NCBI RefSeq assembly: GCF_964188315.1
Contig: NC_135656.1
Coordinates: 71,300,001 to 71,364,000 of the forward strand
Direction of reading: 5' to 3'
Length of the DNA stretch: 64,000 nucleotides
DNA from: Podarcis muralis
Lineage: Eukaryota
Shown: positions 1 to 64,000 of the stretch, in pieces
How the letters are laid out: the number at the start of each line of letters is the position of its first letter
Position numbering within the stretch: the first letter of the stretch is position 1
Position numbers and translations under genes: made by a program
The notes under the pieces: model-generated
The model's input: the letters and a program-made list of their open reading frames with translations, nothing else
What the model was told of the DNA's origin: nothing
Databases searched by the model: none

Positions 1-129
1 CTGGAGTAGCCAGAAGATGAAGTGATGTCTGAGCTTTGCCCCGAAGGGGCAGTTCAGACATCATTAGAATTGCTAACAGAAAGCCGCACAAATGCCTTGT
101 GCTTCTACTTTTTCATGTTTTCCAAACAT

Positions 130-570
130 AACATCTCATCTTATACAATATAACAAACCTTTGCCTATCACAGCCTAGGACTTGCGTCAACCTCGACTAA
201 TGGTTTTCTATCTTTCTGATTTTGCATATTATTTTAATAGTTATTGCTATAAAATCCAATTCCTAAATAAACTCCTTCTTAGTCCTTTTTCGCAATACTT
301 CATATAATTCTCCTTACAAAACTTTTTGCAACCCTACAAGCGATGTCAATTGATTACACTTGTCTTCCAAATATATCATAAATTTCTCCCAATCTTTCAG
401 GAAAGTCTGGTCTTGCTAGTTCTGAATTTTCCCAGTTAATTTCGCCAACTCGGCATAGTCCATCAGTTTCATCTGCCACTCTTCTTTTGTTGGTAGTTCT
501 TGCTTCCATCACTAGGCTAATAGTATTCTTGCTTTAGTTGTTACATATAAAAACAATTTTTTATCATGCT
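130..570 (-). mobile_element. L1/Tx1-type LINE 3' fragment
   Basis: The minus strand gives a degraded ORF2 C-terminus ARILLA*-WKQELPTKEEWQMKLMDYAELAK, similar to the ORF at 6161. Confidence 0.7.
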
Positions 571-584
571 TGTAAATCTCTGAG

Positions 585-805
585 CCGCTTCTGGCAAACC
601 AGAGCAGCGCACGGAAATGCCGTTTACCTTCCCACCAGAGCAGTACCTATTTATCTACTTGCACTTTGACGTGCTTTTGAATTGCTAGGTTGGCAGGAGC
701 AGGGACCGAGCAATGGGAGCTCACCCCATCGTGGGGATTCGAACCGCCGACCTTCTGATCAGCAAGTCCTAGGCTCTGTGGTTTAACCCACAGCGCCACC
801 CGCGT
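585..805 (-). mobile_element. Sauria SINE, 5' part
   Basis: Reverse complement of the 5' half of the full copy at 4098. Confidence 0.85.
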
Positions 806-867
806 ACTCTTAAGAGGACTCAATTCCATGGAAGGTCCTGAATGTAGAGCCTAAGCGGAACCAAACT

Positions 868-870
<3 letters not shown>

Positions 871-951
<81 letters not shown>
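871..951. repeat. Compound (TC)n(AC)n microsatellite
   Basis: Seen directly. Confidence 0.98.
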
Positions 952-953
<2 letters not shown>

Positions 954-1100
954 AAAAGCTAAAAGTTAGTACTATCTAAAAGGTCCAGTCCCTGCTCAAC
1001 CATATTGATTGTTCAGAATTGTGGACAACAGCAAAGGCTATCCCCAAGTATACAACATGCTTACATATATGTTGACAGGATTTTGTAAAGTTGAATATGA

Positions 1101-1699
1101 TGTAGTGTCACATGTAGGAGTGTGCCACTGTTGCTGAAATGTGATTGGAGCACGATGGAACAGAAGTGTAGGCAGAGAATGGGGGGGCGCATTATATGGG
1201 GGAGCAACTGCTAGCCGCAGAAGGCAGATAAAAAGTTAAGGACTGTGGCGATCACACAGGGTCCCCGGACGTTTAACGGTCTATTGATCCCTGTGCCACT
1301 ACTGTGCTCACTTCCCTCCTACCACCAACCCGTTACCCTCAGGTAAAACACTGAGTCCAGACAGTTGTTAAAAGTGAACCAAATAAACAAGTTTATTTTA
1401 TAAATATTAACAAGTTTATGGTTTCTCAGATAATATTCCTGTCAGTATCTTAACTTTAGTTTCTTTACCAGCCTATACCTTCCTAATACCTTCTGACTGA
1501 TTATCTCAACTGTTTCAATTCTCTCACTCTCTCACATCAGACTAGCCCAACCCACAGACTTATCCTCTCTGTCTCTTCTAACTCCAGACTGTCTTCTCAA
1601 CCACCCTAACTCTAACTAACTCACTTCCCTTGGGTTCCCATTGGTTAGTCATTTTACAATTCGTTAACCCTTTCCTTATGAACCCAGTATGATGTCACA
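1101..1699 (-). mobile_element. Probable solo LTR
   Basis: TGT...ACA ends, AATAAA and strong strand purine skew. No clean TSD, PBS or PPT seen. Confidence 0.45.
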
Positions 1700-2039
1700 C
1701 ACCTAGGAGGGCAAACGCCACAAGGACGCAGTAGGTGGACACAGCATTTGCTAAAGAAATGATTTTTAAAAGTCCAAAGCAATACATAGAATTATCACGA
1801 CTGTACAAGCATTTCATCTGTTTCTTCTTTTCATTGCTGCAATGTCTGTATTTCAAAAACAATTTGTAGATATCCTAATGGTCTGAAAACCCAAAGGTCC
1901 ACAGTTGTGAGTTTGCATTAACCACAGTTTGAAAACAGTGACCCAGTGTTGTTACCTATGCATCATTTCAAAGATAGAGTATTAGTTAGTTTAAAATGCC
2001 ATGACAAAGTGATCAAGATTCACAGGATGATGGGGGGGG

Positions 2040-2152
2040 GGCACTATTGGATTGTTGTTTTTATTTTTATTAGGTATTTTGTGGGTTTATATCTTGATTT
2101 TATTCTGTGAACTGCCCTGTGACCCCCAGGTATAGGGTGGTATATAAATTCA

Positions 2153-2198
<46 letters not shown>
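2040..2198 (+). mobile_element. L2-type 3' tail ending in (TAA)n
   Basis: tgtgaactgccctg...gggtggtatataaat followed by a (TAA)n run. Confidence 0.6.
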
Positions 2199-2462
2199 GA
2201 ATCATTCAGTCAACCAGTGCTAGGATAAAGTTCTCTTTAAGGTGGATGAGCTGTTGAGGATCAGATTAAATTTGAGGTTTGCTTGCTTGCTGACTGGAAA
2301 CTGTGGGAAGCAAAAGATTGAAGCCACCTGTCACCATACCATAGTCCCAGTCCAGCTTCCCCATGCCCTTCAATGTCAGCTCTTTACCTTAAAACACCAA
2401 AAAAAGCAACCTAGGGGCAAACTACATGACAATTATGACATTTAAAATACCTGTGATATTTT

Positions 2463-3374
2463 TTAAGGCTTTGCTCCTGAAAGAATCTGGGTAGCTGCCT
2501 GCTTGAGTTTGGGATTAACAAACACCAGGAGGATACCGTGAGCAGAGGGGCACATTACCTGCACCACTGAACACATTATTGAACCAAATCTCTGTTCTGA
2601 TTTTTCAAAGTATCGAAATACAATCAATAGGTGTGCCATGTAAAAAGCGACATAAATGATCAGGAAGGAGAGCACTGTCCCAGCTGCCTTGATATGAGCT
2701 TCTGTTTGGCGGCTCCTGAAACTGGCTCCTTTACCTGTCATATTGTAGATATGTCTGCAGAGCGAGGCCACAACCATGATGGAGCAAAGTAAAGTCACAA
2801 GAAGGGGACAGCTTGAACCAGTAATTAAAAAGAAGAGTTGTAAAGAACTGCCAGTTTCTAGCCATGAGTGTCCTTGAGTCATGTTTGTTACGTTGGCTGT
2901 TGTGGTGCTCTGATGTTGCACTGAAATGTTATGAAATGCATAGACGGAAAAGAGCAAGGAGGCAGCTAGAGATACTGCAAGAAGCCAGGGCACCAGATGT
3001 GATATCCTCAGCTTGCACCAAAGGAAGAGGGAGTGGGTGCCGTTCACTATCTTGATGCAATAGAAGACGCAGAACCAGGCAAGGAGCCAGTATCGGAAGA
3101 ATATGACACAGCTTACAAAGACATGAATCATTCTCATCGTTATGTGGTTGAACTCCAACTTTAAGTAGTAAGTTGTTATTGCTGGAATCATCAAAACTGT
3201 GGCACAGATACTGGACGTTCCCATGGACAGAAGAAGTTGTTCCTTGGCATCGAGGGTCCTGCATTTAGCCCATTCAGCAACCATCACTGCAGTTATAAAG
3301 CTATTGGAGATGAACCCACAGAGGGCCATGTCGATTACAACCACCAGAAAGGCAATGATTTGGGAAGAAGGCAT
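2463..3374 (-). CDS. TAS2R: Intronless bitter taste receptor (TAS2R family), copy 1, 303 aa
   Basis: Single-exon ORF with 7 hydrophobic segments and TAS2R motifs: TM1 GFISNSF, TM3 W..W.CVFYCIKI, ICL2 FLWCKLRI, ECL2 N-glycosylation NVT/NMT, TM5 SLCRH, TM6 HIKA, TM7 P.AH.IL..NPKLKQAA. Family-level call only; the orthologue number cannot be assigned. Confidence 0.93.
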   Translation of the reverse strand: MPSSQIIAFLVVVIDMALCGFISNSFITAVMVAEWAKCRTLDAKEQLLLSMGTSSICATVLMIPAITTYYLKLEFNHITMRMIHVFVSCVIFFRYWLLAWFCVFYCIKIVNGTHSLFLWCKLRISHLVPWLLAVSLAASLLFSVYAFHNISVQHQSTTTANVTNMTQGHSWLETGSSLQLFFLITGSSCPLLVTLLCSIMVVASLCRHIYNMTGKGASFRSRQTEAHIKAAGTVLSFLIIYVAFYMAHLLIVFRYFEKSEQRFGSIMCSVVQVMCPSAHGILLVFVNPKLKQAATQILSGAKP

Positions 3375-3475
3375 ATTTCCGGGTTCTTGCAGATTGCTGT
3401 ATAGGTAGTCGTTTGCCAGCCAAAGTTGTTGAGTTCAAATGGGGAGTGCAAATGTGGTAGCAGATCAGTGACATG

Positions 3476-3504
3476 CTTTTTAATGCATTGGGAACTATGC
3501 AAAT
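3476..3504 (-). promoter_or_regulatory. TAS2R copy 1 proximal promoter: octamer + TATA-like box
   Basis: ATGCAAAT at 3497-3504 (ATTTGCAT on the sense strand), 123 bp above the ATG. Sense-strand ATTAAAAAG at 3476-3484. Confidence 0.65.
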
Positions 3505-4097
3505 GAACTGTGTGTCAAACTACCAATTTCCATAATGCTTTCATCTGGGGTAGTGGTGTTGATACTAACTATATAGAAGGGCTTCCTGTCACACAACTTT
3601 GTATGTATCAGGAATGCTGCTTCAATTTGGTGTATATGTGAATAAGAAAGTTAGCCATAGGCAACCCCTTTGTGGCCCGGATTTTACTGCTCACTTAAAG
3701 AATAACAGGAGCTGGAAATACTGCTGTTGAAACAAGGAATAATCCACCTCTGTAAACCACATTTGGAAGATGTTAGCTGGCTTGCTTACCCTCAGGTCCC
3801 CCTCATTTTGGTTTCCAGGAACTTCACAGCCAATTCTTATATTTGCTCCCAGATCATAAGCAAATTCTCAGGCCCCAAACCAAAAGCTTGTTCAGCCCTT
3901 GTCAGTGTAGTTTACCTTCCTTGTTCCTAGCTGCTCATCTCCTCACACGCTCCCCCTTCTTCATGATAAGATGCACAATGGACGAGGCAAGCTAGAAACC
4001 AGCATGGGACGGTCATAGTAGTAGGATTACCTCAGAGGCCTGTGTTAAAACACTCTTTTACTTTTTTAAGCTTTACCAGAAGCATTTCTACTTATTT

Positions 4098-4441
4098 GGG
4101 ACGCGGGTGGTGCTGTGGGTTAAACCACAGAGCCTAGAGCTTGCCGATCAGAAGGTCGGCGGTTCGAATCCCCGCAACGGGGTGAGCTCCCGTTGATCGG
4201 TCCCTGCTCCTGCCAACCTAGCAGTTCGAAAGCACCTCAAAGTGCAAGTAGATAAATAGGTACTGCTCCGGTGGGAAGGTAAACGGCTTTTCCGTGCGCT
4301 GCTCTGGTTCGCCAGAAGCAGCTTAGTCATGCTGGCCACATGACCCGGAAGCTCCCTCGGCCAATAAAGCGAGATGAGTGCTGCAACCCCAGAGTCGGTC
4401 ACGACTGGACCTAATGGTCAGGGGTCCCTTTACCTTTACCT
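4098..4441 (+). mobile_element. Sauria SINE, full length
   Basis: tRNA-like head with B box (ggttcgaatcc), conserved body and the tail ggggtccctttacctttacct. Confidence 0.9.
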
Positions 4442-5662
4442 ATAGTTGAACTACGGAAGCATAAATTTTGGTGACCAGTTCTCAGCTGACTTACTGAATA
4501 TGCTGAATGCCTATTGATGCTTAAATCAACCTCAACCCCGTAGGACACGCAAAATGTGAAACAAGCTTTTAATACTATCAGGTGCTTTCATTTCTTCTTT
4601 TTAGTTTTCCCCAAAGGGCCTCAATACTTGTCATCCTGAGTAAAGAAATTTACAGTGCTCAAGGATGCTGCCCATGCCAAGATCTTAGACTTATCTAAGT
4701 CAACAGACACAGTCCAACTCAGTTTATTTATTGGCAGGTTTTATCACCCACCATTCACTGAATGTCTACTTGGAAGTTAATCCTATTACGTTATATGGGC
4801 TTATTCTTAGGTGGGCGTACATAGACATCTAGGTAATTGATGTGTTTATCTTTCAGATAACGATAGGCTTTTTTTATTCTTTTGTGCAGGAAGGAGAAAC
4901 CTATAGCCTCCAGATGTTTCTGAGCTACAGATCCCATCAACTAGCTTTGTTCAGGGGTGATGGGAGGTGTAATTCAGCAATATCTGGAGGTTCACCACAC
5001 CTGCTTAAAAAGCGCTTAGGTTTGTTTACAACTATTTACCGAAAGTGAAATGTAAATATGGGTCCCTGATGAAGCACGGTGGTAACTATATCCATTCTTT
5101 ATTTGCATTCCTGTAATTGCCGCTGAGGATTAAGTAGACTTAAGGTGACAGCAGATCATCTATTAACTATGAAAATATTTTTAGGGAAATGTAATGGATA
5201 TAATATCCCTATTTACGATGGATTCATCTATTTCAAAAAAGAGAGCCTTCGATACAATCGAAACCTGGGCTATACAGTGGGTGATACAAAACTGCAGATT
5301 TGACAGCAGATATAACCAGTTATTGCAAGAAAATAGGAAATAAGGCAACAGCAACATATCATCTCCATGTAAAGACCCACCCAGTATCTTTAAAAAGAGG
5401 CATAAGGCAAGAAGTTAGCTTATCACCTAAACTACACTCACCTAAGCTATTTACATTCACCTTGGAAGGTGTATTAAAAGCTGGAGTGGTAAAAAAAAAA
5501 AGGAATCTGTGTTAACAGAAGATATCTAAATTTTCTATGATATGCAGGTGTTGTAATAATAAAAAGTCGACAAGAACTACAAGAAATGCTGGAATAACTG
5601 AACGAAGAATCAAATGAAAAATAAAAATATTTCTTTAGACTCAAAAGCTAAAGTGATCAATA

Positions 5663-5883
5663 CAGTGGTACCTCAGATTAAGAACTTAATTCGTTCTGGA
5701 GGTCCATTCTTAACGTGAAACTGTTCTTAACCTGAGGTACCACTTTAGCTAATGGGGCCTCCCACTGCCGCCGCGCCACCATGATTTCTGTTCTCATCCT
5801 GAAGCAAAGTTCTTAACCTGAGGTACTATTTCTGGGTTAGCGGAGTCTGTAACCTGAAGCGTCTGTAACCCGAGATACCACTG
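5663..5883. mobile_element. Tc1/mariner-type MITE (CAGTGGTACCTC TIRs, TA TSD)
   Basis: TA-CAGTGGTACCTC...GAGATACCACTG-TA. Confidence 0.88.
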
Positions 5884-6134
5884 TATGTGCATATTAGCTG
5901 TGATGTGTTATGAAGAACTGGACACACAAAGAAACATGAAAATTTAAAGAATAGTACAACATGCCACAGGACTCACAATGTTAGGAATATCATTAAAAGA
6001 TAGAAAAACTAATAATTGGGTACAAGAAAGACTGAAAGTTGGGGTTGTAATGGAAAAGGCCGTGAAGCTAAAGTGGGCAGGCCATGTGGCCGGAGACGAT
6101 TCAGGCCAATGGAATAAAGCAGTGTTAGTATGGT

Positions 6135-6818
6135 GACTCTACAGTTTTAAAAGGCCACCTATGTTCTCTAAGAAACCAGAACTATTTATTTTAGGCATAA
6201 TGACATCTGATATTAAAAACAAAATAAGACTGCAGTTCATGTATGCAGTCACCACCGCCAGGAATCTAATAGCCAGAAATTGGAAAAGGGAAACACCACC
6301 AACCAAGACAGAATGGCAAGCTAAACTGGTAGAATATCTAATGTTAGCGAAAAAAATGGAACCAGTGAGAGGAGCCTCAGAAAAGGAGGTAGACAAGGAA
6401 TGGAAAATGGCGAGAGAATATCTCCAAGGATACTGCAATAGTAGAGGCTATCTGACGTTAGAAGAATGAGTAACAACATATGGTATTAATACAAAAAAAC
6501 AATAATGACTAAATTAAATAATGGATATAAGTAGGAAGACGATGTTTGGATCTAATGGTTACAGCAGGAAGAGTATTATGGACTTAATCAGAAGTATTCA
6601 CATTTCTTTTAATTTCTGTTTGTTCCACTGTATATAGGCATGTTAAATTATATGTAGGTAGCTACGATTAATTGAACTGGAACATAGATTTGAGCAGTTT
6701 GTAAACTTAAATGCTACCTTTTTCCTTTATGGGAAATCTTTTGCTATTTGTATTTTCTTTCTGATTATTATTTTCTTTGTTTATAAACTCAATAAAGATT
6801 TTTTTTTTAAAAAAAAAA
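6135..6818 (+). mobile_element. L1/Tx1-type LINE 3' end with poly(A)
   Basis: ORF 6161-6469 (ELFILGI...TARNLIARNWK...PTKTEW) is an ORF2 C-terminus; AATAAA and an A-tail follow at about 6790-6818. Confidence 0.8.
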
Positions 6819-6985
6819 GATCATCTATGTTATGGTTGGACCATCCAAAACTAACAGCACAGCTTATGTGGATGCAGGAAGCAAACAACAGAAAGTGATG
6901 GAGAGAACTTGAAGAGGGGTATATCCAAAGATCAGTGGAGGTGAGGAACAGGTTTAAGGATTAAAATTCTACAAGGCAGGCTTAA

Positions 6986-8176
6986 GCAGTATGTGGACTG
7001 AGAACACCCAGAAGTGCAAGCTGGATTTCGAAGGGGCAGAGGAACCAGAGACCAAATTGCAAACGTGCTGGATTATGGAGAAAGCTAGAGAGTTCCAGAG
7101 AAACATCTACTTTTGCTTCATTGACTATGCAAAAGCATTTGACTGTGTCGACCACAGCAAACTATGGCAAGTTCTTAAAGAAATGGGAGTGCCTGATCAC
7201 CTCATCTGTCTCCTGAGAAATCTCTGTGTGGGACAAAAAGCTACTGGATATGGAATACCGGTAACTGATTGGTTCAAAATTGGGAAAAGAGCACGACAAG
7301 GCTGTATATTGTCTCCCTCCTTATTTAAGTTAAATGCGAAAGGCTGGACTGGATGAATCCCAAGCCGGAATCAAGACTGCCAGAAGAAATATCAACAACC
7401 TCAGATATGCTGATGACACAACCTTGATGGCAGAAAGTGAGGAGGAATTAAATAACCTTTTAATGAGGGTGAAAGAGAAGAGCGCAAAATATGGTCTGAA
7501 GCTCAACATCAAAAAAACAAAGCTCATGGCTACTGGTCCCATCACCTCCTGGCAAATAGAAGGGGAAGAAATGGAGGCAGTGAGAGATTTTACTTTCTTG
7601 GGTTCCATGATCACTGCAGATGGTGACCGCAGTCACGAGATTAAAAGATGCCTGCTTCTTGGGAGAAAAGCAATGACAAACCTAGACAGCATCTTAAAAA
7701 GCAGAGACATCACCTTGCCAACAAAGGTCTGTATAGTAAAAGCTATGGTTTTCCCAGTAGTGATGTATGGAAGTGAGAGCTGGACCATAAAGAAAGCTGA
7801 TCGCCGAAGAATTGATGCCTTTGAATTATGGTGCAGGAGGAGACTCTTGAGAGTCTCATGGACTGCAAGAAGATCAAACTTCTCCATTCTTAAGGAAATC
7901 AGCCTTGAGTGCTCACTGGAAGGACAGATCCTGAAGCTGAGGCTCCAATATTTTCGCCACCTCATGAGAAGAGATGACACCCTGGAAGAGACCCTGATGT
8001 TGGGAAAGATTGAGGGCACAAGGAGAAGGGGATGACAGAGGACGAGATGGTTGGACAGTGTTCTCGAAGCTACCAACACGAGTCTGACCAAACTGTGGGA
8101 GGCAGTGGAAGACAGAAGTGCCTGGCGTGCTCTGGTCCATGGGGTCACGAAGAGTCAGACACGACTAAACAACAAC
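6986..8176 (+). mobile_element. BovB (RTE) LINE, 5'-truncated
   Basis: FCFIDYAKAFDCVDH, RQGCILSP and NNLRYADDTTLMAESEEEL, with the tail gacacgactaaacaacaac. Confidence 0.95.
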
Positions 8177-8489
8177 ATATTCAAAGATGGATGTGAAATG
8201 CTGTAGAAGAAGAAAGAAAGATGGCAGTATCTTTGTCTAGATGCCTGAAAAGTCTAATTCTTGCATTACCTCTGTGCTTCAGTTGTCCCTTGGGATCTGG
8301 ATAACAACTTTCATATAAGGCAGGAGAAAATGCACACTAATGTTGAAGAAAAAATGTGTGATTTGAGCACACAGAAAATGCAATTTTACACAATGTTGAG
8401 GGAGAGACATTTGGTGTACAATGAAGGAGAAACAATATGCAAAGAACTGATCATACAGAAACATCAGAGCAGGGGGAAAAACCGTATGC

Positions 8490-8875
8490 ATGTTTACTCA
8501 GAAGCAAGCCCTACTGTGGTCATTTTCTTCTGGGTAAGCAGGCATAGGATTGGGCATTGTTCACTTATCTTGATACAACAGAAGATGCAGAGCTAGGCAG
8601 AGCCAAAATGGGGAGAATATGACAGGCTGCAAATAGAAAATGCTGTAAATTCTCCAAGTGGTTCTTAAACACTTTATACAGTAGTTAATGAAAACTGCAG
8701 TCAGTAAAACTGTCTCGCATATATTGGGTTTGGTTTGGGACAGAAGATGTTAACTAGTAGTGAGGCTCCCATGTTTAGCCCATTCAGTGATTATAACTAT
8801 AAAGTCATTGCAAAAGAGCCCGCAAAGGACCAAGTCAGCTGCAGTTCTCCAAAAGCCAACATTGCAAACATTGCC
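8490..8875 (-). pseudogene. TAS2R: Decayed, 3'-truncated TAS2R pseudogene (TM1 to about TM4)
   Basis: The minus ORF 8750-8974 ends in AADLVLCGLFCNDFIVIITEWAKHGSLTTS, matching TM1/ICL1 of the intact copies. Plus-strand 8545-8620 (gggcattgttcacttatcttgatacaacagaagatgcagagctaggcag) aligns with the TM3 DNA of copy 1 with indels and stops. Boundaries approximate. Confidence 0.8.
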
Positions 8876-9286
8876 CAAGGAAATACATGGGTTGAACCCT
8901 CTTCTTTTCAGCCACTGGTTCTGGCTGTCCCTTTCATGAACCCCCCCACACACACACACACAAAAGATAAGCACTATTAGTCATAGTGGTTAAGTGTCAT
9001 GCCACGGGGCTGAAGCTCAGCTGTGAGGACATCACCACCCCAGAAATCTCATCCTCACAAGGTGTTTTTGCCTTTGCTGAAAATAGGGATGAGCTTGAAG
9101 CTCCCATGAAATGCAAGGAGGCACTTGGTTATGCTCCTAGGCCCCAGGCAATAATCAGTGGTAGTAGTAGTATAAGCATCGCTTGCGTTAGACGTAACAC
9201 TAGGTTTTTAGAAGATCAGCAACAACAACAAACTACAAGCCTCTGGTTGAGAAGTGCTGAAACCAGGACTGGCTTATACCATAGAG

Positions 9287-9525
9287 CAGGCATTTCCAAC
9301 TCCCAAGAGACTGTGATCTACTCCCAGTACAAAAAAAACTGGCAGTGATCTACCCGTCATTGGAGGGAGGAGGAGCGTGCGTGGGGTGGGCGGGTGAATT
9401 CCCCAGAGTTGTTAAGCTTTTTTTGGAGGGAAATGTCCCCCCCCCCCAATGACTTTTTGTACACGATAAGGATCCCGCGATCTACCAGGATCAGCCGGGG
9501 ATCTATCACTGGTTGGACATCCCTG
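9287..9525. mobile_element. hAT-type MITE with 8-bp TSD CCATAGAG
   Basis: TSD at 9279-9286 and 9526-9533; CAGG...CCTG termini. Confidence 0.88.
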
Positions 9526-9598
9526 CCATAGAGGTTTTTCCTGACTTACCACAGGGACACCCTCATTCCTCAGAACAAGTTCCAGCTGAACTGAGGTA

Positions 9599-9830
9599 CA
9601 GCGGTACCTCAGGTTACATACGCTTCAGGTTACATACGCTTCAGGTTACAGACTCAGCTAACCCAGAAATAGTGCTTCAGGTTAAGAACTTTGCTTCAGG
9701 ATGAGAACAGAAATCGGGCTCCGGCGGCGCGGTGGCAGCAGGAGGCCCCATTAGCTAAAGGTTAAGAACAGTTTCAGGTTAAGTACGGACCTCTGGAACG
9801 AATTAAGTACTTAAACCTGAGGTACCACTG
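9599..9830. mobile_element. Tc1/mariner-type MITE (same family as 5663)
   Basis: TIRs and TA TSD; opposite orientation to the copy at 5663. Confidence 0.88.
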
Positions 9831-10774
9831 TACTTGGTAACAATAAACTTACGAGTTGTAGAGTTGGAAGGGACCCAGAGGGTTGTTTAATCCAACCCCC
9901 TGCAATGCAGGATTGATTGCTGCTTTAATTGATATGTTGTATCTCTCAAATTAGGATAGGTTTTTCTTTCATCAGTATCTTTAAAGACATAAATTTGTTT
10001 GCATCTGTTTACAGAAAGGAAAATGCAAAGATGTGTGCCAGAGATAGCAGAGTGGTAAATATATCCCTTCTGTATTTGCATCCCTGTGATTGCTGGTGAG
10101 GATGAAACAGGCTTGAGACAGTGCCTTTGTTTAGATTTATGAAACTTCTAATTCTTTCATTACCTCTCTGCTTCAGTTGCCCATTGGGATGTAGATAACA
10201 ACAGAACAGAAGGAAATGCAGACAATTCGTTTGACCAATATATACATGTCTATACTTTTGAATAGCTGCTCTTTTTTGTATAAGTGAATATGGAAGGTCA
10301 ATATCCAGTCAAATGGCTCTGAACTAAAGCTCATACATCAGTCATAAGGATAATCCCACTGCCCTGCAGATGAATAGATAGGATTGCTAATTTCTTTCTA
10401 GTCATTCATATTACTTACTCATTCCGACTAGGCATAAACATTGCTAGCAAGGTACTCAAAAGGGCTGTTGAGATGCCTACAGCAACAAATCGTTCATTTG
10501 AAGTTACCCACCAGCTCCTAGTTTTTCTGCTGAAATAGACATCTCAGTAGCCCTTCTGTGTTTTGTGCAGTGCAATTTTGGGGAAGATAGATGTGGAGTT
10601 GGAAGGTTCTCGTGGTGACTTTGCTGCCACTTATTTGGTTGATTCCCAGAGATGCCCAAAGCCTATGCAGAAAGCTGCCCTGTCATCAACATGGCCACTT
10701 TACTGGGGAACTCCGCCCACCCCTAACTGGTAAGGTTCAATAGTTCTGCCTTATTAATTGTAGAGTTGGAATGT

Positions 10775-11600
10775 TTAGTCAGAGTCTTATTTCTTGTTAT
10801 ATGAATCCATTGGTTCAAGTCCTGCCCTCTGGAGCAGGAGGGGGGGGGACTTGCTTCATCTTTCATATGACAGCTGTTGAGATATTTGAAGATGGCTAGC
10901 ATATCACCTCTCAGTCTCCTCTTTTCTAGGCTAAACATACCCAGCTCCCTCAACTGTTCCCAATAAGGCTTTCCGGACCCCTGATCATCTTGGTTGCCCT
11001 CCTCTGCACATGTTCCAGCTTGTCAACATCCTTCTTAAATTGTGCTCAGAACTGGAAACAATACTTCAGGTGTGATCTGACCAAGTCATAATAGAGCAGT
11101 AGTCTTGACTTCCCTTGATCTGGACACCATACTTCTGCTGATGCAGCCTAGAAGAGCATTAGCTTTTTTTGCTGCTACATCACACTCTTGACTCATGTTA
11201 CACTTGTGGTCTACTAAGACCCCTGGATCCTTTTCACATGTACTACTGGCAAGCCAAGTGTTCCTCATCTTATATTTGTGCAGCTGGTATTCCTGCCTAA
11301 TTGCAGAACCTTATATTTGTCCCTACTGAAATTCATTGTGTTAGTTTGAGCCCAGTTCTTCAATGAGGTAAGGTCATACTGAATCCCAATTTTGCCTTTT
11401 GTGGCATTAGCTATCCCTCCCAGCTTGGTGTCACCTGTAAATTTGATGAGCATCCCTTCAATTCCTTCATCCAGATCTTTTATACATTGAACAACAGCGG
11501 ACCTAGGACAGAACCCTGTGGCACCCCACTGCTCACTTCTTTTTGGGATGATGAGGAACCATTAGTGAGAATTCTGGGTTCAGTCAGTCAACCAGCTACA
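10775..11600 (-). mobile_element. CR1 LINE 3' fragment
   Basis: LIKF..DTKLGG, TCEKDPGVLVDHK and [18 protein letters not shown]. Confidence 0.92.
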
Positions 11601-11622
11601 AAGGCCTGAGACCTGTGGGTAT

Positions 11623-11969
11623 AGGTAAAGGTAAAGGGGACCCCTGACCATTAGGTCCCGTCGTGACCGACTCTGGGGTTGCAGCGCTCATCTCGTTTTA
11701 TTGGCCGAGGGAGCCGGCGTACAGCTTCCGGGTCATGTGGCCAGCATGACTAAGCCGCTTCTGGCAAACCAGAGCAGCGCATGGAAACGCCGTTTACCTT
11801 CCCACCGGAGCGGTACCTATTTATCTACTTGCACTTTGATGTGCTTTCGAACTGCTAGGTTGGCAGGAGCAGGGACCGAGCAACGGGAGCTCACCCTGTC
11901 GCGGGGATTCGATCCACCAACCTTCTGATCAGCAAGTCCTAGGCTCTGTGGTTTAACCCACAGCGCCAC
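11623..11969 (-). mobile_element. Sauria SINE, full length
   Basis: Reverse complement of the copy at 4098, including the tail. Confidence 0.9.
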
Positions 11970-12894
11970 TAGGGTGGTATATAAATCCAATAAATGAAAT
12001 AAAAATCAACCCAACAGTTACCTTGTCCAGCCTACATTTTACTGCTTCTATACAGGAAATAATAACCAATAATAGCATCATTGATGCAACTCATCAATGC
12101 AGTTATCTATGCTAAATATGGAGATGTGTGATAGTAATGTGTTTGGGTTTGATTCAGCTGTTTTTCAGAAGCAGGGCTAATTTGCACCGTTTACCTTGGA
12201 AAAAATGTTGGGTGATATTTCAGAGTACATTTGGTTTGTCAGGAGACAGATCAACCCTAATGGTAGACACACTGCTATGATTAGTAATAGATGATCATTT
12301 CTTTCCATGTCTGTTGTGATAACTGTCTTCGTATGCAGGGAAAGTCCCTAACTCACTGAGGGTTTGAGACCCATCGACTTCCCTCACCTGGTTTAGCCAA
12401 CTATTCGAAGCCATTACCAGGGTGTGGCCACAGTTGCATGCTGACAGCTTCCCGAAGCCACAAGTGAGAGCTGAGTGCAGGGTGGGGCCCAAACATGGAC
12501 AAACTACACTAGAAGGAGCACAATGTATTCCCCATCAGAGGTACTACCCCTTCCAGAAACTCCTGAAGCCAAGCTGGTGCCAAACGTATTGCTCTGCATT
12601 CCTTTAGACTACATCAGCAAGGCTGAGAGAGGGTCTTGTTGTCTGGGCAGCCCAGGACCTCCCTACACAATGCTCAGGCTTGCACTTTGGTGCTGCTAAC
12701 ACAATGGTTTGTCTTCACCTCAGAGGCATACTCCATTGCCTCTTGGCACTGACAGAATGCCAACAACAATGTCATACCTGACAACACAGATACAGATAAT
12801 GAAAGGTCAGCTTCTATATCTAACTTGTATGACAGGAGATGCAAAATGGCCAGGTATGTTAGGGTTGTACCGCTTAGGAACATTTAATAGTAGG

Positions 12895-13251
12895 CAAAGT
12901 GGTCTAAACCACTGAGCCTCTTGGGCTTGCCGTTCAGAAGGTCGGGGGTTCGAATCCCCGCGACGGGGTGAGCTCCCTTTGCTCAGTCCCTGCTCCTGCC
13001 AACCTAGCAGTTCGAAAGCACGTCAAAGTGCAAGTAGATTAATAGGTACCACTCCGGCGGAAAGGTAAACGGCGTTTCCGTGCGCTGCTCTGGTTTCGCC
13101 AGAAGCGGCTTAGTCATGCTGGCCACATGACCCGGAAAAACTGTCTGCGGACAAACGCCGGCTCCCTTGGCCTATAAAGCAAGATGAGCGCACCAACCAC
13201 AGAGTCATTCATAACTAGACTTAACTGTCAGGGGTCCCTTTACCTTTACCT
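12895..13251 (+). mobile_element. Sauria SINE
   Basis: Same body and tail as the copy at 4098. Confidence 0.9.
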
Positions 13252-13719
13252 AAAGGGAAATTAAGCAAAAGCTTCTGTACTTGAGTAAGGATTAATTTAG
13301 AGAAGGAAGGGAAGAGTCAAGGAAAACATTCAAAGTTATGTTCTCATGTGGTATCTGTGTAATGAAGCAAATAGGTTTTGGTCATCGATATAGAATATAA
13401 CAGACAAAAATGACACTGCGACAATTTAGATTTTAGAATCCATTATATTTATACTAACTTGTACAAATGAGTCCATGGTCTTAATGCCATGTATCATTGT
13501 AGCTGCGAGATTGTGTTATGCAGAATAGGTAGGGAAAGGTTTGTGGCAAAGTGGGCGACATAAACGTAGGAATATGCTGTAATAGGAAGCTTAGGCATTG
13601 CATAAGGGTGAAAGGAGGAGGCAAAAAATTAACAGATTTGTTCAGCATTGGAAAACGTTTCTTGATTAGTAGTCAAAAAACCCCCCCACACCTTCTAGTT
13701 TTTCCTTGTGAATTTAAGG

Positions 13720-14619
13720 CTATGTTTTTGGAAGCATCTGCATAGCTGCCTGCTTGAGCTTGGGATTAGCCAACAGCAGGATGGCACCCTGTGCAGGGGA
13801 GTACATTAGGATCACTGTTAGACACACCGAATAAACAGAGGTGATTCTTTCAATATTTTGAAGTACAATTATGGAATGTGCCACGTAAAAAAAAATGTAA
13901 ACGATCAGGAGGGAGAGCACTGTCCCAGCTGCCCTGATATGAGCTTTTGTTTGGAGGCTTGGAAGACTGGCTCCTTTACCTGTCATCTTGCAGACATGTG
14001 TGTAGAGTGAGGCTACAATCACAATGGAGCACAATAAAACCACAAGAAGGGGACAGCCAGAAGCAGTCATTAAAAAAAAGGCTTGCAGAGAACGAGAAAG
14101 TTGGGTTGCTTTCTTTCCTTGAGTCACATTTGAAGTGTTGGTTGCTATGTTGCTCTGGAGCTGAAAAGAAATATGTGGGATTGTAATCAAAGAAACAAAA
14201 ACCGAAAAGACTTGGGATCCCACAAGAAGCCAGGGCAGCAGCTGCGATATCCTCAGCTTGCACCAAAGGAAGAGGGTGTGGGTGCTGTTCACTATCTTGA
14301 TGCAATAGAAGACGCAGAGCCAGGCAGTGAAACAAAATCGGGTGTATGAGACAAAGGTTGCAAAGAAGTAGAATGTTTGAAACACTAAGCCGTCGCTTGA
14401 GTTGGTTATTAAGAAATTAGTAATGACTGCAATCTCACAGGCAGTGGCAAAGATATTGGACGTACCCAGAGAGAGAAGTAGTTGTTCACAAGTTGCAAGA
14501 CTCTTGCATTGAGCCCATTCAGTGACCATCACTGCAACTATAAAACCGTTGGAGATGAGCCCACCTAGAACCCAGTCACTTGCAGCCACCAGAAATGCAA
14601 TGATTTTGGAAGAAGGCAT
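13720..14619 (-). CDS. TAS2R: Intronless bitter taste receptor (TAS2R family), copy 2, 299 aa
   Basis: Intact ORF with the same motif set (GLISNGF, AWLCVFYCIKI, FLWCKLRI, SLYTH, HIRA, NPKLKQAA). Confidence 0.93.
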   Translation of the reverse strand: MPSSKIIAFLVAASDWVLGGLISNGFIVAVMVTEWAQCKSLATCEQLLLSLGTSNIFATACEIAVITNFLITNSSDGLVFQTFYFFATFVSYTRFCFTAWLCVFYCIKIVNSTHTLFLWCKLRISQLLPWLLVGSQVFSVFVSLITIPHISFQLQSNIATNTSNVTQGKKATQLSRSLQAFFLMTASGCPLLVVLLCSIVIVASLYTHVCKMTGKGASLPSLQTKAHIRAAGTVLSLLIVYIFFYVAHSIIVLQNIERITSVYSVCLTVILMYSPAQGAILLLANPKLKQAAMQMLPKT

Positions 14620-14715
14620 ATTTCCAGACCCTTGCAGACTGCTGTACAGGTGGACTGACCAAAGTTCTTGAGTTCATGCAGCGCACAGGTGTGATGGTAG
14701 CAGATCAGCAGCATA

Positions 14716-14769
14716 CTTTTTAATCCATTGGGAACTATGCAAATGAACTGAGCATCAAACTATGTAAAT
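14716..14769 (-). promoter_or_regulatory. TAS2R copy 2 proximal promoter: octamer pair + TATA-like box
   Basis: ATGCAAAT at 14737-14744 and ATGTAAAT at 14762-14769, with a TATA-like element just below. Confidence 0.65.
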
Positions 14770-15826
14770 CAATGTGCTACCAAGTTCCACAAGGCTCTTA
14801 TTTGGGAGAGTGGTGTTGATACAGACTGTATAGAAGGGCTTCCTGTCACACAACCTTTTGTGAATCAGGGATGTTGCTCCATTTTGGGAGTTATATGAAT
14901 AAGAAAGCTTGCCACTGGCAGCCACTGCAGTGGCCCAGATTTTTCTCTGCAGGAAAAAAGTGTTAGGAGTTGGGGAAATGGCCCTTGAAGCAAGGAAGGA
15001 ACATCAAGAAATGGCGTTGGAAGATACTCGTCGTCTTGCTTACACTCAGACCCTCTTAGTTTTGGTTTTCATGACTTTTTAGCCTATTATCCCACTTCAT
15101 AAAAACTATTATTTCCACCACAGGAAGCTATCTCATGCCCCAAGCTTAAAAACTTCATAAAGTCTTCACCGGTACAGTTTACTATTTTTTGGTGGCTGCT
15201 TATTTCTCTGACCCCAATCCAGCTGTTGACATCAATCTGTCATTTTTTTTTCTTTATGAACAGATACACAATTGAATGACGCAGTATCAAACTTCAGCAA
15301 GTGACAGCAATGGAGTTAGCTCAGAGATCATTTTTCCAGTGCACATGCTGCAATTGCTGCTCTGCTTAAATCAGCTCCAGCTCTCCACTGACACACAGTA
15401 TACTCAAAATGTAGAGCCAGTTTTTAATACTGTCAAATGCTTCTGTTTCTTCTATTTAGTGTAGCCAAAAGACTTCATTGCCTGTGCCATTCAAAGTAAT
15501 GTTTTTGATTGTGCTCAAGGGTGTTGTTGCCATGCTAAACCTCTGAACTTTTTAAGTATATATTTGCATTAAGGGACATAAACAGCCCAAGCTATACATC
15601 CTTGAAATTTAATCATACTATATTCAATGGGCTTACTCTATGTACAGTGTGCATATGATTACAGCCTTAAATGATAGGTTTATCTGTCAAATAATTATAG
15701 GTTTCTGTTTCCTTAGTGTATTAAAAGCACACAGATTTGTTCATTGCTGTTTTCCAGGATGGAAAAAGATTTAGTGTCTTTTACTAAGTCTAGTGGTAAC
15801 TATTTCTCTTTTCTTGCATCATTATA

Positions 15827-16068
15827 CAGTGGTACCTTGGGTTACAGACGCTTCAGGTTACAGACGCTTCAGGTTACAGACTCCGCTAACCCAGAAATAG
15901 TACCTCGGGTTAAGAACTTTGCTTCAGGATAAGAACAGAAATTGTGCAGCAGCATCACGGAGGCAGCAGGAGGCCCCATTAGCTAAAGTGGTACCTCAGG
16001 TTAAGAACAGTTTCAGGTTAAGAATGGACCTCCAGAACGAATTAAGTTCTTCACCCGAGGTACCACTG
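15827..16068. mobile_element. Tc1/mariner-type MITE (same family as 5663)
   Basis: TIRs and TA TSD. Confidence 0.88.
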
Positions 16069-16756
16069 TAATTGCAGCTGAGGATCAAATAGGCATAGGA
16101 CAGAATCTTTTATTAGAGTCATGAAACATCTAATTCTTGCATTGCTTCTTTGCTTCATTTGCCCCTTGGGGTGTGGATAACAACCTACCTAAAGGGTGGG
16201 CGGGGGAGCAAAAAATGCAAACTAGCATGTAATAAATGTGTTGTGCTTAGAACACACGGGAAATGCAATAGCGCCATGTTGTCGTGAGACCTTGTTGTAC
16301 ATAAATCAAACTATTCAAAGTAGATAAGAGCACAGTATGATCAGAAATGTCTGACTCCAATAAATAACAACCAACCACATGTTCCTACAAGTCAACAGAG
16401 AGCACATAAAAGTGATAGCCTACCCATTCTTTCCACCTGCAGCATGCTGAGTCTGTTTCTTTCCACGTGAAGGCTCCATTTAGCTATTCGGATGAATAGC
16501 CATTGATAGACCTGTCCTTCATGGTGCATCTAATCCTCTCCTAAGATCCAGGGGGGACAGCAGGTGGCTTTGAGGATGGAGCAGGTCATGGCAAGACTTC
16601 AGAGGGAGATGAGGCTGTGATGGAGACAGGTCTTAGTGTCCTTACAAAGAAGGAGATGGGACTGAAGGGAGTACATAGAAGCTATATATGAGAGTCTTTG
16701 CTCATCATAATCCACAGGAACTTCTAAAATATAATTTTGTGTTGTTCCCTTTGCAG

Positions 16757-17054
16757 GCTGTTGTGGTACCCAGAAGAGAATCATGCTGTAAGTGGAATGG
16801 AGGCTGAAGCAGATGTCTTTATGAACAGTGCACAATGGATTATGCATTACCTTTCTAAGGAAGCAGACCCTGAAAGTCAGCAGCCAGCTGAGAAAGAAAG
16901 GATCTCAAATATTAAAAAGCAGCCAGCCTGTGGAGATACACACCATGCCACAAGAAGATTGCCAGATAGAATAGATCAGGGTTCAGTAAACTTTTTCAGC
17001 AGGGGGCCGGTCCACTGTCCATCAGACCTTGTGGGGGGCCAGACTATATTTTGA
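16757..17054 (+). CDS. APEH: APEH-like terminal exon (catalytic His region), with the reading frame running on past the expected stop
   Basis: Pyrimidine tract plus acceptor ttccctttgcAG (16755-16756), then phase-2 (R)LLWYPEENHAVSGMEAEADVFMNSAQWIMHYL. This matches the human APEH C-terminus RLLLYPKSTHALSEVEVESDSFMNAVLWLRTHL (recalled), including the catalytic His. No other APEH exon was found in the window, so functional versus relic status is unresolved. Confidence 0.75.
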
Positions 17055-17234
17055 AGAAAAAAGAGAGGGAAAAAATGAATTCCTATGCCCCACAAATAAC
17101 CCAGAGATGCATTTTAAATAAAAGCACACATTCTACTCATGTAAAAACATGCTGATTCCCAGACCGTTTGCGGACCGGATTTAGAAGACGATTGGGCCGG
17201 ATCCGGGCCCCGGGCCTTAGTTTGCCTACCCGTG
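16977..17234. mobile_element. hAT-type MITE with 8-bp TSD GAATAGAT
   Basis: TSD at 16969-16976 and 17235-17242. A truncated copy of its left end lies at 59820-59894. Confidence 0.9.
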
Positions 17235-18758
17235 GAATAGATCTAGCCTTTGTATCCCTGACAGGAATCCCTTTCCTCTTTCAGTGTATTCTTAAAAGAT
17301 ATGCTGCTGGTGCCTTGGAAACAGCCTTGTACAGATTCAAACCTTTGACCCCTGCAACCTAGTAATGTCTATGTTGACAGAGAGCAACTGTCAGAATGTC
17401 AGATTGCGGACGTTTCCAGCCCTTTCTGAAGATGCTGATGATTCAGGCTGGGACCCTATGCATGGGCAGATGTTCTACCACTGTGCTACAATGCAGGTCC
17501 TTTTCAGAAAATCTGCAGCAAACAGTCAACTGTCTAATTGAACTTAACTCTCGTAGCAAAGCTGACGTCTTAAGAATTTGTATTGCTGCTTATAACTACA
17601 AGGCAGTGTGGATAGTTCTTTCTTATTTATTTATAGGACACCAGATCTTGGAATAATAGGTACTAAAATAAAAAAAAACTCAACCTTCTTGTTTTTATTG
17701 TTATATGTACTAAGCTATACATAACCAAACTGGTCCCTGAGGGAATTAAATGTCTTATAAGATTATAGCTTCAAGACTGTGGTATGCAAAATATGTGGGA
17801 AACACTGATATACCAACAACAACTATGTCACAGTGAGAACCCTAAATGTAGGAATATACAGCAATGGCAAAGCTTATGAGTTTTATAAGGATGAAAGAAG
17901 GAGGGGCAAAAATTAACAGGTTTTCCCCCCAAGATTGGAAAATGTTTGTTAATTATTGGCATAATAAAGCAAATACTTCAGGAGATAACACTTTTATTTG
18001 ACATGCTGTAACAAGAAAAAAGAACAACAAATAGGTTTAAAAGCTAACACATTTATGCATGTAATGTTATCCTGAGTGGCAAGTACATATATAAATATTT
18101 TGGGTGTGGAGATTGTAAAAAGTGAGGTCAGATGGAAATGAAATGTGCAAAACCTCCAACTGTGAGAATTACTTATTTAGCAGGTGTAGTTCACAAAACA
18201 GTTTTTGATGTCACAGATATTGTTGCTTTGGTAAGTAAATACAACGTGCTAAGAATTTTCTTTCGCTGTTCCATCAACAAATATAGCAGTGAAAACTCTT
18301 GATGTGTATTGTAATTTAGTGGTTTCACATTGCAGTGTCCCTATGAAGCTCCTTTGCTACAGGGTGACTAGTCAAAATTTATTTACACAGTGTACTGGAC
18401 AGTTAAAATGCATACTGTATTGACATTTCTGATGTCCAATTTTTGTCCATTTCTTATTTTGCATAGAGACTGCCCTGTGTAAAATGCAGAAGGGCATAAC
18501 TGGCAGATGGCATATATCACATGAAGAGGGGAATCAATCCCTTATGTTGCTGATGGCATTATCAGGCCCAGGAAAGGTATTACACTCTAGTTTGGCCCTA
18601 AGAATTTTCTTAAATAATCCTTGTTATTGGTATTTTTCAGCACAGGAATAAGAAACCTGTGTGCCTAACAGAACGGCACGGGGGGGGGGGGGGGAACCAA
18701 ACCAATAACTTAAACACAGTGCTCTCTGTTTGGCCAGTGTCAATGTCCTTAAGAATTG

Positions 18759-19545
18759 TTAAGTCTCTGTTTTTGGAAACATCCTGGCAGCTGCCTGCTT
18801 GAGTTTGGGATTAACCAACATACCTGGGTGTTTTTTTTACCCTGTCCAATTGTAAGCAAGGTCTCTGTCAGGCAAAAAGAGATAGCATCAGGAGGGAGAG
18901 CACTTTTCCAGCTGCCTTGATGTGAGCTACCATTTGGGGACTCTGAAAATTCAATCCTTTACCTCTCATCTTGCAGAAATGTCTAAAGCGTGAGGCTACA
19001 GCCATGATGGAGCAAAGGAAAGCCGCAAGAAAGGGACAGCCAGAACCAGTATGGGTGGGAAAGGCCTGAAAAATTCAGTCTGTCTTTCCTTGCGTCACAT
19101 TTGTTACATTGTCTGGTATTTTGCTGTGGATTATTTTATAAATATTCTGCACTGCAAACAGGGGGGGGGGGGGACGGGGGACAGTGAGATGAGATCCCAC
19201 AAGAAGCCTGATATCCTCAGCTTGCACCAAAGGAAGAGGGAATGGGTGCTGTTCACTATCTTGATGCAATATAAGATGCAGAGCCAGGCTGCGAGCCAGA
19301 ATTGAGAGAATGTGACAAAGGTTTTAAAAACAGAGCATTTGCGGTATTAAGTACTACCTAGTGAAAAATGGAACCATAAAACCTGTATAGCAGACATTGG
19401 ACATACCCAATGCCGTAGTTGTTCGCTGACGGCAAGGTTCCTGCATTCAACCCATTCAGTGATGATCACTGCAACTATAAAGCCATTGGAGAAGGCCAAG
19501 TCCATTACATCCACCAGAAATGCAATAATCTGGGGGAGAAGGCAT
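18759..19545 (-). pseudogene. TAS2R: TAS2R pseudogene, copy 3
   Basis: Aligns end to end with copies 2/4/5 but is 787 nt. It has a +1 C after codon 4, a 12-nt loss in TM1, a frameshift at the TM2 start, a poly-G/C tract at about 19160, and a deletion of about 57 nt in TM7. Confidence 0.9.
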
Positions 19546-19648
19546 ATCTCTGGATTCTTGCAGACTGCTAGACTTTCACTAGCATTGAGATGGGGAGTCC
19601 AAGTGAGATAGCAGGTCTATAGTATACTTTCTCAATGGGTTGGGAACT

Positions 19649-19681
19649 ATGCAAATGAACTATGCATCAAACTATGTAAAT
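19649..19681 (-). promoter_or_regulatory. TAS2R pseudogene copy 3 retained octamer pair
   Basis: ATGCAAAT at 19649-19656 and ATGTAAAT at 19674-19681. Confidence 0.55.
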
Positions 19682-20309
19682 TCATGGGACTCTTGGCCTT
19701 CCCATTTCCATGATGCTTCTACACAGTATAGTGGTGTTGATGACAAACTATATTGAATGGCTTTGTATAAATTGAATTGGTGCTTCATCTTGGTGGTTAT
19801 ATGGAACAAGAAATTTTGCCCAAGAGAACCCTGTTGGTGGTCTAGATTTTACTGCTCAGGTAAAGCATAGGAGGAACTGGAAATACTGCTGTTGAAACAT
19901 GGAAGGACCACCCCTGGTGGTTACAATATGGGGTATCATAGGGCACTATTCTATCCCCATTGCTGGGAGCAGCCATTAGGACTTTGGGGGCCAGGTGCGA
20001 TTTGTATGCTGATCCTCAGCTCTCTTTCTCCAGAAGTTCTGAATCAGGAGAAGCCATGTGGGCCCTGGGCTGATTCCTTGATACAGACTTGGGATGGATG
20101 AGGGGGAATAAGCTTGTTTGTATCCTGGCAAGATGGCTTTGATCTGTGGAACTGTCATGGTTACAGATGCCACATAATATCTGTTCAGTAGCTGTAAGAA
20201 ATTGATCTTTTAATGTGGTAGCACCTAAACTGGAACTCCCTGCCTATTGATATCAGACATATGCCTTTGCTGTGCTCTTTCTGGTGCCTGTGCAGACATA
20301 CAGAAGTTA

Positions 20310-20495
20310 CAGTCGTACTTCCGTTTACGTAACCCTCTGGTTACGTAAACTTTGGGATCGCGCGCGGCAAACCTGGAAGTATTTTACTGGATTTCACTGC
20401 GTGTGCATGCGCAGAAGTGGTCCTCAGGTTGCAGAAACCTCGGGATCCAACTGGACCTCCGAAACAGATCCCGCCTGCAACCGGTGGTACCACTG
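20310..20495. mobile_element. Tc1/mariner-type MITE
   Basis: TA-CAGTCGTAC...GGTACCACTG-TA. Confidence 0.8.
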
Positions 20496-20562
20496 TACAT
20501 GTGTTTTTCTCTTTTTAGCTACTGTTGATTTTAATTATATTCTGACTGATTTTAAATACATA

Positions 20563-20811
20563 CAGTCATACCTTGGTTGTCAAATGGAATCTGTTCTGGA
20601 AGTCCGTTCGACTTCCAAAAACGTTAGACAATCAAGGCGCGGCTTCCGATTGGCGGCAGGAGCTTCCAGCACTCAATCGGAAGCTGCAGAAGCCGCGTCG
20701 GATGTTCAGGTTCCAAAGGACGTTTGCAAACCGGAAGTCACTTCCGGGTTTGTGGCGTTCCGGAGCCAAAACATTTGACTCCCAAGGAGTTCCAGAACCA
20801 AGGTATGACTG
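20563..20811. mobile_element. Tc1/mariner-type MITE (CAGTCATACC subfamily)
   Basis: TA-CAGTCATACCTTGG...CCAAGGTATGACTG-TA. Related copies at 37595-37844 and 63778-63996. Confidence 0.88.
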
Positions 20812-22130
20812 TACTTGTTCTTAAACTTTATATTGAGAATTTTATTGTTTATATTTTTGTAACCAGTTAGAAGGATTGTGGGTTTTTTTTACAGTCAAGG
20901 GCACATAAATTTTGTTAAATAAAATAAACAGTAACTCCATCTCTCCACTGACCCACAGTCTATTCATAACACAGAAAAAGCTGTAATACTGCAAAATGCT
21001 TTAGTTTCTTCTGTTAGTTTAGCCAAAAGACCTCATTGCCCGTGTTATTCAAAGTAACATTTTTCACTTTGCTCAAGATAGTTGTTAATTTCTGAAGTAT
21101 GCTTTTAAATTAAGGGACACAGACAGCCCAATCCTATGCAACCATGGAATTTAATCCTACTGTATTTAGTGGACTTACTCTAAAGTAAGCGTGCACAGAT
21201 TGTAGCCCTAATTGATTAGTTTACCTGTCAAACATGATAGGTTTGGGTTTCTTCAGTGTCTTAAAAAGCATAGAGATTTGCTTGGTGCTGTTTTCCATAA
21301 TAGAAAATGGAAATATATGTATTTTATTAAGCAAAGCAGTAACTAATTCCATTCTATATTTGCATCGCTGTATTTGCAACTGAGGATCAAATAGGCAAAG
21401 GACAGTACTTTTTATTAGATTTCTGAAACAGCTGGTTCTTGCACTGCCTCTGTGCTTCTGTTGGCCCATGAGATGTGCATAACAATCTTCATAAAGGGCA
21501 GGGAGAGAGAGAGAAATCAAACTAATGTGTAAGAAATATGTTGTGTTCTGAGCATGCAAGAACTGCAATCACACAAAATGTTGAGGGGAGACATTTGATG
21601 CACAAAAAAGAGCCACAAAAGCTTCTGGTAGTTGGTGTTTAACAACATCTGCAGGTAGTGGATGGTGGGGTAGCTTTCCAGGCATCCAAATTGCCTAGCA
21701 AAGTTTGAAATTCTTGTGGTTGATGAAAAAGGAAATTATAAAGGTCTAGCCTTCCTATATACATGCAATATTCTACTGTTGGTCATCTGTCCCAGATGAG
21801 GGCATCATGGAGAAGGGGACCAGTTGCCAAGGGGAAGTGGGAAGAAATCGGAGAACTCCAGGAAGGGAGAAGCTAAATCCATTTCATAGGACACTCTGGA
21901 TATAGGGAGGGGAAAGTGTGGGACAGAAGTAGATGGAGAAGAAGAAAAGGGGGAATTGAAGGAGGTACAATAGGGCTTCACGATCCACATTAAGCCAGTG
22001 TATGGATGGAGTGCCTATTGAACTTAATCTTGCTGGCAAGGTTGACGAATATGAATTTGCATTGCAACTTACGATTTCTGCCATTATCTTCAGCCAAAAC
22101 AGATTAAATAGTGCTTGCTTGATCACTTGC

Positions 22131-22131
22131 T

Positions 22132-22187
<56 letters not shown>
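22131..22187. repeat. (TTTC)n microsatellite
   Basis: Seen directly. Confidence 0.95.
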
Positions 22188-22634
22188 TTTCTTTACAGGG
22201 TACCTGATTTTGGTATAACAAGTTCTAAAGTCAAAATCTGACCTTTGTCATATTACCCTTGTTATATTTTATTAACCTATAAACACACACACACATGGTC
22301 CAAGTATAACAGAGGGAATTTAAATTTTATGTGAGTAAAGTTTCAAGACTGGTATGCAAAATGTTTGGAAAAGGCAAGAACCATGACATAGTGAGAATTC
22401 AAAACGCAGGACTATGCAGTAATGGCAAAACTTATGAGTTTATACAAATGAAACAAGGGAGGCAAAAAGTAAGAGGCTTATTATTCAAGATAAGCAATTG
22501 CTAATGGATTGTTGGCATAATAAAGCACATCAGTAAATAATAAGACTTTTATTTGACATGCTGTAACAAACAAGAACAGTGAAAAGTCGTAAGGCAGAAA
22601 ATAACAATAGTAATAGTAGTAGTAATAATTAATA

Positions 22635-22745
22635 ATAATTTATACCCCCGCCCATCTGGCTGGGTTTTCCCAGCCACTCTGGGCAGCTTCCAACAAAACC
22701 TTAAGATACAATAATTCATAAAATATTAAAAACTTCCCTAAACAT
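22635..22745 (-). mobile_element. L2-type 3' tail
   Basis: tttatacccc...cccagccactctgggc...aaaaacttccctaaaca. The same family occurs at about 47300-47520. Confidence 0.65.
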
Positions 22746-23842
22746 TTTCCCCTATAGAAAAAATGTATGTACAATTATTCTGAGCTGCAAGGGTGTGTTG
22801 GTGTGGTGACTGTAAAAAGTAAGATCAGAGGACATGAAATGTGTAAAACTTTGGACAGTGATAATTACATGGTTAACAGTGGTAATTTCCAAAACAATTT
22901 TTTATGAAGCAGATATCATGGCACCGTTAAGTACAAGGAATGGACAAGGAATTATTTCACTCAGTTCACTCCACAAATGATAGCACTGAAACTCTTGATA
23001 TATTGTGATTCAATGGTTTCATGTCGCAGTGTCCCTTTGAAGTTCCTTTGCTGTAGGATGGCAACTTTAAGGTTATTTACAGAGTGTCATAAAAGCATTC
23101 TGCCAAAGGCTTTTTGAATATTGCCATCTCTGATGCCAGACTTCTGTCCATTTCTTATTTTGCATATAGGCTGGTGTGTTTGTCCTGTGTAGAATGCAGA
23201 AAGGAGTTTCTGATGGCGGATATCACGTAAGAAGATTGCAGATATCACATTGGAAGATGAGGAGGTGAACAAACTCCTGATGTTGTGAACAGCATTCTAA
23301 GGCTGTGTAATAGTATTGCCAGAGTGAATTTGTGGACAGAGATGGCATCTGCGTCTGCCACAGGGGCTGCTCCCTGGTATACAGATCCCTGGCATAGGTA
23401 TGTTGTTTCTTGGGAAGAGCTGTTCAAGAGCAGGAGGTGCCTGTAAACATCACGTTCCTTTGTTTTTGTTTTGCTGCTTTCTAATCCAGGTCTCTCCTAT
23501 GGCAATTCTTAGATGCCTTGACCAATGAGCCTGAAGGGATTTTAATGTTTCATTTTAAGAAAGGAAGTCGCTGACTTAGGGGGAGGAAGCAAGGCTGCTT
23601 GTGACTGGGGCAAGGTGGGGCAGGAGTCTTTAACCACTCATCACCCCCCATCCCAATCAGAACCACAATGGGAGGAAATCTGCTGTTGGCATCAATAGGC
23701 CCTTTCTTCCCATGGCAAATGGCAGGCATGATAGGAGGGGTCAATTCCAGTTTGTGTGCTGGAGAAAACATGCACACTCTACTCCTGACCAGGCTTGGGG
23801 CCCCTGAGCTAGCTCTTCACAAAAGGCAACACCTAAGAATGG

Positions 23843-24739
23843 TTAAGGCTTTCTTCTTGGAAGCATCCTGGCAGCTGCCTGCTTCAGCTTGGGATTCACC
23901 AACACCAGGAGGGCAGCCTGCACAGGGGAGTACATTAGTATCATTGTTATACACACTGAAATGCCAACTATATCTTTGTTAATACAGCCAGTTATAAATA
24001 AGATCTTTGCCACGTAAAAAGAAATGGAAAGCACCAGCAGGAGGAGGACTGTCCCAGCTGCCTTCGTGTGAGCATCTGTTTGAAGGCCCCTAACACTGGA
24101 TTCTTTCCCAGTCAGTTTGTAGACGTGTCTGTAGAGTGAGGCTACAACCATGATTGAGCAAGGAAAAACTATCAGGAATGGGCAGCTAGCACCAGTAATC
24201 AAAAAGAAGATTTTGAAATTAGTAGCAAAATCAACCTCTGTCTGGTCTTGCGTCATGTTTGTAATGCTTCCCTGGGGTTTAATATACACACTCTGCAGTG
24301 CAAAGAAGGAAGCAAGCAAGGAGATGGCTTGAGATCCCCCAAGAAGCCAAGGTATTATCCGTGATATCCTCAGCTTGCACCAAAGAAAAAGGGAGCAGTT
24401 GTTCTTAACAATCTTGAGATAATAGAAGAGGCAGAGCCAGGCAGTAAGCCAGAATCGGGAGAATGTGAGAAAGGTTCCAATGAAGTAGCATGTTTGTAAT
24501 ATTAAGGGGCTGCTAATGTCAGAGATTAAGTAGTACTTAATTAAATATGGAGACAGAACACCCGAGAAGCCGATATTGGACATACCTAGAGACAGAAGAA
24601 GTTGTTCTCTAGCATCAAGTTTCCTGCTTTTAGCCCACTCAGTGACTATCACTGCAACAATAAAGCCATTGGAGATGAGCCCACCAATAGCCAGGACAGC
24701 TAGAGACGCCAGAAAGGCAATAAATTGAGGAGAAGGCAT
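23843..24739 (-). CDS. TAS2R: Intronless bitter taste receptor (TAS2R family), copy 4, 298 aa
   Basis: Intact ORF with GLISNGF, FWLTAWLCLFYYLKI, SLYRH, HTKA and NPKLKQAA. Confidence 0.93.
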   Translation of the reverse strand: MPSPQFIAFLASLAVLAIGGLISNGFIVAVIVTEWAKSRKLDAREQLLLSLGMSNIGFSGVLSPYLIKYYLISDISSPLILQTCYFIGTFLTFSRFWLTAWLCLFYYLKIVKNNCSLFLWCKLRISRIIPWLLGGSQAISLLASFFALQSVYIKPQGSITNMTQDQTEVDFATNFKIFFLITGASCPFLIVFPCSIMVVASLYRHVYKLTGKESSVRGLQTDAHTKAAGTVLLLLVLSISFYVAKILFITGCINKDIVGISVCITMILMYSPVQAALLVLVNPKLKQAAARMLPRRKP

Positions 24740-24863
24740 CTCTCCGTATCCTTGCAGATTACTGTACCAGGTGGCCTTTCACTGATCCAAAGTTGCCCCA
24801 CTGAGATGCAGTGTGCAAGTGAGACAGAACATCTGCAGCATCCTTATGAATGACTGGGGAACT

Positions 24864-24871
24864 ATGCAAAT
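24864..24871 (-). promoter_or_regulatory. TAS2R copy 4 proximal octamer
   Basis: ATGCAAAT in the same GGGAACTATGCAAATGAACT context, 125 bp above the ATG. Confidence 0.65.
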
Positions 24872-26459
24872 GAACTGTGAACCAAATTATAAATTAATGA
24901 GACTCTCCGGCTGCTCATTTCCATAATGCCTCTATCTGGCATAGTGGTGTGGACAGAAACTGTATCAGAGGGCTGCCTGCCACTCCACTTTGTATAAATT
25001 GGGGGGTGGGGGCAGCTTCTCCATTTTGCCAGGCCCGTGAATAAGAAAGCTTGCCACAGGCAACCACTTTGCAGTGGCCCAGAGTTTATGTAAAGAATAG
25101 GAGGAGCTGGAAATTCCAGCTGGCTTGTTTGTCCTCAGACCCTCCTGCTTCTGGTTCCCAGGCCTCTGCAGCCTTTTCTTTTATTTGATCCCATATTATA
25201 GGCAAATGCTTCTTCCTCAACAGCATGCCCCAAAGTAAAATCTATCTGCAGTTATTTCCAATGAAGTTTTCCTTTCCTTTGCTGCTAATTTCTTTAACCG
25301 CAGTACAGTATTTATTCTTTTAAAAACAGATCAATGCAAGCTCCAATTGCAGTGTGTAACAACCACAATAGCAGACTTAGCTCATAGATCCAGCTGCACT
25401 CATTTTTCTATTGCACATTCTGCACTGCTGCACATTCTCCACTCCAGCTCTGGATGAACCCAGTATATTTATAATGTAGAACCTATTTTTAACACTACCC
25501 AGTACTTTTGTTTCTTCTGCCTAGTTTTTCCAAAAGACCTCACTGTGTGTGTGATTCAGTTACCATTTTGACTGCACTGTTGCCATGCCAAATATCTAAA
25601 GTGTTGGATCTTTAAACAGAGGGACATGTCCAGCCCAATCCTACTATATTCAGTGGCCTTTCTCTAAGGTTAGTGCACCTGCGATTGCATTCCTGATTGG
25701 TAGGTTTACTTGCAAATCATGATAGGATTGTGGGTTTTTTAGTGTCTTAAAAAGCACATATTTGCTTGCTGGTCCTGTTTTCCAGAGCTGGAAATGCAAA
25801 GATGTGTATTTAATTTAGCACATTGGTAACTGGATCTGTTTGCCTATTTGATCCTCAGCTGTAATTATAGCAATGCAAATAGCAAAGGACAGCATCTTTT
25901 ATTAGGGTCTGTAAAATGTCTGAGCTGTGGATCTCAACCTTCATAAAGGGCAGAGAGAGGAAGAGAAATGCCCCTTAACACATTAAGAGAAATGTGGTGC
26001 TTTGAGTGATCAAAGTTGGTTCCAGTAATATTTTCAGGCAGGAGCTGACAATATGGCGGGGTAAGACAGCACTGCCTCTCAGGGTCCCTCTAGGTTGCTG
26101 CAAGAGAGGGAAGCAAGATAGCAGAGATCTCAGTGTAGTCCTCCCGGTGGCTTGGGTGCACCAACCTCCTCACCTGAATTGCCTTACTCATCTCTTCTCC
26201 CTCTCAGTAATAAGCCTGGACCTCGGAGTTGGGAAGTGAGGAAAGCAAGACTGCCCAATCCCACCAACAGCTGCTGTCTGCAGGACATTAGGTTACCTCT
26301 GCATTAACCTATTTCACTGTTAACAGGGATGGGGAACCTGTGGCCATTCAGATATTGTTGGATCACAACTCCCATCATCCCTCACTAGGAGGACCAATGG
26401 TCAGGGGTGATGGGAATTGTAGTTCAAAAACAGCTGGAGACCCAGGTTCAGGAAACTCT

Positions 26460-26553
26460 GATCAACCCCCTGCCATGCAGGAATCTTTCACCCAATGAGG
26501 GGCTTGAACCCACGATTCTGAGATTGAGCCTTATGCTCTTCTGACTGAGCTAT
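26460..26553 (-). mobile_element. tRNA-Lys-derived SINE with CR1-like tail (partial)
   Basis: The reverse strand reads tagctcagtcagaagagcataaggctcaatctcagaatcgtgggttcaagcccc. Same family as 32383 and 61968. Confidence 0.7.
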
Positions 26554-28721
26554 CTCTAAGGAAATTTATGGACCTATTAAATGAACAGGTGTAAGAAAAC
26601 AGGACCTACGTTCTGTCCTGTTCACAATGTGGGCAGGCAGGCATGATACAAAGGCAAAACAACCCCAAGACAGGCAAATGGAATTCAAATCCTATGGAGA
26701 TGTATGATAAAAGTGACTATCAAATTTAATAATAATAATAATAATAATATCATCATCATCTTAGGGAGAAAGTAACTTACAGAGATGATACCTTCGATTT
26801 TTGAAACATCTAATTCTGACATTGCCTCTGTGCATCAATTGCCCCTCAAGATCAAGCAATAAGCTTCATAAAGGATGGGGAGGGGGGAAGCAAACTAACG
26901 TAATAAACACAGCACGTTGTGTTTTGGGCACACAGGAAACGCTATCATACACAATATTGTGGGGAGACATAGATGCACAGAGGCTGATCCATCCCAAGAA
27001 TATAAGTGTGCCGTACAATCAAAAATTTCTGACTCCATCAAGTAGCAGCCAAGCAGCTGTTCCTAGCAGCCACAGACAGTGCACAAAAGTGATAGCCTAC
27101 CCATTCTGTCTAGTTAATAGCCAATGGTAGACTTGTCCTTCACTGAAACATTAATCCCCTTCTGAGATCCAGAGGAAGAGCAGGTGGCTCTGAGGAAGGA
27201 GCAGGTCATGGTAGGAACTCAGAGGGAGGTGAAGCTGTGATGGAGACAGACTTTAGTGTCCTTACAAAGAAGAAGATGAGACTGAATGGAGTTCAAGGAA
27301 GGAAGGAAGGGTGGGTGGGTGGGTACGTGGGAGTCTTAACTCATCATAGTCCACAGGAATTGAAAATGTATGAATATGTTGTTTCATAAGGGTGAAAGAA
27401 GGGAGGCAATAAAGTAACAGGTGTTTTTTTTCAGGATCAGAAAATGTTTATTGCCTCCTGACATAAAAGGTACATACTACAAGATATAATTAGGCTTTTA
27501 TTTTACATCATGTAAAAACAAATAAGAATGGTGAAGAGACTCAAGGCTAGCACATTTATGCATGTTGTCCTGGAGTTGCCAGTACAAATATACGTCTGGG
27601 TGTGGGCAATCGTAAAAAAAATAAGGTCAGAGGGAAATAAAAAGTGTAAAACTTCAGCCAGTGATAATTACATAGTTAACAGTGGTAATTTCCAAAACCA
27701 TTTTTTAAATGTGGATATCATGGCACCGTTAAGCACATGGAATGTGCGAGTTCTTTGTGTCAGTTCAGTTCACAAATGATATCGGTGAAAACTCCTGATG
27801 TATTGTAATTCAGTGGTTTCATGTCGCCATGTCTCTTTTGAAGTTCCTTTGCTGCAGGATAGCTATTTTCAGGTGTCCTAGGACCTAGAACGTTTCAGTG
27901 TTCCGCCATGTCCTTTTGAATATTGAGATTTCTGACATCAGATTTTTGACCATTTTGTATTTTGTGGCTCATTCCTCCTCTATAGAAAGCAAAAGGGCAG
28001 TGCTGGCAGATGATGGCAGACACCATGTTGGAAGGTGAGCAGGTGAACAATCCCCTGAGGTTTGGGATGGCATCATTCATCCTGAAACAGTTTTCCCAGA
28101 GTAAGTTCCCCATCTCCATAGCCCTGTCATGGGCATGTTGTTCCTTGGGAAGAGCTGTTTTGGATCAGGAGATGCATGTAAGGATGTATAAGTCAACAGC
28201 CAAGGCGTGTGAGAGGGAAGTGTCATTCTCCAGACTTGGGTGTCGATAACTGATGAAATGTGTGAGTGATTTCATTTGGGGGCTGTAAGTGGCATCTGCT
28301 TTGTTTTGCTGTATTAGATGAGCCTTGTACTTTGAGGAATGCCTGGTGTCAGTTGTTAAGCAGTGAGTCCTTATCCCGTGACCCTGAAGAGATGTAGCAG
28401 GCTTCATTTTAAGAAAGTAGCTGCCCTGCGGAGGGGGTGGGGAGAGAAGGCTGGTTGTGACTGTGGCAAGGAGGGCAAGGGACTTTAACCATTAATCCTT
28501 CCTTTTCCCGATCAGAATCGCAGTAGCAGGATAGCACTGACTGGAACCAAGAGGGGCTTTCCCAGCATTGCAAATAGCAGCCATGATAGGAGCAGGACAA
28601 TGCTGATTGAAAACATGAGAGCAAACAAAGTGTTACAGTCCTTTCTCCACTTCACACCCTACGCTTGACCAGGCTTGGGGCCCCTGAGCCAGCTCTTTTT
28701 ACAAAATGCAACATCTAAGAA

Positions 28722-29636
28722 TTATGAAGGCTTTGCTCTTGGAAGCATCCTGGCAGCTGCCTGCTTGAGCTTAGGATTCACCGACACCAGGATGGCAGCC
28801 TGCACAGGGGAATACGATATTATAACTGTTATACACACTGAAGTAGCAAATATGCTTTTTCCAGCTTGTCCAGTTATAAACAAGGTCTCTGCCACATAAA
28901 AAAATATGGAAAGAATCAGGAGGAAGAGCACTGTTCCAGCTGCCTTGACGTGGGCTTCTGTTTGAGGGCTCCTAAATTTGGATTCTTTACCTGTCATCTG
29001 GCAGACATGCCTACAGAGCGAGGTCACAACCAGGATGGAGCAAAGGAAAACTATAAGAAAGGGACAGACAGTATGACCAATTAGAAGCCAGCCTTCAAGA
29101 AAGCAGTCAAGCTTATTCTCTGTCTTCCCTTGTGTCATGTTTGCATTGTTGACTGTTGCATTGCTCATGAGAGAATTGCATTGCTCATTTTGAATTGCAA
29201 TGAAGGACGCAAGAAACGTGATGACAAGAGAGCCCCCAAGAAGCCAGGGCACCAGGCGCGATATCCTCAGCTTGCACCACAGGAAGAGGCAGTGTGTGCT
29301 GTTAACTATCTTGACGCAATAGAAGACGCAGAGCCAGGCAATGACCCAGAGTCGGGAGAATAGGCCAAAGGCTAAAAAGTAGAAATATACGCCAAATATT
29401 ACGCCGTCTCTGGTTTCAGGCTTTAACCCGTATCTAATTAAAAATGCAGTCAGAGTAAGTGTGAAGAAGATATTGCACGTACCCATGGATAGAATAAGTT
29501 GCTCCCTAGCAGCGAGGGTCTTGCATTTAGCCCATTCAATGACTATCACTGCAACTACAAAGCCATTGGAGACGAGCCCACCGAGGGCCAAGTCAATTAA
29601 AACCACCAGAAAGGTAATGGTCTGGGAAGAAGGCAT
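28722..29636 (-). CDS. TAS2R: Intronless bitter taste receptor (TAS2R family), copy 5, 304 aa
   Basis: Intact ORF with GLVSNGF, LWVIAWLCVFYCVKI, SLCRH, HVKA and NPKLKQAA. Confidence 0.93.
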   Translation of the reverse strand: MPSSQTITFLVVLIDLALGGLVSNGFVVAVIVIEWAKCKTLAAREQLILSMGTCNIFFTLTLTAFLIRYGLKPETRDGVIFGVYFYFLAFGLFSRLWVIAWLCVFYCVKIVNSTHCLFLWCKLRISRLVPWLLGGSLVITFLASFIAIQNEQCNSLMSNATVNNANMTQGKTENKLDCFLEGWLLIGHTVCPFLIVFLCSILVVTSLCRHVCQMTGKESKFRSPQTEAHVKAAGTVLFLLILSIFFYVAETLFITGQAGKSIFATSVCITVIISYSPVQAAILVSVNPKLKQAAARMLPRAKPS

Positions 29637-29738
29637 CTCTCCGGATCCTTTCAGACTGTTGTACAGGTAAGACTTTCAGCAACCAAAATTGTTGAGCTAA
29701 AGTGGAGAGTGTGAGTGAGTTAGCAGGGCTGCGGCATA

Positions 29739-29792
29739 CTTTTAAATAGGCTGGGGACCATGCAAACGAACCATGTGCTGGACTATGTAAAT
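29739..29792 (-). promoter_or_regulatory. TAS2R copy 5 proximal promoter: TATA-like box, variant octamers
   Basis: Sense-strand TATTTAAAAG at 29739-29748, ATGCAAAC at 29760-29767 and ATGTAAAT at 29785-29792. Confidence 0.55.
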
Positions 29793-30486
29793 GAATGGGA
29801 TTTTCAGGCTCCTCCTTTCCTTACTGCTTCTATCTCACATAGTGGTGTTGATACACTATACCAAAGGGCCTCCTGCCAAAGTTGTCTTGAGTGAGGGTGT
29901 ACTCCTTTTGGGTGGGTTTCAGAATAAGAAAGTTAGTGGCCCAGACTCTACTACTCAGGCAATAAATAGCAGTAGATGGAAATTCTGCTGTTGGCACCTG
30001 GAAGAAACCACCTTGCCTTCAGACTTTCTTCAGCCCACACTTTTTATTGGTTCCACTTTAAAAGCAAGTTCTATTTCCTTAACAGTAAGTTAGTTTGCGT
30101 CTCCAAACTAAAAGCCTTATGCAGTCCTTTGTAGCTGGTCATTCCTTTCGTAGCTGCTCATTTCTCCACCCCAACACACTATTTCTTCTTTAAAAACAGA
30201 TACAAGATTCTTAATACAAGATCAAAATCCAGCATGTGACAATCAAAATAGCAGTTAGTTCAGAGATCCACCACCACTCATTTGCTCATTGCACAGGATG
30301 CCTTTCTGCTGCTGCTTAAATCCACACCAGCACTACACCCATCCAAAGCTTATTCATAATGGAGTTTCTAATACTGTCAGATATCTTCGTTTTATTTTGC
30401 AAAAAGACCTCATTGCCTGTGTCATTCAGATTAACATTTTTGACTGTGCTCAAGGTTGTTGCTGCCATGCAAAGATCTGAACTTTT

Positions 30487-30561
30487 GAGGAGGTGGGAAT
30501 TAGTGCTGTTCACAATCTTGATACAATAGAAGACACACAAAGCCAGGCAATTACCCAGAGA
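30487..30561 (-). pseudogene. Orphan ~75-bp TAS2R TM3/ICL2 fragment
   Basis: Translates as LALCVFYCIKIVNSTNS and aligns with copy 5 at about 29280-29355. The flanks are ordinary upstream-region sequence. Confidence 0.75.
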
Positions 30562-30641
30562 TGGCAGACATGTATATATATTGATGAAACACACATGTAT
30601 ACTGCCCCAATCCTATTCATGCTTGGGATTTAATCCTAGTA

Positions 30642-30849
30642 CAGGGGTCTGGAACCTTTAAGACAAAAAGAGCCACTTGGACCGAAGAAAAAAAACCTGG
30701 GAGCCGCAAAACCATTGCGACATTTAAAACAGTGGGGAGTGTCAGGGCACACAATGCGTCTCCTCCCCTCGCTAGTATCCGTCCCGGAGCCGCGGCAAAG
30801 GTGTAAAAGAGCCACATGCGGCTCCGGAGCCGCGGGTTGCTGACCCCTG
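30642..30849. mobile_element. hAT-type MITE with 8-bp TSD TCCTAGTA
   Basis: TSD at 30634-30641 and 30850-30857; CAGGGG...CCCCTG termini. Confidence 0.9.
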
Positions 30850-31059
30850 TCCTAGTATATTCAATGGGCTTTTCCTAAGGCAAGGGCAGATAAGATTGAT
30901 CAGTTTACCAGTCAAATCATGATAGGGTTTTGTTTCTTTGGTGTATTAAAAAAGCACACAGATTTGCTTGTTGCTGTTTTCCAAAACAGGAAATGCAAAG
31001 ATGTGTCTTTTATTTAGCACAGTGGTAACTGTATCTGTTTTCCATCTCCGATGGTTCCT

Positions 31060-31450
31060 CATCTTCCTGGGGGAAAAGTGACAAATGAGGTGCCACAGGG
31101 TTCTGTCCTGGGCCGATTATTGTTGTTCAACGTCCTTTTGAATGACTTGGAGAAAGGCATTGAAGGGGTGCTCATCAAATCTGCAGATGACACCAAACTG
31201 GGAGGGGAAACTAAAAGACAGAATTTGGATTCAAAATGACCATAACATATTGGAGAACTGAGCCCAAACTAATACAATGAATTTCAATAGGGACAAATGT
31301 AAGGTTCTGCCCTTAGGCAAGAAGAGCCAGCTGCACAAATATAAAATGGGGGTTGTGGGCTTGAGCCCCACATTGGACAAAAGATTCCTGCATTGCAGGA
31401 GGTTGGACTAGATGACCCGTGTAGTCCCTTCCAACTGTACAGTTCTATGA
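31060..31450 (+). mobile_element. CR1 RT fragment followed by a SINE/CR1 tail
   Basis: [27 protein letters not shown], then gttggactagatgacc...cccttccaact. Confidence 0.85.
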
Positions 31451-31587
31451 ATATATAGTATGTGTAAATAACCATATATCATAAAGACACCACAGTCTCC
31501 ACCGTGCCTCATTAACAAAAGGAAACACGAACCCTGAGCAAGTGCCTAGAACCCTGGTAATCTCGCATCACTTGGAGATTAGGGTGG

Positions 31588-31720
31588 NNNNNNNNNNNNN
31601 NNNNNNNNNNNNNNNNNNNNNNNNNNNNNNNNNNNNNNNNNNNNNNNNNNNNNNNNNNNNNNNNNNNNNNNNNNNNNNNNNNNNNNNNNNNNNNNNNNNN
31701 NNNNNNNNNNNNNNNNNNNN
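31588..31720. other. Assembly gap (133 N)
   Basis: Run of N bases. Confidence 1.
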
Positions 31721-32024
31721 CCATTGGAAAAGTAAGTTACTTTGTGAGTTCCCAGGCACTGATAAGGTCAGCCATGCATTGAGCTTCAACAATGTTAGAG
31801 CATCATGCTTTGCATTAAGTATTGCCTGTACGCTGTTATTAATAGTTTCAGAGGAACTTTGAACTGTTTGTTCAACTTTGCACTGTTTGTTGCCCTTCGG
31901 AGTCAGGACTTAAAAAGAGGATTTCATTAATGGTTAAAAAAATGTAGGTTACACAAAGCCTGAATAATGAAGCTTTCTTTCAGCCAATGAATTTTGACAA
32001 AAAGGAATGAATTATTACTATTAA

Positions 32025-32030
32025 TTTATT
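32025..32030 (-). terminator. Candidate MST1 polyadenylation signal
   Basis: First AATAAA seen on the minus strand below the stop (about 835 nt); an ATTAAA lies at 32042-32047. Confidence 0.45.
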
Positions 32031-32382
32031 ACAAAGTTCTTTTTAATGATATAATAATAATACCAACAATATGGAAACTTATTTTGTAACAAGAAAGATA
32101 GACAGATGGAAGTTCTTAGGAAACCCGGTGCCTTGCTTAGCAGGGGATGCAGTGACATGGAGCCTGCAGTGTGGCCTCAGCCTATATGACAAACCTTGGG
32201 AAGGAGAAAAGGAACCTTCCTTCAAAGAGATGGGAAAGTGTGTAAAAGAGCTACTGCAATGGGGTTGCTGCTGGAGAGAGCATGACACCAATATTATTTG
32301 TTCAAACCTTCTGAAAGTGTGTGTTTCTGTATGGAAGGTACATAAACCAATGTAGAAGCCTGACTCGAAATGATTTTTAAAT

Positions 32383-32520
32383 TAGCTCAGGTTGTAGAGC
32401 ACAAGACTCTGAATCTCAGGGTTGTGTGTTTGAGCCCCACATTGGGCAAAAAGATTCCTGCTTTGCAGGGGTTGGACTAGATGATCCTTGTGGTCCCTTC
32501 CGACTCTACAATTCTGTGAT
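32383..32520 (+). mobile_element. tRNA-Lys-derived SINE with CR1-like tail
   Basis: The head resembles tRNA-Lys(CTT) and runs directly into the CR1 3' tail. Confidence 0.8.
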
Positions 32521-32864
32521 ACATGGGACTGTGCTGCGATGCATTCAAACAAATTACTACTGTATCAGTTTGGTGGTATTTTGTTCTATTGATATACCTG
32601 TGATTCCATGATGACAGCTATTCCTGAATCCTGTAGAAGGAGAAGAAAAGTGTGTCTGGGTTATGGCAGCATTTGTTTCAAAAGCATCGCCTATGTGCTC
32701 CAAAAGGGCAGGCTCAGCACAATGTTCCCCCAAAGTTCACAGCCTGTCTTGGAAAATGTCCTCCCATTTGGCAACACTGATCCTTATTAAAGGACCTCAG
32801 ATCTCAAGGATGGTGATTGTGGAGGAAGGAAGGCTTCATGATGAGTTGGTTCCAGCCACACAGC

Positions 32865-50468
<17,604 letters not shown>

Positions 50469-50550
50469 GATTCCCACCGGCAGCACCAGCCTTCCCAGCT
50501 TGGCTAAATGGATCTGCCAGCTGGGCTGTGCACACAGGAATATCCCAGCA

Positions 50551-50597
50551 GGAAGCAAAGGCACAGAGCCCCCCTGCCCCACTAGCCAAATATTTAC
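50551..50597 (-). promoter_or_regulatory. Candidate liver-type MST1 proximal promoter (HNF4-like and FOXA-like sites)
   Basis: GCAAAGGCA at about 50555-50563 and TATTTAC at 50591-50597, 85-130 bp above the ATG. Mammalian MST1 is liver-expressed and HNF4-regulated. Motif match only. Confidence 0.35.
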
Positions 50598-53399
50598 CCA
50601 GAGCTCACGTGTCAGGAATAATTCTGGAGGAGGGAGAGGTTTAGAGGGCCTGGGGTACAGTTGCTCATGGGAGACTTATCTGAGTGGACCTCCTTAAGTA
50701 CCTCTCCACTCTTTCTTTCCCAGCTCCTTCAACCAGTGGGCTGGCCCCTTCCCCAGGTCCCAGCTGACACAAAACACTCAGAATATTTTGTTTTTAAAAA
50801 ATCAGTATGACGCAATGTCATGTTAGGAAATTGCTCCCACCCAGTCCGAGCTGGCCCTGACTCAGGAGCCTTCCCCTTCCTGTAAGTGGCCTGATGGGTG
50901 CTACGCCCCACATTCTCAGAAGCCCTCCCCAGTGAACAAGACCCAACGGAGGAAAAAGCTAAAAGAAAGAAAGAAGAAACAGCCAGCACGGAGTGAAGAG
51001 CAAGAGCCTATGGAGACTGTTTGCAGGGTTATAACTGGAACTTCAAGCAGAGGGCAGCCACATCCACAAAGGGATAAAAGAAGGCACTTCAGAAGAGCAG
51101 AATCCCTAAAGGAGTGGGCAACAGAGCAAAAGAGAGACTTACAAGGAAGTGCACAGCCTGGAGGCAGAGAATGAGGATGTGCCCCTTAAATGGATCAAAG
51201 CTCTATGTTCTTTAGGCCGTATCTGAAGAAAAGCAGTACCTGCTGCTTTCTGCCTACTTTGAAGCTTTAAAGGCATGTGGCCAGGAAACCAAGGTCCACT
51301 GGGAAACTGTTGTTTACACACCCACACACCCACATCATGCCAAAGTGGAGACCAACTTGGTCCCATCCCTTGGCCAGAGAGGGAGCAGCTGCAGGGAGCT
51401 TGCTTCAACCTTACATGCTAGAAGAAAGCTCTTATTCAAACTTATTTGAAATAACACTTATAAGAAATAGTGTCTGAATTTAGTTTTTTTCCTTGTCCTG
51501 CCCGATCCCTTTTCCTTTTGAGCTGCGTCTTTTAGACTGAAAGTTCAAGGGTGTGGACTGTCTTCTTATGACTGTTGTAAGTTGCTCTAAGAGCCCTTTA
51601 AAAAAAGAAGAGCAAACTAAAAATACTTTTTAAAACAAACAAGCGAATGGGGGCGCTGCCAAGATAACGTGTGGCTATTTACACAGTCTAGGAACAGAGA
51701 AGTTATTGCTGAGAATATGTTGATTTGGAAAATAGATATCCCAACCAATTTTGTTTCCTTGAATGTATTTGCATACACATGAATCAAAACAAGGGCAATT
51801 CCAAGTTAGATTTAAGCCACCTTTTCCTCCTGACAAGAAGAAATTCAATAGGTAACACTTTCTCCAACAGTAACAGGGCATGCACCTGTTCAGTTTCTTT
51901 CCATTATGCAGCAGTACAACGTTGAAAGGCACTGTCAATGTCACACCTGAGGTACACCCTGACAGCATGTTCCTAAGCGTATTTGCTTACAAGTTCTACT
52001 GAGTTCAATGAGACACTCTAGTTAGGGTGTAACCCCAAACACATTTACTAACAGCTAGATCTTATCATGCACACATGGGATACTTCCAGAAAGGGCTTCG
52101 TACAGAATTCTGGGAATATGGGAACACCATTTAGGTTGCCAAGTATTTAGTTCATTTTTATATGTTTACCATCATGACAGACACTGGATGCTATGCATCT
52201 GGCACTGAACTGTGTTGAATTGTCTAAACAATCGGGCCTGGTTTTTCTCAGTGTGTGATTGGCACACTAGCTTTCATGCACTTCTGACCCCAGGGATGGA
52301 CACTGCTTGCCATTCACACCAATGGGCAGAGCTTCGCACAGAATGCACATGGGCTGCGGTTGTTGTCTCTCCCTTCCGAAAGCCCTGCCCTTTATTTCTG
52401 TACCCATACACATGCATCTTTAAATATGCAATTCACCGGAAATACACAATAGCAAACTAGTCCTTAGTTATCATGCTTCACAATAGGCTTGTACTTTCAA
52501 GGGATGCAGGGTGGGGGGGCAATATCCATTTAATTTTTTTAAAAAAACACTGAGGTTTTGTGAAAGAGTGGCATTTACCTACATCAATCTGGAACTTGAT
52601 TTGGTGGAGTTGAAGTAGGAGGTGGAAACGCACAACTGCAATGAAATATTGAAATCATTGTCGCACTCACACCATTCATTTAAAGCACATGGCTTCCCCC
52701 AAAGAATCCTGAGAATTGTAGTTTATCCCTTGTAGAACTACAATTCCCAGCAACCTTAACAAACCAGAGTTTCCAGGATTACTTGGGGGAAGCAGTATGC
52801 TTTAAAAGTTTAAATGTATTGTGGGATTGTGACCTATCATAATGAGGTCTTGTGCAAGGTCACTGGATTATTGTACGTCTGGTGTATGTACTGTGATGAC
52901 AGACTCCAAGGTAATCTTGCACATTGTGAAGGTCTTGAGAGGATAGCTCCTCCGAACCAGGTTATTTGAATCCAGACATGCTTTCAGCATGTGGCAATAG
53001 GTGGATACAAGCGTCTTTTGTTTGGCATTGGAAACAAACCCTGTGCCCAGGTAAGGAGCAAAACAGAAGTATGGACCACCTGCCAGAAACACCACCACAC
53101 TTGTGACAAACCACCCACCATGAAACAAAAGAAATGATGACTTTTCACACCAGCGGTGACTGTGGATGTGTAACAGGTGATAAATATTTATTGGATTTTC
53201 CATGGTAAAGGGAACCCCAGATTTGTTCACATATTTATTGAGGTACAGGCTGCCGTTTTGATGACACTGGACACTGCAAAGATGTTCGTGTGCCAGTTCC
53301 ACAACAAATTCTTGTCTGGAAGCACCCAAACTTAAAAAGACCCACTAAATTCAACAGATCGCCCTTTCACGTAAGATGGCAGCTGAAAAGAAATCCCCC

Positions 53400-55400
53400 C
53401 GAGGGTTGTCAGTATGGGCGGAGGAGGGGCAGACTTGAGAATGGTGCTTACCAGTGGTGAATAAAAAGGGAAGAATTCTGCAACAGTTTTAGTCAATCCG
53501 GAGGAGAGCTGCTGCTCGACGTGGGGGCATCGGAAGAGAGGCCACGGAGCAAGCTGGAACAGGCACAGAAATATAATTAAACACAGGCATATTCGGAAAG
53601 GCTGAAGAGTGCGGTGGACCTGAAATGACAGCAGCCTCCTAGTAGCAACTTTACTAAAAGGTGTGGCAGGAAGGGAAGGTGCTGAAATTTTCAGAAAGCA
53701 AACGAAGCGGCGCCACCCACCAGAAGGCGACCACGACGAGCACTATTGCCATTAATGGGCGTGCGACTCCCGCCGCAGGAAGATCCAAGCGGACATCTCT
53801 CTTTCGGGTGGAGCAACGCAAATGCTTGCAGCTCCTCCACGCCGAGGCTGTGCTCCGATTTCTGCAGCCAGCCTGCTCTGTAATGCCACTGCATCCTCCT
53901 GCGGGCAGGACAAAATGCTCCTCCTTAGCAATGCCGGTCCTTTTAGTTAATGAAACTAAAGGTGCGGTGACAAAATTGGACTTGAGAGAAATCCACGCCT
54001 CGGTCGCCAAGTGCACCTCTCTCGCTCCCTCCCTCCCGTCGCCGGGTTGGGAAGAAACTCGTCCTGAACTTCTGCATAATAAAGTTGTGGAATTTAATCC
54101 GCCTCCGCCCTCGCGCCATTTCCCCGCTAGAGAGCGCGAGCGCCAACACATTCCAGCGCCTAACTCGGCACGAGCCGCGCGGGCGACGCCGAAGCCACAG
54201 GTCCAGCCCAGGCGCCGAAACGTAGACCGCAGGCTTCTGGGAGTCGTAGTATGTTTGGGCCCCGCCAAGCGTTGCTAGTGCGCGCCTTGATCCGTGGGAC
54301 TACGCTTCCCAGCAAGCTCCTGTAGGGGGTGGGGTCAAGCCGCGCGGAGCATCATGGGGCTCGTAGTCCAGCCGTAGCGCTGTCACAAAGCTCGCTGGCT
54401 CAGCAAGGCGGGCCTGCCAGGACTCCAGCTCCCAGAGGACACGGCGGCGGCGGCACCGGCACCCGCTTGGAGGGAGGAGGAGGAGCGGGAAGAGGGCGAG
54501 TGATCTATCCAGAGAAGGAAGATGGTGGAGCAAGCGGCGTGGTTCCCTCGTCAGGCAGCAACCGGCCCCGTCAACCCGCAGCAGCGCAGAGATTCCTCCG
54601 GGCCCCGAGTCGCCTCCTGATAACCGCCCAGCCCGGCCATGCCCCGCTCACGCCGGGGCGACGGAGCCCGCCGGGGCGGCCGAGGTGAGCGCGGGGAGTC
54701 GGGGGCTGCTTCTCGCCCTCCCTCCGGCCGGGGTTTGGCCGAGAGGTGGGGTGGCGGGCGCGGGAGTCACTCTGCTTAGGAGAAATAGAAATCCGGATCA
54801 GGCGCTTGGTCCGCGCGCTTCTGCTTCTTCTGCTTCGCCCGGGGATCACGGACAGCTGTTGCGCCGCGTGTCCGGACGAGGTTGGCGCGCGTTCGCCTGC
54901 GGGGCAGATCTCCACCTCCTCCGCCCAGACCATTCTCTCCGCTGTCCATCTCTCTCTTCCGCAGGGCGGAGGGGCCCGGGGGTTGCTGTGGGAACGGGGT
55001 ACGAGGAGGGCTCAGTAGGCAGCTGCCCAGGCAGCCTTCACGCCTCGACTAGAGAAGCGGGAGCCGCCCGATCGGAGCTTCTCCAATGAAGGCATTTCAA
55101 AGGGGGCGGGGGGCTCTCGGCCCCACTGAGGAGTCCGGGTGGTCTCCGGGCTCATTGGGAGCACGGCTGTCCCCAGCCCCTCACCACGTGGCCTTTGAGA
55201 GAAGCCGCCCGGCTTTTCTGTTTCCTCGTTCTCCAGTTGCACATCCCGTCCCAAGGCGCCTTTCTCACTTCCTGCTGCCGCGCTTCACTTCAGAGCGGAG
55301 TGCCAAAAGGGCTTTAGTCCGACGCGTAAAACCATGGCGGTGTTTCCGAAAGTGACACGTGTATCTCTGTCTCATGTGCATGCATTCCCCTTCGTGCGAG
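53400..55400. promoter_or_regulatory. CpG island / bidirectional-type promoter
   Basis: Sharp rise in GC and CpG. Two divergent ACTACnnnTCCCAG (ZNF143/THAP11-type) motifs at about 54236-54251 (minus) and 54299-54312 (plus). YY1-like AAGATGG motifs. Confidence 0.85.
54330..54684 (+). other. Probable first (non-coding) exon of a plus-strand gene
   Basis: Strong donor CGAG/GTGAGC at 54684/54685 downstream of the ACTAC motifs. The start is a guess. RNF123 is expected from mammalian synteny, but no RNF123 coding exon was recognised. Confidence 0.5.
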
Positions 55401-58400
55401 GCGAAGCACATGCATTCAGGCTTCCTGTTTTGCCCTGCTGTGGAAGTGCTTCTGAAACTCCCGAAGTGGCTTTGGCCTTTGCTGCTAGGCTTCACAGAGG
55501 CATCTGGTTGTCCACTCTGGGTAGCATGAGATTGTCCTTTATGGGACTTTGCTATGATCCAGCAGGGCTGCCTATAACAGTTGAGCAATGGAAAACAATA
55601 AGCCACAAATCAAGCCTTCCAGATAAGAGGATGGTGGAAAGAAACACAGCTTGACAGAAGTAATTGAATGTTCCTATAGCATACATTTCTTCTGAAATGC
55701 TTATTCCATATCTTCTGGTTGCCACTTTCTAACCCTGGAGCAGTTCCTGGGTGGATGCATCTGATTAATCCATATGATAAACTGATTGCAGTTTGCTGAT
55801 TTCTTTGGCCAGTTAGTAAGAAAGAATGCCCTTGCTTAGGATTTGTTGCTTTTATATAGCATAGCTTGGCTACTTGTAAGCAACAGTTCAGGCATGTGGG
55901 CTCACCCTTCTCTCCATTTGCATGCTCATCTAGCTTGTCTTACAGTTGGATGCTGAGCTTTTCCTGTTTGTTCAGTGATAGAAGTCAAAGAGTTAGATCA
56001 CTGCTGTTGCAGTCTTAGTTCTTACTGAGGTCGTAAACCTGTTTTGTGGTCCATACCACTTCAGGTGGGTGAGATCCCATCATTTACCACCACCCCCATC
56101 AGGGGTTGCCAGAGTGATGCCTACCTATCTTGGCACCTCTCTCTTATGGATGGGTCATGAGATGGATGAAGCTGCTGTCAGTCAGTGTAAATCAGGCATA
56201 GGCAAACTCGGCCCTCCAGATGTTTTGGGACTACAACTCCATCATTTCTTATAACAACCATTTGATGACTATGTTCTTTGAAGTGTTTATTTAAAGCAAA
56301 TAATAGGCTCAAACTCAGGGTCAAACTCTCCCAAAGCAGCTTCTGGCATAAAAAAATCCAAATGTGTAGTCGATAATCTGTTACTTAGATGCAATAACAT
56401 TACCAAATTAGTGTTACTGTTGGTCATTCAAATCACAAACATTTCCAGTAAAAATTATGAAATTAGATAAGCAGCTTAAAATTAATTCCTCTGTTTAAGA
56501 GAGATAGAGAGAAGGCAGTTTTAAACAAATGGCTCTTAAGGGCCCCCAGTGATGGAACCTTACATTGCTCAACTAGAAAATAATTTTACAGCCATGGGGC
56601 GCCACTGAGTAGTTCCTATTTACTGCTACACATGAAACTGGAACAACCTTGAGAAGTGAAGCTCCGCTTTAAGCAATCTAAGCTGTTTGTGTCCAGACAT
56701 CTTCAAGTTATAAGGTGTAATAGAGCAAATACGGGAGAGTGTGCAATTATAGAAGGTATGCATTATAGTAGCTTTATTATCCTGTGTTTAATTCTTCAAA
56801 GTCTGTAGACACCTGGATTGACTGTATCTCACTCTGGTCAACCCCTGTGTAAAATTATAATCCTTGGCTGGAATTACCCGCTGTGTGACTTCTGTGTACC
56901 TTCTGATATAGGCCAGGCCAGGCCAGTGTATGGCTCAGTGGGCCAAGCAGCATTGCTAGCCATCTAGGCAAAATTTCTGTTGCGGATGGCACAATAAAGT
57001 GAAATTATCTAGCGGAGTCTTTCTGGAGGGTTGGAAACAATTACATTTGTGGAAGGGTGGCTTTGCATTGTGCTTTTTTCTTCTCGCTTTAAAGGCACAC
57101 TTCTTCTTTAAAAATTGCCTACAATGCGGTGGGGGGGGGGGAACATAGCACTTTGTGACCTTTACAGGTGTACTAAACAAATTTGTTTGCCCCTAAGAAC
57201 ACACAGCTGTAAGTGTCCCAGTCCTTTTATGTTTGCTTTTTGACATCAGCAGCGGGAGAAGCACCTGCTTCTTACCTGTGTGCTGTGGAACTCTCTGGGA
57301 ATCAGCATCTGTCTTTCAGCTTGACTGTGGTGTCATGTGGAAAGCGTGCAATACTCTCTCGACAGATATAAGCTGATGCTGCTTATGTAACAGTCTGGAA
57401 GCATGTGTATCCTGTGTGCTGCCATGCTCAAGTACGGTAGGTCTTTTTAGAATGTTATTGTGGAGGCAGTGCTTGCAGCATGTGTTGTTGTTCTAGAAAC
57501 CTTTTGGAAATAGAAGCCTTTTTGTACTGTGGCAATCGACAATAGCCTGGCCACAGTTATCCATGCTCGAGTAGCATCTTTGGCTTGGCTACTGCCTTGC
57601 ATTGTTTGTGGGGTGAAAGAACTCTTGGAAGGCTGATTTGGTTTAAAATACAGCAGATAGGCTGCTGTCTGGCATGGACTACGTGAAACAGATCTCAGGC
57701 TTCCTTATGTTTTCAGCCATAATTGAAACTGTTCTTTTCTCCCCTTATTTCTAAGAGGACTTGACTTTTCTGTGGTGGCTGTCTGCCTGTGGGTTGCCCG
57801 TCCTAGGTCTGTATGCCCAACACCCAGTGTTGTGTTTTAAGCACCAGGTAAAAACATTTTTATGTACCTAGGTATTTTAGTTCAGAGTGTGGATAGTGCT
57901 CTTCATTTCTTTGAATTACAGTATTTAGGTTGGGTGGGCTTTATGGTGAGATGTACTCTATGCTTTCTATTTAAGAGGTCTGTGACAGTATCCTGAAAAG
58001 AAAGCCAATTCCCTTACAGAAATGTCCTCATTTAGAAACCACCATTTTGTCTCTTCTTGTATTTTGTCAAGTACGCCTTTTACACTGGAGCTGCCTCCCA
58101 AACTCATCTCAGTAAGTTTCCCTCCCACTCTCCAAATGTTGTTGTGACTTTTCCTCACAGGCTTCCTTGCCGGTTCTAATCCCTTTTTTAGCCTCCCTCT
58201 CTCTGCCTCTAGAGATGCTGGATTCCCATCAGCTCCATCCTGCACTGCCAGTAGCCAGGAATGATTGGGAGTTGCAGTCCAGCAATACCTGAAGGCCTGC
58301 AGTCCCTCATCCCTGCTCTATCTAACTCCCATGTATTGCTTTACAGAAGACATTTGCTATAGGCAAGGGCAAGGCACAGTGGGTGGTAAGCATTTTTACA

Positions 58401-61400
58401 TCCTGTTGATTTCAGTGGGAGAGTTAAGCATATGCTGGATTTGGTTCTGTGAGTCTTAACCTGTTTTATTTGCATAGTCTATCTTTCTCTCCTGAGCTTG
58501 TAAGTCTTTGCCACTTAAGAATCCTGGCCTTTTGCTTTCCAATGGGCTGCTCTTGACAGGAGTACACCAGAGGCCTAGTCAAGGCAAAGACCACATGCCC
58601 AAGAGTGCGGTGAAAGAAAAGAGTGCTAAAGACATGATCTACACTAGAACCTAACTACATGCCCTGTTATGCATGTGATTAGTAATCACGGGGTTTGTGT
58701 TTAAAAATTAAATAATAGAAAGAGGTAGGTACCAGGATCAGCACAAAGCAAAGGAAAATGCAAGCTCTTCTTCCCCAGCCAACAGTCTCTGTGAAATTCC
58801 CAACCCCAGTGCAGCAATTAGCATTGGGGAAGCCAAGGCAGCAGTGCTGGTACACTAGAAAAACCCGCAAACCAGTAAGAAGACAATTCCTTTATTAGGA
58901 CTCACAAAATAGTGAGGTGGCTTTTAAGTGATGCAGAACTCCTCATCAGGCTGGGTGTTAAGCAAAGCAGATGGGGATGGGTGGGAGGGAGGGAGGGAGG
59001 GAGAGCTGGCTTGATGTCTGAAGCCACAGCTGCCTTTAATCACACTCCTGAAGGCGGAAGTCCTGTGCTGTAGTAGATTTGAGGCTTAATTGGATTAGGC
59101 TGCACTAGGTGGCATGAAGGTGTTGGTGAGGACTGCCCTGACATGCCTTCAGGAGCCACCTCAACCCCCAAATGGTGCAAAGCCACTCTCTCCTTGCAGC
59201 TGGGCAGAACTCAATGTACTGTTCTTTTGGCATCTGTGGAGCAAAGCGTTTGTAGCCTCTCTGAATAAACACAACCTCAGCCGGATGAGTATGTTAAAGT
59301 TCGCACATGCACCTCTCCCCCTCATGCTAGTTTTGCTGGTAAATTATTGTTTTTGCGAGGAACACCGTGTGAGACGAAAACCTTTGCCCTGTTGTCTGTT
59401 TTGGGGCTGGAGTGCCTGCATTCCTTATTGGTAGCTATTGCTTATTGCATTCCTTATTGGCAACTCCTTATTGGAGTTGGCGGTGCAGAATGCTTGCTCC
59501 AGCCTCCCTTCCTGGGTGCCACCATGCTGCTCTGTTCATTGTGGGGCCCAGCTGTGTACTCAGCAATCTGCTTTCATCTGGCTGGTGCCACCAGTGCAGC
59601 CCTCTCCTTGTATGGGGCTTTGAGCCAGAAGCCTCTTAACCCTTGAGTGGCTGCTCCTTTGATGTCACGCCTGCTCAGCAAGCAAGGCCTGCTGCTTTGG
59701 GTGATGATTCAGTAGTGTTTAGCATCCCAGCTATTTTGCAGTATAGCCGGCTCCTAGGGAGCAGGAGTCAAATTCCCTTTCCTCCTCTCTCTCTGCTCTG
59801 TTCTGCCATAGCCCTAAAGCAGGGGTCAGCAAACTTTTTCAGCAGGGGGGCGGTCCATTGTCCCTCAGACCTTGTGGGGGGGGGCGGACTATATGTTGCC
59901 ATGATTATGACCTGCATTTTCGGCAAAAACCCTTATTGGGACCAACCCCAACGTTGCCCAAATGTGACTTTTTTGAGGGGGGGTCCCTCATACACCCACG
60001 CTGCTTCCTTTGTGTTTTATGCGTTGACAGTTATTATTTCTCTCATAAGGTGGGGTGGGGGGCTGAGGTAATCGCAACATTCCTGTCAGCCCTGGAGAGT
60101 GTTTGCGCATGTGTGGGTGAAGGGAAAAACCGTTGGCTACGCTTAGTCAGGCCGGTGCCACTCAAACAAAAATGTTCTTTTCCCCACGTGAAGGAAGATG
60201 AGGAGGTGGCCTTTCCATGGCTCGCACTGTGTAGCTAATAAGTGGCCTCCCCAGCAGAGTGCAGAACTGCTTTGGAGTGCAGGCGCTCCCCGCTTCCTTT
60301 GGTGGGGAGCACCGCCGCCACAGACACCGGCGGGCATTGCTCCCGAGGCGCCTCTGAGCCCCTGCTGCCGCAACTGCCCTTCCTGAGGTCAGTCGCCGGC
60401 AGCTCCATGGTGGAAATCCGAACTGTGGCTCCTTTTCCCTCTTCCCCACCCCATAAGAAAATATTGCTGCGCGCGACGGACAGAGAAGGGGCTTGTCTCA
60501 AGCAGCCACCCACCTCACTTTTGACCCCCAAGCCTGGCTGCATCGCAGAAACCATTGTGCGCGCGTGCTGTGCTGGCTGCCTGGATTCCTGGACCGTCCG
60601 CGGGCTGGATCTAGAAGGCGGTTGGGCCTGATCTGGCCCGTGCACCTTAGTTTGCCGACCCATGCCCTAAAGCCTCAGTCCTTGTCCTTTTCTAGCCATG
60701 TATTCTTCAGTCTTCGGCATTTCCACGACTCTGCTGTTTTTAATAGGAGATAGCAAACAGATTTGGTCTCTTGTGCAACCCAAAAGCCAGGATGTCCTAA
60801 CACATTTCATCAGGCACCGCAGTGCTTTTCTACAAACGTGACGTCTGAAACAACGCTGTCGAATTGTTCTGAGCTGTTCGACTGAGCCATTGTCTGCCAG
60901 CTGTAACAATAGCCTTGCTTTTCTGTACAGTTCTGCTTTGGGTTTGCTTTCTGTGCTTTAAAAATAAGTAAATTAAAAGCTTGTAGCTCATTTGACACTA
61001 TCATGGCAGCATCTTCGTTGTTCCATGCTAATCCCCACCAACACATTTGGGCTCCATCCAGCCTAATGGATTTCAGTTTCTGCGAGCATAGCAGGGGAAG
61101 GACGGGTGGCCCAGCGTAGCAGCTTGGCTGCCTTCCAAGGCTGCTTCCTCCTTGGCTTCTGCTTGGGGCTAGCTGAGGTGACAGAGCTCTCTCAGGCGGC
61201 TCAGCTGCTCCAGGGTGCCCTGCCTAGGATCCTTTGCACCTGTCCGTCAGGGTAAGGCAACTGCTGCGATCTGTGGGCAGACGCGGCCCTTGAAGTCATT
61301 CTGCTGCAGCAGGAATGAAATTAACGTGGTTGTTGGTCCAGTCTGGTGTGATTTTGATTAGCTGCTGATACAGTTCAACAGTTGGGAGTGTGAACTTGGA

Positions 61401-61592
61401 CCTGTGAAGCGTCTACTGGAATCCAAGTTTATTCAAGGCCACACTCGGTGGCACTGAGTCGTCATTCCCTTTGCCATGAGTCTGTCAGGAATGTTGAATG
61501 ACAGTGATGAAGATGGGGGGGTGGACAGGAAGTTTAGAAGCATAATAAAGTAATTTGCACACAAATCATAAATAGCAACAGTGATAGTGTAG

Positions 61593-61730
61593 ACCACCTT
61601 TCCCCAATCTGGTGCCCTCTTGAGGTTTTGGACTACAACTCACATCATCCCTAGCCAAGACAGCCTGTGTTCAGAATAATGGGAGTTGTAGTTGGCAACA
61701 GCTAGAGAGTACCAGGTTGGAAAATGCTGG
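61593..61730. mobile_element. Short palindromic MITE (ggactacaactccc...gggagttgtagt family)
   Basis: Fold-back structure. Fragments of the same family at about 26330, 35510, 38130, 47140, 56200 and 58230. Confidence 0.7.
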
Positions 61731-61967
61731 TATAGACATTGAATTTTCAGCATGTTTCCTATCCCCCTTGGGACTGAGGTGGTTTGATGGTGGATTTTGG
61801 CATATGTAACTATCACCTCAAGCTTCCTACATAGCTATCATTTCTGGTCCCATATAGATTGCTTGTAAGCGTGCGTCAGGTCCAGCTTTTCTCTGTCCTG
61901 TATTTCTGTCTGCAAATCTGGAGTCCCCAATTGGTTACCCAATTCCTTCCCCAACTTAAGACTAGAC

Positions 61968-62115
61968 AGAATCATAGAATCCTAGAGTTGGAAGGAACCA
62001 CAAGGGTCATCGAGTCCAGCCCCCTGCAATGCAGGAATCATTTGCCTAACATGGGGTTCAAACTCACGATCCTGAGATTAAGAGTCTCATGCTCTACCGA
62101 CTGAGCAATCCCAGC
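61968..62115 (-). mobile_element. tRNA-Lys-derived SINE with CR1-like tail
   Basis: The reverse strand reads gctcagtcggtagagcatgagactcttaatctcagg, followed by the CR1 tail; the acceptor stem does not pair. Confidence 0.85.
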
Positions 62116-62619
62116 TAATAGCTACCTGAGACTATTCTGTGCCATTTCTTTACCTGCCTACTAATGGTGGGATGGGGGGGGGGAGTTCCTCCTCCGGTTA
62201 TTGAAGAATTGAGATCCCTGGTTAAACTTGCAGAAGAGATGAGGATTAATTTTATTTGAAAAATACAACAAGGTCATGTCAAACCCTGGCTGAAATGAAC
62301 CCCGGTATTAACCCCTCTATGCTTCTAAGTCATTTGGATCAATCTGAATTTAATCATGCATTTTATGAAGTTGTGCTCTGTGTGTATTGATTATGGCAGT
62401 GCTAGGTTGTTTTGGTTTTGCAATTTTATCATAGCCTATGGGTGAAACAAATAAACTAATAGACTGAAGCTGTGCTATTATGTTTTTGCCTTCACCACAA
62501 TACTCCATTTTCTTAACCACTTGCTTCACAACTTGGCTACTTCTGTTTATTTCTCTCTGAAAACAATCAATAATAACTATGAATTTACCCAAGCGTCTTT
62601 TCCTGGTAGCTTTAAATAG

Positions 62620-63180
62620 TTCTTGAATGGACCCGACTCAACTTATTTCTTTGGGTGCTGAAAAATCATTTGACAAAATATATTGGCAGTTTTTATTTGT
62701 CACTTTGTAAAAATTTGGATTTCCTCAGGAATTTATGAAGTGAATTAGAATTTTATACCTCCCTCCTAAATTGTATGAACAAATGGTTCCTTCAGATCCA
62801 GATTTTAACCATATGGGGATTAATGGCTGAATAACAAAAGTGGACTTTGAGTCCTTATGGTGGCTAAGAAACTTATACTTTTTTGCTATCCACCATCTAC
62901 CTGTATTACACAATGGCTTAGAGACCTTCCTTCCTTGGTTACATATTTGATATAGGCGCCAATCTCATGCAGATACCTATCTGGACATATTGAACACTTA
63001 TATTAACTAGCATGTCTATTTTAAAATCTATGTACTGATGGCCATTGTATTTGCAATGGGAACATATGGCAATTTGTTAATAGTATATTTTTATTTTCTC
63101 TTTTTTCCGTAGTTTGCTTATTTTTTCCTTTCTCTTTTCTGTTCCTTGTTAAAGCTGCAAGCAAATATAATAATTTTTTT
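62620..63180 (+). mobile_element. Degraded L1-type LINE fragment
   Basis: SL.AEKSFDKI.WQFLFVTL.KFGF-like RT segment followed by an AT-rich 3' end. Confidence 0.6.
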
Positions 63181-63777
63181 AAAACTCTGGTCCCTTAAAG
63201 TCAGAAAGGGTTAAAAGCGGGGGCCCCTTCATCCCCTTCCATATGGTTCTGATTATCTCCTGGTCCAGGCCTTGAACATTTATCAGTAGGGTGTGTCGAA
63301 GCTGACAGTGCTGACTTTAACCAAAGGCAGTAGCCGGCTAATAGCTATCCAGGGATGTCAAGGGATTGTTGCAATTAGTCTTGCTTTAGGTGAGTGGGAA
63401 AACAGGGTTGTCCACCCTTCCTTTCCTGACAGGTGACTGCAGTTTTTCTGCAGCAGAACTGCCCTAGCTTGCTTTACCATTAAGGCTTATGCAGTACAGT
63501 CTTGGACAGTATCATTGTTCAGTGGAGCTTGTGAGGTTGAGGTTTCATAGAAGCATCTTGGACTTGTTCTTTACAACAGAAAGAAGCATAGCTGGTTAAA
63601 ATGAAGGTCCCATTTTGCTTGTTGTTTAGAAGGGAAATGCAGACACAGTTAACAAGTCGGGGTGCATACAGATAATCACTTATTAGGCAACAGCATATCA
63701 CAGTCTTCATGGAACTACTTGACAGGGCATATGAGCCCATATAAACAAACCATTCTGCAGTTGCTTGTTTGTCTGTA

Positions 63778-63996
63778 CAGTCATACCTCGGAAGTCGAAC
63801 AGAATCCATTCCAGAAGTCTCTTCGACTTCCAAAATGTTCAGAAACGCAGGCACGCCAGAAACAATAGCGGAAGCTGTGCCAAACGTTTGGCTTAAAAAA
63901 AAAAGTTCGGAAACCAGAACACTCACTTCCGGTTTTCGATCGTTCGGGAGCTGGAACATTCGACTCCCAAGGCGTTCGGGAGCCAAGGTTCAACTG
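63778..63996. mobile_element. Tc1/mariner-type MITE (CAGTCATACC subfamily)
   Basis: TA-CAGTCATACCTCGG...; homologous to the copy at 20563. Confidence 0.85.
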
Positions 63997-64000
63997 TGTT

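What the first reader, a model, noticed from the sequence alone, without database searches (positions are those of the whole stretch)
3476..29792. Conserved octamer + TATA module above the TAS2R genes: candidate direct POU2F3 (Skn-1a) promoter code
Seen: the 20-mer GGGAACTATGCAAATGAACT, containing a perfect octamer, is identical in copies 1, 2, pseudogene 3 and 4 (octamers at 3497, 14737, 19649, 24864). Copy 5 has the variant ATGCAAAC at 29760. The site sits 104-125 bp above each ATG and, except in copy 4 and pseudogene 3 where the box is degraded, just upstream of a TATA-like box. A second POU-like site, ATGTAAAT, lies exactly 25 bp further up in copies 2, 3 and 5 (14762, 19674, 29785). The encoded proteins and the surrounding flanks are clearly more diverged than this motif. 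Known: POU2F3 binds ATGCAAAT and is required for type II (bitter/sweet/umami) taste cells and for tuft/solitary chemosensory cells; its OCA-T coactivators act on octamer DNA. Inference: these reptile TAS2Rs are direct POU2F3 targets through an immunoglobulin-promoter-like octamer/TATA architecture.
Basis: partly seen in the sequence, partly recalled or inferred. Interest (0 to 1): 0.75.

Follow-up and report, generated by a model that had tools for sequence, protein, structure and literature searches.

The report
Conserved octamer in reptile bitter-receptor promoters
Five tandem bitter-taste receptor (TAS2R) genes of a lacertid lizard each carry a POU-factor "octamer" site about 120 bases above the start codon, and the same site, in the same orientation and place, is found above TAS2R genes of other lizards, a gecko, a turtle and a bird. 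This suggests, but does not prove, that the taste-cell master regulator POU2F3 controls these receptor genes directly.

Summary
The window holds four intact TAS2R genes and one pseudogene on the minus strand. The 20-mer with a perfect octamer (ATTTGCAT in gene orientation) is exact in four copies. Copy 5 has GTTTGCAT. A second site, ATTTACAT, lies 25 bp further up in copies 2, 3 and 5. A TATA-like box follows 12 bp downstream.

This 20-mer is the best conserved non-coding stretch of the duplicated unit, although the paralogues share only 47-57% of their residues (dS about 0.45).

The new result comes from 21 further TAS2R genes in 11 other species. ATTTGCAT is the commonest 8-mer at -260..-60: 18 of 26 genes, 10 of 12 species, 18 sense against 1 antisense, 0.35 expected. 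It is the only conserved 8-mer shared by two deep TAS2R clades. Outside Lacertoidea the distal site is the perfect one, so the two sites have traded roles while one octamer was kept.

The claim that the octamer stands out from its flanks holds inside the window. It holds only in part across squamates, where the block TATGGAAAT is better conserved.

I found no published report for TAS2R. A similar Oct site is published for TAS1R4.

The parts
2463..3374 (-). TAS2R copy 1, intact 303-aa ORF
   Evidence: ORF. Pfam PF05296 at E 3.7e-51.
3476..3484 (-). Copy 1 TATA-like box ATTAAAAAG (-110..-102)
   Evidence: An Inr-like CCACATT lies about 30 nt downstream.
3490..3509 (-). Copy 1 conserved 20-mer with the proximal octamer ATTTGCAT (3497-3504). 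The distal site is deleted in this copy and in its Zootoca orthologue.
3526..3562 (-). Copy 1 upstream conserved blocks TATGGAAAT (3526-3534) and TCAACACCACT (3552-3562)
13720..14619 (-). TAS2R copy 2, intact 299-aa ORF
14716..14769 (-). Copy 2 module: TATA-like ATTAAAAAG (14716-14724), proximal octamer (14737-14744), distal ATTTACAT (14762-14769)
18768..19545 (-). TAS2R pseudogene (copy 3). The similarity to the intact copies is split over several reading frames.
   Evidence: The tblastn pieces lie in different frames. The ATG is at 19545.
19627..19681 (-). Copy 3 module: degraded box ATTGAGAAAG (19627-19636), proximal octamer (19649-19656), distal ATTTACAT (19674-19681)
23843..24739 (-). TAS2R copy 4, intact 298-aa ORF
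24843..24895 (-). Copy 4 module: degraded box ATTCATAAG (24843-24851), proximal octamer (24864-24871), decayed distal remnant (24886-24895)
28722..29636 (-). TAS2R copy 5, intact 304-aa ORF
29739..29792 (-). Copy 5 module: TATA-like ATTTAAAAG (29739-29747), variant proximal octamer GTTTGCAT (29760-29767), distal ATTTACAT (29785-29792)
   Evidence: The Zootoca orthologue has the same G variant.

Best explanation
The octamer is a selectively maintained core element of the proximal promoter of sauropsid TAS2R genes.

Layout in this lizard:
- Each TAS2R coding exon has a module of about 260 bp upstream.
- The module holds two tandem POU-type sites 25 bp apart. The proximal one is ATTTGCAT and the distal one is ATTTACAT.
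- A TATA-like box lies 12 bp below the proximal site.
- An initiator-like CCACATT or TCACTTG lies about 30 nt after the box.
- This predicts a transcription start about 75-80 nt above the ATG in the four intact copies (about 60 nt in the pseudogene). The octamers would then sit near -50 and -75 from that start.

Proposed mechanism (inferred): a class-2 POU protein binds the octamer and helps assemble the initiation complex on the weak TATA box. In bitter taste, solitary chemosensory and tuft-like cells that protein would be POU2F3. [quoted passage not shown] This would tie receptor expression directly to the factor that specifies the cell type, much as OCA-B with Oct-1 or Oct-2 drives immunoglobulin promoters in B cells.

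What is shown: the motif, its fixed position and orientation, and its retention across species and clades. What is inferred: the transcription start, the identity of the factor, and the activating effect.
For: 1. Exact 20-mer in four paralogues that share only 47-57% of residues and have dS 0.37-0.51. My estimate from that dS: about 6e-6 chance that any 20-mer of the upstream region stays intact in four copies under neutrality.
2. It is the best conserved non-coding 20-mer of the unit.
3. Among 26 TAS2R genes of 12 species, ATTTGCAT is the most widespread 8-mer at -260..-60: 18 genes, 10 species. It is the only conserved 8-mer shared by the APEH-nested squamate clade (13 of 19 genes) and the TAS2R7/40/41-like clade of turtle, gecko and bird (5 of 6).
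4. There are 18 sense and 1 antisense occurrences, against 0.35 expected from the -1500..-300 background.
5. In seven of the eight genes without a perfect octamer, the best site differs by a single base.
6. Site turnover. The distal site is perfect in Varanus, Elgaria, Pogona, Anolis and one Tiliqua gene, while the proximal site is degenerate or absent there. In Lacertoidea the proximal site is a perfect octamer or its one-base variant GTTTGCAT, while the distal site has decayed or been lost.
7. Orthologues group together: window against Zootoca promoters are 91-95% identical, paralogues 58-72%. There has been no recent homogenisation.
8. A TATA-like box and an Inr-like motif stand at canonical spacing.
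9. Literature. OCA-T binding needs adenine at octamer position 5 (PMC12755459). POU-family motifs are enriched in the accessible chromatin of mouse type II taste cells, and Tas2r promoters are open only in those cells (PMC10239704). A conserved Oct motif upstream of TAS1R4 was proposed as a Skn-1a site (PMC10781636).
Against: - No expression, transcription-start or binding data could be obtained.
- The octamer is bound equally well by ubiquitous Oct-1 and by other POU proteins, so the motif alone does not name POU2F3.
- In tuft-like lung cancer cells POU2F3/OCA-T1 peaks lie mostly at distal enhancers, not promoters (PMC9534498).
- The mouse scATAC study found no correlation between Pou2f3 gene score and motif accessibility, and suggested a repressor role.
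- The single frog gene examined has no octamer within 1.5 kb. Mammals could not be examined.
- Copies 3 and 4 have a degraded TATA-like box although copy 4 is intact.
- The genes are related by descent, so the gene counts are not independent.
- Across squamates the block TATGGAAAT is better conserved than either octamer site.
Confidence: 0.6

Rival explanations
1. The octamer is a functional promoter element, but the ubiquitous Oct-1 (POU2F1) or another POU protein reads it. It would give basal promoter strength, and cell specificity would come from other blocks such as TATGGAAAT or TCAACACCACT, or from distal enhancers.
For: All class-2 POU proteins bind ATGCAAAT (established knowledge). Other blocks are as well or better conserved within the APEH-nested clade. 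POU2F3/OCA-T1 act mainly at distal enhancers in the cells studied so far. Mouse type II cell peaks are enriched for generic POU motifs annotated as Pou5f1 and Pit1.
Against: Oct-1 with a TATA box would predict broad expression, which is not what is known for TAS2Rs in mammals (selective accessibility in type II cells). The adenine at position 5 that OCA-type coactivators need is retained in every copy. The other blocks are not shared with the second TAS2R clade, whereas the octamer is.
Confidence: 0.22
2. The shared motif is only inherited from the ancestral duplicated unit or spread by gene conversion, and has no function of its own.
For: The whole region from -370 to the stop codon is part of the duplicated unit. 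Paralogue dS is only about 0.45, so much of the upstream region is still alignable. The promoter as a whole diverges at about the synonymous rate.
Against: The immediate flanks have diverged while the 20-mer is exact in four copies. Orthologous promoters in Zootoca carry the same copy-specific states, so there has been no recent conversion. The motif is found at the same place and in the same orientation in a second TAS2R clade with about 30% protein identity, in gecko, turtle and bird, where nothing else is shared. Loss at one site goes with perfection at the other.
Confidence: 0.05
3. The conserved sequence acts at another level. It could be part of the 5' UTR (an RNA element or translational control), an element serving the antisense host gene APEH, or a site for a non-POU factor that overlaps the octamer.
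For: The transcription start is unmapped. The sampled squamate genes of this clade lie next to or antisense inside APEH introns where APEH was called. A second TATA-like CTATATAG lies further up, near -205, which would put the octamers inside a transcript.
Against: The gecko, turtle and bird genes that carry the motif show no called APEH gene in their loci. The conserved core is exactly the 8 bases of the POU site, with a strict orientation. The TATA-like box to Inr-like spacing downstream of the octamer is canonical.
Confidence: 0.08

Closest known systems
Conserved Oct-binding motif upstream of TAS1R4 (Nishihara et al. 2023, Nat Ecol Evol, PMC10781636)
   Same: It is a taste-receptor gene with ATGCAAAT conserved upstream of the ORF across very distant vertebrates, including lizards.
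   Different: It belongs to a different receptor family (class C TAS1R, a single orthologous gene). That paper reports no such site for the other novel TAS1Rs and does not treat TAS2Rs. Here the motif is family-wide across many paralogues and two TAS2R clades, sits next to a TATA-like box, and shows turnover between two tandem sites.
Immunoglobulin V-gene and histone H2B octamer/TATA promoters (Oct-1/Oct-2 with OCA-B)
   Same: A perfect octamer lies a few tens of bp upstream of a TATA box. The orientation ATTTGCAT on the sense strand is as in V-kappa and H2B (from my own knowledge). The position-5 adenine allows an OCA-type coactivator to dock.
   Different: The gene family and cell type differ. 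The TATA-like box is non-canonical (ATTAAAAAG). The transcription start is not mapped, and no heptamer partner element was seen. The factor would be POU2F3 with OCA-T, not Oct-1/2 with OCA-B.
POU2F3/OCA-T1/OCA-T2 target sites in tuft cells and tuft-like small cell lung cancer
   Same: The same DNA motif, with the adenine at position 5 (PMC12755459). The same cell lineage logic applies: chemosensory cells that express taste signalling genes.
   Different: The described sites are mostly distal enhancers in intergenic or intronic DNA (PMC9534498). Here the site is promoter-proximal. No TAS2R target is described in the papers I could read.
Family-wide conserved promoters of other chemoreceptor gene families (for example mouse V1R promoters; O/E and homeodomain sites of odorant receptor promoters)
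   Same: A short promoter is duplicated along with a single-exon receptor gene, and motif islands are retained while the coding sequence diversifies.
   Different: The motifs and factors differ. No POU octamer is known to me in those families.

Membership tests
TAS2R bitter taste receptor genes | Intronless ORF of about 300 aa matching Pfam PF05296 over its full length | tested here: met
   Four ORFs at E 1e-46 to 1e-51, covering profile positions 1-301 of 303. The closest named relatives are squamate TAS2Rs.
Octamer/TATA promoter class (Ig V, H2B type) | Perfect octamer ATGCAAAT/ATTTGCAT just upstream of a TATA box | tested here: met
   The octamer lies 12 bp above ATTAAAAAG or ATTTAAAAG in copies 1, 2 and 5. 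The box is degraded in copies 3 and 4.
Octamer/TATA promoter class (Ig V, H2B type) | Octamer within about 100 bp upstream of a mapped transcription start | tested here: inconclusive
   No RNA data. An Inr-like YYANWYY motif 28-31 nt after the box predicts a start at -80..-74 of the ATG. This is inference only.
Octamer/TATA promoter class (Ig V, H2B type) | Transcription depends on the octamer and on a POU2 factor | not testable with these tools
   Needs reporter, EMSA or CUT&RUN experiments.
OCA-type coactivator-competent octamer | Adenine at position 5 of ATGCAAAT | tested here: met
   Present in all five proximal sites, including the variant ATGCAAAC, and in the distal ATGTAAAT. The requirement is taken from PMC12755459.
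Direct POU2F3 target genes | POU2F3 occupancy at the site, and expression restricted to or dependent on POU2F3-positive cells | not testable with these tools
   No ChIP or expression data for this species.
Evolutionarily constrained cis-element | Retained in position and orientation across lineages whose flanks no longer align | tested here: met
   18 of 26 genes and 10 of 12 species. It is the only conserved 8-mer shared between two deep clades, with 18 sense to 1 antisense and 0.35 expected.
Evolutionarily constrained cis-element | Better conserved than neighbouring sequence | tested here: inconclusive
   Met inside the window (0.92 against 0.82 for the next window, mean 0.58). Across squamates each single site scores 0.60-0.67 against 0.87 for TATGGAAA, because perfection alternates between the two sites.
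Vertebrate-wide TAS2R promoter code | Motif present in amphibian, mammalian and fish TAS2R promoters | tested here: inconclusive
   One frog gene (Ascaphus) lacks it within 1.5 kb. A bat locus was withheld and not pursued. Fish were not sampled.

The most novel reading that the evidence does not exclude
A POU octamer at about -110 to -210 from the ATG is the ancestral, family-wide cis-code of TAS2R genes. It would date at least from the common ancestor of turtles, birds and squamates (from my own knowledge, more than 250 million years ago). It is shared with TAS1R4, so taste receptor genes of both families would be direct terminal targets of the lineage-specifying factor POU2F3 with its OCA-T coactivators. 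Selection would keep one perfect octamer per promoter while allowing turnover between tandem sites.
Probability: 0.4. Interest if true: 0.75.

Novelty: new member of a known kind. Interest (0 to 1): 0.6.

Why it matters
How taste receptor genes are switched on in the right cells is largely unknown. A 2023 mouse study states that little is known about Tas2r regulation (PMC10239704).

POU2F3 is known as the factor without which bitter, sweet and umami cells and tuft cells do not form. The papers I could find describe no direct link between it and the bitter receptor genes.

A short motif held at a fixed position and orientation above TAS2R genes in lizards, a gecko, a turtle and a bird gives a concrete, cheap experiment: wild-type against octamer-mutant promoters, with and without POU2F3 and POU2AF2/3.

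It also offers a practical mark for annotating TAS2R promoters and for telling live genes from decaying ones. The swap of the perfect site between two tandem positions is a clean natural example of binding-site turnover under stabilising selection.

Tried and rejected
1. Gene conversion as the cause. Rejected: orthologous promoters in Zootoca keep copy-specific states (91-95% between orthologues, 58-72% between paralogues), and the motif occurs in other species and in a second clade.
2. The idea that the whole 260-bp promoter is under strong constraint. Rejected: its overall divergence is about that of synonymous sites. Only islands are constrained.
3. Window against Zootoca orthologue comparison as a test of constraint. 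Uninformative: the two species are too close, and fixed-coordinate bins are disturbed by indels.
5. Mammalian TAS2R promoters. The one bat locus asked for was withheld. I did not try another route and used no human sequence.
6. Frog. One Ascaphus gene shows no octamer or one-mismatch variant within 1.5 kb. A single gene is not conclusive.
7. Literature. The Nature 2022 OCA-T paper is not held.
8. A 5'-UTR intron between the module and the ATG. No consistent donor and acceptor pair is seen in the alignment.
9. Orphan promoter copies. None: there are only five promoter copies in the window, each with a TAS2R coding region.
10. The large protein search, structure prediction and the metagenome scan were not needed. 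The metagenome scan was also avoided because host contamination there could be human.

Full report
**What is in the window**

The window holds five tandem TAS2R units on the minus strand. Four ORFs are intact: 2463-3374, 13720-14619, 23843-24739 and 28722-29636. Each matches Pfam TAS2R over its full length. One pseudogene lies at about 18768-19545, and its similarity to the others is split over several frames. The proteins are only 47-57% identical to each other. Pairwise dS is 0.37-0.51 and dN/dS is about 0.7-1.0. The duplicated unit runs from about -370/-460 to the stop codon and ends there sharply. Exactly five promoter copies are present, each attached to a TAS2R coding region.

**Check of the observation**

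- The 20-mer is exact at 3490, 14730, 19642 and 24857. None is expected by chance, even with three mismatches allowed.
- Copy 5 has ATGCAAAC at 29760.
- ATGTAAAT lies exactly 25 bp further from the gene in copies 2, 3 and 5.

Because the genes are on the minus strand, the sites read ATTTGCAT (proximal) and ATTTACAT (distal) in gene orientation. A TATA-like box, ATTAAAAAG or ATTTAAAAG, follows 12 bp after the proximal octamer in copies 1, 2 and 5. It is degraded in copies 3 and 4.

In a five-copy alignment from -480 to +1000, the window -134..-115 is the fourth best conserved 20-mer overall and the best outside the coding region. It scores 0.92, against 0.82 for the next upstream window and 0.58 for the upstream mean. 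With dS near 0.45, a 20-mer that stays intact in four lineages is very unlikely under neutrality. My estimate is about 6e-6 for the whole upstream region.

**Related loci**

The closest named proteins are squamate TAS2Rs. I fetched 11 loci:
- Rhineura, Zootoca, Anolis sagrei, Varanus, Elgaria, Tiliqua and Pogona.
- After two further protein searches: the turtle Emys, the frog Ascaphus, the bird Ammospiza and the gecko Paroedura.

Zootoca carries the four orthologues of copies 5, 4, 2 and 1 (the copy 1 orthologue is 81% identical in protein). The window is therefore from a lacertid.

In Rhineura, Zootoca, Varanus and Tiliqua the fetched TAS2Rs lie antisense within the span of a called APEH gene. 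In Pogona one does and the other lies just beside APEH. No APEH gene was called in the Anolis and Elgaria loci. The turtle, bird and gecko genes belong to another TAS2R clade (TAS2R7/40/41-like, about 30% identity to the first), and no APEH gene was called in their loci.

**The main result**

I counted all 8-mers on the sense strand at -260..-60 of 26 genes from 12 species.
- ATTTGCAT is the most widespread 8-mer: 18 genes, 10 species.
- It is the only conserved 8-mer shared between the two clades: 13 of 19 genes in one and 5 of 6 in the other.
- In that window it occurs 18 times in sense and once in antisense. The background at -1500..-300 of the same genes predicts 0.35.
- Positions run from -104 to -213.
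- Seven of the remaining eight genes have a one-base variant at the homologous place: GTTTGCAT, TTTTGCAT, ATTTACAT, ATTTGCAC or ATTTGTAT. Only the frog gene has nothing within 1.5 kb.

The genes are related, so these counts are not independent trials. Retention across lineages whose flanks no longer align is itself the evidence for constraint.

**Two sites and their turnover**

The upstream 260 bp of the APEH-cluster clade can be aligned across all the squamates sampled. The site table shows the following.
- In Varanus, Elgaria, both Pogona genes, both Anolis genes and one Tiliqua gene, the distal site is the perfect octamer (one Anolis gene has an extra T). The proximal site there is degenerate: ATTAGCAC, AATAGCAT, ATTAACAT or GTTACCAT.
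- In the three Tiliqua genes the proximal unit is absent.
- In Lacertoidea (the window, Zootoca, Rhineura) the proximal site is perfect or GTTTGCAT. The distal site has decayed to ATTTACAT, decayed further in copy 4, or been lost in copy 1 and Rhineura.
- The turtle has a single octamer, followed by ATGAATGCAGTTCC and then a TATA-like TTAGAAAAAG.

My reading is inference. The distal octamer is ancestral. The proximal unit arose by a tandem duplication of about 25 bp after skinks branched off. The two sites then traded roles, with one perfect octamer kept per promoter. This pattern argues for stabilising selection on octamer function.

**Gene conversion**

Promoters of the window and of Zootoca are 91-95% identical between orthologues and 58-72% between paralogues. 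Copy-specific states are shared by orthologues: the distal deletion in copy 1, the G variant in copy 5, and the decayed distal site and box in copy 4. There has been no recent homogenisation. Conversion cannot account for the motif in other species or in the other clade.

- The promoter as a whole diverges about as fast as synonymous sites (identity 0.51-0.72 for dS 0.36-0.98). Only islands are constrained.
- In a non-redundant squamate alignment the best block is TATGGAAA(T) at 0.87. TATCAACA (0.70) and several blocks of the putative 5' UTR (0.67-0.68) come next. The distal octamer scores 0.67, and the best window over the proximal site scores about 0.60.
- The octamer is therefore one element of a larger conserved promoter, although it is the only one that reaches the second clade.

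**Transcription start**

An initiator-like motif (CCACATT, TCACACC, TCACTTG or TCACTCA) lies 28-31 nt after the first T of the TATA-like box in all five copies. This predicts a start at about -80..-74 of the ATG (-60 in the pseudogene). The proximal octamer would then lie near -50 and the distal near -75. This geometry fits an octamer/TATA promoter, but it is inferred.

**Who binds**

The motif is the canonical site of class-2 POU proteins. OCA-T1 and OCA-T2 need an adenine at position 5 (PMC12755459), and it is present in all copies. [quoted passage not shown] The authors state that Tas2r regulation is little understood (PMC10239704). A conserved ATGCAAAT upstream of TAS1R4, with two Oct-like motifs, was reported from sharks to lizards and attributed tentatively to Skn-1a/POU2F3 (PMC10781636).

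Several points count against a simple POU2F3 reading.
- Oct-1 binds the same site.
- POU2F3/OCA-T1 peaks are mostly distal in tuft-like cancer cells (PMC9534498).
- The mouse study suggested that Pou2f3 might even act as a repressor.

**Novelty**

None found a report of an octamer in TAS2R promoters. The TAS1R4 precedent, and the long-known octamer/TATA promoters of immunoglobulin and H2B genes, make this a new member of a known kind.

**Restrictions observed**

- The N run at 31588-31720 was left alone.
- A bat locus came back withheld and was not sought by other means.
- No human sequence was used.

Noticed in passing
window 3526-3534, 24917-24925 (TATGGAAAT); variants at 14783-14791 and 29815-29823; same block in L001, L002, L004-L007: The block TTATGGAAAT, about 20-35 bp upstream of the distal octamer position, is the best conserved 8-mer of the squamate APEH-cluster TAS2R promoters (0.87 against 0.67 for the distal octamer). 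The factor that binds it is unknown. It was not found in the second TAS2R clade.
   Followed up: partly
window 3552-3562, 14809-14819, 19730-19740, 24943-24953, 29841-29851: The block (GTA)TCAACACCACT is invariant in four of the five window copies and recognisable in Rhineura, Elgaria and Varanus. Its reverse complement contains a forkhead-like TGTTGAT core. This is unexplained.
   Followed up: partly
window about 3400-3450 and the homologous places of the other copies; L001-L007: The putative 5' UTR holds blocks conserved across squamates (TTCCATCTCAGCTCAACAACTTTGG and ACCTGTACAGCAG). They are about as well conserved as the octamer. Their function is unknown.
   Followed up: no
In Varanus an MST1-like gene (PAN/Kringle/Trypsin) lies alongside. 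This looks like an old nested arrangement.
   Followed up: partly
window 8603-8860 (-) and 30487-30563 (-): Short TAS2R-like coding fragments (34-43% identity over 63-91 aa, and two pieces of 10-18 aa). Neither has a recognisable promoter module. They are probably remains of further copies.
   Followed up: partly
window 7334-8035 (+): An ORF with a partial reverse transcriptase domain (PF00078, E 1.4e-10), probably a decayed retroelement between TAS2R copies 1 and 2.
   Followed up: no
window CDSs of copies 1, 2, 4 and 5: Pairwise dN/dS among the paralogues is 0.65-1.05 (NG86). This fits relaxed or diversifying selection on the receptors, in contrast with the frozen octamer.
   Followed up: partly
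L010 (Ammospiza) 9700-10000 and 16180-16478: The two bird paralogues differ at the octamer (ATTTGCAT against ATTTGTAT). In the bird the octamer lies upstream of the block ATGTCATTAG, whereas in turtle and gecko the related block ATGTCATCAG lies upstream of the octamer. This is either a rearranged order or an independent origin.
   Followed up: no
L011 (Paroedura) 9700-10000: One gecko gene has, besides the sense ATTTGCAT at -114, two antisense perfect octamers at -196 and -295.
   Followed up: no

What the first reader, a model, noticed from the sequence alone, without database searches (positions are those of the whole stretch)
16757..17054. An APEH terminal exon sits in the middle of the TAS2R array, antisense to the receptors
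Seen: a good splice acceptor at 16755-16756, then a phase-2 exon encoding the APEH C-terminus with the catalytic His (ENHAV). Where a stop is expected after HYL(SK), the frame stays open for about 60 more codons and ends inside a hAT MITE. An AATAAA follows at 17667-17672. No other APEH exon is visible in the window. Two readings: (a) this is the real last exon, so TAS2R copies 1, 2 and a pseudogene are nested in a >16-kb last APEH intron and APEH has a lineage-specific, TE-terminated C-terminal extension; or (b) the TAS2R duplication unit captured a copy of the APEH 3' end, which could serve as an alternative terminal exon.
Basis: partly seen in the sequence, partly recalled or inferred. Interest (0 to 1): 0.7.

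Follow-up and report, generated by a model that had tools for sequence, protein, structure and literature searches.

The report
Last exon of lizard APEH-like gene
This is the working last exon of an already annotated wall-lizard peptidase gene (a sister copy of APEH) whose long final intron has housed bitter-taste receptor genes since early squamates; the only unusual part is a protein tail lengthened by two lost stop codons, which varies between individuals.

Summary
Positions 16757-17054 (+) are a phase-2 terminal coding exon behind an AG acceptor. It encodes the catalytic His and runs open to a TGA inside a hAT-like MITE.

The 98-aa peptide is 100% identical to the C-terminus of Podarcis muralis RefSeq "acylamino-acid-releasing enzyme-like" (XP_028574488.1/.2). 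The window matches that assembly with 0 mismatches, so the exon is already annotated.

- **Gene identity:** it is the tandem paralogue of APEH (order APEH, APEH-like, MST1), not APEH itself.
- **Reading (a) is right:** the penultimate exon lies 3.8 kb left of the window. The last intron is 20,569 nt and holds two intact antisense TAS2R genes.
- **Reading (b) is refuted:** the exon sits at the ancestral syntenic position.
- **Age of the nesting:** TAS2Rs also lie in this intron in a skink, an anguid and four lacertids. Python has none.
- **The extension:** it is 52 aa and needs two stop losses, TAA to GAA at 16896 and TGA to AGA at 16953. Other lacertids keep both stops. Public runs of the same organism carry ancestral, 19-aa and 52-aa alleles.
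- **Expression:** RNA reads cover the exon and 3'UTR on the + strand but not the intron.
a decayed duplicate of the catalytic-Ser exon at about 10596-10731.

Overall this is an ordinary, annotated gene with low novelty.

The parts
1..16756 (+). 3' 16.8 kb of the 20,569-nt last intron of the APEH-like gene. The donor lies 3,812 nt left of the window. The AG acceptor is at 16755-16756.
   Evidence: tblastn of P0159 on L002 and the L002/window offset of 34898 with 0 mismatches.
16757..16895 (+). Conserved coding part of the terminal exon: one base completing a Gln codon, then 46 codons. The catalytic His codon CAT is at 16782-16784. The Peptidase_S9 domain ends at ...HYLSK, and the ancestral tail is EADPESQQPAEK.
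   Evidence: dN/dS is 0.13-0.23 against skink, anguid and python.
16896..16898 (+). GAA codon where P. raffonei, L. agilis and Z. vivipara have the TAA stop (first stop-loss, T>G at 16896).
   Evidence: Alignment A3. The run X9 contig carries T here; X1 carries G, and all 5 RNA reads of X23/X24 at this site carry G (table 3).
16953..16955 (+). AGA codon where the other lacertids have an in-frame TGA (second stop-loss, T>A at 16953).
   Evidence: Alignment A3. Runs X1 and X9 carry T here; the 4 reads of X24 carry A (table 3).
16896..17054 (+). 52-codon read-through extension plus the TGA stop (17052-17054). 27 codons come from former 3'UTR and 25 codons plus the stop come from the MITE.
   Evidence: identical tail in XP_028574488.1/.2 and isoform X1.
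16977..17234 (.). hAT-like MITE of 258 bp, with the 8-bp target-site duplication GAATAGAT at 16969-16976 and 17235-17242. A longer 845-bp relative lies at 59820-60664.
   Evidence: The site is empty in L. agilis and filled in P. raffonei and Z. vivipara.
17055..17676 (+). 3'UTR up to the AATAAA (17667-17672) and the A-run.
   Evidence: An X9 contig of 481 nt matches 17202-17676. X23/X24 show low coverage at 17301-17700 and none at 17701-17900.
2463..3374 (-). Intact TAS2R (303 aa) nested antisense in the last intron.
   Evidence: Pfam PF05296, E 6e-51. Annotated in L002 at 37361-38272.
13720..14619 (-). Intact TAS2R (299 aa) nested antisense in the last intron.
   Evidence: Pfam PF05296, E 1e-50. 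Annotated in L002 at 48618-49517.
10596..10731 (+). Degenerate duplicate of the APEH-like catalytic-Ser exon inside the last intron. It has TGA at 10640-10642, TAA at 10724-10726 and frameshifts, and is not part of the gene model.
   Evidence: It is 78.6% identical to the real exon (L002 29940-30078) and is shared with P. raffonei (92%) and L. agilis (84%).
18768..29636 (-). TAS2R members downstream of the exon: a pseudogene at 18768-19535, and intact genes at 23843-24739 and 28722-29636.
32863..35171 (-). 3' exons of the MST1-like gene (PAN/Kringle/Trypsin), the conserved downstream neighbour.
   Evidence: tblastx against Python L001 48358-52262 gives 76-84% identity.

Best explanation
Positions 16757-17054 are the functional terminal coding exon of the Podarcis muralis 'acylamino-acid-releasing enzyme-like' gene. 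This gene is the tandem paralogue of APEH, an S9C serine peptidase, and lies between APEH and MST1.

The exon is spliced to a donor 20.6 kb upstream. It supplies the catalytic His and the last helix of the alpha/beta-hydrolase domain.

The long last intron has hosted antisense TAS2R genes since early squamate evolution. In lacertids further TAS2R copies also lie downstream, which is why the exon appears to sit in the middle of the array.

In the reference haplotype two substitutions removed the ancestral TAA stop and a second in-frame TGA. Translation therefore runs 52 codons further, through former 3'UTR, and ends inside a hAT-like MITE that sits in the 3'UTR of P. raffonei and Z. vivipara; L. 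agilis has the empty site. Alleles with 0, 19 or 52 extra residues occur in public data of the same organism.

Shown: the exon's identity, synteny, intron content, stop-loss substitutions, allelic differences, and strand-specific RNA coverage.

Inferred: that the extension is translated, and that it is selectively near-neutral.
For: - **Identity:** 100% match of the 98-aa peptide to XP_028574488.1/.2 and isoform X1. The window equals L002 with 0 mismatches over 27,054 nt.
- **Gene model and structure:** the called genes place both TAS2Rs inside the APEH-like range. The donor and acceptor give phase 2 and a 20,569-nt intron.
- **Family:** the full protein has APEH_N and Peptidase_S9 domains, and the Ser/Asp/His triad aligns to 7px8.
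- **Synteny:** the window is collinear with Python from the Ser exon through the last exon to MST1.
- **Selection:** dN/dS is 0.13-0.23. The exon region is 96-97% identical among lacertids, against 86-90% for its flanks.
- **RNA:** X23 and X24 have depth of about 2 at 16701-16900 and 0.4-1.4 at 17301-17700, all with the first mate on the minus strand. Depth is zero at 16101-16700 and 13301-15700. An X9 contig starts at 16758 and another ends at 17676.
- **Stop-losses:** shown by alignment A3, with allele differences, table 3.
- **Nested TAS2Rs elsewhere:** Tiliqua, Elgaria and four lacertids.
Against: - No junction read joining the upstream donor to 16757 was seen directly. The donor lies outside the window and outside the 6-kb stretch that could be laid. 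Splice use rests on the RefSeq model, zero intronic coverage and the contig that starts at the acceptor.
- RNA depth is low: about 2x from roughly 12% of each run.
- Translation of the extension is not shown.
- Run organisms are coded, so the three alleles could come from divergent lineages of the species rather than from one population.
Confidence: 0.93

Rival explanations
1. Captured copy: the TAS2R duplication unit carried a duplicate of the APEH 3' end into the array, where it acts at most as an alternative terminal exon.
For: About 630 nt just upstream of the exon (16122-16750) has a 69-83% paralogue at 26802-27380 between two other TAS2Rs. So intron sequence next to the exon was duplicated within the array.
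Against: - The exon is the only copy in the window.
- It lies at the position collinear with Python's last exon and MST1.
- It is the terminal coding exon of the main RefSeq isoforms in four lacertids, though some predicted isoforms end elsewhere.
- The paralogous spacer lacks the exon: homology stops at the acceptor.
Confidence: 0.02
2. Inert relic: the APEH-like gene is decaying in this lizard, and the exon merely happens to keep an open frame after losing its stop.
For: A degenerate Ser exon with stops and frameshifts lies 6 kb upstream. No exons for residues 624-693 are in the window. The ancestral stop is lost.
Against: - Intact Ser, Asp and other exons lie just left of the window at L002 29930-31085.
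- dN/dS is well below 1.
- The exon is more conserved than its flanks.
- There is strand-specific RNA coverage of the exon and 3'UTR with none in the intron.
- The pseudo-exon is an old duplicate shared with Lacerta, not the working exon.
Confidence: 0.03
3. Artefact: the read-through tail is a sequencing or annotation error, and the real protein ends at ...QQPAEK as in other lacertids.
For: One run (X9) carries TAA at 16896, and another (X1) carries TGA at 16953. All other lacertid models stop at QQPAEK.
Against: - Two RefSeq versions that differ elsewhere in the protein (R/H in EYY[R/H]VL) carry the same tail. They may come from different assemblies or haplotypes, but only P0159 was placed on an assembly here.
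- All 5 RNA reads in X23/X24 and the X1 contig show G at 16896.
- The 4 reads of X24 show A at 16953.
Confidence: 0.02

Closest known systems
Podarcis muralis RefSeq gene model 'acylamino-acid-releasing enzyme-like' (XP_028574488.2; isoforms X1-X5 in the earlier release)
   Same: Identical sequence. The model ends at window 17054, uses this exon as its last coding exon and includes the whole MITE-terminated tail. TAS2R genes are called inside its range.
   Different: Nothing differs in sequence. The annotation does not say that the tail comes from two stop-losses, that the alleles differ, or that a pseudo-exon lies in the intron.
Mammalian APEH (acylaminoacyl-peptide hydrolase, MEROPS S9C; PDB 7px8)
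   Same: Same domain pair (APEH_N plus Peptidase_S9) and the same Ser-Asp-His triad, with the His in the last exon. The C-terminal 185 residues align at E 8e-57.
   Different: This is a separate paralogue, tandem to the lizard's own APEH, which ends ...MLLYPGNNHSLSGVEAEADGFMNIALWLIQHL at L002 6978-7073. It carries an extra conserved tail, EADPESQQPAEK, and here a further 52 residues.
APEH-like orthologues of other squamates (Zootoca, Lacerta, P. raffonei, P. lilfordi, Tiliqua, Elgaria, Rhineura, snakes)
   Same: Same last exon (70-100% aa identity) and the same neighbours, APEH upstream and MST1 downstream. Outside snakes, TAS2R genes lie in the last intron.
   Different: All of them stop at or near QQPAEK (lacertids), QQPAEKHMW (skink) or STKVD (snakes). 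Only P. muralis reads on into the MITE.
Stop-loss (nonstop) variants and TE-derived C-termini; receptor genes nested in host-gene introns
   Same: From general knowledge: a point substitution in a stop codon extends the ORF into the 3'UTR until the next in-frame stop, which here lies in a transposon. Intronless chemoreceptor genes often sit antisense in introns of unrelated genes.
   Different: Here two successive stops were removed, and an intermediate allele (19-aa extension) is still seen in one public run.

Membership tests
APEH / S9C acylaminoacyl-peptidase family | Peptidase_S9 (alpha/beta-hydrolase) catalytic domain reaching into this exon | tested here: met
   PF00326 matches residues 517-727 of P0159, profile positions 7-212 of 213, E 2e-32. 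Residues 694-727 are encoded by 16758-16859.
APEH / S9C acylaminoacyl-peptidase family | APEH_N beta-propeller domain | tested here: met
   PF19283 matches residues 57-281 of P0159, E 1.7e-35. These exons lie left of the window.
APEH / S9C acylaminoacyl-peptidase family | Ser-Asp-His triad, with the His supplied by this exon | tested here: met
   GGSHGG, GAKDRRV and EENHAV align to S587, D675 and H707 of 7px8. The residue numbering of the triad comes from my own knowledge of APEH.
APEH proper (orthologue of human APEH) | Being the single-copy orthologue at the APEH position | tested here: not met
   A separate 728-aa APEH gene lies directly upstream in all seven squamate loci. The window's exon is 56% identical to that gene's last exon, against 100% to APEH-like.
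APEH / S9C acylaminoacyl-peptidase family | Enzymatic activity (release of N-acylated amino acids) | not testable with these tools
Intact triad only.
hAT-superfamily MITE | 8-bp target-site duplication and a matching empty site | tested here: met
   GAATAGAT flanks both ends. L. agilis has the unfilled site with one copy of GAATAGAT.
hAT-superfamily MITE | Terminal inverted repeats | tested here: inconclusive
   The ends read CAGGGTTCAGTAAACT and the reverse complement CACGGGTAGGCAAACT, which are imperfect. The repeat finder did not report them at seed 7.
hAT-superfamily MITE | Relation to an autonomous element with a hAT transposase | not tested
   Only an 845-bp non-coding relative was seen, at 59820-60664.
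TAS2R (the nested genes) | Full-length intronless 7TM ORF matching PF05296 | tested here: met
   Four ORFs of 298-304 aa match at E 8e-46 to 6e-51.

The most novel reading that the evidence does not exclude
Two successive stop-loss substitutions in the APEH-like gene are still segregating in Podarcis muralis. They give enzyme alleles with 0, 19 or 52 extra C-terminal residues, the longest ending in transposon sequence. If the tail changes stability, oligomerisation or activity of this S9C peptidase, this would be a natural allelic series caught in the middle of a TE-assisted C-terminal extension.

Separately, the roughly 150-200-My persistence of TAS2R genes inside the last intron of APEH-like could reflect regulatory coupling rather than inertia. 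That age is my own estimate of squamate divergence times.
Probability: 0.25. Interest if true: 0.4.

Novelty: already known. Interest (0 to 1): 0.2.

Why it matters
Mostly as a correction. The exon is neither a stray nor a captured fragment. It is the annotated end of a working gene, so the TAS2R 'array' here is really a set of receptor genes living in and just beyond a host gene's last intron.

Three small points go beyond the annotation:
1. The nesting is ancient. It is shared by skink, anguid and lacertids and absent in python.
2. The odd long tail is explained base by base as TAA>GAA and TGA>AGA, and it differs between public samples. It should therefore not be read as a lacertid trait.
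3. A decayed duplicate of the catalytic-Ser exon in the intron could mislead gene finders into calling a pseudogene.

Tried and rejected
- **Pfam on the 98-aa peptide alone:** gave only a chance V-ATPase_G_2 hit, E 0.054. The piece is too short, so the match was established through PDB, the representative search and the full-length proteins.
- **Pseudogene reading:** I first read the stop-bearing Ser exon at 10619-10723 as evidence for a pseudogene. I rejected this once the intact exons were found just left of the window.
- **Exons for residues 624-693:** sensitive tblastn found none in the window. They lie upstream.
- **A second copy of the exon:** searched in the paralogous spacer at 26802-28700. 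Homology stops at the acceptor.
- **The look-up of encoding contigs:** found nothing on record for P0002, P0035, P0044 and P0033.
- **Literature:** searches for APEH+Tas2r and Tas2r+Podarcis found nothing relevant.
- **The search of earlier findings:** returned nothing near the site or on APEH.
- **Junction reads:** none could be obtained, because the donor lies outside the window and only one call of at most 6 kb was allowed.
- **Joined model:** I built no spliced model from window exons. Stored database proteins were used by id, and window exons were searched one at a time by reference.
- **N run:** the run at 31588-31720 was left untouched.

Full report
**1. What is at the coordinates**

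The sequence shows a pyrimidine tract and an AG at 16755-16756. An open frame follows whose translation from 16758 reads LLWYPEENHAVSGMEAEADVFMNSAQWIMHYLSKEADPESQQPAEKERISN...GGQTIF, ending at TGA 17052-17054.

On its own the 98-aa peptide is too short for Pfam, which gave only a chance hit. It does align over residues 1-32 to the last residues (699-730 of 732) of solved APEH 7px8, with its His on H707 (E 0.02).

An exhaustive phmmer search of the representative library gave twelve hits, led by squamate 'acylamino-acid-releasing enzyme-like' proteins:
- Tiliqua P0002, query 1-47 on residues 719-765, E 6e-10.
- Candoia P0004, E 4e-8.
- tblastn of these proteins back on the window gave E 8e-16 and 2.5e-14.

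**2. It is an annotated exon of Podarcis muralis**

A word search with the C-terminal part of the skink protein brought in the lacertid proteins. The P. muralis models XP_028574488.1 (P0035), XP_028574488.2 (P0159) and isoform X1 (P0149) end with exactly the window's 98 residues, transposon-encoded tail included.

The locus of P0159 is L002 (GCA_964188315.1, OZ076955.1:71265103-71327054). It overlaps window 1-27054 with no mismatch at an offset of 34898. The window is therefore OZ076955.1:71,300,001-71,364,000.

The called gene ends at window 17054. Two TAS2R genes, at window 2463-3374 and 13720-14619 on the minus strand, are called inside its range.

**3. Gene structure**

Mapping P0159 on L002 gave these exons:

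| Exon | L002 position |
|---|---|
| Intact catalytic-Ser exon | 29930-30073 |
| Residues 624-658 | 30339-30443 |
| Penultimate exon (ends ...CCTGTGCA\|GTGAGT) | 30976-31085 |
| Last exon | starts 51655 = window 16757 |

The last intron is 20,569 nt, and its final 16,756 nt are in the window.

The full protein has APEH_N (57-281) and Peptidase_S9 (517-727) domains. GGSHGG, GAKDRRV and EENHAV align to the Ser, Asp and His of 7px8. The S9 domain ends at ...HYLSK, so residues 728-791 are tail.

**4. It is the paralogue, at its ancestral place**

In Python, P. muralis, P. raffonei, L. agilis, Z. vivipara, Tiliqua and Elgaria, a 727-728-aa APEH gene lies directly upstream of APEH-like on the same strand. 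A PAN/Kringle/Trypsin gene (MST1-like) was called directly downstream on the opposite strand in Python and Tiliqua, and its 3' exons are in the P. muralis window. The fetched lacertid and Elgaria loci end before it.

tblastx of the Python locus on the window is collinear:
- Ser exon: L001 37359-37463 matches window 10619-10723.
- Last exon plus flanks: L001 43647-43885 matches window 16701-16941.
- MST1 3' exons: L001 48358-52262 match window 32863-35171.

The exon occurs only once in the window. This refutes the reading that it is a copy captured by the TAS2R duplication unit.

**5. The nested TAS2Rs are old**

| Species | Last intron | TAS2R content |
|---|---|---|
| Python | 4.9 kb | none |
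| Elgaria | 7.5 kb | one full-length TAS2R-like match (L007 39658-40539; intactness not checked, not in the called genes) |
| L. agilis | 15.9 kb | T1 and T2 homologues (81% and 91%; intactness not checked) |
| P. muralis | 20.6 kb | two intact |
| P. raffonei | 21.0 kb | two called genes |
| Z. vivipara | 22.0 kb | three full-length matches (two T1-like, one T2-like); only the T2-like one is a called gene |
| Tiliqua | 48 kb | five matches, four called as TAS2R genes |

All the TAS2R matches are on the strand opposite the host gene.

In lacertids further TAS2Rs lie between the last exon and MST1. These are a pseudogene at 18768-19535 and intact genes at 23843-24739 and 28722-29636. That is why the exon looks embedded in the array.

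The receptors are only 47-57% identical to one another, so these are old duplicates.

**6. The C-terminal extension**

All other lacertid proteins end ...HYLSKEADPESQQPAEK. The skink ends QQPAEKHMW, Elgaria QQPAEQADV and the snakes STKVD. So the 12 residues after HYLSK are the ancestral tail, not part of the novelty.

The DNA alignment A3 shows that P. raffonei, L. agilis and Z. vivipara have GAG AAA TAA, where the window has GAG AAA GAA (T>G at 16896). They also have an in-frame TGA where the window has AGA (T>A at 16953). Both changes are needed for the frame to run on. It then ends at the TGA inside the MITE.

The tail is 52 residues:
- 27 from former 3'UTR (ERISNIKKQPACGDTHHATRRLPDRID).
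- 25 from the MITE (QGSVNFFSRGPVHCPSDLVGGQTIF).

The MITE spans 16977-17234 and has a perfect 8-bp target-site duplication, GAATAGAT. It is present at the same site in P. raffonei and Z. vivipara, while L. agilis has the empty site. In P. raffonei and Z. vivipara it sits in the 3'UTR.

**7. Allelic variation**

Laying four public runs of the same coded organism on 11901-17900 (table 3) gave three states:

| Run | Base at 16896 | Base at 16953 | Allele |
|---|---|---|---|
| X9 contig | T (TAA) | T | ancestral |
| X1 (even cover of intron and intergenic DNA, so it behaves as DNA) | G | T (TGA) | 19-aa extension |
| X23/X24 RNA reads | G (5 of 5 reads) | A (4 of 4 X24 reads) | 52-aa extension |

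The reference assembly matches the X23/X24 state.

The two RefSeq versions differ elsewhere (EYYRVL against EYYHVL) yet share the long tail. The long allele is therefore not an assembly slip.

The intermediate allele fits a stepwise order: TAA>GAA first, then TGA>AGA. Because run names are coded, I cannot say whether the alleles belong to one population or to divergent lineages.

**8. Expression**

In the two stranded bulk RNA runs (about 12% of each was read):
- Depth is 2.1 and 1.8 in the bin 16701-16900.
- Depth is 0.4-1.4 over 17301-17700.
- All of these reads have the first mate on the minus strand, which means + strand RNA in the usual dUTP design.
- Depth is zero at 16101-16700, at 13301-15700 (including the nested TAS2R) and at 17701-17900 (table 2).

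X9 behaves as RNA, since it covers only the exon, the UTR and repeats. It has a 224-nt contig matching 16758-16981 and a 481-nt contig matching 17202-17676, which ends at the AATAAA and A-run.

A unitig that begins at the acceptor is what is expected when several upstream contexts join the same exon. RefSeq isoform X4 indeed joins another donor to this acceptor in a different frame (...RARGCCGTQKRIML).

No junction read was seen directly. The donor lies outside the window and outside the 6-kb limit.

**9. Constraint**

- For the 34 codons inside the S9 domain, Nei-Gojobori dN/dS is 0.13-0.23 between P. muralis and Python, Elgaria or Tiliqua.
- The stretch 16700-16976 is 96.4-97.5% identical among lacertids, against 86-90% for the MITE and the sequence behind it.

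The sample is small, but both results point to purifying selection on the exon.

**10.

At about 10596-10731 (+) lies a decayed copy of the catalytic-Ser exon: LCCHLFG*FPEMPKAYAESCPVINMATLLGNSAHP*. It has TGA at 10640-10642, TAA at 10724-10726 and frameshifts on both sides.

- It is 78.6% identical to the real exon, over the exon only.
- It is shared with P. raffonei (92%) and L. agilis (84%) and was not found in Zootoca or Python.
- It keeps the Gly of HLIG(R/Q), as the skink, Rhineura and snake sequences do, where lacertids now have Ala. This suggests an old partial duplication.
- It is not in the gene model.

I first took it as a sign of pseudogenisation and dropped that reading when the intact exons turned up upstream.

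**11. Verdict**

The finding is correct as an observation, and reading (a) is right in substance. It describes an ordinary, already annotated gene end.

What goes beyond the annotation is modest:
- The base-level origin of the tail and its allelic variation.
- The age of the TAS2R nesting.
- The intronic pseudo-exon.

No relevant paper turned up.

I did not touch the N run at 31588-31720. I built no joined spliced sequence, and used stored proteins by id and exons by reference.

Noticed in passing
window 10596-10731 (+): Degenerate duplicate of the APEH-like catalytic-Ser exon inside the last intron, with TGA at 10640-10642, TAA at 10724-10726 and frameshifts. It is shared with P. raffonei and L. 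agilis and was not found in Zootoca or Python. It keeps an ancestral Gly where lacertid genes now have Ala, which suggests an old partial duplication.
   Followed up: partly
window 16122-16750 vs 26802-27380 (also 21368-21608 and 8225-8384): The intron sequence just upstream of the exon has 69-83% paralogues in other inter-TAS2R spacers. In the 26802 copy, homology runs to the pyrimidine tract and stops at the acceptor. So TAS2R duplication units carried host-intron sequence but not, or no longer, the exon.
   Followed up: partly
window 16788-16789, 16981-16983 and 17284-17285: Alternative P. muralis models splice within or after the exon. One uses the internal GTAAGT donor after ...ENHA. RefSeq X3 removes the MITE as an intron (...PDRIDQG|VFLKD...). 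The donor used by X3 needs G at 16982, which many laid reads carry while the window has T, though some of those reads may come from other MITE copies.
   Followed up: no
window 16977-17234; L004 around 54974: The MITE is present in Podarcis and Zootoca but absent from L. agilis, which has a clean empty site with one copy of GAATAGAT. This could be insertion after Lacerta split off, lineage sorting, or precise loss.
   Followed up: partly
L007 39658-40539 (Elgaria) and L001 (Python): Elgaria has a full-length TAS2R-like match (53% to the window's second receptor) in the last intron of APEH-like that is not in the called genes. Python has none.
   Followed up: partly
window 15701-16100, 12901-13300 and 11901-12100: Very high-copy repeats. 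Contig depth sums are 10^4-10^5 times the single-copy level, and RNA reads fall on both strands. They dominate read laying in this region.
   Followed up: no
window 54001-56000: A GC-rich stretch (0.59 against about 0.43 elsewhere). It could be a CpG island or promoter of a gene to the right of MST1. Not examined.
   Followed up: no
window 7334-8035 (+): A LINE reverse-transcriptase fragment (RVT_1, E 1e-10) inside the last intron. Python's APEH-like gene has similar LINE debris at L001 10706-13521.
   Followed up: no
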